A stretch of 64,000 nucleotides of DNA from an uncultured Bacteroidales bacterium. Lineage in GTDB: Bacteria > Bacteroidota > Bacteroidia > Bacteroidales > UBA932. The position numbers and the translations under genes were made by a program. The notes under the pieces were generated by a model. The model was not told where the DNA came from and did no database searches. It saw only the letters and a program-made list of their open reading frames with translations. Below, one piece after another: positions 1 through 64,000 of this stretch. The DNA lies in NCBI GenBank assembly GCA_944325435.1, contig CALVAC010000014.1:10603-74602 (forward strand), given 5' to 3'. Positions within the stretch are counted from its first letter, which is position 1; each line of letters begins with the position of its first letter.

Positions 1-514
1 TCAGCTTGGTGTCTATGATGGGGGAGTCCTCATCGAGCTTGAACACAGCCATCTGCAGTCTTCCCCTGGCGAAATCCATCGAGTCGGTGGATGCCGTCCT
101 CTTGAGAAGGTCGTAGATTTCACCTGCGGCTATCTTCTCGGGATAGAACATCAGGTCTATGCCCATTTCGGTGAACAGGAACTTGTTCTCGTATGTGAGG
201 TATTCCTCGTTGTCTATACGTGCCGTGACCTTTTTGCTCCCGAGCCTCTTGGCAAGCAGGGAACTGACAATGTTGACATCCTGGGATGCGGACGGGTTCA
301 CTGCGATGAACAGGTCTGCGCTTTCGCAGCCGGCCTCCTTGAGCACTTCTATAGAGGATGGGTTGCCGGTCACCGTTATGACATCGGTGTTTGCAGCGAG
401 AGCCTCCAGCCTTGCTGGCTCGCTGTCTATCACTGTTATGTCATTGGATTCGTTGCTCAGCATCTTTGCCAGATGAGACCCGACCTCTCCTGCTCCGACA
501 ATTATTATTTTCAT
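1..514 (-). CDS. trkA: Trk system potassium uptake protein TrkA, N-terminal part (runs off window start)
   Basis: Hand translation from ATG at 514: MKIIIVGAGEVGSHLAKMLSNESNDITVID...GNPSSIEVLKEAGCESADLFIAV; RCK/NAD-binding GxGxxG motif. Not in the ORF track because it is truncated by the window edge. Confidence 0.93.
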   Translation of the reverse strand, partial: MKIIIVGAGEVGSHLAKMLSNESNDITVIDSEPARLEALAANTDVITVTGNPSSIEVLKEAGCESADLFIAVNPSASQDVNIVSSLLAKRLGSKKVTARIDNEEYLTYENKFLFTEMGIDLMFYPEKIAAGEIYDLLKRTASTDSMDFARGRLQMAVFKLDEDSPIIDTKL

Positions 515-567
515 GTCCCTGTCCTGTATTTGAAACTGTTATATTCCTGTCATCCTGACCTGCCGGT

Positions 568-1728
568 TCATATTTCAGAACGTATCATCTTGAAAATGTC
601 TTTCCTGTGCATCAGTGCTTTCGGAATGATCCAGCCGGGATAAAGCCCTGCCACGCCTGCAATCTTGCCCTTGTCGATGAGATATCTCTCGATTTCTTCT
701 CCTGGAATCTGACGGACCAGATGCCGGTAGTCCCGGTGCGCTTTCAAGACAGCGTTGAAATAGCGGAATTTGAAGGATATCAGATAAATGAATGCGGCGC
801 ATCCATCGAGCAGCATCCGTCTGAAAATGGTTTTCCGGGCCTGTCTGACTCCGATGGCTGCAGCTTCAGCCGCGACTTCTTCCGCCTCGCTCTCATCTCC
901 CTCCATCTGTGCGCCTTCAGGCTCGATATAGTTCCCGTTGTAGTATTCAAGAGCGTATGTCTTTGCAAGGTTGTTGCTTAACATAAGCAGATTGTTGCGG
1001 TAGTTCAGCTCCAGTTTCCAAGGTGAGCCTTGCGGCAGGGTGCCGCCACCTATATGGTAGACTGTGGAGTCGGGAATGATGGTGACGTGGTAGCCTTCGA
1101 GCTGTATCCTCCAGCAGAGGTCTATCTCCTCCTGATGGGCGAAGAACCGCCCGTCGAAACCTCCGAGCCTGTGGAACAGTTCCGCCCTGACCATCAGACA
1201 TGCCCCGCTTGCCCAGAGCACATCCGCAGGTTCGTCATATTGCCCGAAATCCTTTTCTGTCCAGTCAAGGACGCGTCCCCTGCAGAATGGGTAGCCGTAT
1301 CTGTCGAGATATCCTCCGGCCGCCCCGGCATATTCGAACATCTCCCTGTCCTTCCAGGAATGGAGTTTGGGGGCACATGCTCCGCAGAGGGGATGGGTGT
1401 CTATGTATTCTTCAAGGGGGGCGAGCCATCCGTCTGTGACCTCGATGTCAGAGTTGATCAGGAGATAATATTGGGCATCTATCTGTGCAAGCACCCGGTT
1501 ATAGCCTCCCGTGTATCCATAGTTGCGGTCCAATACAATTGTCTTGAGTCCGGGCCAGTTTTCCCTGAGCCACTCTGCCGACCCGTCGGTGGAGGCGTTG
1601 TCGGCGATGATGACCTGGTTACCGGCTGATGTCCCTGTCCCGCAGCTGACCGACTTCACAAGCGGCGGAAGAAACCTTTCCAGGAATTCTTTCCCGTTCC
1701 AGTTCAATATGACTATCGCTGTCTTCAT
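568..1728 (-). CDS. Glycosyltransferase family 2 (GT2, WbbL-like)
   Basis: MKTAIVILNWNG start, IADNAST, LINSD (DxD-like), ASGACLMVR, FFAHQEEIDLCWR. Start set at M22 of the track ORF. Confidence 0.9.
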   Translation of the reverse strand: MKTAIVILNWNGKEFLERFLPPLVKSVSCGTGTSAGNQVIIADNASTDGSAEWLRENWPGLKTIVLDRNYGYTGGYNRVLAQIDAQYYLLINSDIEVTDGWLAPLEEYIDTHPLCGACAPKLHSWKDREMFEYAGAAGGYLDRYGYPFCRGRVLDWTEKDFGQYDEPADVLWASGACLMVRAELFHRLGGFDGRFFAHQEEIDLCWRIQLEGYHVTIIPDSTVYHIGGGTLPQGSPWKLELNYRNNLLMLSNNLAKTYALEYYNGNYIEPEGAQMEGDESEAEEVAAEAAAIGVRQARKTIFRRMLLDGCAAFIYLISFKFRYFNAVLKAHRDYRHLVRQIPGEEIERYLIDKGKIAGVAGLYPGWIIPKALMHRKDIFKMIRSEI

Positions 1729-1842
1729 AATCCGCCACAAATATAGTGATATTTCATTCAAAATGGACCGAAATCCGTTCCGCTCTGTCACCAGCGGAAT
1801 ATATGGCCGGTATTATCTGGAAATATGGAGAGGAAACATCGC

Positions 1843-2811
1843 TTATCTTGAGCCGAGCCAGATGAATACCATTCCGATGAGAATGAATGCAAGGTCGAGG
1901 GCCTTTGCCCTGAGGTTGCGTTCCTTGAACAGCAAGGCTCCGCACAGGAACGATATTATCACCGAGCCCCTTCTGATGAGGGAGACGACAGATATCATTG
2001 AATCCGGCTGGTTGAGGGCGGTCAGATATGCGAAGTCAGCCGCAGAAATGAATATTGATATGAGAGGAATGGCCCAGCTCCAGTGGAACGGGGTCGTGGT
2101 CTTCCGTTTGGGAAGCCATATAATGAGGATGACCGCACCCATCATTATGAACTGGTATAGATTGTACCAGCCCTGGACGAACATCGGTCCGAGCTGACGC
2201 ATGATATATTTGTCATAAAGCCCGCTCATTGCCCCGGTGATGGTGGCTATGGCGATGAACCATATCCATCTGTTGTGCGAAAAGTCGACATTCTCCCTGC
2301 GGCTCGAACGGCTCAGGAGGAAGAGTGACACCATTGCCAGTACGACACCTGCCCACTGCCATGCGTTGAGTCTCTCACCGAACAGAAGCATCGCTCCTAC
2401 AAGCACGAGTATGGGACGGGTTGCGTTTATCGGGCCGACTATGGTTATGGGGAGATGTTTCAGGCCGAAATACCCGAATATCCATGAAGTCAGGACAATG
2501 CATGACTTGAGAATGACCAGGAGGTGGGCTTTCAGCAGTGGATACCTGTCCGCCAGTCCCGCTGGCTGGTCTGCCGCAACGGCTCCGGATGTCTCCGGGT
2601 GTCCGGCAAACGGGCTGCTGTCAAGGACTGTGCCTGCGAACCAGCCGGTTCCTGCAATGGAATCCAGTATGAACGGGGAGAAGATAAGTGTGGAGAAGAG
2701 AGTATTGAGAAGCAGCACCGGAAGGACTGCATTGTTCTCCAGTGCCGCTTTTTTCGATGTGTCATAGAGGCCGAGCAGGGCGGCCGATACAAATGCCAGC
2801 AGCAGCCACAT
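1843..2811 (-). CDS. EamA/DMT family membrane transporter
   Basis: About 10 hydrophobic helices in two repeats; LFGERL and LFKERN EamA repeat-end motifs. Confidence 0.88.
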   Translation of the reverse strand: MWLLLAFVSAALLGLYDTSKKAALENNAVLPVLLLNTLFSTLIFSPFILDSIAGTGWFAGTVLDSSPFAGHPETSGAVAADQPAGLADRYPLLKAHLLVILKSCIVLTSWIFGYFGLKHLPITIVGPINATRPILVLVGAMLLFGERLNAWQWAGVVLAMVSLFLLSRSSRRENVDFSHNRWIWFIAIATITGAMSGLYDKYIMRQLGPMFVQGWYNLYQFIMMGAVILIIWLPKRKTTTPFHWSWAIPLISIFISAADFAYLTALNQPDSMISVVSLIRRGSVIISFLCGALLFKERNLRAKALDLAFILIGMVFIWLGSR

Positions 2812-2814
2812 AGA

Positions 2815-3462
2815 CTACTCCCTATGTCCGCGGCAGCCATCTCCGTGGCTGCAGCAGCCTCCCTCATGGTCTTCACCGTGATGGCAATGGCCTTCGCCGT
2901 GCCCTTCACCGTGGCAGCAGCCCTCTCCGTGACCCTCTCCGTGGCCGCCGCAGCCTCCGTGACAGCCGCAGTTGCTCTGTACATATTCGCCGTGGAGACC
3001 TTCTGTCAGTTCCTTTTCCGTGGCATCCCTGACAGTGAGTATCCTGCCGGAAAAATTAAGCGTCTTGCCGGCCATAGGGGAGTTGAGGTCTATCTTCACT
3101 GAATTTTCACTGACCTCCAGTATGATGCCGGGAACTATGCCTCCTGCCTTGTTCACAAGCGGAATCCGGTTCCCTACCGTCATAAGGTCCTCCCTGATTT
3201 CACCGTTCACCTCGAAAGCGGCTTTAGGCAGGTCTATCACACGGTCCGGGTCGACTTCACCGTATGCATCCGCAGGTGCGAGTGTAAAGCTGAAACTGTC
3301 TCCAGGTTCCAGTCCCTCGATGTTCTTCTCGAATTTCTCGAGAAGTGTCCTTGTCCCGTGTATATAGTCCAGCGGCCTGTCCTCCGGACAACTGTCCACT
3401 ATCTTTCCATCCACCTCAAGCTCGTATGTGAGCCCTACTACTTTATCCTGTCCTATTTTCAT
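2815..3462 (-). CDS. slyD: FKBP-type peptidyl-prolyl isomerase SlyD with His/Cys-rich tail
   Basis: MKIGQDKVVGLTYELEVDG...PLDYIHG...APADAYGE...DLNSPMAGKTLNFSGRILTVRDAT followed by a His/Gly/Cys tail; start at ATG 3462. Confidence 0.93.
   Translation of the reverse strand: MKIGQDKVVGLTYELEVDGKIVDSCPEDRPLDYIHGTRTLLEKFEKNIEGLEPGDSFSFTLAPADAYGEVDPDRVIDLPKAAFEVNGEIREDLMTVGNRIPLVNKAGGIVPGIILEVSENSVKIDLNSPMAGKTLNFSGRILTVRDATEKELTEGLHGEYVQSNCGCHGGCGGHGEGHGEGCCHGEGHGEGHCHHGEDHEGGCCSHGDGCRGHRE
2818..2975 (-). repeat. Degenerate coding tandem repeat (HGEG units) in the SlyD tail
   Basis: Repeated (c)cct(c/t)ccgtg / cttcaccgtg units on +, encoding four HGEG and one HGED. Confidence 0.8.
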
Positions 3463-3523
3463 TACTGTCTGTTTTATTGTCAAACTTGTACAAAACCGTT
3501 TTATCCCTTTCCGGACGGGACAT

Positions 3524-4921
3524 TTATCCCGCAAAATCAACATTCCCGAATGCAAGTGCCGGTATCTGCCACCTTGACCCCTCGCAGGCATCCGATCCTG
3601 CAGCAATGACGGATTTCCACAGAGTCAGCATGTCTCCGGTTATCAGCATCTCTTTCACAGGGCACGTGATTTTCCCATCCCTGAAAGCAAAACCTTCAAC
3701 TCCGTAAGAGAAATAGCCTGTCGCACGGTTGTAGTTGCCTCCGTTGAATCCGGTCACAAGTATTCCATCTCTTGCAGATTCGAGAATGGTCTGCAAATTT
3801 ATGCCATTTTCTCCATATTCCAAATCTTTTGCAAGTCCGTCCTTGATGAAAGGGCGGACCACAGGTCTTGACGGTCCATCCACTGTCGGCCTGATTCCGA
3901 GTCTTGCCGCGTAGTATGTGTTTGCGAAATACATTTCCACCCTGCCTTGTCTGATGATGTCTGTATCTGCGGTAGCCACGCCTTCAGAGTCGAACAGCCT
4001 TGCCCCTGTCATGCCTCTGCTCAATGCCAGGTCCTTTATGGTCAGCTCATCAGGGAAGATCTTCTGCCCGAGCGAGCCCTCGAGGAACGAGTTCTTTTGC
4101 TGGATGGCAGAGCCGTTCAGCGCATTCAGCAGCGGGGCGGCAAGCCTTGAACTGCATCTGCTGTCCACCACCATCGTGAACCTGCCTCCATCATGCCTTG
4201 ACGCGCCCGTCTGTGCGATGGCTTTTTCAAGGGCGGTCGGAGAGCAGATGCCAATATCTATCCTGTTCCTGTGCGGAGAGGATGTCCACCAGTATCCGGT
4301 GTACCTGTCGCCTTTGCTGTCATATATGGTCATTTCTGACCAGAAAGAGAATGATGTCTCGGTATGTCTTCCTTCAAATCCTTGGGAATCTGCCATATAG
4401 CAGTCATCTACCGAATCAGAGTACTCGCATTCTTCAGAGATGATGCCATATCCGGCTTGGGGGCCTGCATTTCCGTATATCGATCCGGACAGGGCTGCGG
4501 CAATCCTGTCTTCTGCCGATATCCCTTCGTATGTCCTGTCATATAGTCCGAGTTCCATACCTGTGACTGCACCGAGGGCATACCTGTCAGGGGAAGGAAG
4601 GTCCCTGAATTTGTCGGGGGTGAGCATCTTCGTGCGTTCAATGGCTTTGGATATGAAGACTTCAACTTCTTTCCCGGAAAAACGGTTTGTGGAATATGTA
4701 CCGTATCTTCCATCTGCGAATAGGTTGATGCTCAATACCCTGTCCGCATTCCTGCTCACTTTGTCCACTTCTCCGTTAAGCAGCTGGATGGAGTCCTGCA
4801 CATTCTTGCTGACAGACACCCTTGCCTTGGATGCCCCTGAAGACAGGGCATATTCCAGACAGTGCCGTGCTGCCGATATCTCTTCATTTGTTATTCCTGA
4901 AAATTCCATTACGTTGTCCAT
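3524..4921 (-). CDS. pmbA: TldD/PmbA family protein (PmbA/TldE-type, non-catalytic partner)
   Basis: FDSEGV, GFNGGNYNRATGYFSYGVEGF, PVKEMLITG motifs; lacks HExxxH; adjacent to tldD. Confidence 0.88.
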   Translation of the reverse strand: MDNVMEFSGITNEEISAARHCLEYALSSGASKARVSVSKNVQDSIQLLNGEVDKVSRNADRVLSINLFADGRYGTYSTNRFSGKEVEVFISKAIERTKMLTPDKFRDLPSPDRYALGAVTGMELGLYDRTYEGISAEDRIAAALSGSIYGNAGPQAGYGIISEECEYSDSVDDCYMADSQGFEGRHTETSFSFWSEMTIYDSKGDRYTGYWWTSSPHRNRIDIGICSPTALEKAIAQTGASRHDGGRFTMVVDSRCSSRLAAPLLNALNGSAIQQKNSFLEGSLGQKIFPDELTIKDLALSRGMTGARLFDSEGVATADTDIIRQGRVEMYFANTYYAARLGIRPTVDGPSRPVVRPFIKDGLAKDLEYGENGINLQTILESARDGILVTGFNGGNYNRATGYFSYGVEGFAFRDGKITCPVKEMLITGDMLTLWKSVIAAGSDACEGSRWQIPALAFGNVDFAG

Positions 4922-4996
4922 CTGAGTGTCCTGTGAAATCCTGACTTGCCTTCAGCTACTTGCCTTCCGTCAGTCCGGTGACTGCCCAGGAGGTGA

Positions 4997-6463
4997 TCAT
5001 TCCCCTCCTACGACAAGAGAGCTTACCAATACTGTAGGTATTCCTACAGATACGGGTACATTCTGTTCTTTTCCGCATGTCCACGTCCCGTCATCAATCT
5101 TGAGGTCGTTCCCTACCGCAGTGATTCTGGACAGGGCTTCCGGCCCGTTGCCGATGACATTGATGTCCTTTACCGGTGCCGTGAGCCTGCCGTTCTCTAT
5201 AAGGTATCCGCTCTTGACATAGAACGTGAAGTCGCCTTCGCCTATCTTGACCTGTCCGTTGGAGAACTCATCGACAAAGATGCCGTGCCTTACCGAGCCG
5301 ATGATGTCTTCCGGACAGGCATCCCCTGCCTCCATATAGGTCGCGCGCATTCTCGGTATCGGATTGAATCTGAATGACTCCCTCCTGCCGTTTCCGGTAG
5401 GGGAGACCCCGTAGAAGGATGCGCTTATCCTGTCGTGCAGGTAGGATGTGAGGATTCCGTCCTCAACCATATATGTCTTCTGCCCCGGCACTCCTTCATC
5501 ATCGTGGTTGACCGCGCCCCTGTTGCCCGGGATGGTGCCATCATCAACAATGCTGATGCCCTGCCTGCAGATCCTCCGGCCTATCCTGTCCGAGAATATC
5601 GACTGCCCTTTCCGGTTGAAGTCGGCCTCGAAGGCATGTCCCATCGCTTCGTGGAGCAGTATGCCTGATGCTCCGGCTCCCATGACCACAGGCATTTCCC
5701 CGCCCTTTGGCCTGCGGGCTTCGAACCTTGCGTCGATACCTTTCACGACATCGCACGCGAGCCTTTCCGCCAGTTCAGGGGAAAGCATTTCCGCTCCGCA
5801 TCTGTGGCTCCACGATGCGGTGCTGTTCTCCGTCTTGCCGTTTCTGGAGAATACCGCAGTGACTGTGATGCTGCACATTGGCCTGCTGTCCACGACCAGT
5901 TCGCCAAGAGAGTTGAACATCATTACATAACTCTGATAGTCTGCAAAATGTACCATTACTCTGACTATACTGCCGTCTTTGCTCCTTACAGATGAGTCTA
6001 TCCTTTTGAGAAAGGGCAGGAACATTGCATGCTGCACATTGTCCCACGTCTTTCCGGTTGCATAGAGGCTGTCCCTTGCTGTCGATACGCCGTTCATGCC
6101 ACTGCAGCTCTCACGGTGCCGTCCCACTGTCCCTGCCTGTATGACAGATGCCTTGCAGCCGGAAGCTGTTCTGCAAGCTATCGAAGATGCAGCCTTTGCT
6201 GCGGCAAGCATGTCCTTGAGTTCTGTGCTTTCAGAATATGCATACCCGGTCCTGTCTCCGTCGAGAACCCTGATCCCTACGCCGAAATCCTCGTTGTACC
6301 CTCCGTCATTGACTTCTCCGTCCTTGAGCAGCAGGTCGTTGTAGACAGTGTATTCGAAATACAGGTCGCACCAGTCACCTCCCTCGGAAAGTCCTGCTGC
6401 GACAGCCTGTTCCATCCGGTTCCGTCCTGTTCTGAAAATATTGAAGAAATCCTCTTGATTCAT
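4997..6463 (-). CDS. tldD: TldD family metalloprotease
   Basis: LLHEAMGHAFEAD (HExxxH), DDEGVP, GNGRRES, PRMRATY, TCGK. Confidence 0.93.
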   Translation of the reverse strand: MNQEDFFNIFRTGRNRMEQAVAAGLSEGGDWCDLYFEYTVYNDLLLKDGEVNDGGYNEDFGVGIRVLDGDRTGYAYSESTELKDMLAAAKAASSIACRTASGCKASVIQAGTVGRHRESCSGMNGVSTARDSLYATGKTWDNVQHAMFLPFLKRIDSSVRSKDGSIVRVMVHFADYQSYVMMFNSLGELVVDSRPMCSITVTAVFSRNGKTENSTASWSHRCGAEMLSPELAERLACDVVKGIDARFEARRPKGGEMPVVMGAGASGILLHEAMGHAFEADFNRKGQSIFSDRIGRRICRQGISIVDDGTIPGNRGAVNHDDEGVPGQKTYMVEDGILTSYLHDRISASFYGVSPTGNGRRESFRFNPIPRMRATYMEAGDACPEDIIGSVRHGIFVDEFSNGQVKIGEGDFTFYVKSGYLIENGRLTAPVKDINVIGNGPEALSRITAVGNDLKIDDGTWTCGKEQNVPVSVGIPTVLVSSLVVGGE

Positions 6464-7050
6464 AATTCTTTACGGTAGCTTTTCACCAGTCTGCCGATTG
6501 TGTCGAATGTTTTCTGGTCCTTGATTATGAGCGGACGTGCTTTCCCTCCTTCAGCCACTACCTTGAACGGGACCTGCGAATTGTCTGCCAGTATCCACCG
6601 GTCGCAGATCGGGGCGTAGTCATTGAAGAAATATCCGATGCCTACCCTGTAGCGCCTGCGGACGGTGTCTTCCGGAATGTTGTGCCCTCCGGCCGCGACC
6701 CTGGCTTTTACCCTCCTGACGGCCAGGTCTGGCGAATTGAGCCAGAAATACAGCACTGTCACATAGTATCCCTCGCTCTGGGCTGCGCGTACGGTGTTCA
6801 GGAGCGACCGCGTGGCAAGCGTGGTCTCTATCCCGAAATCCTCTTTCCTCTGGAGAAGGTATCTGATTCTCATCAGCATATACCGGCTTGCCTGGATGGA
6901 TGCCCCTTCCGGGTTGAAAGGGGAGAGCCCTTTGGCGAATTCGTCGGAGTTCACGAACTGTCTGCATTCCAGCATTTCAGGAAGCAGTGTATATGATGCC
7001 GTGGTCTTGCCGGCACCGTTACACCCGGACACGATGTATAGTCTTGGCAT
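6460..7050 (-). CDS. Zeta-toxin-like P-loop kinase/ATPase (short type)
   Basis: SGCNGAGKTT Walker A, FVNSDE, ETTL, RVKARVAAGGHNIPE; 4-nt overlap with the tldD start. Confidence 0.82.
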   Translation of the reverse strand: MPRLYIVSGCNGAGKTTASYTLLPEMLECRQFVNSDEFAKGLSPFNPEGASIQASRYMLMRIRYLLQRKEDFGIETTLATRSLLNTVRAAQSEGYYVTVLYFWLNSPDLAVRRVKARVAAGGHNIPEDTVRRRYRVGIGYFFNDYAPICDRWILADNSQVPFKVVAEGGKARPLIIKDQKTFDTIGRLVKSYRKEL

Positions 7051-7062
7051 ATCTAATGTTGT

Positions 7063-7767
7063 TTAGGTCAAATGAGTCACGCCATAGCCGAACAGGGCGA
7101 AATCCCCTTTGCAGGGGTCTCCGGGGAAAATGTCCGTGAAAGCATCGGTTATCTCCCTTGCGGTCACGATATCCTTGCTCTTCCTTGCTGTCAGCCCGAG
7201 TGCGGTGGCCTGTCCGTAGACATGCACATCCAGAGGTATTATCAGGTCGGCAGGGGAACTGTCTTTCCACAGTCCTAGATCCACTTTCCCGTCATTGCGC
7301 ACCAGCCACCGTTTCATCATGTTTATCTTCTTGTCCGGGGCTTTCGGGTCCTCTTTCCTTCCGTAGATGCTGCATCTTATTTCGGAATTTCCCATACCTT
7401 CGATGCTGGACCTGCCGCTGTATACTTGCTTCAGATTGGAGCATATCCTTGCAAATTCGCTCCATTTCACCGTGCGGTGCAGGCTCGCGTCCTCGTCCCT
7501 GTATTTGCCACGCATGACATAGTCGTATGGTTTCCAGTCCATTTCTTCCAGAGCTCTTCCGCAGTCCCTGACAATCATCGCCCTCCGTCCCCACGCCAGG
7601 TGTGCAGCTATGATGGCGGCTATCTCGACATCCGCGATGCCGCATTTCCCGGAGCGGTACAGTTCTGCCATCCTTTTCGGGAATATTATCGGATCTTCCT
7701 CGAAATATTTCGGGTCGTTGTATTCCTCGGCCCACCCGATGAGCCGCTCTCTTGTCAATCCGTCCAT
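7063..7767 (-). CDS. DUF2400 / TIGR02757 family protein
   Basis: EEDPIIFP, AHLAWGRR, KINMMKRWLVR, DLGLW, IIPLDVHV, FPGDPCKGDFALFG. Confidence 0.85.
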   Translation of the reverse strand: MDGLTRERLIGWAEEYNDPKYFEEDPIIFPKRMAELYRSGKCGIADVEIAAIIAAHLAWGRRAMIVRDCGRALEEMDWKPYDYVMRGKYRDEDASLHRTVKWSEFARICSNLKQVYSGRSSIEGMGNSEIRCSIYGRKEDPKAPDKKINMMKRWLVRNDGKVDLGLWKDSSPADLIIPLDVHVYGQATALGLTARKSKDIVTAREITDAFTDIFPGDPCKGDFALFGYGVTHLT

Positions 7768-7867
7768 ATCCTGCAAAGATAATCCATATCTTTGAATAAT
7801 GGATGCAATGTCGTCCGCATCAGAGAACTGTCATTCCATGACATTTTCCGGTCGTAATTGTTCTGTT

Positions 7868-9370
7868 TCACTTCATAAACGCGCGGATGATGCGGAATTT
7901 GAGGCCGGTGAACGGCTGGTAGCGCATAGGGAGGTCGAGCCAGGTTGGCTTGTCGACTATGCTTTTGAGATGGGAGAATGTCTCGAAGCCATAACGGCCG
8001 TGGTAATGTCCCATCCCGCTTTCCCCGACTCCTCCGAACGGCATCCGTTCAGTGGCGATGTGAATGATGGTGTCGTTGATGCAGCCTCCTCCGAAACGCA
8101 GTCTGGCGAGAAGTTCCCGTTTCAGTTTCCTGTCCCGGGTGAAAATATAGGTGGCGAGGGGTCTCGGATTCCTGTCTATGTATTCCACCGCGTCATTGAT
8201 GTCGCGGTATGGGATGACCGGCAGTATCGGGCCGAATATCTCATCGGCCATAACCGCTTCCTGTCCTTCTCTTCCTGTTGTTGCGGTCCGTTGCCCTGTC
8301 GGATACCCGTCTTCTGGCGTATCGTGTCCTGGAGAAATTGAAGACAGGGAGGATGGGCTGATGATTTCCGGAGAAAGGCGGACGATGGTCGGGTCGATTT
8401 TCAGAGTCCCGGCGTCTGTCCTGCCGCCGAAACAGATGCCTTCATGTCCATTGCGTCCGTTTCCCGCCGCCTTGCAGCCATCGATAAGAGCCTTCAGCCT
8501 GTCGAAATGCTTCCTGTTGATTATGTGTCCGTAGTCATCATTGGCCAGGGCATCGAATCCGTACATCAGCAGGGTCTCTTCCTTGCACATTTCTATAAAC
8601 CTGTCCGCCACCTCGTTGTCCACAAGCACATAGTCCGGTGCGACGCAGGTCTGTCCGCAGTTGAGAAACTTCCCGAATACGATTCTCCTTGCGCTTGCAC
8701 GCAGGTCAGCCGTCCTGTCGACTATCACCGGACTCTTGCCTCCGAGTTCAAGGGTGACCGGAGTCAGGTGTTCAGCCGCTTTGTCCATTACAAGACGGCC
8801 TACAGTTTTGCTCCCTGTAAAGAATATATAGTCGAACTTCTGCTTCAGAAGGTCGGAATTCATATCCCGGCCGCCCTCCACGACTGCAGCGTGTCCCGGC
8901 TCGAACACCCGTGAGACCAGTCCTGAGATTACGCGGCTTGTGGCAGGGGAGTATGCGCTCGGTTTTATGACAGCCGTATTCCCTGCCGCTATGGCGCTGG
9001 CCAGAGGAGACAGGCATAACAGGAACGGATAGTTCCACGGGCTCATTATCAAGACATTGCCGTATGGTTCCGGGATAATGTATGATTTTGCCGGGAACTG
9101 GGCGAGAGGGGTTCTCACCCTGCGTGTCCTGCTCCATTTCCTGATGTTCTTCAGTGTGTATGAAAGTTCCGACAGTACCATACCGCTTTCACACATATAG
9201 CTTTCCACATAATTCTTCCCGAGATCCTCTTTCAGTGCGGCCTCTATCTCCGGCTCCATCGTGACTATTGCATCCCTCAAAGCCTTTAAAGTCCGTATCC
9301 TGTATTCTACCGGCAATGTCTTCCCGCTGCGGAAGAATTCCCGCTGTCTTTCAACAATATCCCTTATCAT
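7868..9370 (-). CDS. Aldehyde dehydrogenase (ALDH3-like)
   Basis: PWNYP, KPS, FTGS, LELGGKSP, GQTCVAPDY (catalytic Cys), EIFGP, PFGGVGESGMG. Confidence 0.95.
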   Translation of the reverse strand: MIRDIVERQREFFRSGKTLPVEYRIRTLKALRDAIVTMEPEIEAALKEDLGKNYVESYMCESGMVLSELSYTLKNIRKWSRTRRVRTPLAQFPAKSYIIPEPYGNVLIMSPWNYPFLLCLSPLASAIAAGNTAVIKPSAYSPATSRVISGLVSRVFEPGHAAVVEGGRDMNSDLLKQKFDYIFFTGSKTVGRLVMDKAAEHLTPVTLELGGKSPVIVDRTADLRASARRIVFGKFLNCGQTCVAPDYVLVDNEVADRFIEMCKEETLLMYGFDALANDDYGHIINRKHFDRLKALIDGCKAAGNGRNGHEGICFGGRTDAGTLKIDPTIVRLSPEIISPSSLSSISPGHDTPEDGYPTGQRTATTGREGQEAVMADEIFGPILPVIPYRDINDAVEYIDRNPRPLATYIFTRDRKLKRELLARLRFGGGCINDTIIHIATERMPFGGVGESGMGHYHGRYGFETFSHLKSIVDKPTWLDLPMRYQPFTGLKFRIIRAFMK

Positions 9371-9417
9371 ATCCTGTTGTATGGCATTTTGTCAAACTTG
9401 TGCTGATCCCGTCTGGA

Positions 9418-9442
9418 TCCTCTCCTGCGGCAGGGGAGGATT
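9418..9442. other. Stem-loop in the putative ALDH leader / end of the efflux operon
   Basis: ATCCTCTCCTG-cgg-CAGGGGAGGAT; 11-bp stem with one G-U pair on + and one mismatch on -. No long U tract. Confidence 0.45.
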
Positions 9443-9540
9443 TAAAGGAAACTTCGTTTCCGATAGAGGTCACATAAAGGCAAATATACCGAAATTTCAC
9501 TGAAAAACATATGGACATATACCGTGTCAGCATTTTGATG

Positions 9541-10635
9541 CTACTCGGATTTCCGGTAGCTGAGGATGGACCAAGTGACCATGACTGAACCGAGGGCGGC
9601 AAGTCCGGCAGCATCATACCAGATGTCCAGAGGGTTGCTGCCTTTCAGGAAGACTGAGCGCATGGCATCCGCAAAATACCTCATCGGGTTGAGGAATGTT
9701 ATGGCTTTCGCCCAGTCCGGCATCGAAGCTATCGGGGTGAATATGCCGCTCATAAGCATGAAGATGACGGCGAAGAACCATATCAGGAACATTGCCTGCT
9801 GGGCGTTGTTGCTGTAGTTGGATATCAGCAGGCCAAGACCGGCCATGACTATCATGTCCAGGGCGGTGTATAGATAAAGCCACAGGATGCTGCCACGGCA
9901 AGTGTATCCGAAGACGGCCCATGCGATGACAAGGCAGGCAGTGAGGATGAAAAACGCAATTGCCCAGTATGGTATCATCTTGCATACGATGAAGGCTGTC
10001 TTGCTGACAGGCGTGACATTTATCTGTTCTATGGTGCCTGCCTCTTTTTCGGAGACAATGTTGAGCGCGGGCAGGAAGGCTGTTATCATTGTGATGGCAA
10101 TCACTATCAGGGCTGGCACCATGAAAAGCTTGTAGTCCATATACGGGTTGAAGTAGTATTTGTCCGAAATGTCGAATGCCGGTGTGGAGGCCGTGTCCGG
10201 ATTCTTTGCGGCAAGATACATCCTGAAACAGTTGAGGATATACTGCGAACCGATGCTTCCTTTGGTGCCGTTGACGGTGTTTACCTTTATTCCGGCAGGA
10301 AGTCCTGTCCCGAGAGCAGTTTCCTTGTCGAATCCCGGCATGATTGTGATGATGGCATCAGCGCGGTTGTTGTCCATCAGCCTCTGTGCCTCGTCCGGGC
10401 TTTGGCAGATGTCCACTAACCTGAAGTAGCCAGATGCAGTGCATTTCTCTATCAGCAGGGAAGATTCCTTGCTCATGCAGTTGTCCACGACAGCAAGGTT
10501 GATGTTCCGGATATCCATACTGACGGCAAACGGGAACACCAGCATCATCAGAACCGGGAACATGAGGGCCATCCTTGGAAGCCCCGGGTCTCTGAAGAAC
10601 TGTTTGAATTCTTTTTCCAGCAGATATTTCCACAT
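9541..10635 (-). CDS. ABC-2 type exporter permease (YbhR-like)
   Basis: MWKYLLEKEFKQFFRD, EKEAGTIEQINVTP, NPMRYF. Confidence 0.9.
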   Translation of the reverse strand: MWKYLLEKEFKQFFRDPGLPRMALMFPVLMMLVFPFAVSMDIRNINLAVVDNCMSKESSLLIEKCTASGYFRLVDICQSPDEAQRLMDNNRADAIITIMPGFDKETALGTGLPAGIKVNTVNGTKGSIGSQYILNCFRMYLAAKNPDTASTPAFDISDKYYFNPYMDYKLFMVPALIVIAITMITAFLPALNIVSEKEAGTIEQINVTPVSKTAFIVCKMIPYWAIAFFILTACLVIAWAVFGYTCRGSILWLYLYTALDMIVMAGLGLLISNYSNNAQQAMFLIWFFAVIFMLMSGIFTPIASMPDWAKAITFLNPMRYFADAMRSVFLKGSNPLDIWYDAAGLAALGSVMVTWSILSYRKSE

Positions 10636-10651
10636 TATGCACTCCTCCTTG

Positions 10652-11770
10652 TTATTGAAGCCTTGTCCTGAAACTGAAGATGCTGGCGGAAAGCAGCACT
10701 CCTGCCATTCCTGCGAGAATGGACAGTTCCTTTATGACCGATGCGAACCCGTCTCCCTGGATCATTATTTTCTTGACAAGTATGATGAACCATTTTGCCG
10801 GAATTATGTCGGAAAACCATTGCAGCACTTCCGGCATGCTCTCGCATGGGAAAATGATACCTGAAAATATCATGGTAGGCATAGTCAGTCCCATCCCGCA
10901 GATAAGCATTGCCGTCTTCTGGCTTGAAGATATGACCGACACCAGAATCCCGATTGCGAGGGAGGCGACCACGAATACCAGGGCTGAAAGCGACAGCAAT
11001 GCAATACTTCCGTTGACAGGAACTTCCATCACATAGTGGGCAAGCAGCAGGATGCTTATGAAATTTACGGCTGACAGTGCCAAATAAGGCATCAGCTTGC
11101 TTAATATGACCCAGAGCGGCTTGACAGGTGAGACGAGCAGGAGCTCGAGTGTCCCGGTCTCTTTTTCCCTTACGATGGAGACGGCGGTCATCATGGAGCA
11201 TATCAGCATCAGTATCAGTCCCATCACTCCGGGGACGAAGTTATACGAAGATTTCATTGCCGGGTTGTACATCAGATGCACGACCGGATTCATGGATGAT
11301 TTCCGTTCTCCTTCCATTGAGATGCTGATGTCCTGCTGTTCCTGCTGGATGACGCCAGATACATAGCTTGTAATGATCCTGGCCGTGTTCGGGTCCGAGC
11401 CGTCACCTATTATCTTTATTGCTGCATTCCCGGAAGACAGGTATTCTTCACCGAAGTTCCTGCCGAAGCATACGGCCGCATCAGCCTTGTTCCTGCGGAA
11501 CATTTCCGTGATCCCTGACGGACTCTGGAGCATTCCTGCAGATTCGAGATATCTGTTGCTCTCTATCCTGTCGATGGTCCTCCTGACCACCGGGTCCGAA
11601 ATGTCTCCGCAGAACGCAATCCTTGCCCGTGTCACTTCGGTGCTTACGGCGAATCCGAAAAGAATGATCTGGACCACAGGCATTATCATTACTATCAGGA
11701 TTGTCCTCCTGTCTCTGAAAATATGCAGGAATTCCTTTTTTATCGAAGCTAGAAACTCTTTCATTGTCAT
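10652..11770 (-). CDS. ABC-2 type exporter permease (YbhS-like)
   Basis: KEFLHIFRDRRT, DGSDPN, VREKETGTLELLLVSP. Confidence 0.9.
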   Translation of the reverse strand: MTMKEFLASIKKEFLHIFRDRRTILIVMIMPVVQIILFGFAVSTEVTRARIAFCGDISDPVVRRTIDRIESNRYLESAGMLQSPSGITEMFRRNKADAAVCFGRNFGEEYLSSGNAAIKIIGDGSDPNTARIITSYVSGVIQQEQQDISISMEGERKSSMNPVVHLMYNPAMKSSYNFVPGVMGLILMLICSMMTAVSIVREKETGTLELLLVSPVKPLWVILSKLMPYLALSAVNFISILLLAHYVMEVPVNGSIALLSLSALVFVVASLAIGILVSVISSSQKTAMLICGMGLTMPTMIFSGIIFPCESMPEVLQWFSDIIPAKWFIILVKKIMIQGDGFASVIKELSILAGMAGVLLSASIFSFRTRLQ

Positions 11771-12513
11771 TCCTCCCTTTCCGCTTTCCCGGCCACTGTC
11801 CTGAACACATCATCCATGGTTTCCGCAGTGAATCTGCATTTGAGCTTCTCTGGAGTGTCCAATGCAGCAATCCTCCCGTCCACCATTATCGAGACCCTGT
11901 CGCAGTATTCGGCCTCGTCCATATAGTGCGTGGTGACGAAAATCGTCGTCCCTTTCTCAGCCGTGTCATATATCAGTTCCCAGAATCTCCTCCTTGTCTC
12001 CGGGTCTACCCCTCCTGTGGGTTCGTCAAGGAAAATGATACGTGGCTCGTGTATGAGCGCTATGCAGAATGAAAGCTTCTGTTTCCATCCCAGCGGAAGT
12101 TCCCCGGCAAACTTGTCCTTTTCCTGCACCATGCCGAGCATTGAGAGCATCTTGGATGTCTTTCCGTTGATTTCCCTGTCATCAAGTCCATATATCCCTC
12201 CGAACAGGCGGATGTTCTCCTTGACCGTCAGATCTGGATACAGGGAGAATTTCTGGCTCATATATCCTATGTGACGCTTTATCTTCTCCTGTTCTTTCCA
12301 GATGTCATAGCCTGCCACTGTCCCTGTGCCGGCTGTCGGACGGCTCAAACCGCAAAGGATTCTCATTGCGGTCGTCTTGCCTGCCCCGTTCGCTCCAAGG
12401 AAGCCGAAAATTTCTCCCCGGTGGACATCAAAACTGATATTATCCACTGCAGTGAAGTCTCCGAATTTTTTCGTGAGATTCCTGATTTCTATGACATTCA
12501 GTTCTTTCCCCAT
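11767..12513 (-). CDS. ABC exporter ATP-binding protein
   Basis: GANGAGKT, LPLGWKQ variant signature, FLDEPT, TTHY. Confidence 0.92.
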   Translation of the reverse strand: MGKELNVIEIRNLTKKFGDFTAVDNISFDVHRGEIFGFLGANGAGKTTAMRILCGLSRPTAGTGTVAGYDIWKEQEKIKRHIGYMSQKFSLYPDLTVKENIRLFGGIYGLDDREINGKTSKMLSMLGMVQEKDKFAGELPLGWKQKLSFCIALIHEPRIIFLDEPTGGVDPETRRRFWELIYDTAEKGTTIFVTTHYMDEAEYCDRVSIMVDGRIAALDTPEKLKCRFTAETMDDVFRTVAGKAEREE

Positions 12514-13418
12514 TTCTTTGACAGTTGCATGAAACAATCTTCTATTCCCGGGGCTATCTCTTTTGCAGTGCAGTCAGGGAAGCCCATTCCTGCAGCTTCG
12601 GCAAGTATCGTCTGCCGGCAAGTCCTGTCAGGCCTGTATGCGAGATGATGGGCATCCCCGAACGAGAAGCAGCTTTCCACTCCTTCTATCATCCGCAGGG
12701 CTTTGAGCAGGGGGTACATATTCCTTCCCTTTACGGCAAGTATCCTGTATGGATATTGCCTGATTATCTGTTCCGGAGTGCCTGTGCCGATGATCTCGCC
12801 GTCCTTTATCAGTGCCAGCCTGTCGCAGAGCGATGCCTCGTCCATATAGGGCGTGGATACGAATACAGTCACTCCGGACTGTCTGATCCTGCCCAGCATT
12901 GTCCAGAAATCCTTTCTGCTGACCGCATCTACTCCGGTGGTGGGCTCGTCGAGAAACAGTACCGATGGCTTGTGGACCAGGGCGCAGCAGAGGGCGAGCT
13001 TCTGTTTCATTCCTCCTGACAGCTTACCTGCCCTGCGGTCCCTGAAAGGTTCTATCTGTGAATATATTTCCTTTATTGTCCCGTAGCTTTCCCGTAGCGT
13101 CGTCCCGAACATTGTGGCGAAAAAGTCGAGATTCTCCTTAACGCTAAGATCCTGGTACAGGGAGAATCTTCCCGGCATATAGCCGATCAGCCTTCTTATT
13201 TTAAAGTAGTCTTTGACGATGTCGAGTCCGCAGATCCTTCCGTATCCGGAATCGGCAAGCATCAGTGTCGTCATTATCCTGAACAGTGTAGTCTTGCCTG
13301 CCCCGTCAGGTCCTATCAGCCCGAATATTTCCCCTTTCCCCACATCGAGGGAGATACCCTTTATCGCATGGACCTGTCTGTAGCTTTTCGACATGTCCCT
13401 TATTTCGATGGCTTCCAT
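12498..13418 (-). CDS. ABC exporter ATP-binding protein
   Basis: GPDGAGKT, LSGGMKQ, FLDEPT, STPY. Confidence 0.92.
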   Translation of the reverse strand: MEAIEIRDMSKSYRQVHAIKGISLDVGKGEIFGLIGPDGAGKTTLFRIMTTLMLADSGYGRICGLDIVKDYFKIRRLIGYMPGRFSLYQDLSVKENLDFFATMFGTTLRESYGTIKEIYSQIEPFRDRRAGKLSGGMKQKLALCCALVHKPSVLFLDEPTTGVDAVSRKDFWTMLGRIRQSGVTVFVSTPYMDEASLCDRLALIKDGEIIGTGTPEQIIRQYPYRILAVKGRNMYPLLKALRMIEGVESCFSFGDAHHLAYRPDRTCRQTILAEAAGMGFPDCTAKEIAPGIEDCFMQLSKKWGKN

Positions 13419-13441
13419 AGTCCGACCTGGTTATGAATCCC

Positions 13442-14350
13442 TTAATCCACAATGATATATGCATACATCCCGAGCCGCAGAGGGCTTCCTTTGTCTATTT
13501 CCACTTTTACGGCATATACCATATCCGCCCTTTCGTCCCTTGTCTGGATGTTTTTCGGTGTGAATTCCGCTTCCTGTGATATCCAGGTCACAGTGCCTCC
13601 GCAGCTTTCCGGTTCGGGCGAGCCGTCATCGGGTATCACTTCCACGCGGTCTCCTATGTGTATTGTCCCGAGCTGGGCAGTGGAGAAATATGCGCGTACA
13701 TACAGGTGGTCAAGGTCTGCAATTTCAAACAGAGGCTTCCCGGAAGTGACCATTTCCCCTTCTTCTGCATATTTCGTCAGGACAGTCCCGTCTATAGGGG
13801 AGCATATCCTGCATTTCCTGAGCTTGTCTTCGGCTTCGGCGATCTGTACATCCAGGGTGCCGATCTCGCATTCCACACTTTCGTTGTTCTGCCTGTATGT
13901 CTGCTCTGCCGCTGCAATCTGGCTCCTGAGTACCTTGATCTGTGATTCGAGGTCATCCACCTGTTTCCTTGTGCCCGCGTCCTTGTCAAGGAGATCCTGT
14001 GCCCGTCTGAGCTCGGATTCGAGGTTGTCGAGCTGCGCATACTGTGCATCTGTCTGGCAATGGATGTCCACTGTCTTGATTCTGGCGCTTTCGCGTCTTT
14101 TCTCGAGTTCTTCTTTCTGGAGCCAGATCTGCAGGGTGTCAATGTATCCGATGCATTCCCCTCTGGACAGCAGGTCACCCTCCCTGATGTCAAGTTCCAT
14201 TATCTTTCCGCTGCTTTCTGAAGATACTGTTATGTCTGTCGCGTCCACCTGGCCGCATGCGTCGAAGTCCGGTGTCTTGTGCCCGCATCCTGCAGCGAGG
14301 ATGGCTGCGGCTGACAGGACGATGGATCCTGTAATGTTGTGTGTATTCAT
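13442..14350 (-). CDS. HlyD family periplasmic adaptor (lipoprotein)
   Basis: LAAGC lipobox, coiled-coil hairpin, ISSPIDG-like ICSPIDGTVLTK, AEFTPKNIQT, VYAVKV. Confidence 0.9.
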   Translation of the reverse strand: MNTHNITGSIVLSAAAILAAGCGHKTPDFDACGQVDATDITVSSESSGKIMELDIREGDLLSRGECIGYIDTLQIWLQKEELEKRRESARIKTVDIHCQTDAQYAQLDNLESELRRAQDLLDKDAGTRKQVDDLESQIKVLRSQIAAAEQTYRQNNESVECEIGTLDVQIAEAEDKLRKCRICSPIDGTVLTKYAEEGEMVTSGKPLFEIADLDHLYVRAYFSTAQLGTIHIGDRVEVIPDDGSPEPESCGGTVTWISQEAEFTPKNIQTRDERADMVYAVKVEIDKGSPLRLGMYAYIIVD

Positions 14351-14360
14351 GGCTGTTGCT

Positions 14361-15650
14361 TTATCTCGTTGTCCCATCGGAATATCCGATACAGTTTTTA
14401 AGGTCGTAGATTGCCATCAGCAGCTGGATTTCGTGTATCGACTCAGTCGCTCTGGCATTGTATTCATCGCTTATCCTGTCCATAAGGTCCGACATTGAGA
14501 TAGTGCCGTTGCGGTACTGCTCCTCCCCGGCTTCCCTTATGGATTCCTGGAGTCTGATGATTTCACGGTCCTTTGATATCTGGGCCCTCGCCTTGTCGAT
14601 GGCGCCTTGCATCTGGGTGGCATTCAGGTCCGTGTTCAGCAGAAATGTTTCCTTGTCGGACTCGATTGTCCTGAGCTGGGTGTCCAGTTTCCTTTTTTCG
14701 TTCTTTCTTGTGTACAGCGCTCCGATGTCCCAGGACATTTTGATGCCTGCAGTGTAGTATGGCTGGAATGAATTCTCCAGGATGTTCAGCCCCGGTCGTC
14801 CTATGCCTCCTTGAATTGACAGACTGAATTTCGGAGAAATCTTGGAGTTCAGCTGGCGCATCTGCGCCTCGTTCTGCTGCATCTGGGCCTCATAGAGAAA
14901 AAGTTCCGGTCTGGTGATGGCGCAAGAGGCTGTTGTTGCGGCATCGTCGGCAGGGATTGTCAGATGCCTGCCCTGGAGACTTGTCCCTGTCAGCTTTTCC
15001 AGCATTTCGAGATATGCTTTCCGGTCTGTCAACAGCCCGTCTTTCTGCTGCTCGCAGTTGAGCTCCTGCACCCGTATCATGTCTAGGTCTGACCGGTAGG
15101 CAGTGCCGTTGTCGATTCTGGCCTGCACCTGTCTGGCATTCCGTTCCAGGCTTTCTTCAAGAATGTCATTCTGCCGGAGCTGACCGTCGATAAGCAGAAT
15201 GCCGAGATAGATTTGGGCAACCCTGTCATTGATGGAATATACGGAAACTTCCACCTGTTTCTTCTGGACCTCGGCCCCCGTGCTGTATACTTCTTTCTGG
15301 CTGCGGGCCGTCCCTCCGTCCCAGATGGTCTGGCTTATCTCGCCAACAAGTGAATATTGGTCGTGGGGGAGGTTGAAGCTGAACCCCGGGATATCGAACG
15401 GCATTTCCACCACATCGGACTGGTATGTCGCCTTCCCCGATATGTTCAGATGGGGCAGCCACGATTTCATCATTCCTGAAATATCATACCTGGCGGCTTC
15501 ATCTATCAGGTTCAGCTGCTTGATCTGAGGATAGTTCTCCCGAGCCAGCTGCATGCATTGCTCGATGCTGATGTCGTCTGTCTCCGGCTGCCCGTTGCAA
15601 ATGAAAGGACAGAGGACTGCAGACAGAAAAATAAGTATTCCCCTTGTCAT
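14361..15650 (-). CDS. TolC family outer membrane efflux protein
   Basis: Signal peptide, LARENYPQ, QTIWDGG, helical repeats; position within the efflux operon. Confidence 0.88.
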   Translation of the reverse strand: MTRGILIFLSAVLCPFICNGQPETDDISIEQCMQLARENYPQIKQLNLIDEAARYDISGMMKSWLPHLNISGKATYQSDVVEMPFDIPGFSFNLPHDQYSLVGEISQTIWDGGTARSQKEVYSTGAEVQKKQVEVSVYSINDRVAQIYLGILLIDGQLRQNDILEESLERNARQVQARIDNGTAYRSDLDMIRVQELNCEQQKDGLLTDRKAYLEMLEKLTGTSLQGRHLTIPADDAATTASCAITRPELFLYEAQMQQNEAQMRQLNSKISPKFSLSIQGGIGRPGLNILENSFQPYYTAGIKMSWDIGALYTRKNEKRKLDTQLRTIESDKETFLLNTDLNATQMQGAIDKARAQISKDREIIRLQESIREAGEEQYRNGTISMSDLMDRISDEYNARATESIHEIQLLMAIYDLKNCIGYSDGTTR

Positions 15651-15652
15651 GA

Positions 15653-16321
15653 TCAGATCGTTTTAGTATCGTGTTGTGTTTCTTCAAGTCTTCCGTATAG
15701 TCTGGCTCTGACTAAAGCTATTATCTCCTCTTTTCTGGACTTCAGGATTTCTTCAGCCATTCCGCTTCCCATTTCGGGAAACATCCCGGTGGCTACCGGA
15801 ATCATCATGAATGCGGACAGGTTGAGCGTTGCGATGTCGAGCACCAGCTGCAGAGGGTCTATCCTGCAGATCCTGCCTTTGTCTATCTCTTCCTGTATCA
15901 GCTTGCAGTGGAACCGGACAATTCTGCTGACAGTCTCCCGTATCCGCCCCTTGTAGCTGTCCATCAGTTCAGGATTGAACCTTACGGTGTCGTACAGGAA
16001 TGTCGGCAGTTTCGGATGTTTCATCAGAAAATCGAAATGGGTCGATATCCCTGTCTCCAGACTTTCCCAGAAAGGGGCGTCTTTCCTCATGACAGGATAG
16101 AACGATGCGAGAAGTTCTTCCATGTTCTTGTCCAGCACCTTGACGAAGATGTGCTCCTTGGTCCTGAAATAGTAGTGCAGCATCGCGTGTGTCACTCCTG
16201 CTTTTTTTGCGATCATCGTGGTTGTGGTGAGGTTGTAGCCGTTTTCGAGAAACAGCTCCTCTGCCGCTTCCATAATGGCCTGCTCAGTGCCGCTATGTTC
16301 TCTTGTCTCTTTTGTCCCCAT
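15653..16321 (-). CDS. TetR/AcrR family transcriptional regulator
   Basis: IMEAAEELFLENGYNLTTTTMIAKKAGVTHAMLHYYFRTKE helix-turn-helix. Confidence 0.95.
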   Translation of the reverse strand: MGTKETREHSGTEQAIMEAAEELFLENGYNLTTTTMIAKKAGVTHAMLHYYFRTKEHIFVKVLDKNMEELLASFYPVMRKDAPFWESLETGISTHFDFLMKHPKLPTFLYDTVRFNPELMDSYKGRIRETVSRIVRFHCKLIQEEIDKGRICRIDPLQLVLDIATLNLSAFMMIPVATGMFPEMGSGMAEEILKSRKEEIIALVRARLYGRLEETQHDTKTI

Positions 16322-16334
16322 ATTTTAACTGTAT

Positions 16335-16356
16335 TGTTTAACAACGGTGTTAAACA
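16335..16356. promoter_or_regulatory. Probable TetR operator
   Basis: Perfect inverted repeat TGTTTAACA-acgg-TGTTAAACA between the -7 box (16362-16369) and the tetR start (16321). Confidence 0.75.
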
Positions 16357-16361
16357 CGCGG

Positions 16362-16369
16362 CAAATATA
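16362..16369 (-). promoter_or_regulatory. Bacteroidota -7 promoter box for the tetR-efflux operon
   Basis: TATATTTG on the minus strand matches TAnnTTTG. Confidence 0.7.
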
Positions 16370-16401
16370 AGAAGTTGTTCCGGATAAAACAACTTCTTAT
16401 A
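16366..16401 (-). terminator. Probable recA terminator hairpin
   Basis: Perfect 14-bp inverted repeat TATAAGAAGTTGTT / AACAACTTCTTATA with an 8-nt loop, 31 nt after the recA stop, followed by TTTG on the minus strand. Confidence 0.65.
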
Positions 16402-16432
16402 CGGTTTCTGATATTTTCAGCGGCTGTAGGTG

Positions 16433-17464
16433 TCAGTCCTTGACGTTCGCGAGCGCTTCACGGATTTTGGCCTCTATCTCATCGCAAAGCTCGCTGTTGT
16501 CTTCAAGCAGCTGTTTGACGGCTTCCCTTCCCTGTGCCAGCCTGGTGTCCCCGTAGCTGAACCAGGAACCGCTCTTTTTGATAATGTCGAACTCTACTCC
16601 GAGGTCGATGATTTCCCCCACATGGGAGATGCCCTCTCCGAACACGATGTCGAATTCCGCCTTCTTGAAAGGAGGAGCGAGCTTGTTCTTCACTATCTTG
16701 ACCCGTGTGCGGTTGCCGAGAGCCTCCTCTCCATCCTTGATCTGTGTGGTCTTGCGCACATCCACACGGACGGATGCATAGAATTTCAGGGCGTTGCCTC
16801 CCGTAGTGGTCTCAGGGTTGCCGAACATTACCCCGATCTTGTCCCTGAGCTGGTTGATGAATACACAGCAGGTGTTCGTCTTGCTGATGTTGGCTGTCAG
16901 TTTTCTCAGGGCCTGGCTCATAAGCCTTGCCTGGAGTCCCATCTTCGAGTCCCCCATCTCTCCTTCGATTTCGGCCTTCGGGGTCAGTGCAGCGACGGAG
17001 TCTATGACAATGATGTCTATTGCTCCGGAACGGATCAGGTCATCCGCAATCTCCAGAGCCTGTTCCCCGTTGTCCGGCTGGGATATGAGCAATGTGTCGA
17101 GGTCGACTCCGAGATTCTTTGCGTATGTCCTGTCGAATGCGTGCTCCGCATCGATTATGGCTGCGATTCCTCCCTGTTTCTGAGCCTGGGCTATCGCATG
17201 GATTGCCAGAGTGGTCTTTCCGCTCGATTCCGGCCCGTAGATTTCTATCACCCTGCCGCGTGGATATCCTCCTATCCCGAGGGCGTGGTCCAGCGCTATG
17301 GAGCCGCTCGGAATGACGGAGACTTCCATATTGGCCTGCTGTCCCAGAGGCATGATGGCTCCTTTCCCGAAATCCTTCTCAATCTTGTCAAGGGTGGCCT
17401 GCAGTGCTTTAAGTTTGGCTGCATTCACATCTGTCCCTGCTTTTTCTTCTGCTTCTTTAGCCAT
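16433..17464 (-). CDS. recA: Recombinase RecA
   Basis: [47 protein letters not shown]; start MAKEAEEK at 17464. Confidence 0.99.
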
Positions 17465-17511
17465 AAGTGTAAAAATTAAGGTTAATACTTGTGCCGAGGC
17501 ACACATCTTCG

Positions 17512-17581
17512 CAAAGTTAGTCAAAAAGCCGGAACGGGGATGACATTTGTCAGGAAATTCCGGACAGAATCCATATATTTG
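17512..17581. promoter_or_regulatory. Divergent -7 boxes for recA and the nuclease gene
   Basis: TAACTTTG on - (17512-17519) and TATATTTG on + (17574-17581). Confidence 0.65.
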
Positions 17582-17633
17582 CACAGGTCATGGCAGACCG
17601 GATGGATGATCAACTTTGTTATCGGTAAGGAAA

Positions 17634-18536
17634 ATGATTTACAGGAAATTCACTATCAAGGCGATAGGTACGGCAGTCATCCTGTCGCTGGCAGCTGTAT
17701 GCGCTTCCGTATTCCCGGGGAACAACGATGAAATGCCGCGTCAGGCAGCAGCTTCTGTCCCTGGCACGAATGGACAGGCTGTGACGGAAAGCACGGATGG
17801 ACGGAGATGGGCCGATATGTACGAACTGCCCGCCTTTTCATCTGCCAGGGGAAATGAGCAGATAGTAAGAAGGGTAGGATATACGGTGTCTTTCAATCCG
17901 AAGTTCCGTATTCCGAACTGGGTGGCTTGGATACTGACCAGGGAAAGGCTGGAGAGCAAGGTCGTGTCCAGACCCGGGACAGAGGCGTTTGTCCCCGACC
18001 CGAAGGTGAGCAACTGTCCGGACAGGCAGTACAATTATGCCGTATATCATTATGAGCGGGGGCATATCTGTCCGGCAGCGGATAACCGCTGGAGCAGAGA
18101 GGCGATGGCTGACTGTTTCTATATGAGCAATATATGCCCTATGAGCGTGTCTCTGAACCATGATGTGTGGAATGATGTCGAGGAAAAGAGCAGGGACTGG
18201 GCCGGGAACATATATGATACCACAATATATATCGTGGGAGGCATAGTCCCGTCAAGCGCGGGGAAGGGGGCGAAGGGAGTGCCTGCCTTTGTCGGTATAA
18301 ACGATGACATAGCAGTGCCGTTCAAGGTATTCAAGGCCCTGCTCCGAAATGACCCGGAGATTGGCTGGACGGCAGTCGGATATCTTTTCGACCAGACAGG
18401 GAAGGCCGAACTGAAGACCATAGATGAAATAGAGGAGATTACAGGTTTTGACCTTTTCCACAATCTTCCTGACAAGGTGGAGGCGAAGGTCGAAGCAGCG
18501 GATGGCAGTTCCCACTGGGCCGGCAGCAGGTTATGA
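17634..18536 (+). CDS. DNA/RNA non-specific endonuclease (NucA/EndA-type, beta-beta-alpha-Me), exported or anchored
   Basis: N-terminal hydrophobic segment; RIPNWVAW, FVPDP, YERGHICPAAD, YMSNICP, WNDVE, VPFKVFK. Confidence 0.9.
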   Translation: MIYRKFTIKAIGTAVILSLAAVCASVFPGNNDEMPRQAAASVPGTNGQAVTESTDGRRWADMYELPAFSSARGNEQIVRRVGYTVSFNPKFRIPNWVAWILTRERLESKVVSRPGTEAFVPDPKVSNCPDRQYNYAVYHYERGHICPAADNRWSREAMADCFYMSNICPMSVSLNHDVWNDVEEKSRDWAGNIYDTTIYIVGGIVPSSAGKGAKGVPAFVGINDDIAVPFKVFKALLRNDPEIGWTAVGYLFDQTGKAELKTIDEIEEITGFDLFHNLPDKVEAKVEAADGSSHWAGSRL

Positions 18537-18546
18537 CCGGAGTGCC

Positions 18547-19092
18547 TCAAGTGTCCATCACTTTCTGGAGCATATCCGCGACTTCATCGTAGCTGTAGCC
18601 CCTCCCTGTCGCATAGCGGATGACCTTCATTCTTATCGTATCCATGCCGGTGTCCTTCTCGGCAAGGCTTCTGTATTTTGCAGCGACAAGCCTTTCAAGC
18701 CTGTCAGAGGAACGGTTTCCGTCTATTTCCCCGAGAGCTGCGGAAATGATGTCGCCGTCTATGCCTTTTGCCCCGAGCGCATATCTGATTTTCACTCTGC
18801 CCCAGCCGGTGATGGCGGCCTTGTCGCGAGCAAATGCAGCGGCATATCTCATATCCGACAGGTAGCCATCGGATTCCAGTGATGCGATTATCCCATCGAT
18901 GACCTTTTCAGTGTCTCCTTCCGTTCCTGCTTCTCCGCTGCCACGTCCGTGCCGCCCCGCCATCATTTTCGATATCTTCTGCCGTATGTCCGCGCTGCAG
19001 TACTCCCTTGTAGAGCACAAATGGCGCATCCTGTCGAGGATGCGTATGTATTCATCGTTTTTCTCCGTGCCTGTCATCTGTCTTGAGTCCAT
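18547..19092 (-). CDS. recX: Regulatory protein RecX
   Basis: LCSTREYCSADIRQK, GYLSDMRYAAAF, GWGRVKIRYAL..KGI, RGYSYD. Confidence 0.88.
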   Translation of the reverse strand: MDSRQMTGTEKNDEYIRILDRMRHLCSTREYCSADIRQKISKMMAGRHGRGSGEAGTEGDTEKVIDGIIASLESDGYLSDMRYAAAFARDKAAITGWGRVKIRYALGAKGIDGDIISAALGEIDGNRSSDRLERLVAAKYRSLAEKDTGMDTIRMKVIRYATGRGYSYDEVADMLQKVMDT

Positions 19093-19096
19093 ATAG

Positions 19097-21580
19097 TCAG
19101 AAATTGTATCCGATGCTGATATAGAAGCCTATCCCTCCGTTTACATCCTGATTTATGTTTGACCAGTGCAGGTCGGCCTTGACAGGCCCGAAGAACGCAT
19201 CGTATGCGTATTCAATGCCTGCCCCTATCCAGTTGCCTGCCTCACGGGTGAGATAGGTCCCGAAATCCCTGCTGTCACGCGCATAGTTCACGATACCGGT
19301 CAGATAGTGGTTCCTTGCCACCTCGAATCTGAAGTCTGTGCGGAAGATGGTCAGGATGTTCTGCATCGGGACGACATTGTTCCTTCCGACAAAAGCCATC
19401 TGCTGGTCGAAATACCTGCCGGCCAGGGAGCCTCCTGCAAAGTTCATATATGCGAGCGGAGCTGCGCCGAGCAGGAACCTGACGGATGCGGATGGAATGA
19501 ACGAGAATACCTTCCCCGCCGGAACGACTGCCTTGGCATCCGCCTGTATGGCGTGGAAACCTGCTGTCCTGTTGGGATATCCGTAGAACACCCATTCGTA
19601 GTCCAGCCCGGCACCGAATCCCGAGTGAGGGAAATAGCCGTCATCAAAAGTGTCGGCCCTGCCGTTGAGGAAAAGGGATATGTAGTCGCTGCTCAGCATG
19701 CTGTAGTCAAGTCCCGGGATGTAGCCGGGGGATGTGACCTCGTTGGACAGGGACCTTACCATAAAGTACCTGTTGCGCAGCCCTGCCTTGATGTCGAACA
19801 GCGACCATGCAAGCTTGGACAGATATGCCTCCTGTACGGTATCGAAGTATTTGAGCCTCATGGTAGTCGGCCCCATACCAATCTCGTCGAGCATGTCTAT
19901 GTTCGACCATCTGGCGGAAGCGGATACGTTCACTGTCGGGATGCCGATGTCATCGTATGAATAGTTAACGCCTATCTGAGGGTTGGAACCTATCCTTGCG
20001 GTGAAATCGAATCTGGAGCCAGAGAGACTGTATGTGTTCAGCCCGATATTGAGCAGGACTGAAACTACTTCCTCGGTGTCTACCCTGAGCCCGACTCCGA
20101 AACGGTGTATCGGTCCTCGTCTGCAGTTTATCACAAGATGGTACGGTTCACTGTCTCCCTCAAGCTCGTAGGTGACGAATTCGAATGCCTTTGTCCCGTA
20201 GATACGGGCGACGATGCTCTCTGCGGTCGCCCTGCTGATGGTGTCTCCGTATTCGATATGGATGTCCCTCAGGAGGATTTGCCTGTCCTTGTCCGGGATA
20301 CCCTTGATTTCTACCCCATCCACCTGGACAGGCTCTACATTGATGTCTGTGGCCTTCCTCGGGTGATTCCCGGCAGAGGAGGATTCACCGACCCTTGACT
20401 TTATGTATCCGAGGGCAAGGGCGCATTTCTCGGCCGCTTCCCATCCGCGTACCAGGATCGTGTCTATGCTCCTGCTGTCGAAGCTCATCATGTTGTATCC
20501 ATCAAGTTCCGGCTTGATGTTCAGGTCCAGCAGTTTCCTGTTTACGACAGTGGCCGGGCGGCCGAGCATGTCCACTCCCTGTCCGAACACATCCCCAATG
20601 TTGTTTATCTCCTCGAAAGTCCTGTCATCGCTTCCGAGGTCCACGCCGATGACGAAGTCGGCCCCTAGCATTCTGGCTTCAGCCACGGGGAAGTTGTCTC
20701 GCATTCCGCCGTCCACAAGCACCATCCCGTCGACCTTGACAGGTGCGAATATGCCCGGGATTGACATCGTGGACCTCAATGCGGTGGTCATCTTCCCGGA
20801 ATGCCAGAATACGCCTTCTCCTTTGACAAGATCTGTGGCCACACAGACGAAAGGTATCGGAAGATCGCTGAACAGCAGAGAGTCCTGGTATCCTACCGAC
20901 AGCGCGGCTATCATATTGTTGACATTGTGCCCCTTGATATATCCTGATGGAAGACTCCCCAGCAGGTTGTTTTTCAGGATGTTGTCGGAGCCTGCCTTGT
21001 CCGCGCCAAGCTGCAGCCTCGTGTTCTCCCCGATACCTCCGCTGAAATCCACTTCCGCATCCTTGATGCCGGTCTCTTCTGGCCTGTAGTAGAACGGAAT
21101 TGTCATCAGGTACCTTTCCCTGTATTTCATTTCAGAGTATGAGATGTATTTCCTGGGCACCTTGTCGCTCAATGCAAGATTCCAGTCGATTGTCCTGATG
21201 ATCGAATCCAGCTGCTCCGCATTGTAACCGAGAGCGTACAGTCCGCCCATAAGTCCTCCCATGCTTGTCCCGAGAACCATATCTATCGGCATTCCTATGG
21301 ATTCCAGATATTTCATCACCCCGATATGCGCGGCTCCTTTCGCCCCTCCTCCGCTCAGTACAAGGGCGACTGTCGGCCTGTGTTGCCTTATGCTGTCCAT
21401 CCTGTGCTGTACCCTGGCTATTGCAGCCGAGTCAGCTGCGGAGTACGGCCTTTTCGGGACAGGGTAGTCTTCCTGTCCTGCTGCGCTATGAGGAATGAAG
21501 ATACAGACGATGGCCTGTATCAATACGGTGGCGAATATTCCGGACAGTCTTGTCATCGTTTCCCGGTGGTCTGTTGTCAT
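19097..21580 (-). CDS. Patatin-like phospholipase fused to POTRA and outer-membrane beta-barrel (PlpD/type Vd-like)
   Basis: LSGGGAKG, GTSMG (GxSxG), VDGG, then a POTRA-like segment and a barrel ending SIGYNF. The track ORF's first 74 aa overlap rlmN and are probably not translated. Confidence 0.85.
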   Translation of the reverse strand: MTTDHRETMTRLSGIFATVLIQAIVCIFIPHSAAGQEDYPVPKRPYSAADSAAIARVQHRMDSIRQHRPTVALVLSGGGAKGAAHIGVMKYLESIGMPIDMVLGTSMGGLMGGLYALGYNAEQLDSIIRTIDWNLALSDKVPRKYISYSEMKYRERYLMTIPFYYRPEETGIKDAEVDFSGGIGENTRLQLGADKAGSDNILKNNLLGSLPSGYIKGHNVNNMIAALSVGYQDSLLFSDLPIPFVCVATDLVKGEGVFWHSGKMTTALRSTMSIPGIFAPVKVDGMVLVDGGMRDNFPVAEARMLGADFVIGVDLGSDDRTFEEINNIGDVFGQGVDMLGRPATVVNRKLLDLNIKPELDGYNMMSFDSRSIDTILVRGWEAAEKCALALGYIKSRVGESSSAGNHPRKATDINVEPVQVDGVEIKGIPDKDRQILLRDIHIEYGDTISRATAESIVARIYGTKAFEFVTYELEGDSEPYHLVINCRRGPIHRFGVGLRVDTEEVVSVLLNIGLNTYSLSGSRFDFTARIGSNPQIGVNYSYDDIGIPTVNVSASARWSNIDMLDEIGMGPTTMRLKYFDTVQEAYLSKLAWSLFDIKAGLRNRYFMVRSLSNEVTSPGYIPGLDYSMLSSDYISLFLNGRADTFDDGYFPHSGFGAGLDYEWVFYGYPNRTAGFHAIQADAKAVVPAGKVFSFIPSASVRFLLGAAPLAYMNFAGGSLAGRYFDQQMAFVGRNNVVPMQNILTIFRTDFRFEVARNHYLTGIVNYARDSRDFGTYLTREAGNWIGAGIEYAYDAFFGPVKADLHWSNINQDVNGGIGFYISIGYNF

Positions 21581-21609
21581 TTCTGTTTTGTATCCGGTAC
21601 CCCTTGCAG

Positions 21610-22722
21610 TTACCTGTCCTGGCGGTGTTTCCCTGCCAGCATCCCGCAGGCGGCCATGATATCCTCTCCCCGGGAAGCCCGGATGGTGGAGACGATGCCT
21701 GCCCTGTTGAGCCTGTCGCGGAAAGCATCCATAACGGCATCGGAGGAAGTGGAGTACGGGAAGTCCGGTATCCTGTGGAACCGGATGAGGTTGACACGGC
21801 ATTCGAGTCCTTTCAGGAGCCTGATGAGGGCATCCGCATGTCTCTTGTCATCGTTGAACCCTGCGAACATCGTGTATTCGAAGCTGACCCTGCGCTGGCC
21901 GGTGAAGTCATATTGCCTGACAAGTCCGACAACTTCCTCTATCGGATATGCTTTCTCGACAGGCATTATCGTCTGCCGTTCATCACTGAATGGGGTGTGC
22001 AGGCTGACGGCAAGATGACACCTGCTTTCCTCAAGATAGTGCCTGAGGACAGGAATGACCCCGATTGTGGACAGGGTGATTCTTTTCGGACTCCATGCGA
22101 ATCCCCACGGAGCAGTCAGAATTTCAATGGCGCGCGATACGTTGGCATAGTTGTCAAGCGGTTCACCCATTCCCATAAATACGGCGTTGGTCAAGGATGT
22201 GCTCTCGTCTATCGCGATGAACTGGGAGATGATGTCGGCTGCCGTGAGGTTGCCGTGGAATCCCTGCCGCCCTGTCATACAGAAACGGCATCCCATCCTG
22301 CAGCCGGACTGCGATGATACGCACAGGGTTGCCCTGTCCTCATCCGGTATCATCACCGCCTCCACCATACCTGACTCCGGCATTTCACTGTCGGGTACAG
22401 CCTTTCCGGAAAGCTTTTCCGGCCTGAGACCTGTCTCTCCTTTCCCGTCGATGCCATTGTCGGCCTGTCCTACAGGGAAAAGATATTTTCTCGTCCCGTC
22501 TGCGGAAGTCTGGACCATGCTGTACCGTGTGACCCCTGTCACATATCTTTCTTTCAGAGCTTCCCTTCCGGCTTTCGAGATGTTGGACATCCCGTCGATA
22601 GATTCCACTCTCTTGACATAAAGCCATTGTGCAAGCTGCGATGCGGCAAAGCGCGGAAGCCCTGCCTCCGCCGCCACAGCCTTCAGATCTTCGATGTTCT
22701 TCCCGATCAGTCTTTCTTTCAT
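21610..22722 (-). CDS. rlmN: 23S rRNA/tRNA adenine C2-methyltransferase RlmN
   Basis: CVSSQSGCRMGCRFCMTG (CxxxCxxC), FMGMGEP, DIMAACGML. Confidence 0.96.
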   Translation of the reverse strand: MKERLIGKNIEDLKAVAAEAGLPRFAASQLAQWLYVKRVESIDGMSNISKAGREALKERYVTGVTRYSMVQTSADGTRKYLFPVGQADNGIDGKGETGLRPEKLSGKAVPDSEMPESGMVEAVMIPDEDRATLCVSSQSGCRMGCRFCMTGRQGFHGNLTAADIISQFIAIDESTSLTNAVFMGMGEPLDNYANVSRAIEILTAPWGFAWSPKRITLSTIGVIPVLRHYLEESRCHLAVSLHTPFSDERQTIMPVEKAYPIEEVVGLVRQYDFTGQRRVSFEYTMFAGFNDDKRHADALIRLLKGLECRVNLIRFHRIPDFPYSTSSDAVMDAFRDRLNRAGIVSTIRASRGEDIMAACGMLAGKHRQDR

Positions 22723-22900
22723 GACACAAATATACGCAGAAGCCGGGAGCAATGCAAGCTCGCATGTTTGTTTTGCCGAGGCGTGAACAGTATATGTGGC
22801 GAAGCCAGATATACTTCCGTTGCATACTGGCGGGATGAAATTTTGCTGTTGTATTTTATGATTAACTTTTGCATATTTGCATAATATAAAACGGACTTAT

Positions 22901-24013
22901 ATGAGCTATCTGATCAGACCCGGGGGATATCGCCCCCTGCTTGACCAGCGTCAGACCGAGCTGGCCATCAAACAGATTAAAGATTTTTTCCAGCTTAACC
23001 TTTCATCCGAACTGAGGCTGCGCAGGGTGACTGCACCTCTTTTTGTCCTGAAGGGAATGGGCATTAACGATGACCTGAATGGAGTCGAGCGGCCTGTGTC
23101 ATTCAGTATCAAGGATATGGGAGAAGCGCAGGCAGAGGTGGTGCATTCGCTTGCCAAGTGGAAGAGGCTTACCCTTGCGGAGTACGGCATCGAGCCCGGA
23201 TACGGAATTTATACCGATATGAATGCGATAAGGGCTGATGAAGAACTGGGGAATCTGCATTCCCTGTATGTGGACCAGTGGGACTGGGAAAGGGTAATAA
23301 CCGCGCAGGACAGGAATCTCGCTTTCCTGAAGAGGATTGTCCGGAGCATATATGCATCTCTGGTCAGGACGGAATATATGGTGTGCGAAATGTATCCGCA
23401 GATATCCAGGATGCTGCCCGAGGAGGAGAGCCTGCTGTTTATCCATGCGGAAGAACTCAGGCAGCGTTATCCCGGCCTGTCTCCGAAAGAGAGGGAGAAC
23501 AGGATTGCACAGGAGTACGGTGCGGTGTTCATAACAGGTATCGGCTGCCGTCTCGGCGATGGCAGTAAGCACGATGGGAGGGCAGCGGACTATGATGACT
23601 GGTCCACAGTCGCAGAGGATTCTCCGGAAGTACCCGGCGGAACGGCAGATGGCGCGTCTGCCATAGGGACAGGAAGCGGCTGCCATGGCAGGTTGCCCGG
23701 TCTCAACGGTGACCTTATTGTGTGGAACGATGTGCTCCAGAGGTCTTTCGAGGTGTCATCCATGGGCATCAGAGTAGACAAGGATGCGCTTGTCCGCCAG
23801 CTGAAGGAGGCAGGTCAGGAAGACAGGCTCGGTCTCTACTATCACAGGCAGCTTATGGCGGATGCCTTGCCTCTGTCGATAGGAGGTGGTATTGGACAGT
23901 CCAGGCTGTGCATGCTCCTGCTCCGCAAGGCCCATATAGGGGAGATCCAGGCGAGCATCTGGCCTGACTCCATGCGCAATGAGTGCGCTTCCGCAGGTAT
24001 CCCTCTGATATGA
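22901..24013 (+). CDS. asnA: Aspartate--ammonia ligase AsnA
   Basis: DDLNGVERPV, EVVHSLAKWKR, HSLYVDQWDWE, RAADYDDW, SIGGGIGQSR. Confidence 0.96.
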   Translation: MSYLIRPGGYRPLLDQRQTELAIKQIKDFFQLNLSSELRLRRVTAPLFVLKGMGINDDLNGVERPVSFSIKDMGEAQAEVVHSLAKWKRLTLAEYGIEPGYGIYTDMNAIRADEELGNLHSLYVDQWDWERVITAQDRNLAFLKRIVRSIYASLVRTEYMVCEMYPQISRMLPEEESLLFIHAEELRQRYPGLSPKERENRIAQEYGAVFITGIGCRLGDGSKHDGRAADYDDWSTVAEDSPEVPGGTADGASAIGTGSGCHGRLPGLNGDLIVWNDVLQRSFEVSSMGIRVDKDALVRQLKEAGQEDRLGLYYHRQLMADALPLSIGGGIGQSRLCMLLLRKAHIGEIQASIWPDSMRNECASAGIPLI

Positions 24014-24098
24014 TACTGATTTCAGTTCCTGCTTGAGAAAGGAATGGTTTATAAAAAATGACTATATTTGCAGGATTGGAAAATTAAAACATGTAAAT

Positions 24099-25880
24099 AT
24101 GGCACGTGAAATCAAATTTTCTCTAGTCTACAGGGACATGTGGCAGTCTTCGGGAAAATATGTACCGACAGTCAGCCAGCTCAAGGAGGTTGCTCCTGCA
24201 ATCATCGATATGGGATGCTTCGACAGGGTCGAGACCAACGGAGGAGCGTTCGAGCAGGTAAATCTTCTTTTCGGGGAGAATCCCAACAAGGCTGTCCGCG
24301 AATGGACCGCACCTTTCAACAAGGCCGGCATCCAGACCCACATGCTCGAAAGGGGACTCAATGCATTGAGGATGAATCCCGTCCCTGCTGATGTGAGGGA
24401 ACTTATGTATAAGGTAAAATGCAAGCAGGGCACCAACATATCAAGGTCTTTCTGCGGTCTTAATGACCACAGGAACCTGCGACTTTCTGTGGAATATGCC
24501 AAGAAGGGAGGCATGATCTCGCAGGTCGCCCTCTCCATCACCAACTCGCCTGTCCATACCATCGACTACTATATGGGTATCGTGGACAAGGTCGTCGAAT
24601 ACGGCTGCGATGAGATCTGTCTCAAGGATATGGCCGGAATAGGCCGTCCTACATTCCTCGGACAGCTGACATCCCGCATAAAGAAGAAATATCCCCACAT
24701 CATTGTCCAGTACCACGGACATTGCGGTCCTGGATTTTCGCCTGCTTCCATGCTGGAAGTGGCAAGGGCAGGTGCAGACTATCTGGATGTAGCCGTAGAG
24801 CCGCTCAGCTGGGGCAAGGTACATCCCGATGTTATCACTATCCGCGAGATGATGAAGGCAGATGGATTCAAGGTGAAGGATCTGAACATGAACGCATATA
24901 TGGAAGTGCGCCGTCTGACCCAGAAATTCATCGATGAATTCCTCGGATACTGGATCGACCCTAACAACTCCCATATGAGCTCTCTGCTCGTGGGCTGCGG
25001 ACTGCCTGGCGGAATGATGGGGTCAATGATGGCTGACCTCAAAGGGTTCCACGGGGCCATAAACGCCTCTCTCCGTGCCCAGGGCAAGAATGAGCTTACT
25101 CTTGACGAACTGATGGTAATGCTGTTCCAGGAAGTGGAATATGTATGGCCTCGTCTCGGTTATCCTCCACTCGTGACACCTTTCAGCCAGTATGTGAAGA
25201 ACACTGCCCTGATGAACCTTATGAACATCCTCAAGGGGCAGCCTCGCTGGTCCACTATCGATAAGGATACTTGGAACATGATTCTCGGGAAGATGGGAAA
25301 ACTTCCTGGAGAGCTTGCGCCTGAGATTGTGGAACTTGCAAAGAGCAAGGGTCTTGAGTTCTACACCGGCAACCCTCAGGATGCATTCCCGAACGAGCTT
25401 GACAAGTTCAAGGCAATGATGAAGGAAGAAGGATGGGACGAGGGCGAAGACCAGGAGGAGCTCTTCGAATTCGCAATGCACGAGAGGCAGTACCGTGACT
25501 ACAGGAGTGGCATAGCCAAGGAGCGTTTCCAGAAGGATCTCGCCGCTGCCAAGGAAAAGGCAGGTGCCCCTATAGTAATCGTGCGTCCTGTGGTCGAGAT
25601 GCCTAAGTACGATGTGGAGAAGATTGCCGAGAAATATCCTCACGCTAAGCCTGTCCAGGCTCCTGTAAAGGGTCAGCTTATCTGGCAGGTGGATGTGGAT
25701 GACGCTTCTACCGCTCCTGTCGTAGGCACCGAGGTCAAGGCTGGTCAGGCTATGAGCTATGTCCAGACCTATTACGGTATGGAAGAGGTTGTCCCTGCCG
25801 TTGACGGACGTATTGTAGCAGTCTGCTGCAGGCAGGGTGACAATGTAGCCAAAGGAGAGATTGTAGCCTTTGTAGAATAG
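24099..25880 (+). CDS. OadA/pyruvate carboxylase B/transcarboxylase 5S-like carboxyltransferase with a C-terminal biotinyl-like domain lacking MKM
   Basis: RDMWQS, CLKDMAG, HGHCGPG, PGGMMGS, GYPPLVTPFSQ. The C-terminal fold pattern (VQAPVKG...VDGRIVAV...GDNV.KGE) has QTYYGM where EAMKM is expected. Confidence 0.85.
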   Translation: MAREIKFSLVYRDMWQSSGKYVPTVSQLKEVAPAIIDMGCFDRVETNGGAFEQVNLLFGENPNKAVREWTAPFNKAGIQTHMLERGLNALRMNPVPADVRELMYKVKCKQGTNISRSFCGLNDHRNLRLSVEYAKKGGMISQVALSITNSPVHTIDYYMGIVDKVVEYGCDEICLKDMAGIGRPTFLGQLTSRIKKKYPHIIVQYHGHCGPGFSPASMLEVARAGADYLDVAVEPLSWGKVHPDVITIREMMKADGFKVKDLNMNAYMEVRRLTQKFIDEFLGYWIDPNNSHMSSLLVGCGLPGGMMGSMMADLKGFHGAINASLRAQGKNELTLDELMVMLFQEVEYVWPRLGYPPLVTPFSQYVKNTALMNLMNILKGQPRWSTIDKDTWNMILGKMGKLPGELAPEIVELAKSKGLEFYTGNPQDAFPNELDKFKAMMKEEGWDEGEDQEELFEFAMHERQYRDYRSGIAKERFQKDLAAAKEKAGAPIVIVRPVVEMPKYDVEKIAEKYPHAKPVQAPVKGQLIWQVDVDDASTAPVVGTEVKAGQAMSYVQTYYGMEEVVPAVDGRIVAVCCRQGDNVAKGEIVAFVE

Positions 25881-25909
25881 AGCCTAACAGGTGATAACCT
25901 GGCATTGGC

Positions 25910-25953
25910 ACCGGCATTCGTGCGGCTTGTCCCGCCGGATGCCGGTTTTCTTT
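25910..25953 (+). terminator. Rho-independent terminator after the carboxyltransferase gene
   Basis: ACCGGCAT...ATGCCGGT stem followed by TTTCTTTG. Confidence 0.65.
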
Positions 25954-25954
25954 G

Positions 25955-26794
25955 TCATTCCGTACTGTTTACCCTCAAGATACTGTTCCTGTACCGGGTC
26001 GGATAAAGGCCTGTATGTTTCTGCACATACCGGCTGAAATAGGAGACAGACGAGAAGTTCATACGGTTTGCGATTTCTGTCAATGTAAGTTCCTTTTGAC
26101 AGAGCAGTCGTGCTATCTCCTGAAGGGTGAAACGGTCTATCCAATAGGAAGCCGGTTTCCCGCTTGCCTTTTTGCATATTTCGGTCAGATAGTGCGGTGT
26201 GATGCAGAGTTTAGATGCATAATAGGGCAGGTCCCTGTGCAGGATGTATTCTTTCCTGTAAAGCAGTCCGATAAATTGGCTTGTCAGGATGAAGAGACGC
26301 TCAGACGGCTCCTCCAATGTATGTCCCCAGGCATGGATGTCATACAGATCAAGTATATGTGCCGCAAGTAGATGACTTATCATTTCTTCCTTGAAAAGAT
26401 GTTTGTTGTCATCAAGCCTTTCACGGATATGCAACAAGTCTGTCCGGCATTTTGCAAAATTCTTCCGGGACAGTTTCATCACGGGATTCTGCAGGAGAGA
26501 CAGATGTCCGATGATGCCGTAATTGCTGCGCAATGCCATTGTTGTCACGAAGGATTCGGGGAAACACATGAAAATGCCCTTGAAATCTTTTGACCGGACA
26601 AAGCCGGAGGCCATAGATGCATTGGTCAGAATGACATAGTCCCCTTCTACGATATTGTAATGAATCTCCCTGAAGGTGAAACTGATGGAACCTTCCAGAC
26701 AAAGGATATGCATCACTACATCCCATAGATTCATAATATTGTAATCATCAATTGAATTGATGAAGAATATCTTGTCTCTTGCTTCCTCCTCCAT
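25955..26794 (-). CDS. AraC family transcriptional regulator
   Basis: C-terminal YYASKLCITPHYLTEICK...LTEIANRMNFSSVSYFSRYVQKHTG double HTH. Confidence 0.93.
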   Translation of the reverse strand: MEEEARDKIFFINSIDDYNIMNLWDVVMHILCLEGSISFTFREIHYNIVEGDYVILTNASMASGFVRSKDFKGIFMCFPESFVTTMALRSNYGIIGHLSLLQNPVMKLSRKNFAKCRTDLLHIRERLDDNKHLFKEEMISHLLAAHILDLYDIHAWGHTLEEPSERLFILTSQFIGLLYRKEYILHRDLPYYASKLCITPHYLTEICKKASGKPASYWIDRFTLQEIARLLCQKELTLTEIANRMNFSSVSYFSRYVQKHTGLYPTRYRNSILRVNSTE

Positions 26795-26822
26795 ATAGAC
26801 GGTATGCGGTTAAATCATTTTG

Positions 26823-26903
26823 CAAAAGTAGCAATAACCACGAAAAGTGAATAAGAAACTACGGATTTTGTATCGGGATTCCAATGTCGTTGCGGTAATT
26901 TTG
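26823..26903. promoter_or_regulatory. Divergent -7 boxes for araC and the aldo/keto reductase
   Basis: TACTTTTG on - (26823-26830) and TAATTTTG on + (26896-26903). Confidence 0.6.
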
Positions 26904-26921
26904 CAACAAAATTCACAAGCG

Positions 26922-27770
26922 ATGAAAGAAGTAAGATTGAACAACGGCGTAATGATGCCATCCATCGGATTCGGAGTCTTCCAGATTCCGGCAGAAAATA
27001 CAGAGGATGTTGTAAGTCAGGCTCTTGAGACAGGCTATCGGATGATTGACACGGCAGCGGCCTATTTCAATGAGGAGCAGGTTGGTAATGCCATCCGGCA
27101 TAGCGGCCTGAAACGGGAGGATATATTCATCACGACAAAACTATGGGTGCAGGATTATGAATATGAGGATGCGCTCCGTGCTTTCGACAGGTCTGTGAAG
27201 CTTCTTGGACTTGATTATATCGACCTTTATCTGTTGCATAAGCCTTATGGCAACTATTATGCGGCATGGAGAGCCTGTGAGCGGCTTTATAAGGAGGGAC
27301 GGATACGTGCCATTGGCGTGACCAGTTTTTCCAGCGAGCGGCTCCAGGATCTGTTTCTGCACAATGAAATCAAGCCGGCGGTAAACCAGCTGGAGACTCA
27401 TCCGTTTTTCCAGCAGCAGGCAGCAGGCGGGTTCTTGCAGCGTGAGGGGATACAGCACGAGGCCTGGGCGCCGTTTGCAGAAGGACAGAATGACATCTGG
27501 AACAATCCGGTGCTGAAAACCATCGCAAAAAGGCATGGACGGACGGTAGGGCAGGTTGTTCTCCGCTGGCTGAACCAGCGCAATGTAGTGGTTATCCCGA
27601 AGACCGTACACAAAGAGCGTATGGCGGAAAACCTGGGCATTCTCGACTTTACGCTGACGGATAAGGAAATGCTGGCTATTGCCGGACTGGACACAGGACA
27701 CAGTCCTATTTATGATGATACGGATCTTTCGACCACGAGGAACATAGGAACGCTCCGGATCCACGACTGA
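26922..27770 (+). CDS. Aldo/keto reductase (2,5-DKG reductase-like)
   Basis: IGFGVFQ, GYRMIDTAAAYFNE, TTKLW, DLYLLH, IGVTSF, IPKT. Confidence 0.95.
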   Translation: MKEVRLNNGVMMPSIGFGVFQIPAENTEDVVSQALETGYRMIDTAAAYFNEEQVGNAIRHSGLKREDIFITTKLWVQDYEYEDALRAFDRSVKLLGLDYIDLYLLHKPYGNYYAAWRACERLYKEGRIRAIGVTSFSSERLQDLFLHNEIKPAVNQLETHPFFQQQAAGGFLQREGIQHEAWAPFAEGQNDIWNNPVLKTIAKRHGRTVGQVVLRWLNQRNVVVIPKTVHKERMAENLGILDFTLTDKEMLAIAGLDTGHSPIYDDTDLSTTRNIGTLRIHD

Positions 27771-27907
27771 AATGTCCGTAACTTGCTCCATACTGTTTCG
27801 CGTGTATTGCAATCCGGAGTAATACAGTTGCGTATAATTGACTATATTTGCAGGCCGGAACGGTTCCGTGGCAAGGTGAGCGTCATTGCGGACGGAACCG
27901 GGAATAC

Positions 27908-28534
27908 ATGAATGGTATTGCCATGGATTTTGTTACGGTCATAGACTATATAGGTACTTTCGCTTTCGCGATAAGCGGGATAAGGCTTGCTGCGGCAAAG
28001 AATTTCGACATATTCGGTGCATACGTCGTGGGGTTCGTGACTGCCATCGGAGGAGGGACCCTGAGGGATCTTCTGCTAGATGTGACACCGTTCTGGATGG
28101 AGCAGCCTTCTTATGTGATAATCACTGCGCTGGCCCTTGTATTCGTGATCATATTCAAGAAGTATGTCGTACGTCTGGACAACACTTTCTTCATATTTGA
28201 TGCCGTGGGGATAGCATTGTTCACGGTTGTGGGTGTCGAGAGGAGCATCGCGGCAGGTTTTCCCGTGTGGGTGAACATAATAATGGGGGCAATCACGGGG
28301 GCTGCCGGGGGAATGTTCAGGGATATTTTCATAAACGAGGTGCCGCTGATTTTCAGAAAAGAGATATATGCAATGGCCTGTGCAATGGGAGGAGTTTTCT
28401 ATTATCTGTGCCAGTGGGCAGGCTGCGGGCATCTCCTGACGCAGATTATCGCTGCGGTCTCGGTCTTCCTGATCCGTGTGCTGTCTGTGCATTTCGGCAT
28501 CAGTCTCCCGTCGTTGAAACCGATAGACAGATAG
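27908..28534 (+). CDS. Trimeric intracellular cation channel (TRIC/UPF0126) family protein
   Basis: GTFAFAISG, AIGGGTLRD, DAVGIALF, GAAGGMFRD. The start could instead be 27923. Confidence 0.9.
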   Translation: MNGIAMDFVTVIDYIGTFAFAISGIRLAAAKNFDIFGAYVVGFVTAIGGGTLRDLLLDVTPFWMEQPSYVIITALALVFVIIFKKYVVRLDNTFFIFDAVGIALFTVVGVERSIAAGFPVWVNIIMGAITGAAGGMFRDIFINEVPLIFRKEIYAMACAMGGVFYYLCQWAGCGHLLTQIIAAVSVFLIRVLSVHFGISLPSLKPIDR

Positions 28535-28598
28535 GTAAGTGCCACGCTGTCGTGCACTGGATGCCATCCGCCGTCCGATATATGCGGAAAACGGGGAA

Positions 28599-29297
28599 CT
28601 ATCCGGATGTCAGTTTCAGGAACTGGCGGGGAATGCCTGTGTCGAATGTCAGTGTCTCGCCGGTGTACGGATGTCTGAATGAAAGGATTCTGGCGTGGAG
28701 TGCGAGACGGCGGATAGGGTTTGTCCGGGCTCCGTATTTCCTGTCTCCGGCTACGGGATGGCCGATGTCTGCGGCATGTACCCGTATCTGGTTCTTCCGA
28801 CCGGTCTCCAGTTCGAATTCCACCAGGGCATAGTCTTCTGCAGGGCGGATGACCCTGTAGTGTGTGACCGAATATTTCCCTCCGTTGTCCGTCATACTGG
28901 ATGACACTTTCATCGACTTGGGATTGTCCCTGAGGTAGCTCGCGATGGTGCCTTCCTGTCTGGCCGGTGTGCCTTCAAGGACAGCTACATATTTACGCTC
29001 CAGGACGATTTCATTCCAATCTTCCTGGAGCGCATACTTTGTTTCAGGGTCTTTTGCGAAGACTATGACTCCTGATGTGTCCCTGTCGAGCCGGTGTACA
29101 ATGAAAATCCGCCTCCTTTCTTCCTGTTTCCGGTCTCTGTATCCTCTGCCGGAACGTACATAATCCGTAAGGATTGAATAGGCTGTAATCTCACCTTCCC
29201 GTCCTGTGGACATCGTCAGCAGGCCGCCTGGCTTGTCTGCGACAATGATGCTGCCGTCTTCATACAGCATCTCCAGTCCGTTGCGGCCTTTTCTCAT
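28599..29297 (-). CDS. RluA family pseudouridine synthase
   Basis: DKPGGL, HRLDRDTSG (catalytic Asp), LETGRKNQIRVH, GDRKYG. Confidence 0.93.
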   Translation of the reverse strand: MRKGRNGLEMLYEDGSIIVADKPGGLLTMSTGREGEITAYSILTDYVRSGRGYRDRKQEERRRIFIVHRLDRDTSGVIVFAKDPETKYALQEDWNEIVLERKYVAVLEGTPARQEGTIASYLRDNPKSMKVSSSMTDNGGKYSVTHYRVIRPAEDYALVEFELETGRKNQIRVHAADIGHPVAGDRKYGARTNPIRRLALHARILSFRHPYTGETLTFDTGIPRQFLKLTSG

Positions 29298-29300
29298 ATA

Positions 29301-29591
29301 TCAGATTGCTTTTTTCTCCTTTGCTCTCACCAGCTTGTCCTTGAGGATGTCCACGCAGTCCACCAGCGCGTCTTCGAATCTTCTGGCGTTCCTTTCGATC
29401 ACGATGTCGTTGCCCGGAATGCGGACATGAACCTTGACATTCTTGTTCTCGTGGTCTGCAAGGAGGGACATCGTCACTTCGACATCAGTGATTCCGTCAT
29501 AGAACTTTGGTAATTTAGATAATTTCTTCTCCACGAAATCCAACAGTTTCTGATCAGCGTTGAACTTGATCGATTGTACTCTAATCTCCAT
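29301..29591 (-). CDS. hpf: Ribosome hibernation promoting factor (RaiA/HPF)
   Basis: MEIRVQSIKFNADQKLLDFVEKKLSKLPKFYDGI...FEDALVDCVD.LK.KL; 96 aa. Confidence 0.92.
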   Translation of the reverse strand: MEIRVQSIKFNADQKLLDFVEKKLSKLPKFYDGITDVEVTMSLLADHENKNVKVHVRIPGNDIVIERNARRFEDALVDCVDILKDKLVRAKEKKAI

Positions 29592-30585
29592 TTTTACCTC
29601 CGTTTTTTCTTGCCCTCGGATGGGCTGATTCATAAACTTTCTTCAGCCGGCTGATGGAATTGTGGGTGTACACCTGGGTTGCCGCAAGCGAGGAGTGTCC
29701 GAGCATTTCCTTGATAGCATTCAGGTCGGCTCCTTCGTCCAGCAGCTCGGTCGCGAGCGTGTGCCTGAGAACATGCGGAGACTTTTTTCCTGTCATGCTT
29801 TCCACTCCCGAGAACTCCCGCTTTATCAGCCTGTCGACATATTCGGGGTAGAGCACTCTGCCGCTGAATGTGACGAAAAGCGGAGATCCTGGCGTGCGGT
29901 CCTCACTCACCATCAGTCCAACTGACTGTAAATATAATGCAATTTCTTTTAATAATGAAGGGACGAGTGGAATTTCTCTCATTTTGTCTCCCTTGCCTCT
30001 TACGCACATCGTATGTCTGCTGAAATCGATGTCCCGGACATGCAGGCCGATGAGTTCGGCGCGGCGGATGCCGGTTGTGTAGAGGGTCATAATGACGGCT
30101 CTGGACAGACGCTTTTCATACAGCCTCCTGGTCTGTTTCCTGTCGGGGGAGACATACAGGGATTCTGCGGAGGCATAGTATTCAGTCTCGGCAAGATACC
30201 TGTCGATGGATTCCTTGCGGTAGAATTCCGGAAGCCGTTTTTCGACCTTGGGTCGTGCCACGGCTTTTGCCGGATTGGATTTTATATAGCCGTTCTTGAG
30301 CAGGTACCGGCAGAATCCGCTCAGGGCGGATATGTGCAGATTCACTGTCCTGGGACTCATCCTACGGGTCTCGAGCAGAAAGACTTCATAACTCCTGACA
30401 ATGGATGGAGTGAGGCTTTCCAGGAAACCGTCCCCGTTTCCGGCGGAGATGCGTTTCCTTTCCTCATCTTCCGGATACAGGAACGACAGGAAGATTTCCA
30501 GGGATTCCCGGTAGATGTCACATGTTCTGGAAGAGTATCTCCTGACAGAGGAGATGTATTCTATGTAGCCATCTATGTATTCCAT
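29581..30585 (-). CDS. xerC: Tyrosine recombinase XerC
   Basis: GIRRAE, RGKGDK, HVLRH, LGH, TQVYTH (full catalytic set); adjacent to hpf as in other Bacteroidota. Confidence 0.88.
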   Translation of the reverse strand: MEYIDGYIEYISSVRRYSSRTCDIYRESLEIFLSFLYPEDEERKRISAGNGDGFLESLTPSIVRSYEVFLLETRRMSPRTVNLHISALSGFCRYLLKNGYIKSNPAKAVARPKVEKRLPEFYRKESIDRYLAETEYYASAESLYVSPDRKQTRRLYEKRLSRAVIMTLYTTGIRRAELIGLHVRDIDFSRHTMCVRGKGDKMREIPLVPSLLKEIALYLQSVGLMVSEDRTPGSPLFVTFSGRVLYPEYVDRLIKREFSGVESMTGKKSPHVLRHTLATELLDEGADLNAIKEMLGHSSLAATQVYTHNSISRLKKVYESAHPRARKNGGKNGD

Positions 30586-30589
30586 ACCT

Positions 30590-32155
30590 TTATACGGATG
30601 CCCTTCCGTCGCTTCCATATGACGGTTGTCTTTCAGGCTCTTCATCCGGATGACAGCCCGGAGCCGGATGCAATCCCATAGCGGCGGCCTGTTTTCTCAT
30701 GTAGGCATCGGCAGACCGGAAGTCATTCTCTATCACTCCATCCAGAATGGCGTTCTTGACGGCTTCTTTGAGTATTCCGATTTCCCTGCCGGGACCGATT
30801 CCGAATGTCTCCATTATATATTCGCCTGTGACAGGGTTCTTCCAGTTGCGCAGGGCATCCTTCTCTTCCACCTCATCCATTTTCCTCCGCACGAGTTCGA
30901 AATTGTGTCTGAGCCTCTCGACCTTTCTGGGATTCTTGGATGTGATGTCTGCATTGCACAGGAGCATCAGGTCATCTAAGTCGTTCCCGGCATCGAAGAG
31001 CAGTCTGCGCACGGCAGAGTCAGTCACTTCATCCGTGACAAGAGCAATAGGCCTCAGGTGCAGGCTGACAAGTTTCTGGACATATTTCATCTTCTCATTG
31101 AGAGGAAGCTTGAGCCTCTGGAACAGTTTCGGGATCATCCTGGCCCCGACTGTTTCGTGTCCGTGGAACGTCCATCCGGCCTGCGGGTCATATCTTTTGG
31201 TGGCAGGCTTGCCTATGTCGTGAAGCAGGGCTGCCCATCTCAGCCACAGGTCAGGTTCCGTCCTTGTACGGCTTGTCTCCGTGCCATCCTCGAAATAGTA
31301 GTCCTTGAGCTTCCCTGCGGCAATGGCCTCCTTCTCGAATGCGGCGGTATTGTCGAGCACTTCCAGGGTGTGGGAGAAATTTTCCTTGTGGCCTTTGCCT
31401 TCCACTGTCTCCACTCCTTTCAGCCGAGTCAGCTGTGGAAGTATGTATTCCAGCAGACCTGTCTCATCCAGCAGTCTGAACCCCGTGGATGGATGGTCGC
31501 ACACAAGTATCTTGTTCAGTTCTTCTACAATCCTTTCCATCGAGAGGATAGAGATCCTTTCCCTGTTTCTCCTGATGGATTCGAGAGATTCCGGGACGAT
31601 GGTGAAAGGCCTGTCAGGGGTGCTCAGTCTGGTGGCGAACCTGATTGCCCTGATCATCCGGAGAGGATCGTCGCTGTATGTGGTGTCCGGATCGAGCGGA
31701 GTGCGGATTATTCCCATATCGAGGTCCCGGATTCCTCCGAACGGATCCACGAGCTCTCCATAGTCTTCTTTCTGGAGGCTGAATGCCATAGCGTTGATGG
31801 TGAAGTCCCTTCTCAGCTGGTCGTCTTCGAGGGTGCCATCCTCTACTATGGGCTTTCGGGAGTTTCTCCTGTATGACTCTTTCCGTGCACCGACAAATTC
31901 TATCTCCATCCCGTGGTACCGGAGCATTGCTGTACCGAAATTCCTGAATACGGAGACCTGGCTGTGGACGGCCTCCCCGACCTTCTGGGCGAGTTCGATG
32001 CCGCTGCCTTCCACGACGATGTCGATGTCCTTGCTCGGACGTCCGAGAAAACAGTCCCGTACATACCCTCCTATGACAAAAGCTCTGACACCGCTTCTTC
32101 CGGCAGTGTCAGAGACTATCCTGAATATCGGATGTTCAAGAACACCTTCTACCAT
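30590..32155 (-). CDS. cca: CCA tRNA nucleotidyltransferase (HD-domain type)
   Basis: GGYVRD, DIDIV, GARKESY, RRDFTINA, DDPLRMIRAIRF, LLHDIGK. Confidence 0.92.
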   Translation of the reverse strand: MVEGVLEHPIFRIVSDTAGRSGVRAFVIGGYVRDCFLGRPSKDIDIVVEGSGIELAQKVGEAVHSQVSVFRNFGTAMLRYHGMEIEFVGARKESYRRNSRKPIVEDGTLEDDQLRRDFTINAMAFSLQKEDYGELVDPFGGIRDLDMGIIRTPLDPDTTYSDDPLRMIRAIRFATRLSTPDRPFTIVPESLESIRRNRERISILSMERIVEELNKILVCDHPSTGFRLLDETGLLEYILPQLTRLKGVETVEGKGHKENFSHTLEVLDNTAAFEKEAIAAGKLKDYYFEDGTETSRTRTEPDLWLRWAALLHDIGKPATKRYDPQAGWTFHGHETVGARMIPKLFQRLKLPLNEKMKYVQKLVSLHLRPIALVTDEVTDSAVRRLLFDAGNDLDDLMLLCNADITSKNPRKVERLRHNFELVRRKMDEVEEKDALRNWKNPVTGEYIMETFGIGPGREIGILKEAVKNAILDGVIENDFRSADAYMRKQAAAMGLHPAPGCHPDEEPERQPSYGSDGRASV

Positions 32156-32178
32156 ATAGCAATGTGATTAGGGATTTC

Positions 32179-34746
32179 CTATTCTGCCTTGCCAGTAGCC
32201 TGTCTGATCTCGAAAGCCAGATAGGAATAGTGGTCCTTCATCTCCCTGTTCCCTGATTTCGCTCTCTTTTCAAGAAGAGTCTGTATCTCGGAAAGAAGTC
32301 CGAAACAAGCCTCCTTGTTGCTTATCGATGCATCCGTCTCTTTCCTCACGTACGCAAGTTCCCTGGATGCCTGTCCGCTGTCCATATCCATCATATCGCA
32401 TGGCAATCCAGGTAGACCGGCCGGCAGTCCTTCCCCTGCAAACGATCTTGATGAACCCTGCCTGTCGAGAAGGTCAAGGTCGGAGAACAGTCCGTACACG
32501 AATGCATATTCCATATTCATGTCAGCCCTGGTGAGTTTCTTGCCTTTCAGGCTTTTCTCGAAGACAAGGCTGTAGAGGTCATGGAGATATTCCTGCTGTG
32601 TATATGGGTCTCCGGATCTCTGGGCTGTGGTGGCTACCTTGCGGCTGAAATCCAGAAGCCTCCTGACATATCCTGCCTGGTAGTCATAGATGCCGGGACT
32701 TCCCGTACCGAAATATCTTATGGTATTCTCATCCGCCATCCATTCCGGAAGTTCGTAAAGACTTTCGATAATGAACGCGAGGGCCTCTTTCTGCTTCGCC
32801 TTGTCTACCGGAATGAATGAGGTCGTCTTTCCGTCCCCGTATGCCGGGTATTCCAGATAGTTGCCTCCGATATACCTCGCGGCATGGCCCATATAGCGGT
32901 TGAACTGGTTGAGCACCTCGTTGTACATTTCCTCCGTATAGGAGTAGTCCTCTCCCTTCCTGGCTGTCCACTCTATCAGGTTGTCCATTATGATCTTCAG
33001 GTTGCTGATACCGTACCTTCCGGCCTTGACCGCATCATCCCCGAGGGATTCGGACTGGGATGCCGGATCGATGGCGGTGAATATCTCCTGCCTGCCGTAT
33101 CTGTACATCGGGTCGCTCACCTTTGCCCTGATGAGGGAGTCGAGGAAAGGCTTCTCATCTTCAGGTGTCTTCGCTCCTGCGACAGGCCTGTAGCCCCATT
33201 CTATGGCGTAGTAGTCATAAGGGCCGAGACGCGGAGGCAGCAGCCATTTGACACCGTCTCCCGGCTGTGCAACATAATTGTATCTTGCATAGTCCATTAC
33301 GGATGCCGTAGTGCCGTAGACATCTGTGAATGTCCGTGACCTGAGGGAATCCACCGGATATGCGTAGGAACTGCGCATGTTGTGCATCAGCCCGAGGGTA
33401 TGTCCTACCTCGTGCACCACAAGATACCTCAGGAGCGGCCCCATCGTGTCCATATCATACACTTCTTTCCTCGCTGCGGGGTCTACTGTCGCGGTCTGGA
33501 TGAATCTCCAGTTGTGCAGGAGCTTCAGCACATCGTGGTAGAAATAGACAGATGCCTGTATGATCTCGCCCGAACGCGGATCGGTCCACGATGGTCCCAT
33601 GGCGTTGGCGATGTCGGTGGAGGCATAGCGCAGACAAGAGTACCTTATGTCATCCGGGTTGAAGTCAGGATCGTCCTCCGGATAGTCCCTGGCCACTATC
33701 GCGTTCTTGAATCCGATCTTCTCGAACGCTTTCTGCCAGTCTTCTATCCCTTCCTTCAGATAAGGTCTCCATTTGTCCGGGAATGCATCGTCTATATAGA
33801 ACACTATCGGCTTTTCCGGTTCGACAAGTTCACCTGCCAGGTATCTGTCCACGTCTTCCGCTTTCGGCCTGATATCCCATCTGTTGATGTATCCGACCTC
33901 CTGCAGTCCGTCCCTGCTGTCCGAATATACGGTGTGCCTGTCTGTGAAATACCCTATCCTGTAGTCCGACAGCCTCGGCATGACAGGCTCATCCGGCAGT
34001 CTTATCATGGAGACTGTCATGACGGCTGTGAATGGCTTTGATGATACTGTATAGACCATCCTTGTCCTGAACAAGATGTTCTTCGGGAATGCCTTGAAAT
34101 CGAGTATCCCGGACATGTCCTGCTTGAAGGACCCCTTGTTGCCCTTTGCCCCGAGCAGCACCTCCAGAGCGGATGGTTCCGAGAACGGTGACATATAGCT
34201 TTCGTCCGCGCAGAAGAACTTGCTCACATCTATCACAACGGCTGTTGAGTCCGGATTGAAAGTCTTGATAGGGAATGCCTTCATCACCGGTTTCATATAG
34301 TTGAGTTCAAATCCTTTGCGTAGGCTTCCCGTGGCGCTGTACCCTGCCTGTCTGGATGCATCCAGAAGATAGACCTTCTCATCATCCATGCTCCATTCGA
34401 CAAGCAGCGGATTGCCGGGCATCTGTCCCGCGATTGCATCCTTGTTGTCGCTTATCGCGGATACCCTGGATGCAAGGAGCATCGGTTTCCCCATAAGAGA
34501 ATCGGGGATTTCGAGATAATATGTGGATTTGACCTTGTGTATGGTCATGAACCCTCTGGAGGATTCGGCCTCATCCGTGATGATTGCACTGTAGCCTTTC
34601 TTCAGGCTGTCTTCCGGTGTCCTGAGGGTGTCTGTCTCCGCAACAGCGGTCTTCTCCGGTCCATTCCCGTCTGCCCCCGGCATGGCCTGCATCGAGACGC
34701 AGGTTGCCAGAGCCGTAATGGCGGTCAAAAATAAGATCTTTCCCAT
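32179..34746 (-). CDS. Exported zinc-dependent metalloprotease (metzincin; DUF5117/DUF5118/DUF4953-type)
   Basis: Signal peptide; RIGYF, DPRSGEI, HEVGHTLGLMHN, SVMDY Met-turn, YDYYAIEWGY. Confidence 0.88.
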   Translation of the reverse strand: MGKILFLTAITALATCVSMQAMPGADGNGPEKTAVAETDTLRTPEDSLKKGYSAIITDEAESSRGFMTIHKVKSTYYLEIPDSLMGKPMLLASRVSAISDNKDAIAGQMPGNPLLVEWSMDDEKVYLLDASRQAGYSATGSLRKGFELNYMKPVMKAFPIKTFNPDSTAVVIDVSKFFCADESYMSPFSEPSALEVLLGAKGNKGSFKQDMSGILDFKAFPKNILFRTRMVYTVSSKPFTAVMTVSMIRLPDEPVMPRLSDYRIGYFTDRHTVYSDSRDGLQEVGYINRWDIRPKAEDVDRYLAGELVEPEKPIVFYIDDAFPDKWRPYLKEGIEDWQKAFEKIGFKNAIVARDYPEDDPDFNPDDIRYSCLRYASTDIANAMGPSWTDPRSGEIIQASVYFYHDVLKLLHNWRFIQTATVDPAARKEVYDMDTMGPLLRYLVVHEVGHTLGLMHNMRSSYAYPVDSLRSRTFTDVYGTTASVMDYARYNYVAQPGDGVKWLLPPRLGPYDYYAIEWGYRPVAGAKTPEDEKPFLDSLIRAKVSDPMYRYGRQEIFTAIDPASQSESLGDDAVKAGRYGISNLKIIMDNLIEWTARKGEDYSYTEEMYNEVLNQFNRYMGHAARYIGGNYLEYPAYGDGKTTSFIPVDKAKQKEALAFIIESLYELPEWMADENTIRYFGTGSPGIYDYQAGYVRRLLDFSRKVATTAQRSGDPYTQQEYLHDLYSLVFEKSLKGKKLTRADMNMEYAFVYGLFSDLDLLDRQGSSRSFAGEGLPAGLPGLPCDMMDMDSGQASRELAYVRKETDASISNKEACFGLLSEIQTLLEKRAKSGNREMKDHYSYLAFEIRQATGKAE

Positions 34747-34768
34747 TTGTCGAAAATTTCCTGTGAAT

Positions 34769-35200
34769 TTATTTCAATATGTCCTGATCGTCCTGTTTCA
34801 GCATTTCCTCATATATCGGTGCGCGGTCAAGGAATGCATATCCGTTCCCGTCGGCCCTTTTGCCGCAGATATGTGTGGATTTCCCGTTGGTTATGATTAT
34901 GTATCTGACATTCAAGACCATATTGTACCGGACAGCTTGCCATATCACCTCGCTGTCAAGGGACACATCCGGCCTTTTGCATTCCACTATGGCCAGAGGT
35001 CTCGCCTGCCTGTCGTAGACAAGAATGTCGGTCCTGTATGTCTTCTTCCCGAGATGGAGCGGGCTTTCACTCATCATCAGATGCAGAGGCACATGCATCT
35101 CTGTATTCAGGTATCTTATAAACCACTGCCGCACACTTTCTTCAGGAGTGAGTGCAACATCTTTCTTCCTCAACGGATCCCATATCGTGTTACCGCACAT
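34769..35200 (-). CDS. Stand-alone HsdR N-terminal (PD-(D/E)xK) domain protein
   Basis: DPLRKK.V.LTPEE.VRQ, RTDILVY, IVECK, QAVRYN, TNG. Confidence 0.88.
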   Translation of the reverse strand: MCGNTIWDPLRKKDVALTPEESVRQWFIRYLNTEMHVPLHLMMSESPLHLGKKTYRTDILVYDRQARPLAIVECKRPDVSLDSEVIWQAVRYNMVLNVRYIIITNGKSTHICGKRADGNGYAFLDRAPIYEEMLKQDDQDILK

Positions 35201-35205
35201 AATTA

Positions 35206-35270
35206 CAAAGGTAGCGAAAAAATCCCCTTAAAAAAATTTTTTTGAACGGCTTTTTAAATTACTATCTTTG
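35206..35270. promoter_or_regulatory. Divergent -7 boxes for the HsdR_N gene and holA
   Basis: TACCTTTG on - (35206-35213) and TATCTTTG on + (35263-35270), with TTTG at 35241-35244 as a possible -33 element. Confidence 0.7.
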
Positions 35271-35276
35271 CAGGCC

Positions 35277-36317
35277 ATGGCAAAAGGTTTTGCAGATACG
35301 GATGCGCAATGCCGCAGGATAGTGGAGGATGTCAGAAAAGGCATCTTCTCCCCGGTCTATCTGCTTATGGGGGAGGAGCCCTATTACCCTGACATGGTCT
35401 GCAACGCGATAATTGAAAACGCTCTGGATGAAAGTGAGCGGGACTTCAACCAGACTGTATGCTACGGGATGGATGTAAGTGTGGAAGATGTCATCACTGC
35501 GGCAAGGAGGTATCCAATGTTTGCAGAGCGGCAGCTCGTAGTGGTCAGGGAGGCCCAGAATCTCAAGAAGATCGAGGATCTCGCCATATATTGCGGGCAG
35601 CCCCTGGAATCCACTGTCCTCGTGATATGTATGCACGGCGGTACCGTGGACAGGCGCAAGGCTCTGTACAAGGCTGTCTGCAAGACGGGTACCGTGGTGG
35701 AGTCTTCCGCCCTCAGGGATTACGAGATGCCGAAATGGATAGTGTCTTTCTATGCTTCCAGAGGGCTCCGGATAGAGCCGGAAGCCGCGGCCCTGCTGGC
35801 GGAACATGCCGGTACAGACCTGTCCAAGATTGCAGTCGAGACAGACAAGATGCTCAAGAACCTTCCGGAAGGGGTCACGGGAGTCACTGCCGCCGATGTG
35901 GAGAATAATGTCGGGATCAGCAGACAGTACAGCATTTTCGAGCTTACACGCGAACTGTCGTACAGGAATGCCGCAAAGGCTCTCAAGGTGGCCGCGTATT
36001 GTGCCGCATCGCCCAAATTCTCGATGCCGATGGCTGTCAGCGCGATGTTCACCCATTTCTACAGGATTCTCAAGTATCAGGCTCTGATAATGTCTGTCCC
36101 GAGACCATCGCCTGCAGACAAGGCCAAGGCGCTGCCCGGGGTGAATCCGTATTTCTATAAGGAATATGATACAGCCGTGGTGAACTATCCTCTCAAAAGG
36201 TGTATGGGGGTGATTGCTCTTCTGCGCGAGTATGACTTCAAGGGCAAGGGCGGGAATGCCGGCGAGGCTACCCCGGACCAGATGTTCATAGAACTCGTGG
36301 CAAGGATACTGAACTGA
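35277..36317 (+). CDS. holA: DNA polymerase III subunit delta
   Basis: PVYLLMGEEPYYPD, DFNQTVCYG, ARRYPMFAERQLVVVREAQ, GISRQYSIFEL. Confidence 0.94.
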   Translation: MAKGFADTDAQCRRIVEDVRKGIFSPVYLLMGEEPYYPDMVCNAIIENALDESERDFNQTVCYGMDVSVEDVITAARRYPMFAERQLVVVREAQNLKKIEDLAIYCGQPLESTVLVICMHGGTVDRRKALYKAVCKTGTVVESSALRDYEMPKWIVSFYASRGLRIEPEAAALLAEHAGTDLSKIAVETDKMLKNLPEGVTGVTAADVENNVGISRQYSIFELTRELSYRNAAKALKVAAYCAASPKFSMPMAVSAMFTHFYRILKYQALIMSVPRPSPADKAKALPGVNPYFYKEYDTAVVNYPLKRCMGVIALLREYDFKGKGGNAGEATPDQMFIELVARILN

Positions 36318-36363
36318 CGGCAGGGGATGGATTTGTATGGTTAACTTAGATATTTGTAATGGT

Positions 36364-37290
36364 ATGGGACTGATCCGATGCAAGGAAATCAGCAGGACTT
36401 TCGGGGAGAAGGTGGCCCTGGACAGGGTGTCAATAGATATTCCCGAAGGCAGGATTTTCGGCCTTCTCGGCCCTAACGGAGCCGGAAAGACCACACTTAT
36501 ACGCATAATCAACCGGATAATAATGCCGGATTCCGGAGAAGTGCTGTTCAATGGACGCCCTATCACCCAGCGGGATGTCGAGAAGATAGGCTATCTGCCT
36601 GAGGAGAGGGGGCTTTACCGCAAGATGAAGGTGGGGGAGCAGGCCATGTATTTCGCCAGGCTGAAAGGAATGTCATCGAGGGATGCCATGGCTGAACTCA
36701 GGAAATGGTTCGAGAAGTTCGGGATTCAGAGCTGGTGGAACAGGAAGGTGGAGGAACTCTCTAAGGGTATGGCGCAGAAGGTCCAGTTCATAACTACTGT
36801 CGCGCACAGGCCATCCCTGCTCATCCTTGATGAACCGTTTTCCGGTTTCGACCCGGTGAACGCACAGCTTATCAGGAACGAGATATTGCGGATGAAGGAT
36901 GAAGGGGCTACCATAGTGCTCTCTACCCACAATATGGAATCTGTGGAGGAACTTTGCGACGGGATTGCACTTATCAACCTGTCGAAACTTGTCATTGCCG
37001 GGGGCGTTGATGAGATAAGGCACAAATACGGCAACAATAATGTGGAACTGGTATATACATCAGAGCATCCCGTATCATCTGTCGCGGGACTTTTCGATGT
37101 GCTCTCCGACACCGGTGACAGCGCACGGCATACGGCGGTGCTTTCCCTCTGCAACGGGACCGGTACGACGGCAGTGCTGAGGAGACTTCTGGATGATGGG
37201 GCAGTCGTGAATTCGTTCAAGGAACTTGTGCCGAGGATGAACGACATATTCATCAAGCTTGTCACCGGAGGAGAATATGTAAGCCGGTAG
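36364..37290 (+). CDS. ABC transporter ATP-binding protein (NatA-like)
   Basis: GPNGAGKT, YLPEERGLY, LSKGMAQ, ILDEPFSG. Confidence 0.92.
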   Translation: MGLIRCKEISRTFGEKVALDRVSIDIPEGRIFGLLGPNGAGKTTLIRIINRIIMPDSGEVLFNGRPITQRDVEKIGYLPEERGLYRKMKVGEQAMYFARLKGMSSRDAMAELRKWFEKFGIQSWWNRKVEELSKGMAQKVQFITTVAHRPSLLILDEPFSGFDPVNAQLIRNEILRMKDEGATIVLSTHNMESVEELCDGIALINLSKLVIAGGVDEIRHKYGNNNVELVYTSEHPVSSVAGLFDVLSDTGDSARHTAVLSLCNGTGTTAVLRRLLDDGAVVNSFKELVPRMNDIFIKLVTGGEYVSR

Positions 37291-37323
37291 TCCGGTACAG
37301 AAACAAGAATCAGGAGGAATAAT

Positions 37324-38679
37324 ATGGATATCCGTAATATAGGAATAATAATCTCAAGGGAATATGCGACAAGAGTAAGGAAAAAGTCGTTCCTGGTCAT
37401 AACTTTCATAGTGCCTGTGCTGTTTGCACTGCTGTGCACCCTGCCAGCGGTAATAATGCTCCTGAGCAAGGAAAAGGGCAAGGTGGTAGAGGTGCTGGAT
37501 GAGTCCGGGATTGTGATGCCGTATCTTGAGGACAGTGATGCTGTCGCTTTCATAGAATGCCGTGACGGTGACCTGGATACCCTGAAGAAGGGTCTGGATG
37601 CGGCAGGGGCGGATGCCATCCTGCATGTCTCTCCGCTTGACTCCGTCAGGAAGACTGTGTCTGTGGATATGTATTCTGTCAAGCCGGTGTCTGTGGACAT
37701 CAAGGAGAGCATATCTGCCATGGCCGCATCTGCCGTTGAAGACTACAGGCTTGCAGGGTACGAGATAAAGGACCTGAAACAGATCCTGGAGGATGTCAAG
37801 GCTGACATCCCGGTGTCCACATACACGCTCGGGGAGGATGGACAGGAGCAGATAACCTCATCCGAGGTATATATGGTCGTCTCCATTGTGCTTACACTTG
37901 TCATCTATATGTTTATCGCCATGTTCTCCGGGATGGTGATGACCAGCGTAATAGAGGAGAAGTCCAGCAAGGTGGCTGAAGTCCTCGTCTCATCTGTCAA
38001 GGCATCCGAACTGATGTTCGGCAAGATAATAGGGGTGGCTTGCGTGGCGCTGACGCAGTTCTTCCTCTGGATTGTGCTTGCAGTCGTCATAATAGCCGGA
38101 GTGAACGCGACAGTAGGGCTTGAGAGCCTCGCCGGGGCTGACCCTGCCCAGATGGAGCAGCTCACGCAGATGTCCGGGATGGACATGTCGATGGTGGATA
38201 CCATAGTCTCAGGCGGCAATTCCGAGATGGCGGCAGTGGTAGAGACCCTCAAGGACTTGAACTACGGGCAGCTTGTCTTCTCGTTCGTAGTATATTTCCT
38301 GCTCGGTTATCTCCTGTACGCCTCCCTTTTTGCAGCGATAGGGTCGGCCGTGGACAACGAAGGGGACAGCACACAGCTCCAGCTGCCTGTTACAATCCCT
38401 CTGCTGCTGGCGTTCTTCATCGCTTTCTATGCGTTCGAGGCTCCTGACAGCCAGCTGGCTTTCTGGGGTTCCATAATCCCGTTCACATCCCCGATAGTCA
38501 TGCTCGCAAGGCTTCCGTTCGGAGTTCCGGCATGGGAACTGGCGCTTTCCATAGTGCTTCTGCTCCTTACATTTGTCGCCCTGGCATATATCTCCGCAAG
38601 GATCTACAGGGTCGGGCTTCTGGTGTCAGGAAAGAAGACTACTTTCTCCGACCTGTGGAAATGGCTGAGACAGAGGTAG
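37324..38679 (+). CDS. ABC transporter permease (NatB-like)
   Basis: SREYATRVRKKSF, VIEEKSSKVAEVLVSS, GYLLYASLFAAIG, PFTSP. Confidence 0.9.
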   Translation: MDIRNIGIIISREYATRVRKKSFLVITFIVPVLFALLCTLPAVIMLLSKEKGKVVEVLDESGIVMPYLEDSDAVAFIECRDGDLDTLKKGLDAAGADAILHVSPLDSVRKTVSVDMYSVKPVSVDIKESISAMAASAVEDYRLAGYEIKDLKQILEDVKADIPVSTYTLGEDGQEQITSSEVYMVVSIVLTLVIYMFIAMFSGMVMTSVIEEKSSKVAEVLVSSVKASELMFGKIIGVACVALTQFFLWIVLAVVIIAGVNATVGLESLAGADPAQMEQLTQMSGMDMSMVDTIVSGGNSEMAAVVETLKDLNYGQLVFSFVVYFLLGYLLYASLFAAIGSAVDNEGDSTQLQLPVTIPLLLAFFIAFYAFEAPDSQLAFWGSIIPFTSPIVMLARLPFGVPAWELALSIVLLLLTFVALAYISARIYRVGLLVSGKKTTFSDLWKWLRQR

Positions 38680-38716
38680 AGGGCAGTGTCTTGGTGTTGA
38701 ATTGGAATTGTCTGTA

Positions 38717-39559
38717 ATGAATAAGTTAAGGTTTGTGTTGCTCGCCGCTGCCGTTTCTGTTGCGGCACTGCTCCAGGCAGAGGACAATAATGATGTTGTC
38801 CGCTGGTCGAGGGCGGTCATGGATGGCTCCCGTACAGGAGTCACTGTTCCTGCCGCTACGGATGTGGACAAGGCATTGGGCAAGGTGCGGGGCCGCGAAT
38901 ACACGGCTCCGTCAGGCAGGGTGTTCAGAGGCGGTTCTGTCGTCAGGGTGGCAAGGGCCGTCATAGATGCGCAGCCTTCGATGTCGCCTGTCAAGAGGGT
39001 GATTGCGTATTCTCCTGAAGCGATGGTGTCGGAATATCCGGAGAGCGCCCTCTCCAACTGGTTTGCCGACAATCTTATGAGGGCGACAGAAAAGGCTGCC
39101 GGACGCAAGGTGGACATAAGTATCGGCAACTTCGGCGGAATCAGGGTGGATATGCCAAGTGGTGATGTCACAGTGGATGATATAAGGTCCATGTTCCCGT
39201 TCAGGAATGATCTGGTGTACCTTGTCCTCAGAGGTTCTGATGTCCGCCATATACTTGACTGGATGGCGGAGAACGGATTCCAGGTTCTGGGAGGAGTGAA
39301 GGTTGCCGCAAAGGATGGAAAGATAGTCTCGGCGGAAATAGACGGGAAACCTCTGGATGACAATGCACTGTATGGTGTCGCCACAATCAGTTTCTTGCTG
39401 GATGGAGGGGATGGCCTTTATCTGGCAAGGAATGCGGTGGAGGAGGTGGACATCCCTGTGGATATCTACAATGCCATGCTGGATGTCATAGAGGAGGATA
39501 CTGCTGCCGGCAGACAGATTGAGGGGCGAAGGGATGGCAGGGTGTTGCTCCTGGACTGA
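38717..39559 (+). CDS. 5'-nucleotidase C-terminal (substrate-binding) domain protein
   Basis: ESALSNWFADN, NFGGIR, MFPFRN, ATISFLLDGGDG. Confidence 0.88.
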   Translation: MNKLRFVLLAAAVSVAALLQAEDNNDVVRWSRAVMDGSRTGVTVPAATDVDKALGKVRGREYTAPSGRVFRGGSVVRVARAVIDAQPSMSPVKRVIAYSPEAMVSEYPESALSNWFADNLMRATEKAAGRKVDISIGNFGGIRVDMPSGDVTVDDIRSMFPFRNDLVYLVLRGSDVRHILDWMAENGFQVLGGVKVAAKDGKIVSAEIDGKPLDDNALYGVATISFLLDGGDGLYLARNAVEEVDIPVDIYNAMLDVIEEDTAAGRQIEGRRDGRVLLLD

Positions 39560-39634
39560 TGCTGCCATGACTGACAGCATGCATCCGGTATCCCGGTTCG
39601 GGACAGGTGTCTTATATGGAATAGATATAGTACA

Positions 39635-40483
39635 ATGCAGATGAGATTCAAAGTGAATAAGGCAATATCGATGCTGGTGGTCTTTTGTGCCGCCTTTCTC
39701 CTTCCAGCGACAGCGCTGGTGCATGCCCAGGGGCTGGTCATATTGCATACCAATGATACCCACAGCCATATCGACCCTGTAAAGGCCGGACCGGAGGCAG
39801 GTCTGGGAGGTGTGATAGAGAGGGCTGCCTATATCGACAGTGTGAGGGCGGCTGTAGGGGAACGCAATCTTCTGCTGGTTGATGCAGGGGACTTCAGCCA
39901 GGGATCATCATATTTCACCATACTGAAAGGTGACCTTGAGGTGGAAGTCATGAATGCAATGGGGTATGATGTGTCGGCCCTCGGCAACCATGAGTTCGAC
40001 AACGGATCCGAGGATCTTGCAAGGAGGCTCTTGAAGGCGAAATTCGATGTGGTCTGCGCCAACTATGACTTCTCCGGGAGCCGGCTCGGGAAGCTTGTGA
40101 AGCCATATACCGTTGTCCGTAAGGCCGGGAGGAAGATCGGGATAATAGGACTTCTTGTAGATGTCACCAAGGTGGTGGACAAGAGCGTCGCAGGGGAGTT
40201 GAAATATCTGGATCCGGCGGAGACCGTCAACAGATATTCTGCCATTCTGAAAGAGAAGGGGTGCGACCTTGTGATAGTGCTCTCGCATCTCGGTATCGAA
40301 AAGTCGGATTTTACAGACATCCGGCTTGCAGAGGCATCGCATGATGTGGATATGATAATAGGCGGACACTCGCATACTTTTCTGGAAGAGCCTGTCTATG
40401 TGAAGGATGCTGATGGGGATGATGTGATGATAGTCACGGACGGCTGCTGGGGACTGTATGTCGGGAAACTTGAGGTAGAATAA
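39635..40483 (+). CDS. 5'-nucleotidase N-terminal metallophosphoesterase domain protein
   Basis: HTNDTHS, DAGD, GNHEFD, LSHLG, GGHSH. Confidence 0.92.
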   Translation: MQMRFKVNKAISMLVVFCAAFLLPATALVHAQGLVILHTNDTHSHIDPVKAGPEAGLGGVIERAAYIDSVRAAVGERNLLLVDAGDFSQGSSYFTILKGDLEVEVMNAMGYDVSALGNHEFDNGSEDLARRLLKAKFDVVCANYDFSGSRLGKLVKPYTVVRKAGRKIGIIGLLVDVTKVVDKSVAGELKYLDPAETVNRYSAILKEKGCDLVIVLSHLGIEKSDFTDIRLAEASHDVDMIIGGHSHTFLEEPVYVKDADGDDVMIVTDGCWGLYVGKLEVE

Positions 40484-40634
40484 CACGGATTCGATAAAAT
40501 GCCCTTCCGGAGATTAGGGGTCGTGAGCGGAAAATAAAATCATCCGGAGGATGTTTTATAGCGGGTAGCAGGATGGGTGGAAGAAAGGGCGGGGCCGGAT
40601 TCCCGTATGGGGTGGATCAAATCGATATGACAGA

Positions 40635-42026
40635 ATGACACAGGAGAAACTTACAGGCGACCTCGAATGGGACGGGCTGCACAGGCCGCAGATCTATTAT
40701 GCGGTCATCTCGACTTTCTGCGGACTTTTCCTTTCGGTGCTGGACGGGACCATCTGCAACGTGGCCCTTCCGACCATTGCTCTTGAACTGGGCATTTCCC
40801 CATCGGATTCCATATGGATTGTGAACGCATTCCAGCTTGTGATAATGATGCTCCTGCTGCCGTTTTCATCACTTGGGGAACTGATAGGATACAAGAAGGT
40901 ATATCTGATGGGCGTAGCCGGATTCACTGTCGGGTCGCTTGCCTGCTCACTTTCCCCGTCTTTCCATATCCTTGTCGCATCACGTGTGCTTCAGGGTATA
41001 GGAGCGGCTATGATAATGAGTGTCAATACATCGCTTATCCGTATAATCTATCCTAAAAGACATCTAGGGAAAGGAGTGGGACTGAATGCGACAGTTGTGG
41101 CGATAGCTTCGGTGACAGGGCCTTCTCTGGCGGCGGCCATCCTTTCCTTTACTACCTGGGAATGGCTGTTCGCCATAAATGTTCCGGTCGGTATCGTGAC
41201 CTGGTTCATGGGGCGCAGATTCCTTCCGGACAATCCGACAAGAGTAGCCGGAAGAAAGTTCAACTGGCTTGACACCTTGCTGAATGCGGCCACTTTCGGC
41301 CTTATGATAGGATGTCTCGAGGCATATTCCCACGGGCTTGACTGGCACAGGATTGCCATTGCAGTGCTTGTATTCCTTGTCGTGGGGACAGTGTATGTGA
41401 GGTATCAGCTCGGCAGGGATTATCCGATGCTTCCTTTTGACCTTCTGAGGATTCCGATATTCTCCATGTCTGTGGGGACAAGCATCATCTCGTTCACGGC
41501 GCAGCAGCTGATAATGGTCTCGCTCCCGTTTATGCTGATGCACGGTTTCGGATATGATGCGGTCGGGACGGGGCTTCTGATGACGGCATCTCCGGTTGCG
41601 ATAGCCTTTGTCGCCCCTGTTGCGGGTATGTTGATAGGGAAAGTCCATCCCGGGATACTCGGCTGTGCTGGCATTGCCCTCATGAGCCTCTCTGCATTCT
41701 CGTTCGCTTTCATACCGGATGACATATCGCATTTCAGCATCGTATGGAGGATGGTGCTTTTCGGGACGGGGTTCGGCCTGTTCCAGTCGCCTAACAACCA
41801 TATCCTGCTGTCATCCGCCCCGCCTCACAGGACGGGGAGCGCAAGCGGGATGCTCGCATCCGCCCGTCTTATAGGACAGACGACAGGAGCGGCTCTGGTG
41901 GCGATGATGTTCAATCTGTCGGATGACAGGGCCGCCCACGATGCGATGCTTCTGGCCGGCATCATCACGCTGTTCGGTGCGGTCCTGTCGCTCTGCCGTG
42001 TCGGCATAAGGAAGACTGATGGCTGA
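40635..42026 (+). CDS. MFS transporter, DHA2 (14-TMS) family
   Basis: LDGTICNVALP, WIVNAFQL, RVLQGIG, FQSPNN. Confidence 0.92.
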   Translation: MTQEKLTGDLEWDGLHRPQIYYAVISTFCGLFLSVLDGTICNVALPTIALELGISPSDSIWIVNAFQLVIMMLLLPFSSLGELIGYKKVYLMGVAGFTVGSLACSLSPSFHILVASRVLQGIGAAMIMSVNTSLIRIIYPKRHLGKGVGLNATVVAIASVTGPSLAAAILSFTTWEWLFAINVPVGIVTWFMGRRFLPDNPTRVAGRKFNWLDTLLNAATFGLMIGCLEAYSHGLDWHRIAIAVLVFLVVGTVYVRYQLGRDYPMLPFDLLRIPIFSMSVGTSIISFTAQQLIMVSLPFMLMHGFGYDAVGTGLLMTASPVAIAFVAPVAGMLIGKVHPGILGCAGIALMSLSAFSFAFIPDDISHFSIVWRMVLFGTGFGLFQSPNNHILLSSAPPHRTGSASGMLASARLIGQTTGAALVAMMFNLSDDRAAHDAMLLAGIITLFGAVLSLCRVGIRKTDG

Positions 42027-42068
42027 TCTGTCCGGTGAGCCGGGCTGGTTTATATGGTATTTGCCGGG

Positions 42069-42950
42069 TTACAGGATATTGAGGCTCTGCTCCTTTATCT
42101 TTTCGAGGTCATCTTTCATTTTCACCACGATCTTCTGTATCCCGGTATGGTTGGCCTTCGAGCCTGTGGTGTTGATCTCCCTTCCCATCTCCTGGGCTAT
42201 GAAGCCGAGTTTCTTTCCCGGATAAGGCTCGCTGTCGATGGTCTCCATAAAGTAACGGCAGTGCTGGCGGAGCCTTGTCTTCTCCTCGTTGATATCGAAT
42301 TTTTCTATATAATATACCATTTCCTCTTCGAGACGGCTCTGGTCCGGCTGTAGCGAAAGCTCCTCGAACCTGGACAGTATCTTTTCCCTTATGGATGCCG
42401 TCCTCTCTCCTTCTATGGCTTCAATATCATCCACATATCCAAGTATGGATGCTACTTTTGATGTCACGTCCTTGTAGAGTATGGCCCCTTCTGCAGACCT
42501 GAACTCGTTAAGCCTTGCAACGGCCTCCCTGATGCATTCAGCCACCGCAGGCCAGTTCTCATCATCGATGATGTCTGTGGTCTGCGAGTTCACCACATCC
42601 GGAAACCTTGTGGCGGCGGTCAGAAGCATGATGTCTGCGTTGCCCGTAGACATCCCCATATCTTCAGCAGCCTTGAGCAGCTGGCTGCAGTATCCCTTAA
42701 GGATATCCCCGTTTATGCATCTGCCTGTCTGGCCCTCGGCAGGTTCATATGTCATGAACAGGTCTATGTTCCCTCTCTGGAGCTCCGTCGCGATGAGTTT
42801 GCGGACTTCCATTTCCCTGTTCTTCGGAAGCAGCTGTGTCTTAATGCCTATATCGGCGGTCTTGCCGTTGAGGGAGCGTATTTCGACGCAAAGCCTGCCT
42901 GATTCCAGTGCCGTCTCGGCCTTGCCGTATCCTGTCATTGACTTTATCAT
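42069..42950 (-). CDS. yicC: YicC/YloC family endoribonuclease
   Basis: MIKSMTGYG, EIRSLN, DINEEKTRL, GKKLGFIAQEMGREINTTGSK. Confidence 0.93.
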   Translation of the reverse strand: MIKSMTGYGKAETALESGRLCVEIRSLNGKTADIGIKTQLLPKNREMEVRKLIATELQRGNIDLFMTYEPAEGQTGRCINGDILKGYCSQLLKAAEDMGMSTGNADIMLLTAATRFPDVVNSQTTDIIDDENWPAVAECIREAVARLNEFRSAEGAILYKDVTSKVASILGYVDDIEAIEGERTASIREKILSRFEELSLQPDQSRLEEEMVYYIEKFDINEEKTRLRQHCRYFMETIDSEPYPGKKLGFIAQEMGREINTTGSKANHTGIQKIVVKMKDDLEKIKEQSLNIL

Positions 42951-42995
42951 TTGCATAATGTACAGTTTATTGAGGTGTGTCTCACCCGTATCCTG

Positions 42996-43061
42996 CAAAA
43001 TTACTTAAAATTTACTTATCCGCAATCATTGATGACAAGTGTGTAAAATTTCCTATATTTG
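42996..43061. promoter_or_regulatory. Divergent -7 boxes for yicC and glnS
   Basis: TAATTTTG on - (42996-43003) and TATATTTG on + (43054-43061). Confidence 0.65.
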
Positions 43062-43147
43062 CAGTTTGGCCGGAGAAAGCGAGTCATGCTCTTTTCCCGC
43101 TATGCCAATCCACTGTTTGCCAGATGAAAAGTTTGTCATAAAAGAAT

Positions 43148-44821
43148 ATGGAAGAAGTTATCAAAGAGGGCGGTGAGACCCGCAACCTGAATTTTCTTGA
43201 AGAGATCATAGAGGCGGATCTAGCCTCGGGGAAGTGTGAGAGCATAATGACCCGTTTCCCGCCGGAGCCTAACGGCTATCTGCATATAGGTCACGCAAAG
43301 AGTATATGCCTCAATTTCGGACTGGCTCAGAAATACGGCGGCAAGACGAACCTCCGCTTTGACGATACCAATCCGGTCAAGGAAGATACCGAATATGTGG
43401 ATTCTATAAAGGAGGATATCCGTTGGCTCGGATTCCAGTGGGAAAACGAGAGGTATGCTTCCGATTATTTCGACCAGCTGTATGAATGGGCTGAAGACCT
43501 GATAAGGAAAGGGCTGGCGTATGTGGATGACCAGACCCAGGAGCAGATCAGGGAGGGCAGGGGCACTGTCCAGACTCCTGGAAAGGAGAGTCCGTGGCGA
43601 AACCGCAGCGTGGAGGAGAATCTGCGCCTGTTCCGTGAGATGAGGGATGGAAAGTATGCTGATGGGGAGAAGGTGCTCAGGGCGAAGATTGACATGTCCC
43701 ATCCGAACATGCTTTTCCGTGACCCTATAATGTACAGGATAATCCACGCGAGTCACCACAGGACAGGGGACAAGTGGTGTATCTACCCGATGTATGACTA
43801 TACGCACGGGCAGAGCGATTCGATAGAACATATCACGCATTCGATATGCACTCTGGAGTTCGATGTGCACAGACCGCTGTACGACTGGTTCATAGAGAAG
43901 CTGGGGATTTTCCCGTCTCACCAGTACGAGTTTGCCCGCCTCAATCTGACATATACCGTGATGAGCAAACGCAAGCTCCTGGAACTGGTGAAGAACGGTT
44001 ATGTAAGCGGCTGGGATGACCCTCGTATGCCTACAATCTGCGGAATCCGCCGCAGGGGATATACTCCGGAGTCCATAAGGATGTTCGCGGAGAAGGTCGG
44101 TGTGGCCAAGAGGGAGCAGCTTATTGACCTTCAGCTTATGGAATGGTGCGTGCGTCAGGATCTCAACGAGAGGGCAAACCGCTATATGGTGGTGCAGGAC
44201 CCTGTGAAGCTGACCATAACGAACTGGGAGCCGGGCAAGGTGGAATGGTTCGATGCCCCTCTCAATCCGGCGGCTCCTGATGGCCCTTCTCGCAGGGTGC
44301 CTTTCACAGGAGAACTGTATATCTGCCGCAATGACTTTATGGAGGAGCCTCCCAAGAAGTTCTTCCGGCTGAAGCCGGATGGGGAAGTGCGTCTGAAATA
44401 CACCTATATCGTAAAGTGCAACGAGGTGGTGAAAGATGCGGATGGCAATGTTGTCGAGCTGAAGTGCACGTATGACCCGGCAACGAGACCGGGAGGAGGC
44501 GAGTGGCGTTCCGTCAAGGGTACAATACACTGGGTCGCCAGGGAGTATGCAAGACCTGTGGAACTGAGGCTGTACGACAAACTGTTCACCGAGCCGGATA
44601 TGAGCGGGATTCCGGAAGGGACGGACTATAAGGATTATCTCAATCCGGAGTCTCTCGTGGTTGACAGGGGATATGCCGAGCCGGCTCTCCTTGAGGACAA
44701 CAGCGGGATAGCGGTGCAGTTCGAGAGGGTAGGATATTTCTACAGGGATCCGGACAGCACTCCGGACAATCCTGTATTCAACAAGACCACTTCGCTGAAG
44801 GATTCATATAAAGTAGGGTGA
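43148..44821 (+). CDS. glnS: Glutamine--tRNA ligase
   Basis: RFPPEPNGYLHIGH (HIGH), MSKR (KMSKS-like), GWDDPRMPT, QFERVGYF. Confidence 0.98.
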   Translation: MEEVIKEGGETRNLNFLEEIIEADLASGKCESIMTRFPPEPNGYLHIGHAKSICLNFGLAQKYGGKTNLRFDDTNPVKEDTEYVDSIKEDIRWLGFQWENERYASDYFDQLYEWAEDLIRKGLAYVDDQTQEQIREGRGTVQTPGKESPWRNRSVEENLRLFREMRDGKYADGEKVLRAKIDMSHPNMLFRDPIMYRIIHASHHRTGDKWCIYPMYDYTHGQSDSIEHITHSICTLEFDVHRPLYDWFIEKLGIFPSHQYEFARLNLTYTVMSKRKLLELVKNGYVSGWDDPRMPTICGIRRRGYTPESIRMFAEKVGVAKREQLIDLQLMEWCVRQDLNERANRYMVVQDPVKLTITNWEPGKVEWFDAPLNPAAPDGPSRRVPFTGELYICRNDFMEEPPKKFFRLKPDGEVRLKYTYIVKCNEVVKDADGNVVELKCTYDPATRPGGGEWRSVKGTIHWVAREYARPVELRLYDKLFTEPDMSGIPEGTDYKDYLNPESLVVDRGYAEPALLEDNSGIAVQFERVGYFYRDPDSTPDNPVFNKTTSLKDSYKVG

Positions 44822-44912
44822 CAGGATGTCGGGAACGCTCGGAACACCGTTTATGGCAACGGTTATCCCGGGAATTGTCCCGGTGACGTATATCCGGAAA
44901 TTTATGGCATAT

Positions 44913-46397
44913 ATGGAAAGGACAGGTATGGCAAGGACGGTATTGTGCGGCATTATTCTGCTTGCGCTCTCTGCCTGCGGCAGGACAGGGGAACCTGTGA
45001 GGCTTGACCGTTTCACTTCATCTGATGGCAGAACGGTGGAAGGCAGCGAGATTACGGTTGCGGGAGGGACGGTATGGTACGCCAAAGGAGACTACAGGAA
45101 TTTCATACTGACCGGTGAGGCCTGTCTGGAAAGAGGAGCGGAGGCATCTTTGTTTTTCCATACTGACGGAAAGGCAGCTTCAGTAAACGGGACTGCCGGG
45201 CAGCACGGCGTGGCCTCAGATGGAACAGGAACGGCCGATAGCCTTCCAGGTTATGAAGTGATATTCCATAACGGACCGATAGACGGGACAAGGAAGACAG
45301 GCAGCCTTGCTGCAGTGCGCAATCTGTACAGGTCTATCGTGAACGATACCGGATGGTTCAATTTCGAGATTGCAGTCAGAGGAAAGAACATTACCGTTTC
45401 CATAGACAGCACGGAAGTGGTCTGCTATACGGAGCCGGAGCAGCCGTACCGGACAGAAGCCTACAGTGACCGTCTGCTTGGCCATGGCTGTATGGCGCTG
45501 AAAGGAGTCTCTGGCAGGATGATCTTCAGCAATCTGAAAGTGACAAGGCTTCCGGATGATGCCGTGAATCCTTGCGACACCATGCCTGTGCCCGATGAGC
45601 AGAACGATCCTGTAATCAGGCTGCAGCAGAGAAATTTCCCTGTCATTGACTATCACGTCCATCTCAAGGGCGGACTGACAAAGGAAATGGCCCAGTCCAA
45701 GTCCATGAACTACGGCATCAATTATGGCGTGGCTCCCAATGCAGGGGAGGGAGGAGTAGGCCGGATGCTGGCTGATGATGCTGAGGTCTATGAATATTTC
45801 GATGAAGTGAAGGATATGCCTTTCCTCAGGGGCGTGCAGGGCGAAGGCCGCAGATGGACTGTGACTTTCTCGCAGGAGGCTCTGGGAGTATTCGACTATC
45901 TCTTTACCGATGCGATGACAATAGTCGACCATAAGGGACGTCTGTCAAGGATATACAGGCCGGAGGAGGTGCATTATGACGGCATTACGAAAGAGCAGTA
46001 TATGGACCATCTTGTGGACCAGACTGTGAAGATACTTGCCAACGAGCCTGCAGACATCTATGCCAATCCTACATATATCCCGGTTGATATGGCTCCTGAC
46101 TATGACAGGTACTGGACAGATGAGCGTGTGGACAGGATTCTTGATGTTCTGGAGAAGTACGGCATAGCATTGGAAATCAACGCGAGATACAGAATCCCGT
46201 CATTCGGCATCATCCGAAAGGCTAAAGAGCGCGGAATCCGTTTCACTTTCGGCACCAACAATGTTGATGCCGATTTCGGACGGCTGGAATACTGTATCGA
46301 TGCGATTGAGGAATGCGGACTGACTCCGGATGACCTGTGGTTCCCTTCAATGAGCAGCCGGCGCGACCGTCCTGTCATCCTCTATAACAGGTTTTAG
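44913..46397 (+). CDS. Lipoprotein: DUF1080 (3-keto-glycoside hydrolase-like) domain fused to a PHP-like TIM barrel
   Basis: LALSAC lipobox; YRNFIL, GYEV, KTGSL, WFNFEIAVRG, FSNLKV; then DYHVH, ALEINA, FTFGTN. Confidence 0.75.
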   Translation: MERTGMARTVLCGIILLALSACGRTGEPVRLDRFTSSDGRTVEGSEITVAGGTVWYAKGDYRNFILTGEACLERGAEASLFFHTDGKAASVNGTAGQHGVASDGTGTADSLPGYEVIFHNGPIDGTRKTGSLAAVRNLYRSIVNDTGWFNFEIAVRGKNITVSIDSTEVVCYTEPEQPYRTEAYSDRLLGHGCMALKGVSGRMIFSNLKVTRLPDDAVNPCDTMPVPDEQNDPVIRLQQRNFPVIDYHVHLKGGLTKEMAQSKSMNYGINYGVAPNAGEGGVGRMLADDAEVYEYFDEVKDMPFLRGVQGEGRRWTVTFSQEALGVFDYLFTDAMTIVDHKGRLSRIYRPEEVHYDGITKEQYMDHLVDQTVKILANEPADIYANPTYIPVDMAPDYDRYWTDERVDRILDVLEKYGIALEINARYRIPSFGIIRKAKERGIRFTFGTNNVDADFGRLEYCIDAIEECGLTPDDLWFPSMSSRRDRPVILYNRF

Positions 46398-47479
46398 CGG
46401 CATTTCCTTAAGGCTTTGCGGATGACGGGGATGACCTTGGAAGCATAGCGTGAGGCACCCAGGTCAGTGAAATGGATGGCATCAACCGTCGCTTCTCCAT
46501 CGTCACCTATGAGGTTTTCGGAGGTTATGTAGTAGAGTTTCCGGAAACCTTGTCTTCTGAGCCTGTCGTATAGGGCTTTCTGTTCCCTGTTTTTCCTGCC
46601 GACCTCTTCCGCTATCCTTTTGTTGAACAGGGTGTGGGGGAACTGGGGGTCTTCAATGAAGATAACCGGCACATCGGGATGCGCATCCCGGAGAATCCTG
46701 AAAAATGTCTCGCCGCGTTCAGCTATCTGCTTTGCAGATGCGTTGGGCACATAGTCGAGGACAAACACGCCCGGGTCTTCTACTTGCGCCATCAGCTCCG
46801 CTATCTCATAGTCGAGCAGAGCATTGCCGCTGAACCCGAGGTTGATGACGACCCTGTCGAGCTTCCTGGCAATCATGTTTGTGAAAGCCATGCCGGGACG
46901 GCTGACGCAGCCTCCCTGCAGGATGCTTGTCCCGTACATGACCACAGGCTTCTGTGCAGAAGGGCTTGCGACGGCTGGCTGATCTATGTATGCATCTCTG
47001 TCCACCCCGATCTCTATGTCTTCAATCCCGTCATAAAGGGACAGGTATAGCATATATTCCCTGTCTGTCTGTTCCATCCCGGAGACCAGTACAGCTTCCG
47101 TGCTTCTGTCCTGTGGCTTCCCTGCTCCAGCAAAACGCCATTCCCCGTCATGAAGTATGTACAGGTCGATTCCCCGTGTCCCGACAGGTGACATGTGGTT
47201 CATATATACTTTGGAAAGCGATGTCCATTTTGCGGAAACGGATGTGGAGTTGGACCTGAACCTTATGAAAAGTCCGGCTGAATTGCGTCCGAGGTTCCAT
47301 ACAGGGCCCCGGACCTTGCCCTGCAGATAACCAGGGAGCCGTCCATACCTGTCGAATGTTTCATCGACGGCTTTGCCGTAGACCGGGAATGCGGCAGCAT
47401 CCACATACTTCAGGTTTTCTTGTGAGTATGCCGCCACAGCAATCAGCATCAAGGCGGCGACAATGCATATCCTGTCCAT
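46394..47479 (-). CDS. SGNH/GDSL hydrolase with N-terminal GxDLY domain
   Basis: Signal peptide; GIDLY, YGTSILQG, NLGFSGN, DAIHF. Confidence 0.88.
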   Translation of the reverse strand: MDRICIVAALMLIAVAAYSQENLKYVDAAAFPVYGKAVDETFDRYGRLPGYLQGKVRGPVWNLGRNSAGLFIRFRSNSTSVSAKWTSLSKVYMNHMSPVGTRGIDLYILHDGEWRFAGAGKPQDRSTEAVLVSGMEQTDREYMLYLSLYDGIEDIEIGVDRDAYIDQPAVASPSAQKPVVMYGTSILQGGCVSRPGMAFTNMIARKLDRVVINLGFSGNALLDYEIAELMAQVEDPGVFVLDYVPNASAKQIAERGETFFRILRDAHPDVPVIFIEDPQFPHTLFNKRIAEEVGRKNREQKALYDRLRRQGFRKLYYITSENLIGDDGEATVDAIHFTDLGASRYASKVIPVIRKALRKCR

Positions 47480-47532
47480 ATACTGTCTGGTTTAAATCTG
47501 TCTGTTGTCCTGGTTGCCTGTCCTGATGTTTG

Positions 47533-50500
47533 TCAGTCGAGCAGATGTGACAGGAACTGTCTGGCAGTCTGCCCGTCCATTCCCCGTCTTCGGGCGTATG
47601 CCTCATACTGTTCTCTGCTGATTCTCCGGATGTCGGGGTAGCAGGCCTGCGGATGTGCGAATATGAATCCGCAGATTGATGCATCCGGAATCATGGCATA
47701 GCTTTCTGTCAGATGTATGCCGAGCCGTTCTCCGTCAGGAAGAAGAGCCAGTATGTCCTTTTTGAGAGTGTGGTCGGGACAGCTGGCGTATCCCGCAGCA
47801 GGCTTGATGATCTTTATTGTCCCGCTGCCGTCTTGAATGCCGTGACCTGCGGCAAGACATTCTTCCAGATGATGGTCGAGCCACATCGAGGCTGCCTCTG
47901 CAAGAGTCAGCCTTACCGCCCTGCGGACAAGTTGCGGATAGTCCGTACTGCAAGCGGATTGTGTGCCGTCCTGCAGGTCAGTGCATTCCGTGACCGAAAT
48001 CGCAAACATTCCGAAATTGCCCTTCTTCCCTGAACTATCAGATGGAACGAAATCGCAGAGGGAGAGATGTCCGTTGTTTCTGCCCTCCTGCCGGAACATA
48101 GGAAGGAAATGACCATCGAACAGGATACCCCCATCTTTGGAAGATGCATCGAAAAATCGTGCTGCCAGCATTATCCGGCATCCGTCAGTGCCGGCGGCTG
48201 TGCCGGTGTCTTCATTTGACAGTGCACTCGCTGCAGAGTCCTGTCCGAAGGTTTCTGCGGCCAGGATACTGTCGATGACTGCCTTGCCATCGGCTTTCAG
48301 TCTGACAACCTCGTCGCTGTCGGGGAGCGGCCCGTTATATCTTATCCCGAATACGGTAAGGAACATACGCCAGTCAAAATACTGCACGACATCTCTGACC
48401 GGGATTTCCCTGGCGGGGATGTCAGTGAAGCCTGCAGAACTGCAGCCGATATATGATTTCTCCGGAAATGCAGGTATGGCGGCCTTCCCGATGTCTCCGG
48501 CAGTGTCAGTACCGGTGTCAGTCTGCCCGGTAGCCTGTGCCGTTGCTGTCTTGCCCTTGCTGTAATATAGTTCTCTCAATCTGTCCTGTGCTGAGTGCTC
48601 TTCCTCCTCGAATGTCTGCCGGTCCATCATGCAGCGTTTTGCCATTACGGCGCTGGCGGATGCATCTGCCCCGTAGAACACGTGCCGGTACAGAGGAGCG
48701 AGCTTTACTGCTGTATGCAGAGCGGATGTTGTTGCACCACCGATGAAAAGCGGGGTGTCGAGCCCTCTGCGCGTCATTTCTCTGCAGAGTTCCTCCATCT
48801 GGAAGAGGGATGGTGTGATAAGTCCGCTTACCGCTATTATGTCCGCCTGTTCTCTTTCCGCTGTCCCGAGGATGGTATCCCTGTCTACCATGACCCCGAG
48901 GTCAATGACATTGAATCCGTTGCATGTCAGTACGATGCCTGTGATGTTCTTCCCTATGTCGTGGACATCTCCCTTGACGGTGGCCAGGATTACTTTTGGC
49001 CTGGCTGTCCTCTGTTCTTCAGGATAGCTGTGGCCGTGATTGTCTGACTCCACATCTCCATTGCCGGTCTTTCCTTTCCCGGGCATATACGGCTCGAGTA
49101 TCGTTACGGCATCCCTCATCACCTTGGCTGATTTCACCACCTGCGGCAGGAACATCCTGCCGTTGCCGAACAGCTCTCCGACTTTCTTCATCCCGTCCAT
49201 CAGCGGGCCTTCTATGATGGAAACAGCGCTTCCTCCGTACTTGTCCAGAGCCTCCTTAAGGTCCTTTTCCAGTTCTGATGCCTTCCCTTTGACCAAGGCG
49301 TTGCCCAATCTCTCTTCGACGGTGCTCGGGACGCTCTCTCCATTCCGGCTGTCTGTACCGGAGCCGCTGTCGGCAGAACTGCTTTCACAGTTGCCGCCAT
49401 TACCACGCGTTCCGGCTGATTCTTTCTCCTGAAGCACTTTCTGGGCCTTTGCTATGAGCCTTTCTGTGGCTCCGGGATCACGGTCGAATATCACATCTTC
49501 CACGCACTTGAGCATTTCAGGTTCGATCTGGTCATAGACCTGGAGCATCCCCGGGTTGACAATCGCCATATCAAGCCCTGCCTGTATCGCATAATAAAGG
49601 AATACTGAATGCATGGCCTCGCGGACCTCGTTGTTGCCCCTGAATGCAAAAGACAGGTTGGAAATGCCCCCGGAAGTCTTTGCCCCCGGAAGATTCCGGT
49701 GTATCCACCTGACAGCCTCTATGAAATCGATGCCATATCTTGCGTGTTCCTCTATCCCTGTGCCGATTGAAAGTACATTCGCATCGAATATTATTTCTTG
49801 AGGCGGTATGCCTGCTTCAGTGAGCAGCCTGTATGCTCTGGAGCATATCTCGACTTTCCTTGCGAATGTTGTAGCCTGACCCTGCTCATCGAACGCCATT
49901 ACGACCATTGCCGCTCCCAGACTGCGTATTTCAAGTGCCTTGTCAATGAATGTCTCTTCCCCCTCCTTGAGACTGATGGAATTGACAATGCATTTTCCCT
50001 GGGCGTTCTTGAGGCCGGCAACAATGGTCTCCCAGTGAGATGAGTCTATCATCAGGGCAGCCTTTGCGGCTGAAGGGTCATTGGAAATGTAACGGCAGAA
50101 CTTCTCCATTTCGCAGGTGCTGTCCAGCATGGCATCATCCATATTGATATCGATGACGGATGCCCCGTTTTCAATCTGGTCAGCCGCTGTCTGCAGGGCG
50201 GCTGTGTAGTCCCCGGACGCAATGAGCCTGGCGAATTTCCTCGAGCCTGCCACATTGGCTCTTTCCCCGATGTTTGTAAAGTTGCTTGTGGAAAGGTCTA
50301 TATGGACTGCTTCAAGTCCGCTGACAGCCAGTCCCTTGTTGACTGGAATGGATTGACTGCAAGATCTTCTTGCCGGGATTCCTTTCACTGCGGCGGCAAT
50401 CTCCCTGATATGTTCCGGAGTGGTTCCGCAGCAGCCCCCTACAATGTCCAGAAGACCTTCTGCTGCCATTTCTCTGACTTCTTCCGCCATTTCGGACGGA

Positions 50501-51369
50501 GTCTGGTCATAGCCTCCCATTTCATTCGGCAGACCGGCATTGGGATAACATATTACCGGACATTCTGCCAGGAGTGAGACTTCCTTGACAAGAGGGGCGA
50601 GTCCGGCTGCTCCGAGGGAGCAGTTCAGCCCGAATGCAGCAAGCGGATAATGTGATACGGAAGTGTAGAATGCCTCGATTGTCTGCCCTGTGAGGGTTCT
50701 TCCGCTCCTGTCTGCGACTGACACGGATATTATGACCGGAATCCTGTCATTGGAATATTTCCCGTTTCCCGGAGAGCCAGGCAAGCAGATCCTTTTTTCC
50801 CCCAGCCGAGAAATGGCGTACAGTGCGGCTTTGACATTCAGCGCATCGAAACAAGTCTCGATCTGGATAATGTCCGTCCCTCCTTCCAGCAATGCTTCTG
50901 CCTGTTCGCCGTATGCAGCCGCCATATCATCAAAACCGAATTGTCTGTGTGCCGGGTCAGAGATGTCGGATGCAAGGGAAAGCGATTTGGAGGTCGGTCC
51001 GATGCTGCCTGCCACAAGGATATGTCTTCCTGTCTCGGATTTTGCCCTGTCTGCCGCCCTTCTTGCAATCCTCGCCCCTTCCAATGCCATCTGCCTTGCC
51101 AGAGAGCTGCAGCCGTACTCCTGCTGGGAAATGCGGTTTGCGCTGAAAGTGTTGGTCTCGATAATGTCGGCTCCGGCCGCTATGTACTGCCTGTGGATAT
51201 CCTCTATTATGTCAGGACGGGTCAGGTTGAGGCATTCGTTGTTCCCGGCAAGTTCGCAGGGTATATCAGAGAAAGGTCTGCCGTGGAAATCTTCCTCCGA
51301 CAGACCGTATTTCTGGATCATAGTCCCCATCGCCCCGTCCAGAATCAATATGTTCTTTCCGGAAAACAT
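47533..51369 (-). CDS. metH: B12-dependent methionine synthase
   Basis: LDGAMGT, LNCSLG and GGCCG (Zn), GERANVAGS, DINMDD, DVHDIGKN (B12 His), reactivation domain PAAGYASCPDH. Confidence 0.97.
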   Translation of the reverse strand: MFSGKNILILDGAMGTMIQKYGLSEEDFHGRPFSDIPCELAGNNECLNLTRPDIIEDIHRQYIAAGADIIETNTFSANRISQQEYGCSSLARQMALEGARIARRAADRAKSETGRHILVAGSIGPTSKSLSLASDISDPAHRQFGFDDMAAAYGEQAEALLEGGTDIIQIETCFDALNVKAALYAISRLGEKRICLPGSPGNGKYSNDRIPVIISVSVADRSGRTLTGQTIEAFYTSVSHYPLAAFGLNCSLGAAGLAPLVKEVSLLAECPVICYPNAGLPNEMGGYDQTPSEMAEEVREMAAEGLLDIVGGCCGTTPEHIREIAAAVKGIPARRSCSQSIPVNKGLAVSGLEAVHIDLSTSNFTNIGERANVAGSRKFARLIASGDYTAALQTAADQIENGASVIDINMDDAMLDSTCEMEKFCRYISNDPSAAKAALMIDSSHWETIVAGLKNAQGKCIVNSISLKEGEETFIDKALEIRSLGAAMVVMAFDEQGQATTFARKVEICSRAYRLLTEAGIPPQEIIFDANVLSIGTGIEEHARYGIDFIEAVRWIHRNLPGAKTSGGISNLSFAFRGNNEVREAMHSVFLYYAIQAGLDMAIVNPGMLQVYDQIEPEMLKCVEDVIFDRDPGATERLIAKAQKVLQEKESAGTRGNGGNCESSSADSGSGTDSRNGESVPSTVEERLGNALVKGKASELEKDLKEALDKYGGSAVSIIEGPLMDGMKKVGELFGNGRMFLPQVVKSAKVMRDAVTILEPYMPGKGKTGNGDVESDNHGHSYPEEQRTARPKVILATVKGDVHDIGKNITGIVLTCNGFNVIDLGVMVDRDTILGTAEREQADIIAVSGLITPSLFQMEELCREMTRRGLDTPLFIGGATTSALHTAVKLAPLYRHVFYGADASASAVMAKRCMMDRQTFEEEEHSAQDRLRELYYSKGKTATAQATGQTDTGTDTAGDIGKAAIPAFPEKSYIGCSSAGFTDIPAREIPVRDVVQYFDWRMFLTVFGIRYNGPLPDSDEVVRLKADGKAVIDSILAAETFGQDSAASALSNEDTGTAAGTDGCRIMLAARFFDASSKDGGILFDGHFLPMFRQEGRNNGHLSLCDFVPSDSSGKKGNFGMFAISVTECTDLQDGTQSACSTDYPQLVRRAVRLTLAEAASMWLDHHLEECLAAGHGIQDGSGTIKIIKPAAGYASCPDHTLKKDILALLPDGERLGIHLTESYAMIPDASICGFIFAHPQACYPDIRRISREQYEAYARRRGMDGQTARQFLSHLLD

Positions 51370-51381
51370 TGGTTTATATGG

Positions 51382-51864
51382 TTATCCGATTGTGACGATA
51401 GGAGCATCAGCAGGTACAGAATCTCCTACATTGACATGTATTGCAGTGACAGTCCCTGCGACAGGGGACTCGATGGTGTTTTCCATCTTCATGGCTTCAA
51501 GAACGGCTACCTGCTGCCCTGCCTTCACTGTGTCTCCGACTTTTACAGATATCCCGACGATATTTCCAGGGAGAGGTGCAGTTACAGCCTTTCCTGCGCC
51601 TGTTGCCGCCGGAGCAGGAGCAGCCGCCGGTGCGGCCTGGGGTGCAGGAGCAGGAGCCGGTGCCGGTGCAGCGGCAGGAGCGGTCTGGACGGGAGCCTGG
51701 GCTGTCTGCTGTACTGGAGCTGCCTGTACTGAAACAGGAGCCATACCGTTTCCGAGCTCTACCTTATATGAAGCGACCACGGTCACATCAGCGACATTCC
51801 CGTCAACTGAATTGATGGTCACATTGTATTCGTTTCCGTTGATCTTGAAATTATATTGTTTCAT
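51382..51864 (-). CDS. Biotin carboxyl carrier protein (MmdC/1.3S-like)
   Basis: MKQYNFKINGNEY, Pro/Ala linker, APLPG, LEAMKMEN biotin acceptor. Confidence 0.95.
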   Translation of the reverse strand: MKQYNFKINGNEYNVTINSVDGNVADVTVVASYKVELGNGMAPVSVQAAPVQQTAQAPVQTAPAAAPAPAPAPAPQAAPAAAPAPAATGAGKAVTAPLPGNIVGISVKVGDTVKAGQQVAVLEAMKMENTIESPVAGTVTAIHVNVGDSVPADAPIVTIG

Positions 51865-51884
51865 TTTACGATATTTTTAATGTG

Positions 51885-52103
51885 TCATTTCTTTTTGTCC
51901 GGGAGCTGGCGCAATGTTGCGTAGCGTGAATTCCATGGAGTGGACTTAGGCTTGATGGTCACGACAAAACTCTCGTTGTCGTGCACTTCATCAGCCATGC
52001 ATTTGTCCAGAGCCATTGCGATGGCAGCGCAGATTTCCCCTCCGATGGTGTCGTTGAGACGTACTGCTGTCTCGAATGCCTTTTCTGATGATATCTCGTT
52101 CAT
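51885..52103 (-). CDS. Small soluble carboxylase accessory subunit (resembles the C-terminal part of OadG/MmdD-type proteins)
   Basis: GEICAAIAMAL...VHDNESFVVTI...TPWNSRYATLRQLP; sits between the carboxyltransferase and BCCP genes; no long TM helix. Confidence 0.7.
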   Translation of the reverse strand: MNEISSEKAFETAVRLNDTIGGEICAAIAMALDKCMADEVHDNESFVVTIKPKSTPWNSRYATLRQLPDKKK

Positions 52104-52122
52104 GATATTCAGTTTTAAATGA

Positions 52123-53685
52123 CTACAGAGGCAGGTTGTCGTGCTTCTTGGCAGGGTTGACTACCTTCTTGCCAGCAAGCTGCTCCAACGCGCGGATTAC
52201 GCGGAAACGGGTGTTGCGTGGCTCGATGACATCATCGATATATCCGTATTTGGCTGCCTGGTAAGGATTGCAGAAGAGGTCGTTATACTCAGTCTTCTTT
52301 TCCTCGGCCACGCGCTTCTTCTCTTCCGGATCCTCGATAGCCTTGATTTCCTTTGAATAGAGGACCTCTACCGCCCCCTCGGCTCCCATAACGGCTATGT
52401 TTGCGGACGGCCAAGCATAGTTGATGTCACCGCGGAGCTGTTTGCAGCTCATCACGATGTGGGATCCGCCGTAGGACTTCCTGAGAGTTACTGTGACCTT
52501 AGGTACGGTGGCTTCACCGTAAGCATAGAGGAGCTTTGCTCCGTGTACTATGATTCCGCCGTATTCCTGCTGTGTTCCGCAGAGGAAACCAGGTACATCC
52601 ACAAGTGTAACGAGCGGAATGTTGAATGCGTCGCAGAAACGGACGAACCTTGCTGCCTTGCGGGATGCGTTGATGTCAAGCACTCCGGCAAGGATCTTGG
52701 GCTGGTTGGCTACGATGCCGACAGAACGGCCGTTCATATGCGCGAAACCTATGATGATATTCTTTGCGTAGTTCTTGTGAATTTCCAAGAACTTGCCATC
52801 GTCCACAATGCTGCCGATGACCCTGTACATATCGTACGGTTTGTTAGGGTTGTCCGGGATAATCTCGTTGAGGGCATCGTCTACGCGGCTGACAGGATCA
52901 TCCGTTGGGACTACAGGCGCCTCTTCCATATTGTTCTGAGGGATGAAGCTGAGGATGTCCTTGATGATCTGGAGCCCTTCCTCTTCAGTGTCTGCGGCGA
53001 AATGGGCGACTCCGCTCTTTGTAGAATGTACGCTTGCACCTCCGAGGTCTTCCTGGCTCACCACCTCGCCGGTGACAGTCTTCACCACGCCAGGACCCGT
53101 AAGGAACATATATGAGGTATTCTTCACCATTATATTGAAGTCCGTGAGGGCAGGGGAGTACACCGCACCTCCTGCGCATGGACCGAATATGCCTGAAATC
53201 TGTGGAATCACACCGGAAGACATGATGTTTCTCTGGAAAATCTCTCCGAAACCTGCAAGTGCACAGATCCCTTCCTGGATTCGAGCTCCGCCGGAGTCGT
53301 TGAGTCCGATGCAAGGGGCGCCGTTCTTCATCGCCATGTCCATCACTTTGCATATCTTCTGTGCCATTGTCTCTGAAAGGGAGCCTCCAGACACGGTGAA
53401 GTCCTGTGCAAAGATGTAGACAGACCTGCCATCGATGGTGCCGTGTCCTGTGACAACTCCGTCTCCGTCATAATGTGTCTTGTCCATTCCGAAATTGGTG
53501 CAGCGGTGCTGTACGAACATGTCGTACTCCTCGAAGCTTCCTTCATCGAGAAGCATGGCAATCCTTTCCCTCGCCGTATATTTCCCTTTCTGATGCTGGG
53601 CATCGATCCTTTTCTGACCTCCGCCCATACGGGCTTTGGCCCTGCGCTCTACAAGTTCTTTGATTTTTTCCTGCTGGATACTCAT
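52123..53685 (-). CDS. Acyl-CoA carboxyltransferase (MmdA/PccB/12S-like)
   Basis: [64 protein letters not shown]. Confidence 0.96.
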
Positions 53686-53771
53686 AATATCTGTAGTTTA
53701 ATTAATCCTGTCCTGAAGCCGGCCCTGCAGGACAGACTTCAACGGATTCATCACGGAATCCATAAACTTTG

Positions 53772-53886
53772 CAAAGATAATTCTTTTTGGCAAAAAACAG
53801 CGTTTTTGTTTGTCTGCTTCCGAAGAATTTCACAGCTGCCATTCTCGTTCTGCAGGAATGAAATACGCGAAGAAATCGTATCTTTG
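53772..53886. promoter_or_regulatory. Divergent -7 boxes for the carboxyltransferase-metH operon and proX
   Basis: TATCTTTG on - (53772-53779) and on + (53879-53886). Confidence 0.65.
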
Positions 53887-53908
53887 TGCGGCAACTTGTA
53901 AATAAGCG

Positions 53909-54457
53909 ATGGAACATTATTCAGGACGGCCTCCATATATAGAGGGGGAAAGTGAAACGGAAATAGCGACATACGATTTTCTTGACGGTTTAGGTATCCC
54001 ATACAGGACTGTCAGACACGATGCTGCCTTCACGATGGATGAATGTGCGGAAGTGGAGAAAGCCATTGGGGCTCCGGTGTGCAAGAACCTGTTCCTGTGC
54101 AACCGCCAGCAGACCCGGTTCTACCTTCTCATGCTCCCGGGAGACAAGATATTCAAGACAAGATTCCTCTCTGCAGAGCTTGGCTGCGCCCGGCTGTCTT
54201 TTGCTGATGAAAGCCATATGACGGAAATGCTCGGCCTGCATCCGGGAGCTGTATCGCCTATGGGGCTGATACACGAAAGACAAGGCAATGTACTGCCGGT
54301 AATCGACAGCGACCTGCTGGCTTACGGATACATCGGCTGTCATCCCTGCGTGAATACAGCCACTCTCGTACTTAAAACATCCGACCTGCTTGAAAAAGTC
54401 ATCCCTGCCACCGGTCATTCCTGCCGTATCGTAAGATTACGGACAGATATTATTTAA
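53909..54457 (+). CDS. ProX/PrdX (YbaK superfamily) tRNA-editing protein
   Basis: HDAAFTM, CKNLFLCNR, RLSFA, GAVSPMG, HPCVNTAT. Confidence 0.88.
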   Translation: MEHYSGRPPYIEGESETEIATYDFLDGLGIPYRTVRHDAAFTMDECAEVEKAIGAPVCKNLFLCNRQQTRFYLLMLPGDKIFKTRFLSAELGCARLSFADESHMTEMLGLHPGAVSPMGLIHERQGNVLPVIDSDLLAYGYIGCHPCVNTATLVLKTSDLLEKVIPATGHSCRIVRLRTDII

Positions 54458-54535
54458 AGGTCCCGCTCCGATGACATTGTTCCGGTATTGTTCCATATAC
54501 CGCAGATTTGTCGGATTGAACCGTTCCGATTCCTC

Positions 54536-56458
54536 TCACAGGCTGAATGTAAGCAGGATCCTGCATTCATTCCTGGGTGACCTTTCGGATGCAGTCGGGG
54601 ACTTCCACGGATACTGCAGGGTAGAGACCCTGAAATACGCCCTGAACCGGCGAAAAAGTTTGAAACCTGCCGTCAGTGCCGCCCAGCACCCTCTGCCATA
54701 GTATGCCGGGACATTGAAATTGCCGGGAGCATCCCTTTCGTATGCATAGATTCTGTCATGCCAGTTGTCGATACGGAACATCCCTGCCCTGAAATAGACA
54801 GACATCCAGTCTGGCTTCCAGCCGCACTCGATATATCCTAAAAGACCTAATGATTTGTTGTACAGTCCATTCATCCTTATGGCAGCCAGCCATTCACCAG
54901 ATGAATATTTCACATCCATCCTCAGGTCAGTCCGGTTTTTCTCGGTCCCGTTGCGCAAACGCTCTGAAATTCTCGCTGTCATGGCAATGGCCGGATTCAC
55001 CTGCACTGTATAGTTCAGAAGGAGCTTTATCTGCATTCCCGGGCCGGATGACCCGTATTCTGGTTCAGGATAATATGCAGCATCAATGCTGAATGTTCCG
55101 GAGTGTCTGCTGACAGATGAGCCGAATCCTGTCCGGCCTTTCAGCCGGACCCGGTCTCCGGCAAGGAAACGGCCTCCCGCAGCAGCCGAATACCGGTCCG
55201 CGGAATATCCTGCCCTGCCTGCCAGAGTCAGGGATTCACCTGCATTGAATACGGCGCCCATCACTGCAGCCGGTTCCAGTCCGATAGCATCCAGTGCCGC
55301 CTCCCCGAACAGGTCCACCCCTCTCACGCACCACCTGAAATCAACTGAACATCCGGCATCTGATACCGGTGCGTCAATCCATCTGTCCGTATTCCCGTTT
55401 CCTGACTCCGGCAGGCGGAATCCGGCCGTTTCTGCGTATCCTGTCAAGGATACCTGTGCGTTGGAGCCGTACCATGCCACATTGACTGCAGGGAGAAGCG
55501 AGAGACAGGATGGTTTCTCCCCGGCCATCATTTCACGCAGCCCCCGGACAGCCACGGAGGATGATATGGCTATACGTCCTATATTGAAATCAACTGCCAG
55601 TCCCCGCCTGGAATCTGTTCCGGAATATGACCAGTACGGGGATATTCCGGATGGACGGAGGTAGAAAGATTCCGGAGATGTCAGGCTGTTCATCCTGAAT
55701 CCGTTCCATAGGGCAAGCCCCTGCCCGTACCTCAGATTATAGTCGCCCACCACAATCTTGCCGAGCCGCCTGCGCCCATAGTATATTATATGAAAAGATC
55801 CCCCATCAGGGTACCCGGTATTGCTCCCGTATGTCCTGTTTGCGGTAATCCCGATCTCCAGCCTTCCGTTCAGGCCGAACCTGTATTTCATTCCGTATGC
55901 ATACTCCGGCGAGCCCGCGACATCCCTCACATTTGACCTGAGATACAAGGAGTTCGATACGTCCCTTCCCTTTTCAGATGCTTTTCCGGGCGCAGCATCC
56001 GAGAACAGGGACACGAAAGGGGCGAGGGCTTCCGCCCTCTCCTGCGAAAAGCCATCGACTGCCGCCAGTTCATTCAGGGACAGCACATCGCCGTGTCTTT
56101 CCCTGTAGTCAAGCAGTGAAGCGACCTGATACTGGGTGAAAAGTCCGCTCGATACAAGCCTGCTCCTGGCTGCAAGATTGATTTCCAGCGGAGTGTCGAG
56201 AAATGCCGACAGCCTCTCCACATCGTACTCATCCAGCAGTTCCGGGGCATCCACCCCTGAAAGACGCATTATCGCCTCCAGATCCCCGTATTTCCCATCT
56301 CCTGCATCTGCTGCACGGGATGCACTCCCGGTGCAACTGCCAGATGACAATGCCTGACTTTTACCAGGCGACAGGAGCGCAGTCGCGGCATACACCAGCA
56401 TACAGCCCGCTGTCTTCAAACAGATCTTCATTCTCAGTCTCCTCATCCTCCCGTTCAC
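54536..56458 (-). CDS. Helix-hairpin-helix (ComEA-like) domain fused to a predicted outer-membrane beta-barrel
   Basis: Signal peptide; PLEINLA...LLDYRERHGDVLSLNELAAVDGF; GDYNLRYGQGLALW; RIYAYERD..GNFNVPAYYG. Start uncertain (56458, 56446 or 56431). Confidence 0.75.
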   Translation of the reverse strand: MNGRMRRLRMKICLKTAGCMLVYAATALLSPGKSQALSSGSCTGSASRAADAGDGKYGDLEAIMRLSGVDAPELLDEYDVERLSAFLDTPLEINLAARSRLVSSGLFTQYQVASLLDYRERHGDVLSLNELAAVDGFSQERAEALAPFVSLFSDAAPGKASEKGRDVSNSLYLRSNVRDVAGSPEYAYGMKYRFGLNGRLEIGITANRTYGSNTGYPDGGSFHIIYYGRRRLGKIVVGDYNLRYGQGLALWNGFRMNSLTSPESFYLRPSGISPYWSYSGTDSRRGLAVDFNIGRIAISSSVAVRGLREMMAGEKPSCLSLLPAVNVAWYGSNAQVSLTGYAETAGFRLPESGNGNTDRWIDAPVSDAGCSVDFRWCVRGVDLFGEAALDAIGLEPAAVMGAVFNAGESLTLAGRAGYSADRYSAAAGGRFLAGDRVRLKGRTGFGSSVSRHSGTFSIDAAYYPEPEYGSSGPGMQIKLLLNYTVQVNPAIAMTARISERLRNGTEKNRTDLRMDVKYSSGEWLAAIRMNGLYNKSLGLLGYIECGWKPDWMSVYFRAGMFRIDNWHDRIYAYERDAPGNFNVPAYYGRGCWAALTAGFKLFRRFRAYFRVSTLQYPWKSPTASERSPRNECRILLTFSL

Positions 56459-56610
56459 GCAGTCCTTGCCAACACCTGTCCAAAAATAGACAAGTCCCGG
56501 GATTTTTCATACGGGGCTTCTGCTCCGGAGTTCAAGTTTTTCTGTTTCTTCATAAAATTTTTCTGTATTTTGTGTTATTTTTGTGTGCTGATTTAAAAAA
56601 CACTCCGTAT

Positions 56611-57156
56611 ATGGACCAGATTATTCTCAACGGCAGGAAATTCAAGACTTTCATTCCGAACGATATTATCAGCAAGGCCATCGATGAGGTCGCAGCCAAG
56701 ATAAACGCCGATTTCAAGGACAGTGAGGACATACCGGTGCTGCTGTGCGTTCTCAACGGCTCCATAATGTTCATGGCCGAACTTATGAAAAGACTTGAAT
56801 TCAATCTCGAAGTCGTATCCATAAAACTGACATCATACTCAGGGACATCTTCCACCGGCACTGTCCGCCAGGCGATGGGGCTGACCTCGGACATAACAGG
56901 ACGGAGGGTGATAATAGTCGAAGACATCGTGGACACCGGAAATACCATTATGGAGCTGAAAAACATCCTTAAAGAACATGGCGCGGCGGAAAGCAGGGTA
57001 TGCACAATGCTCCTCAAGCCAGAGGTCTATACGAAGGACGAGAAACTGGACTATGTCGCGATAGAGATACCCAACAGGTTCATTGTGGGATTCGGTCTTG
57101 ACTATGATGAAATCGGCAGGAATCTCAAGGACATCTATGTGCTTGATGAAGACTGA
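56611..57156 (+). CDS. hpt: Hypoxanthine phosphoribosyltransferase
   Basis: VLNGSIMF, IIVEDIVDTGNT, FIVGFGLDY; start MDQIILNG at 56611, with a -7 box at 56576-56583. Confidence 0.96.
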   Translation: MDQIILNGRKFKTFIPNDIISKAIDEVAAKINADFKDSEDIPVLLCVLNGSIMFMAELMKRLEFNLEVVSIKLTSYSGTSSTGTVRQAMGLTSDITGRRVIIVEDIVDTGNTIMELKNILKEHGAAESRVCTMLLKPEVYTKDEKLDYVAIEIPNRFIVGFGLDYDEIGRNLKDIYVLDED

Positions 57157-57213
57157 CAAACGGTCGGGAATACATCCAGAAAGGCATTTTAATGACTATA
57201 TAATATATAGGAG

Positions 57214-57786
57214 ATGAAATATTTTATTCTTTTCGGGCCTCCGGGTGCAGGAAAAGGCACTCAGGCGACAGCAATGGTGGAGAAGTATAACCTCCGCCAC
57301 ATTTCTACAGGGGCACTCCTCAGGCAGGAGATTGCGGCAGGCAGCGAACTCGGACTCAAGGCAAAGGCTCTGATTGATGCAGGGGCGCTTGTCCCGGATG
57401 AGATAGTTGAAGGAATGATCGAATCGGCGTTCCGGACAGTGAAGGATGTGGATGGTTTCCTGCTCGACGGATTCCCACGTACTACAGAACAGGCAAGGGC
57501 TCTGGACAAGATGCTTGCAGCCACGGGAGAGGAAGTCACATCAGTCGTATCCATAATGATACCTGACTCCATGATCCGCGAACGTATCCATCACAGGGCA
57601 ACGATAGAAGGCCGGGCAGATGATGCAAAGGATGATACCATCAACAACAGGATCGCGACATACCACAACCAGACTGAGCCGCTGATCAAATACTACACTG
57701 AATCAGGCAAATACAATGAAGTGGACGGCACAGGGACAATAGAGGATGTCCGCAAAGCCATTTTCGGCTTGATGGACAGGTTCTGA
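57214..57786 (+). CDS. adk: Adenylate kinase (short LID)
   Basis: GPPGAGKGTQ, HISTG, LVPD, LDGFPRT, GRADD. Confidence 0.97.
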   Translation: MKYFILFGPPGAGKGTQATAMVEKYNLRHISTGALLRQEIAAGSELGLKAKALIDAGALVPDEIVEGMIESAFRTVKDVDGFLLDGFPRTTEQARALDKMLAATGEEVTSVVSIMIPDSMIRERIHHRATIEGRADDAKDDTINNRIATYHNQTEPLIKYYTESGKYNEVDGTGTIEDVRKAIFGLMDRF

Positions 57787-57810
57787 CCAGTCTCTGACAT
57801 ATCGTTTCAA

Positions 57811-57853
57811 AAAAGTCCATATATTGTTTCTATCAAACAGTATATGGGCTTTT
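57811..57853 (+). terminator. Terminator between convergent adk and lytic transglycosylase genes
   Basis: AAAAGTCCATATATTGTTT-ctatc-AAACAGTATATGGGCTTTT; fully paired 19-bp stem on + with two G-U pairs; A/T runs at both ends. Confidence 0.75.
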
Positions 57854-57933
57854 CAGTATGGTGTTATTGCCGGTTATGGCCTCCCGAAGGAGAGAACTTG
57901 CAGGAAACTTCTTTCCCGACAGCGGATTCACAT

Positions 57934-59562
57934 TCAGAGTTTCGGAATCCGTATCTTCATCCCGGGCTTGATCCGTGACCCTATGCCATTGAAATCCATA
58001 ATGTTCTGTGCGCTCACTCCCGGATATGCCTTGGCGATGTCATACAGGGTGTCGCCTGTTTTCACAGTGTATGTCGTGTAAGGCGTGTCCGGGGCAATGC
58101 CGGATTTCCTGGCCTGAGCGGTTGTGTTTTTCGGAGCGGGCGCAGGTTCAGCAGATGGCTGGACACCGGAATAGATCACAAGCCTTTGTCCTACCCGTAT
58201 CATATTGCCCCTCAAGTTGTTCCATCTTCTTATCTGGCTGACTGTGACACGGTATCTCAAGGCTATCTTCCCGAGCACATCTCCGCTGCGGACCCTGTAT
58301 ATGATTCTCTGGCCATCTCCTCCGTCCTTTATTTTCTTGATAGTGACAGGGTTGAAAAATTCATCCGCCTTGTAGGAATAGAGAGAGTCTTCGACTGCAA
58401 TGAAATCGTTGACATAGCTGTATGGTAGCCGGAGGATATATTCCCTTTCGTTACCCGGGATAATCTCGTGCCTGTACTGCGGATTGAGATTTTTCAGCTC
58501 ATCCAGCGGAACGCCTACGAGCTCGTTGATCTGCTTGAAATGCAGCATCTTGTGTATCTTGAAAGTGTCCACTGCCGGAGGAATCGCCACGGCTTCGGGT
58601 TCGATGCCGTGCTCCTTGTAGTATTTCATTGTGTACAGGGCACCTACAAATGCCGGTACATAGCCCCTTGTCTCTCTCGGCAGGTACGGATAGATATCCC
58701 AGAATGCCCTTTTGCCTCCGCTTCGCCTGATGGCTCTGTTGACATTCCCGGCTCCGCAGTTATATGATGCGATTGCAAGATTCCAGTCCCCGAATATCCT
58801 GTATGAATCCTTGAGGTAGCGGGCTGCCGCTTCGGCAGAGGCGACAGGATCGAGCCTTTCATCCACAAACGAGTTGATTGTCAGTCCGTACAGCTTGGCG
58901 GTGCTGTACATGAACTGCCACATCCCTTTTGCCCCCGCCCTGGAGACGGCTGTCGGGTTGAGGGAAGATTCTATGATGGCCATCGCCTTGAGTTCTTCCG
59001 GGAGGCCGTATCTGTCCAGAATTTCTTCGAAAATGGGCATATAGTATCTGCTGAGCCCTATGATTTTCCCTATCCTGTCGGGCATTTTCTCTGAATAGAG
59101 GACAATGTAGTTCTTGACTATGCTGTTGTAAGGGAGCGATATGAAGGAGTTCATGTTGCGGATTCTCCTTATATATACCGAATCAGGCACATCGGAACTG
59201 AAATGGACTGTGTCCATATCGTATGCACCTGCATTCTCATCCCCTACGGCCTTGTGGATATACCACAGGTTCAGAAGACTGTCTGTCACCTCGTTGCTGT
59301 ATGCAATGGTGTCGTTGTCTTCGTATATTTCCATAATTTCCGTGGTGAGGCTGTCTTTCTGGAGCATCTCCAGATTGAGACTTTCTATCTCTGCCTTGAG
59401 AGAATCCACAATCGCCCTGTATCTGGCGTTCTCTCTGGCAAGCTCTGCCTTTGTCTTCTGAGGTCTGCGAGGCTCCCAGTCATCCATCGCTCCGGCGTTT
59501 GTCGGCTGGAACGCAAACAAGACTGCCGCGGTTGCGGCAAATATGATTTTCCCTGTCTTCAT
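57934..59562 (-). CDS. Lytic transglycosylase with two LysM domains (MltD-like)
   Basis: IIESSLNP, GAKGMWQFM, ASYNCG, ETRGYVP, YRVRSGDVL, YTVKTGDTL. Confidence 0.92.
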   Translation of the reverse strand: MKTGKIIFAATAAVLFAFQPTNAGAMDDWEPRRPQKTKAELARENARYRAIVDSLKAEIESLNLEMLQKDSLTTEIMEIYEDNDTIAYSNEVTDSLLNLWYIHKAVGDENAGAYDMDTVHFSSDVPDSVYIRRIRNMNSFISLPYNSIVKNYIVLYSEKMPDRIGKIIGLSRYYMPIFEEILDRYGLPEELKAMAIIESSLNPTAVSRAGAKGMWQFMYSTAKLYGLTINSFVDERLDPVASAEAAARYLKDSYRIFGDWNLAIASYNCGAGNVNRAIRRSGGKRAFWDIYPYLPRETRGYVPAFVGALYTMKYYKEHGIEPEAVAIPPAVDTFKIHKMLHFKQINELVGVPLDELKNLNPQYRHEIIPGNEREYILRLPYSYVNDFIAVEDSLYSYKADEFFNPVTIKKIKDGGDGQRIIYRVRSGDVLGKIALRYRVTVSQIRRWNNLRGNMIRVGQRLVIYSGVQPSAEPAPAPKNTTAQARKSGIAPDTPYTTYTVKTGDTLYDIAKAYPGVSAQNIMDFNGIGSRIKPGMKIRIPKL

Positions 59563-59566
59563 AATA

Positions 59567-60547
59567 TCAAAACCTGAGTCCAATCCTGAATCCGATGGCA
59601 TTGTCCAACGCTCCGCTGCTGAATCCGCTTCCGGACATCGCGTATGCATTGTCCGGTGCGATCAGGGCCGGTTCTACACTCATGGATATGTCATCGCTGA
59701 CTTCGAAGTCATGCATATATGCAAACACATTTGCATCTATCACCTGCAGAAGGTAGAATCCTACCAGCGCCAGCACGGAATAGTCCCTGTACCGTCTGTA
59801 GACATCCCTGTAATAGAGGGCTGTGGACTGTGATACCGGTCCGTCATAGCCTTCCTGGTAGCTTTCGTTGTATATCCTGCGGAATCTCTGGTAGTTGATG
59901 CTGTTTGTGTACAGGAAGTGCGCGGAACCGATCAGACAGCCCCAATATATGGGGATCTTCCAGTATTCCCCGTTATATGCCTGTCCGAGTCCTGGCAGGA
60001 GTATCGAATATACGGTTGCCCTTCCGGGATGAGGATGTACATCTTTCTTGTAGTTTATCGCCCCGTCCATAAGTGACCCCCAGTAGATGAGACCGGCCCC
60101 GACCATCAGGATTGTCCCCGTGGTCTTCGCCCTGGTGTTTACAGTGAGTGTCGTGTTGGGGTCCAGGGCGTATGCCGCATCATATGCTTTCTTTGACAGG
60201 TTGTACTGATGCAGGTAATGTCCTCCCAGGCCTGCGCAGACACCGATACCTCCATATATTATCGGAAGTTTCCAGTAGTCCCTGTTGTATATCTGTGATA
60301 TGCCTGGCATGACTACCGAACCGGCGAACATTGTCCCTATACGCAGATCCTGCTTATGGGCAAGCCCACCGAACAGTTCCTTGAACGAGAACATCTTGTC
60401 TGATGTGTCGTTTGTAGCTGTCGTGTCATCCGGCTCGTTATAAGTCTGTGTGAAAGCCTCCTCTTTGAACTGGGCGCTGGCGCAGACAGAGAACCCGGCC
60501 ATCATGACCAGAAATGCTATGAGGTATCTCAGGATACTTTTCGACAT
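59567..60547 (-). CDS. DUF5683 family protein with two tandem domains
   Basis: Two copies of PG(I/L)(S/G)Q(I/A)YN..YWK(L/I)PI; YRRYRD; LQVIDANVFA; ends RIGLRF. Confidence 0.8.
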   Translation of the reverse strand: MSKSILRYLIAFLVMMAGFSVCASAQFKEEAFTQTYNEPDDTTATNDTSDKMFSFKELFGGLAHKQDLRIGTMFAGSVVMPGISQIYNRDYWKLPIIYGGIGVCAGLGGHYLHQYNLSKKAYDAAYALDPNTTLTVNTRAKTTGTILMVGAGLIYWGSLMDGAINYKKDVHPHPGRATVYSILLPGLGQAYNGEYWKIPIYWGCLIGSAHFLYTNSINYQRFRRIYNESYQEGYDGPVSQSTALYYRDVYRRYRDYSVLALVGFYLLQVIDANVFAYMHDFEVSDDISMSVEPALIAPDNAYAMSGSGFSSGALDNAIGFRIGLRF

Positions 60548-60584
60548 TGTGTATATTGGCGGTTTCAGAATCTTTTCCTTGGTT

Positions 60585-61514
60585 TTATATGGATGATGCC
60601 TCGAGAGCCTTGAGGAACCTGTGTATCTCTTCGTCCGAACTGAAGTGGATGGTCATTGTCCCTTTCCCCGCAGGGCTGCGCTTGAGGCTTATGCTGTTGT
60701 CGAAATATTTGCCCACAATCTCCAGGACCTTGAAATATTCATCAGGGAGTTCCTGTTCTACCGTCTTCTCTTTTGCCTGTCCTGCATTCTCGGCCTTGCG
60801 TATCCTTTCCTCAAGCTGTCTGACAGACAGCCCGTCCTTTATGACGATGTCGCACAGCTTCTCCTGGATGGCTTCATCCTCTATGCCGAGCAGGACTTTA
60901 GCATGTCCTACACTGAGAAGCCCTACCTTGAGGTCGTGCTGCACCTTGGCGGGCAGGCGCAGAAGTCTGAGATAGTTGGTTACGGATGCCCTCTTCTTTC
61001 CGACCCGTGCCGCCATCTGCTCCTGTGTGAGGTCGCATTCCTCTATCAGCCTCTGGTAGCTCAGGGCTATTTCGATAGGGTCGAGATTCTCCCTCTGGAT
61101 GTTCTCCACGATGGCCATTTCGAGCATTCCCTGGTCATCTGTCTCCCTGATGTATGCAGGCATTTCGGTCAGGCCGGCGAGCCTGCTCGCCCTGTAGCGC
61201 CGTTCTCCGCTGATTATCTGGTATCTGTCGGCAGACTTCTTCCGTACTGTGATCGGCTGGATGAGCCCGAGCGTGCGGATGGATTCCGCCAGCTCTTCCA
61301 TTGCCACCGGGTCGAATGTGCTCCTCGGCTGGAACGGGTTCGGCTCTATCATTCCGACAGGTATAAGCATGATGTCCGCCGAGTTCTGTGGCTGTTCGTC
61401 AGTCACCACGGTCTTGTTGATATATTCAACCGGTTTTCTGAAGCTGCCAAGGTCTGTGTTCTCTCCGAGGAGAGCCCCGAGACCTTTGCCTAATCCTCTT
61501 GGTGTCTTGCTCAT
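60585..61514 (-). CDS. parB: Chromosome partitioning protein ParB
   Basis: RGLGKGLGAL, NPFQPR, IISGERRYRA, VENIQRENL, SVGHA. Confidence 0.96.
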   Translation of the reverse strand: MSKTPRGLGKGLGALLGENTDLGSFRKPVEYINKTVVTDEQPQNSADIMLIPVGMIEPNPFQPRSTFDPVAMEELAESIRTLGLIQPITVRKKSADRYQIISGERRYRASRLAGLTEMPAYIRETDDQGMLEMAIVENIQRENLDPIEIALSYQRLIEECDLTQEQMAARVGKKRASVTNYLRLLRLPAKVQHDLKVGLLSVGHAKVLLGIEDEAIQEKLCDIVIKDGLSVRQLEERIRKAENAGQAKEKTVEQELPDEYFKVLEIVGKYFDNSISLKRSPAGKGTMTIHFSSDEEIHRFLKALEASSI

Positions 61515-62284
61515 TGTAATCTGTTGTTTTCAAGGATTTCCCTGGCGAAATTCAGGTAATTGGTGGTGCCGTTGGAGACTACATCGTACAGGATGATCGG
61601 CTTGCCGTGCGATGGAGCCTCGCTCAATCTTATGTTTCTCTGGATTATGGTCTTGAACACCATATCTCCGAAATGCTCCTTGAGCTGGCTGACCACCTGC
61701 GAGTGTACCTTTGTCCTTCCATCGAACATCGTCACCAGGAATCCTTCTATAGTAAGTCCCGGATTTATGCCGCCCTGGACAAGCCTTATGGTCTGCAGCA
61801 GTTTCCCAAGCCCTTCCAGGGCGAAGAATTCAGGCTGTACGGGGATGACAATTGAATCTGATGCCGCGAGCGCGTTTACCGTGATAAGCCCCAGCGATGG
61901 CGAGCAGTCGATGACTATGAAATCATAGTCATTCCTTATCGGTGCAAGGGCGTTGCGCAGCACTGATTCCCTGTGGGGATTGTCCAGCAGTTCTATCTCG
62001 GCTCCTACGAGATTGATGTGGGACGGGATCATTTGCAGGTCAGCTATCTCTGTCTGTATCAGAGTGTCCCTGATATCAATCCTGCCTATCAGCACTTCGT
62101 AGAGAGTCCTCTTCTGGTCGTTGTCCGGGGAGAAGTTGAGTCCAGAGGTGGTGTTGGCCTGCGGGTCTGCATCTATGATGAGCACCTTCTTCTCCAGGAC
62201 GGCAAGAGATGCAGCGAGGTTGATTGCAGTCGTGGTTTTCCCCACACCGCCTTTCTGGTTTGCTATAGCAATGACTTTTCCCAT
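61511..62284 (-). CDS. parA: Chromosome partitioning ATPase ParA/Soj
   Basis: NQKGGVGKTT, DADPQAN, IDCSPSLG, LSEAPSHG. Confidence 0.97.
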   Translation of the reverse strand: MGKVIAIANQKGGVGKTTTAINLAASLAVLEKKVLIIDADPQANTTSGLNFSPDNDQKRTLYEVLIGRIDIRDTLIQTEIADLQMIPSHINLVGAEIELLDNPHRESVLRNALAPIRNDYDFIVIDCSPSLGLITVNALAASDSIVIPVQPEFFALEGLGKLLQTIRLVQGGINPGLTIEGFLVTMFDGRTKVHSQVVSQLKEHFGDMVFKTIIQRNIRLSEAPSHGKPIILYDVVSNGTTNYLNFAREILENNRLQ

Positions 62285-62339
62285 TCCAACTTTGTTTTTG
62301 AGACCGGAAACCGTTTCGGACAGTTCCCCAAAATCCTGG

Positions 62340-62386
62340 CAAATTTATAAAAAATTTTCTTTCCTTGCCTTAATTTACTACTTTTG
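62340..62386. promoter_or_regulatory. Divergent -7 boxes for parA and the lipid kinase gene
   Basis: TAAATTTG on - (62340-62347) and TACTTTTG on + (62379-62386). Confidence 0.6.
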
Positions 62387-62409
62387 TTGCCTATTTACAA
62401 GAGCGATTG

Positions 62410-63387
62410 ATGGAGCAAATTGATTCAGTCTGGTTTGCGGTCGTAAACCCTCACGCCGGATCAGGAAAGACACTTTCCCTATGGAAAAAAGCCGAGGCGC
62501 AGATGCGGAGGCGGCAGATATCATACGGGTACCGGACCACTGACTGTAAGTCCCATGCTACGGAAATTGCGTACGGGGCCGCCAAGGAGGGCTTCAGGAA
62601 ATTCATTGCGGCAGGAGGGGATGGTACGGTCCACGAGATGCTGAATGGCATAATGCGCCGTATCTCGGATTCAGTACTTGAAGGGGGAAACCTCCGGTTG
62701 CAGGATTTCACTCTTGCAGTGATTCCGATTGGTTCCGGCAATGACTGGATAAAGTCCCATCATATCCCGTACGATGTGGAAGAGGTGATAGGGATGGTGG
62801 CAGGAGAATCTTTTTCAGGACAGGATATAGTGAAAGTGAGCACCGGGGCGACCGGTCCCGGGGAGAAGCGGGAAGTGTCGTATATGGTCAATATCGGCGG
62901 CATCGGTCTGGATGCCAGGATATGCGAGCGGGTAAACAGGCAGAAGGATGCGGGCAAATCCGGCAAACTCCTCTATGCCGGTTCCCTCATATACAATCTT
63001 GCACATCCGGAAATTTTCAGCGTGTCCGTTATGTGCGATGGAAAGCTGTTCTACGAAGGTGAATGCCTTTCGATAGCCTTCGGCATCGGAAAATATTCGG
63101 GAGGCGGATTCCGCCAGACTCCGGAAGCCGTGCTTGATGATGGCCTTGTGGATGTGACGGTCATACCTCCGATATCGCCGGCGAGGATGCCGGGTGCGGC
63201 TTTACGGCTACTGGATGGTTCTTTCCTCGGACAGAAGGAGGTCTTGTCGACAAGGGCGAGGTCTGTAGAGGTCAATCCTACGGATGGCAGGCGGGTGATA
63301 ATGGAGGTTGACGGGGAGATTGTGGGGACGCTTCCTGTCAGGCTTGATGTCCTCGCGGACAGGCTGAACGTGCTGCATAGGGACTGA
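62410..63387 (+). CDS. Diacylglycerol kinase family lipid kinase (YegS/BmrU-like)
   Basis: VNPHAG, GGDGTVHE, PIGSGND, GIGLDA, EVDGE. Confidence 0.92.
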   Translation: MEQIDSVWFAVVNPHAGSGKTLSLWKKAEAQMRRRQISYGYRTTDCKSHATEIAYGAAKEGFRKFIAAGGDGTVHEMLNGIMRRISDSVLEGGNLRLQDFTLAVIPIGSGNDWIKSHHIPYDVEEVIGMVAGESFSGQDIVKVSTGATGPGEKREVSYMVNIGGIGLDARICERVNRQKDAGKSGKLLYAGSLIYNLAHPEIFSVSVMCDGKLFYEGECLSIAFGIGKYSGGGFRQTPEAVLDDGLVDVTVIPPISPARMPGAALRLLDGSFLGQKEVLSTRARSVEVNPTDGRRVIMEVDGEIVGTLPVRLDVLADRLNVLHRD

Positions 63388-64000
63388 TTATGCCGGGTCC
63401 ACATTCAGTGTGATATGCCCGCTGTAGTTCCTGCAGGACTCGAAACGGCTTATGGCTTCTTGCAGCCGGATCTTCCTGCCGGCCAGCCGTCTGTCCTTGT
63501 CCAGGGTAATCCTTATGCATCTTATGTATTCATTCGCGAGCTTCCCTTCCGCCGGGATGTACGGCCCGGTCACATTGAAATCACTCAAGGTACCGGCAAG
63601 CAGCCTGCCCATGCGCCCGGCCCTTTCTTCATTCCTGTCCCTGATGATGATGTCTATTATCCTCGTGTACGGCGGATAGCCGAATTCCTCCCTTTCTGAC
63701 AGGAGGCCGGAGACATATTCTTCGGAAGTGTTCCCGTTTTCTCCATCCGTAAGCATTCTGTAGACCGGATGTCCAGGCTGTGCCGTCTGGATGACGAACA
63801 GGCTCCTGCCTCCACGCCTGCCGCACCTGCCCTTGAACTGCATAAGGGTCTGCATCGCTCTTTCATCGGCCCTGAAGTCCTGGATTCCGAGCAGCGTGTC
63901 CGCCTGGAGGACGGCCACAAGGGAGATATTCCCGAAGTCGAAACCTTTGGTGACGATCTGGGTCCCGATCAGGATGTCGATTTCTCCTCTGGACAGTTTA
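63388..64000 (-). CDS. priA: Primosomal protein N' PriA, C-terminal part (runs off window end)
   Basis: The frame extends to the edge: IDILIGTQIVTKGFDF...DFRADER..Q..GR.GRR...EREEFGYPPYTR. Confidence 0.93.
   Translation of the reverse strand, partial: KLSRGEIDILIGTQIVTKGFDFGNISLVAVLQADTLLGIQDFRADERAMQTLMQFKGRCGRRGGRSLFVIQTAQPGHPVYRMLTDGENGNTSEEYVSGLLSEREEFGYPPYTRIIDIIIRDRNEERAGRMGRLLAGTLSDFNVTGPYIPAEGKLANEYIRCIRITLDKDRRLAGRKIRLQEAISRFESCRNYSGHITLNVDPA

Follow-up and report, generated by a model that had tools for sequence, protein, structure and literature searches.

We propose that a soluble biotin transcarboxylase, working without ATP and without a sodium pump, is built in an uncultured gut bacterium from three proteins, P0001, P0002 and P0003, probably joined by a 72-residue tail peptide. 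The predicted reaction, conversion of oxaloacetate and acetyl-CoA to pyruvate and malonyl-CoA, would replace that of acetyl-CoA carboxylase, and we give this reading a probability of about 0.6. The evidence is genomic throughout: observed gene content and gene absences, operon erosion, fab genes as syntenic neighbours, and catalytic motifs and a fold that are conserved. If the reading is correct, a lineage lacking the ATP-driven acetyl-CoA carboxylase makes malonyl-CoA without ATP from the leftovers of a sodium pump.

Source genome and comparison sets

The genome, here G000, is a metagenome-assembled genome of Ca. Cryptobacteroides (family UBA932), 2.76 Mb in size and 98.3% complete. The absences reported below rest on this 98% estimated completeness and on agreement among relatives. 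Positions refer to the window, the whole stretch of 64,000 nucleotides analysed. Within the order sample the genus is represented by G000, G005 and G248. Phyletic counts were made over 251 Bacteroidales genomes, and a close-relative set comprised 40 genomes carrying close homologues of the P0001-type gene, labelled P1a. The label P1b is used for the Bacteroidales OadA form that is followed by oadB.

The oxaloacetate/pyruvate carboxyltransferase

P0001 (24099..25880, forward strand, 593 residues) is a carboxyltransferase of the 5S/OadA/PycB type with a TIM barrel and a C-terminal pseudo-biotinyl domain. It is present as a single copy. A profile search gave matches to Pfam families PF00682 and PF02436, and the NCBIfam models for OadA, PycB and 5S match far below their equivalog cut-offs (239 bits against 756 for TIGR01108, 163 against 827 for the 5S model NF008984). 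The sequence matches in the PDB are OadA (2nx9, 4e-35) and 5S (1rqb, 8e-35). A Foldseek search with the AF2 model (pLDDT 84.8) returned TM scores of 0.84 to 5S (1rqh) and 0.85 to the carboxyltransferase domain of Vibrio cholerae OadA (2nx9), from the OadGAB pump, with which P0001 shares this fold.

Arg12, Asp13, Lys176, His206 and His208 are invariant across 81 homologous sequences. At the C-terminal hairpin the sequence is QTYYGMEE in place of the expected EAMKME, with Tyr559-Gly560 standing in for Met-Lys throughout the 81 sequences. The initial annotation had P0001 lacking a biotin-acceptor lysine, and this is borne out since Gly560, invariant in the homologues, occupies that position. In the RDMWQS motif a tryptophan is found where 5S and OadA carry histidine, a feature also common to true OadA paralogues adjoining oadB, and the PGGMMGS loop seems to be without the Ser/Thr present in 5S and OadA. 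The invariant catalytic Asp, Lys and His-x-His, with a predicted fold like that of 5S and OadA, make the proposed chemistry plausible. The upstream neighbour is asnA, encoding aspartate-ammonia ligase (22877..24013, forward strand; PF03590, 341 bits), which serves as context only.

The CT-tail-BCCP locus

The remaining parts lie 26 kb away on the reverse strand, and in G000 P0001 does not adjoin fabD. P0003 (52123..53685, 520 residues) is an acyl-CoA carboxyltransferase (CT) of the MmdA/12S/PccB type and a full Carboxyl_trans protein, scoring 667 bits on PF01039 and 797 bits on TIGR01117 (mmdA); PDB matches are to the PCC beta subunit (3n6r, 726 bits) and 12S (1on3, 601 bits). It is single-copy, the sole CT of its kind in the genome. 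Ile410 aligns with Asp422 of Streptomyces coelicolor PccB. The PccB D422I variant accepts acetyl-CoA, and AccB, which accepts acetyl-CoA, has isoleucine at that position (PMC7835884). Ile410 also occurs in the orthologues of genera that retain the mutase; the residue would allow acetyl-CoA use and is no proof of it.

The biotin carboxyl carrier protein (BCCP), P0002 (51382..51864, 160 residues; PF00364, 75 bits), is a free carrier, also single-copy. Its EAMKME sequence confirms the EAMKM reported in the initial annotation, and all three open reading frames named there were recovered at the same coordinates. A search of all G000 ORFs with a custom biotinyl HMM gave one strong match, P0002 (2e-29), and no other match with an [AS]MK motif, hence no second biotin carrier.

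Between CT and BCCP lies a soluble peptide of 72 residues (51885..52103), for which a Pfam search gave no match. It matches the C-terminus of OadG-like proteins of 301-316 residues whose genes separate CT from BCCP in family members; that of G141 scores 34.8 bits on TIGR01195 (oadG_fam) against a cut-off of 36.05. Tail-only peptides elsewhere have 66 (G102) or 34 (L044) residues, and all share the core A-A-I-A...HD-x-ES...TIK. On this sequence comparison the peptide is assigned as the remnant cytoplasmic tail of an OadG/MmdD-like membrane subunit. Directly after BCCP comes metH (47533..51369, reverse strand), identified by its Pfam domains as the B12-dependent methionine synthase. It marks the deletion boundary, occupying the place of oadB/mmdB in relatives, and is not part of the system.

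Operon erosion and gene neighbourhoods

In family members the operon order is epimerase-CT-OadG-like-BCCP-OadB. The epimerase gene is directly upstream of CT in G141, G266 and G259, and in G141 the CT is followed by the 301-residue OadG-like protein, BCCP and, directly after it, OadB. CT, tail peptide and BCCP are all that remain in G000 and G005. The most likely origin of this locus is an operon for a sodium-pumping methylmalonyl-CoA decarboxylase that lost the epimerase, the OadG-like membrane part and the beta pump subunit.

Gene neighbourhoods in relatives tie P1a, CT and BCCP to fatty-acid synthesis. At locus L044 the order is fabF, CT, tail, BCCP, fabD and P1a with gaps of at most 20 bp, in a genome where AccC, OadB and the mutase were all not found. 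P1a, an optional lipoprotein gene, fabD and the gene for pyruvate:ferredoxin oxidoreductase (PFOR) lie on one strand at nine genome loci, on seven metagenome contigs and in G141. Synteny comparison shows this arrangement downstream of P1a to have been lost in G000, where PFOR lies beside fabD on contig C2. An operon of P1a, CT, tail and BCCP is seen in G102/L115.

Genes absent and present

The initial annotation noted that neither of the two loci encodes a biotin carboxylase or an OadB/MmdB subunit, and suggested searching the genome and its relatives for both. The statement holds for the whole genome, with no match to PF02785 (biotin carboxylase) or PF03977 (OAD_beta). The same search found PF02785 in 13 of 14 control genomes, not in G005, G248 or G141, and in none of the 40 close relatives. 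With E. coli AccC as query the only match in G000 is CarB, the sole ATP-grasp match, and AccA and AccD match P0003 only.

By tblastn, methylmalonyl-CoA mutase and MeaB were not found in G000. PF01642 (mutase) is lacking in G000, G005 and G248 and in 31 of the 40 close relatives, and no epimerase scored over the cut-off in G000, G005 or five close relatives. Because mutase, MeaB and epimerase are absent, G000 has no evident source of methylmalonyl-CoA.

The type II fatty-acid set is complete (fabH, fabD, fabG, acpP, fabF and fabZ), and these genes together with lpxA establish a demand for malonyl-CoA. Both an oxaloacetate supply, PEP carboxykinase (pckA, sharing 70% identity with its E. coli counterpart), and a pyruvate sink, PFOR, are present.

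Proposed mechanism

In the putative cycle, P0001 would move a carboxyl group from oxaloacetate, supplied by PEP carboxykinase, to the biotin of the free BCCP with release of pyruvate. The MmdA-type CT would transfer it from the biotin to acetyl-CoA, giving malonyl-CoA; FabD would then charge ACP with it to feed the type II fatty-acid pathway and the synthesis of lipid A. PFOR would turn the pyruvate back into acetyl-CoA. That the parts assemble physically, that acetyl-CoA is the acceptor and that flux runs in this direction are inferences.

Phyletic pattern

Across the 251 Bacteroidales genomes those with P1a tend to lack AccC (odds ratio 6.0, p = 9e-7, without correction for phylogeny), and 15 of the 24 families with P1a lack AccC throughout. 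In 248 of the 251, AccC, OadB, a P1-family gene or some combination of them is found. AccC is present in 12 of the 40 P1a-bearing genomes of this sample, which shows that P1a can also occur alongside acetyl-CoA carboxylase. A further 59 genomes lacking AccC are also without P1a, which therefore is not the only route.

Comparison with known systems

The transcarboxylase of Propionibacterium freudenreichii subsp. shermanii (EC 2.1.3.1; 12S, 5S and 1.3S) likewise has three soluble parts: a CT of the 12S/PccB family, a TIM-barrel oxaloacetate/pyruvate carboxyltransferase and a small free biotin carrier. Like the proposed system it works without ATP or a pump. P0001 is not orthologous to the Propionibacterium 5S subunit, however, belonging to a Bacteroidales RDMWQS clade with a dead biotinyl domain, and G000 differs in having the tail peptide and genes at two loci. 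With neither mutase nor epimerase, the physiological acceptor therefore cannot be that of propionate fermentation.

The proposed reaction is that of a fused enzyme in Entamoeba and Mastigamoeba (PMC8136499). Where that source cites Clark 2007 and Barbosa-Cabrera 2012, the fused enzyme is said to supply malonyl-CoA in an anaerobe lacking conventional acetyl-CoA carboxylase. The Entamoeba/Giardia protein resembles our proposal in reaction, role and lack of a biotin carboxylase; it is a single polypeptide whereas G000 has four separate proteins. A match in composition is B5X54_RS07175-07190 of Caldicellulosiruptor bescii, encoding a methylmalonyl-CoA carboxyl transferase, a hypothetical protein, BCCP and an 'oxaloacetate decarboxylase'. 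This unit has a FapR site, is derepressed with the fab operon and was labelled a 'putative malonyl-CoA biosynthesis unit' (PMC7071700). As in G000 there are four parts, and a short hypothetical protein separates CT from BCCP. Unlike G000, the organism belongs to the Firmicutes, the genes form one operon and the link to fatty acids is by regulation, not synteny; the role is putative.

CT, tail and BCCP of G000 are orthologous, in the same order, to the alpha, delta (C-terminal part) and gamma subunits of Veillonella MmdABCDE and the G141-type operon (epimerase-mmdA-oadG-like-mmdC-mmdB). Compared with the sodium-translocating methylmalonyl-CoA decarboxylase, G000 lacks the beta subunit, epimerase and mutase, and its delta subunit lacks signal peptide, outer domain and membrane anchor. 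Decarboxylation coupled to sodium export is therefore impossible in G000. The P1b paralogues directly upstream of oadB share the RDMWQS, KDMAG and H-x-H motifs with P0001 and are 52-56% identical to it. They keep a biotinylatable EAMKTYN hairpin, whereas P0001 has glycine at the lysine position and no oadB partner.

Alternative explanations

Could the parts have another function, or none? One unlikely reading makes CT and BCCP part of an ordinary ATP-dependent acyl-CoA carboxylase, as its carboxyltransferase half; the biotin carboxylase would then be unassembled or too divergent to detect, and P0001 would be unrelated. Genes can be missed in MAG assemblies, AccC does accompany P1a elsewhere, and P0001 is unlinked to CT and BCCP in G000; against this stand the concordant lack of PF02785 in G000 and its relatives, the single ATP-grasp match and the embedding of P1a in CT-BCCP-fab operons at L044 and in G102. 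Alternatively, CT-tail-BCCP might be what is left of the sodium-pumping decarboxylase, decaying and without function, while P0001 stands alone, perhaps as an oxaloacetate decarboxylase that works without biotin, and malonyl units or fatty acids come from elsewhere. The three losses are clear, and BCCP (58% identity) and tail peptide (50%) have diverged fast between G000 and G005. Yet the CT and P1a reading frames are intact and the best conserved locally (92% and 91% in the same comparison, MetH 60%), catalytic residues are invariant, BCCP keeps its biotinylation motif, a CT orthologue occurs in 41 of 41 family genomes, and the trio is retained across the whole clade that shows the same three losses. 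FabD needs malonyl-CoA, for which the genome shows no other evident source. We consider decay improbable. We think it equally improbable that the trio is a transcarboxylase acting mainly on another acyl-CoA, such as propionyl-CoA or butyryl-CoA, carboxylated to make lipids with methyl or ethyl branches. Enzymes of the P0003 family are often promiscuous (PMC7835884, PMC8085960), and the CT is orthologous to MmdA serving methylmalonyl-CoA in mutase-bearing relatives; but there is no evident downstream user of methylmalonyl-CoA, the genome would still require malonyl-CoA, and the neighbours fabF, fabD and PFOR point to malonyl-ACP and acetyl-CoA.

The initial annotation proposed a methylmalonyl-CoA:pyruvate transcarboxylase of the Propionibacterium kind, in which methylmalonyl-CoA derived from succinate yields propionyl-CoA and oxaloacetate is regenerated. 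A soluble transcarboxylase independent of ATP and pump is indeed the most likely outcome, given the absences and the one-operon trios of G102/L115 and L044, but for G000 the assigned substrate and role are not supported. The subunit set equals that of Propionibacterium, OadB and biotin carboxylase are absent, and fumarate reductase and pckA are present. Set against these are the missing mutase, MeaB and epimerase, the last including deletion of the gene that precedes CT in family members, and a single, weak CoA-transferase match (24% identical to ScpC). Propionate formation by this route is thus close to refuted for G000. The same reading is plausible, and may apply, in other members of the Bacteroidales where mutase and epimerase are retained and OadB and AccC are missing. 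The mutase is present and OadB and AccC are absent in G014, G146 and G320, with an epimerase found in G014. The clearest case is G102, which has mutase and epimerase, lacks OadB and AccC, carries the PCC-type aspartate at the CT specificity position and has a P1a-CT-BCCP operon.

The carboxyltransferases and the carrier protein

The three open reading frames named in the initial annotation are real and lie at the positions it gave. P0001 (24099-25880, + strand, 593 amino acids), the 5S/OadA-like carboxyltransferase, consists of an HMGL-like barrel and a PYC_OADA domain, and its N-terminus, MAREIKFSLVYRDMWQS, represents the same start as in the homologues. P0003 (52123-53685, - strand) is a full-length carboxyltransferase of the MmdA/12S/PccB type and P0002 (51382-51864, - strand) a free biotin carboxyl carrier protein (BCCP) carrying EAMKME, consistent with the EAMKM noted earlier. 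The 72-residue open reading frame between P0003 and P0002 encodes a soluble tail, all that remains of the delta subunit. The gene directly after P0002 is metH (47533-51369).

P0001 scores alike on the OadA, PycB and 5S models and far under the equivalog cut-offs, with 239 against 756 for OadA (TIGR01108) and 163 against 827 for the 5S equivalog NF008984; the latter marks it as a homologue of 5S and not an orthologue. Among solved structures V. cholerae OadA (4e-35) and P. shermanii 5S (8e-35) are equally close. Superposition of the AlphaFold model (pLDDT 84.8) yields TM values of 0.84-0.85 for both 5S and the carboxyltransferase domain of OadA; with 5S itself (1rqh) Foldseek reports a TM of 0.84 and an RMSD of 3.2 Å. 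The features of a 5S-type subunit, a TIM barrel with a metal site formed by Asp, carbamylated Lys and His-x-His, are all in place, and the metal-binding and catalytic residues (R12, D13, K176, H206 and H208) are invariant in 81 homologues. In the C-terminal barrel Tyr559-Gly560 is conserved across the same 81 homologues at the Met-Lys position of biotin enzymes. Gly560 thus occupies the place of the acceptor lysine, the loss of which had been recognized in the initial annotation, and this barrel cannot be biotinylated.

P0003 aligns with the 12S subunit (PDB code 1on3) over its full length with 601 bits and covers PF01039 end to end, as a 12S-type subunit should. It scores 797 against a cut-off of 999 on the alpha-subunit model TIGR01117, and P0002 scores 73 against 200 on the gamma-subunit model NF047903.

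Genome content

The genome (G000; 2.76 Mb, 98.3% complete), like the whole evidence base, derives from an uncultured organism, assigned to Candidatus Cryptobacteroides (GTDB family UBA932) by the names of near-identical loci. The absence of a biotin carboxylase and of an OadB/MmdB subunit, initially remarked on for the two loci, extends to the entire assembly, where searches with PF02785 (biotin carboxylase) and PF03977 (OAD_beta) return nothing. The identical PF03977 search is positive in B. thetaiotaomicron and in 198 of 251 Bacteroidales genomes. The only AccC-like match in G000, a weak tblastn hit on contig C16, is CarB. AccA and AccD find P0003 alone, and weakly; with AccC also missing, a heteromeric acetyl-CoA carboxylase (AccABCD) is not encoded. 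Neither is an OadGAB decarboxylase, which combines a biotinylated OadA with OadB and OadG, given Gly560 and the lack of OadB, and the pump subunit of an MmdABCDE complex is likewise missing (PF03977, 0 matches).

P0001, P0002 and P0003 are each encoded once, and P0002 is the only protein in G000 with a biotinylatable hairpin, a free small biotinyl subunit in a genome that has no biotin carboxylase or membrane decarboxylase (PF02785, PF03977). Weaker matches to the biotinyl model were efflux adaptor-like lipoproteins and NqrA, none with an [AS]MK motif. An NqrA-like open reading frame (contig C36:5774-7147) suggests that G000 possesses a Na+-translocating NADH:quinone reductase, so that a sodium cycle would still be run in the cell although the decarboxylase pump has been lost.

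Genes for fatty-acid synthesis are present (fabH, fabD, fabG, acpP, fabF and fabZ, with lpxA), as are fumarate reductase and a pckA 70% identical to that of E. coli. Outside the window, fabD and the pyruvate:ferredoxin oxidoreductase gene (PFOR, nifJ) form a direct pair in that order on contig C2:173904-178526.

Which acyl-CoA is carboxylated?

The initial annotation assigned the three proteins to a methylmalonyl-CoA:pyruvate transcarboxylase serving propionate formation, as in Propionibacterium. That enzyme (EC 2.1.3.1) shares its chemistry with the system proposed here; it acts on (S)-methylmalonyl-CoA made by way of mutase and epimerase, enzymes that G000 and its congener G005 lack. E. coli ScpA and MeaB used as queries find nothing in G000, the mutase model PF01642 has no match in any of the three genomes of the genus within the order sample, and no epimerase (TIGR03081) exceeds the cut-off in G000, G005 or five close relatives. 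The mutase is otherwise widespread, being present in 232 of 251 Bacteroidales genomes by the Pfam model, and it is missing from 31 of the 40 genomes with close P0001 homologues. The propionate role is therefore not borne out in G000. With fab genes but no acetyl-CoA carboxylase the cell needs malonyl-CoA; with no mutase or epimerase it lacks a source of methylmalonyl-CoA, and with pckA it makes oxaloacetate. We favour, with a probability of roughly 0.6, a soluble biotin transcarboxylase that converts oxaloacetate and acetyl-CoA to pyruvate and malonyl-CoA without ATP.

In such a system oxaloacetate from PEP carboxykinase would donate its carboxyl group to biotinylated P0002 on P0001, with release of pyruvate, and P0003 would pass the group on to acetyl-CoA to give malonyl-CoA. 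The reaction, near equilibrium, would be drawn forward by FabD and the condensing enzymes while PFOR removes the pyruvate. By analogy with the delta and gamma subunits of the pumps, the tail peptide has probably remained a binding partner of the acyl-CoA carboxyltransferase, and P0001 may be anchored to the complex through its dead biotinyl domain.

In P0003 the residue at the position of PccB Asp422 is Ile410. The substitution D422I allows PccB to accept acetyl-CoA, and an AccB that uses acetyl-CoA has isoleucine at this position (PMC7835884); the proposed reaction is also one that the Propionibacterium enzyme carries out (PMC8085960). Together these make the use of acetyl-CoA chemically reasonable, but prove nothing, and Ile410 should be taken as an indirect hint at the formation of malonyl-CoA and pyruvate from oxaloacetate and acetyl-CoA. 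The residue was also considered as a means of separating malonyl-CoA from methylmalonyl-CoA carboxyltransferases. It does not discriminate, since isoleucine is present not only in G000 but in mutase-bearing genera too (36 of 38).

Gene neighbourhoods

In relatives the lysine-less type of P0001, here P1a, is tied to fatty-acid synthesis. At one locus (L044), with gaps of at most 20 bp, the order is fabF, acyl-CoA carboxyltransferase, a 34-residue tail, BCCP, fabD and P1a; both fab products score above their equivalog cut-offs, and in this genome, too, AccC, OadB, mutase and epimerase are missing. At 17 further loci, seven of them on metagenome contigs, one in the family member G141 and nine in other genomes, a single strand carries P1a, fabD and PFOR, with or without a lipoprotein gene after P1a. 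These neighbours are exactly the users of the proposed products, FabD of malonyl-CoA and PFOR of pyruvate, which it converts to acetyl-CoA. Another genome without OadB and AccC (G102) has P1a, the acyl-CoA carboxyltransferase, a 66-residue tail and BCCP in that order. The link to fabD is broken in G000 itself, where the genes are split between two loci. Its P1a gene has moved and now adjoins asnA; in many relatives it stands upstream of the fabD-PFOR pair.

Descent from a sodium pump

An orthologue of P0003 is present in all 41 genomes of the family, and the mutase is retained in 36 of the 38 other genera. The G141 locus comprises, in order, epimerase, acyl-CoA carboxyltransferase, a 301-residue OadG-like protein with signal peptide, outer domain and membrane segment, BCCP and OadB; the epimerase is directly upstream of the carboxyltransferase in two other genomes (G266, G259) also. 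In G000 and G005 the epimerase and OadB have been lost and the OadG-like gene is reduced to the 72-residue cytoplasmic tail. The six genomes without OadB that have the closest P0001 homologues (G290-G294 and G296; 90-97% identical) lack AccC and mutase as well. Between G000 and G005 the acyl-CoA carboxyltransferase is 92% identical and P0001 91%, compared to 60% for the adjoining MetH. The sequences indicate that parts specific to methylmalonyl-CoA and Na+ pumping were discarded while those for carboxyl transfer are strongly constrained. The series from full sodium pump, through a pump without mutase, to the soluble trio represents a clear case of a membrane energy-conserving complex pared down to a biosynthetic enzyme.

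The small subunit of methylmalonyl-CoA decarboxylase in UBA932, at 301-316 residues (L103 of G141, 7337-8242; L093, 524-1474), greatly exceeds classical OadG and MmdD in size. A signal peptide, an outer domain of about 190 residues, a membrane segment matching oadG_fam slightly under the cut-off, and a cytoplasmic tail can be distinguished. MetH of the window, with 1278 residues, has inserted linkers rich in Gly, Ser and Asp, and its identity to the G005 orthologue falls far below that of the adjoining carboxyltransferase.

Distribution in the order

The P0001 family comprises three types that need to be told apart; taken as a whole it is not tied to the absence of OadB, occurring in 13 of 53 OadB-negative and 74 of 198 OadB-positive genomes. 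All three types share the YRDMWQS, LKDMAG and YHxH motifs. P1b proteins, 52-56% identical, carry a genuine EAMKTYN hairpin with oadB directly after the gene and are true OadA subunits. One such OadA (52% identical, biotinyl lysine kept, oadB directly after) is encoded at L104, 1496-4569, in G248, a 1.6-Mb genome assigned to the same genus that has no P1a, mutase or AccC. P1c proteins, of about 730 residues, keep DAMKMEN. In P1a the lysine has been lost in all lineages examined, with varied replacement sequences.

Biotin carboxylase is found in none of the 40 genomes with close P1a homologues. In the even sample of 251 Bacteroidales genomes AccC is absent from 28 of 40 genomes with P1a, called partly by identity and length and sequence-checked in 11 of the 40, against 59 of 211 others (odds ratio 6.0, p = 9e-7, uncorrected for phylogeny). 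AccC is absent throughout 15 of the 24 families with P1a, present in seven and mixed in two, and 248 of the 251 genomes carry at least one of AccC, OadB and a P1-family gene.

No biotin carboxylase is found in 87 of the 251 genomes sampled, roughly one third of the order. OadB is present without any P0001-family gene in 43 of these 87, which leaves them no recognised route for acetyl-CoA carboxylation. As P1a accompanies AccC in some families and many AccC-less genomes have no P1a, other routes must exist. Reversal of the pump, reportedly described by Dimroth and Hilpert in 1984, is one candidate.

A broader proposition, which we regard as tentative and somewhat below even odds, is that many Bacteroidales do not obtain malonyl-CoA from ATP-dependent acetyl-CoA carboxylase. 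P1a would charge carboxybiotin from oxaloacetate for the MmdA-type carboxyltransferase, and the methylmalonyl-CoA decarboxylase complex would be a bifunctional hub that serves fatty-acid synthesis as well as propionate formation and Na+ pumping. Its minimal soluble form would be the one in Cryptobacteroides, with the dead P1a biotinyl domain as a docking or regulatory module resembling plant BADC proteins.

Comparison with known systems and implications

All bacteria are taken to begin fatty-acid synthesis with acetyl-CoA carboxylase, which is considered essential and is an antibiotic target. Should the malonyl-CoA reading hold, widespread gut and rumen Bacteroidales make malonyl-CoA without ATP, using oxaloacetate that PEP carboxykinase forms with a gain of ATP, and the energy balance assumed when the metabolism of these uncultured fermenters is modelled would change. 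Annotations such as 'oxaloacetate decarboxylase', 'pyruvate carboxylase subunit B' and 'methylmalonyl-CoA decarboxylase', under which such genes would be wrongly counted in the propionate pathway, would then need correction. Metabolic engineers seeking an ATP-free route to malonyl-CoA would gain a natural, compact bacterial template.

The composition of a malonyl-CoA-forming transcarboxylase, acyl-CoA and pyruvate-type carboxyltransferases with BCCP and no biotin carboxylase, in a genome with fab genes but no acetyl-CoA carboxylase, is what G000 displays. The fused transcarboxylase of Entamoeba and Mastigamoeba has the role proposed here (PMC8136499). A four-gene unit of C. bescii has the same composition; it carries a FapR site, is derepressed with the fab operon, and was described by its authors as a putative malonyl-CoA biosynthesis unit (PMC7071700). 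Among human gut genomes that were surveyed, transcarboxylase was reported from Actinobacteria only (PMC9403272), and in Prevotella mmdA, a small ORF and mmdC were taken purely as decarboxylase parts (PMC11575231). We found no published description of such a system in Bacteroidota, nor anything on one in the literature on bacteria without acetyl-CoA carboxylase, on Cryptobacteroides metabolism or on Porphyromonas. The novelty lies in the Bacteroidales setting, a 5S-like subunit without the acceptor lysine, a delta subunit reduced to its tail, and an origin that can be traced to a sodium pump. A search of a representative library of 1.8 billion proteins for fusions of P0001 to an acyl-CoA carboxyltransferase yielded mostly fragments among the best 150 matches and no informative fusion.

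P1c genes lie between an MCC-beta-like carboxyltransferase with an enoyl-CoA hydratase on one side and an acyl-CoA dehydrogenase on the other, with a gene for HMG-CoA lyase near. Such clusters occur at L116 (G224, 307-7422), L117 (G041), L118 (G102) and L119 (G076); the carboxyltransferase is 33% identical to P0003 and the hydratase is of the methylglutaconyl/carboxygeranoyl type. Judged by its gene content the cluster is a second candidate transcarboxylase without biotin carboxylase, and resembles a pathway of the leucine/isovalerate type whose carboxylation step would use oxaloacetate or pyruvate instead of ATP.
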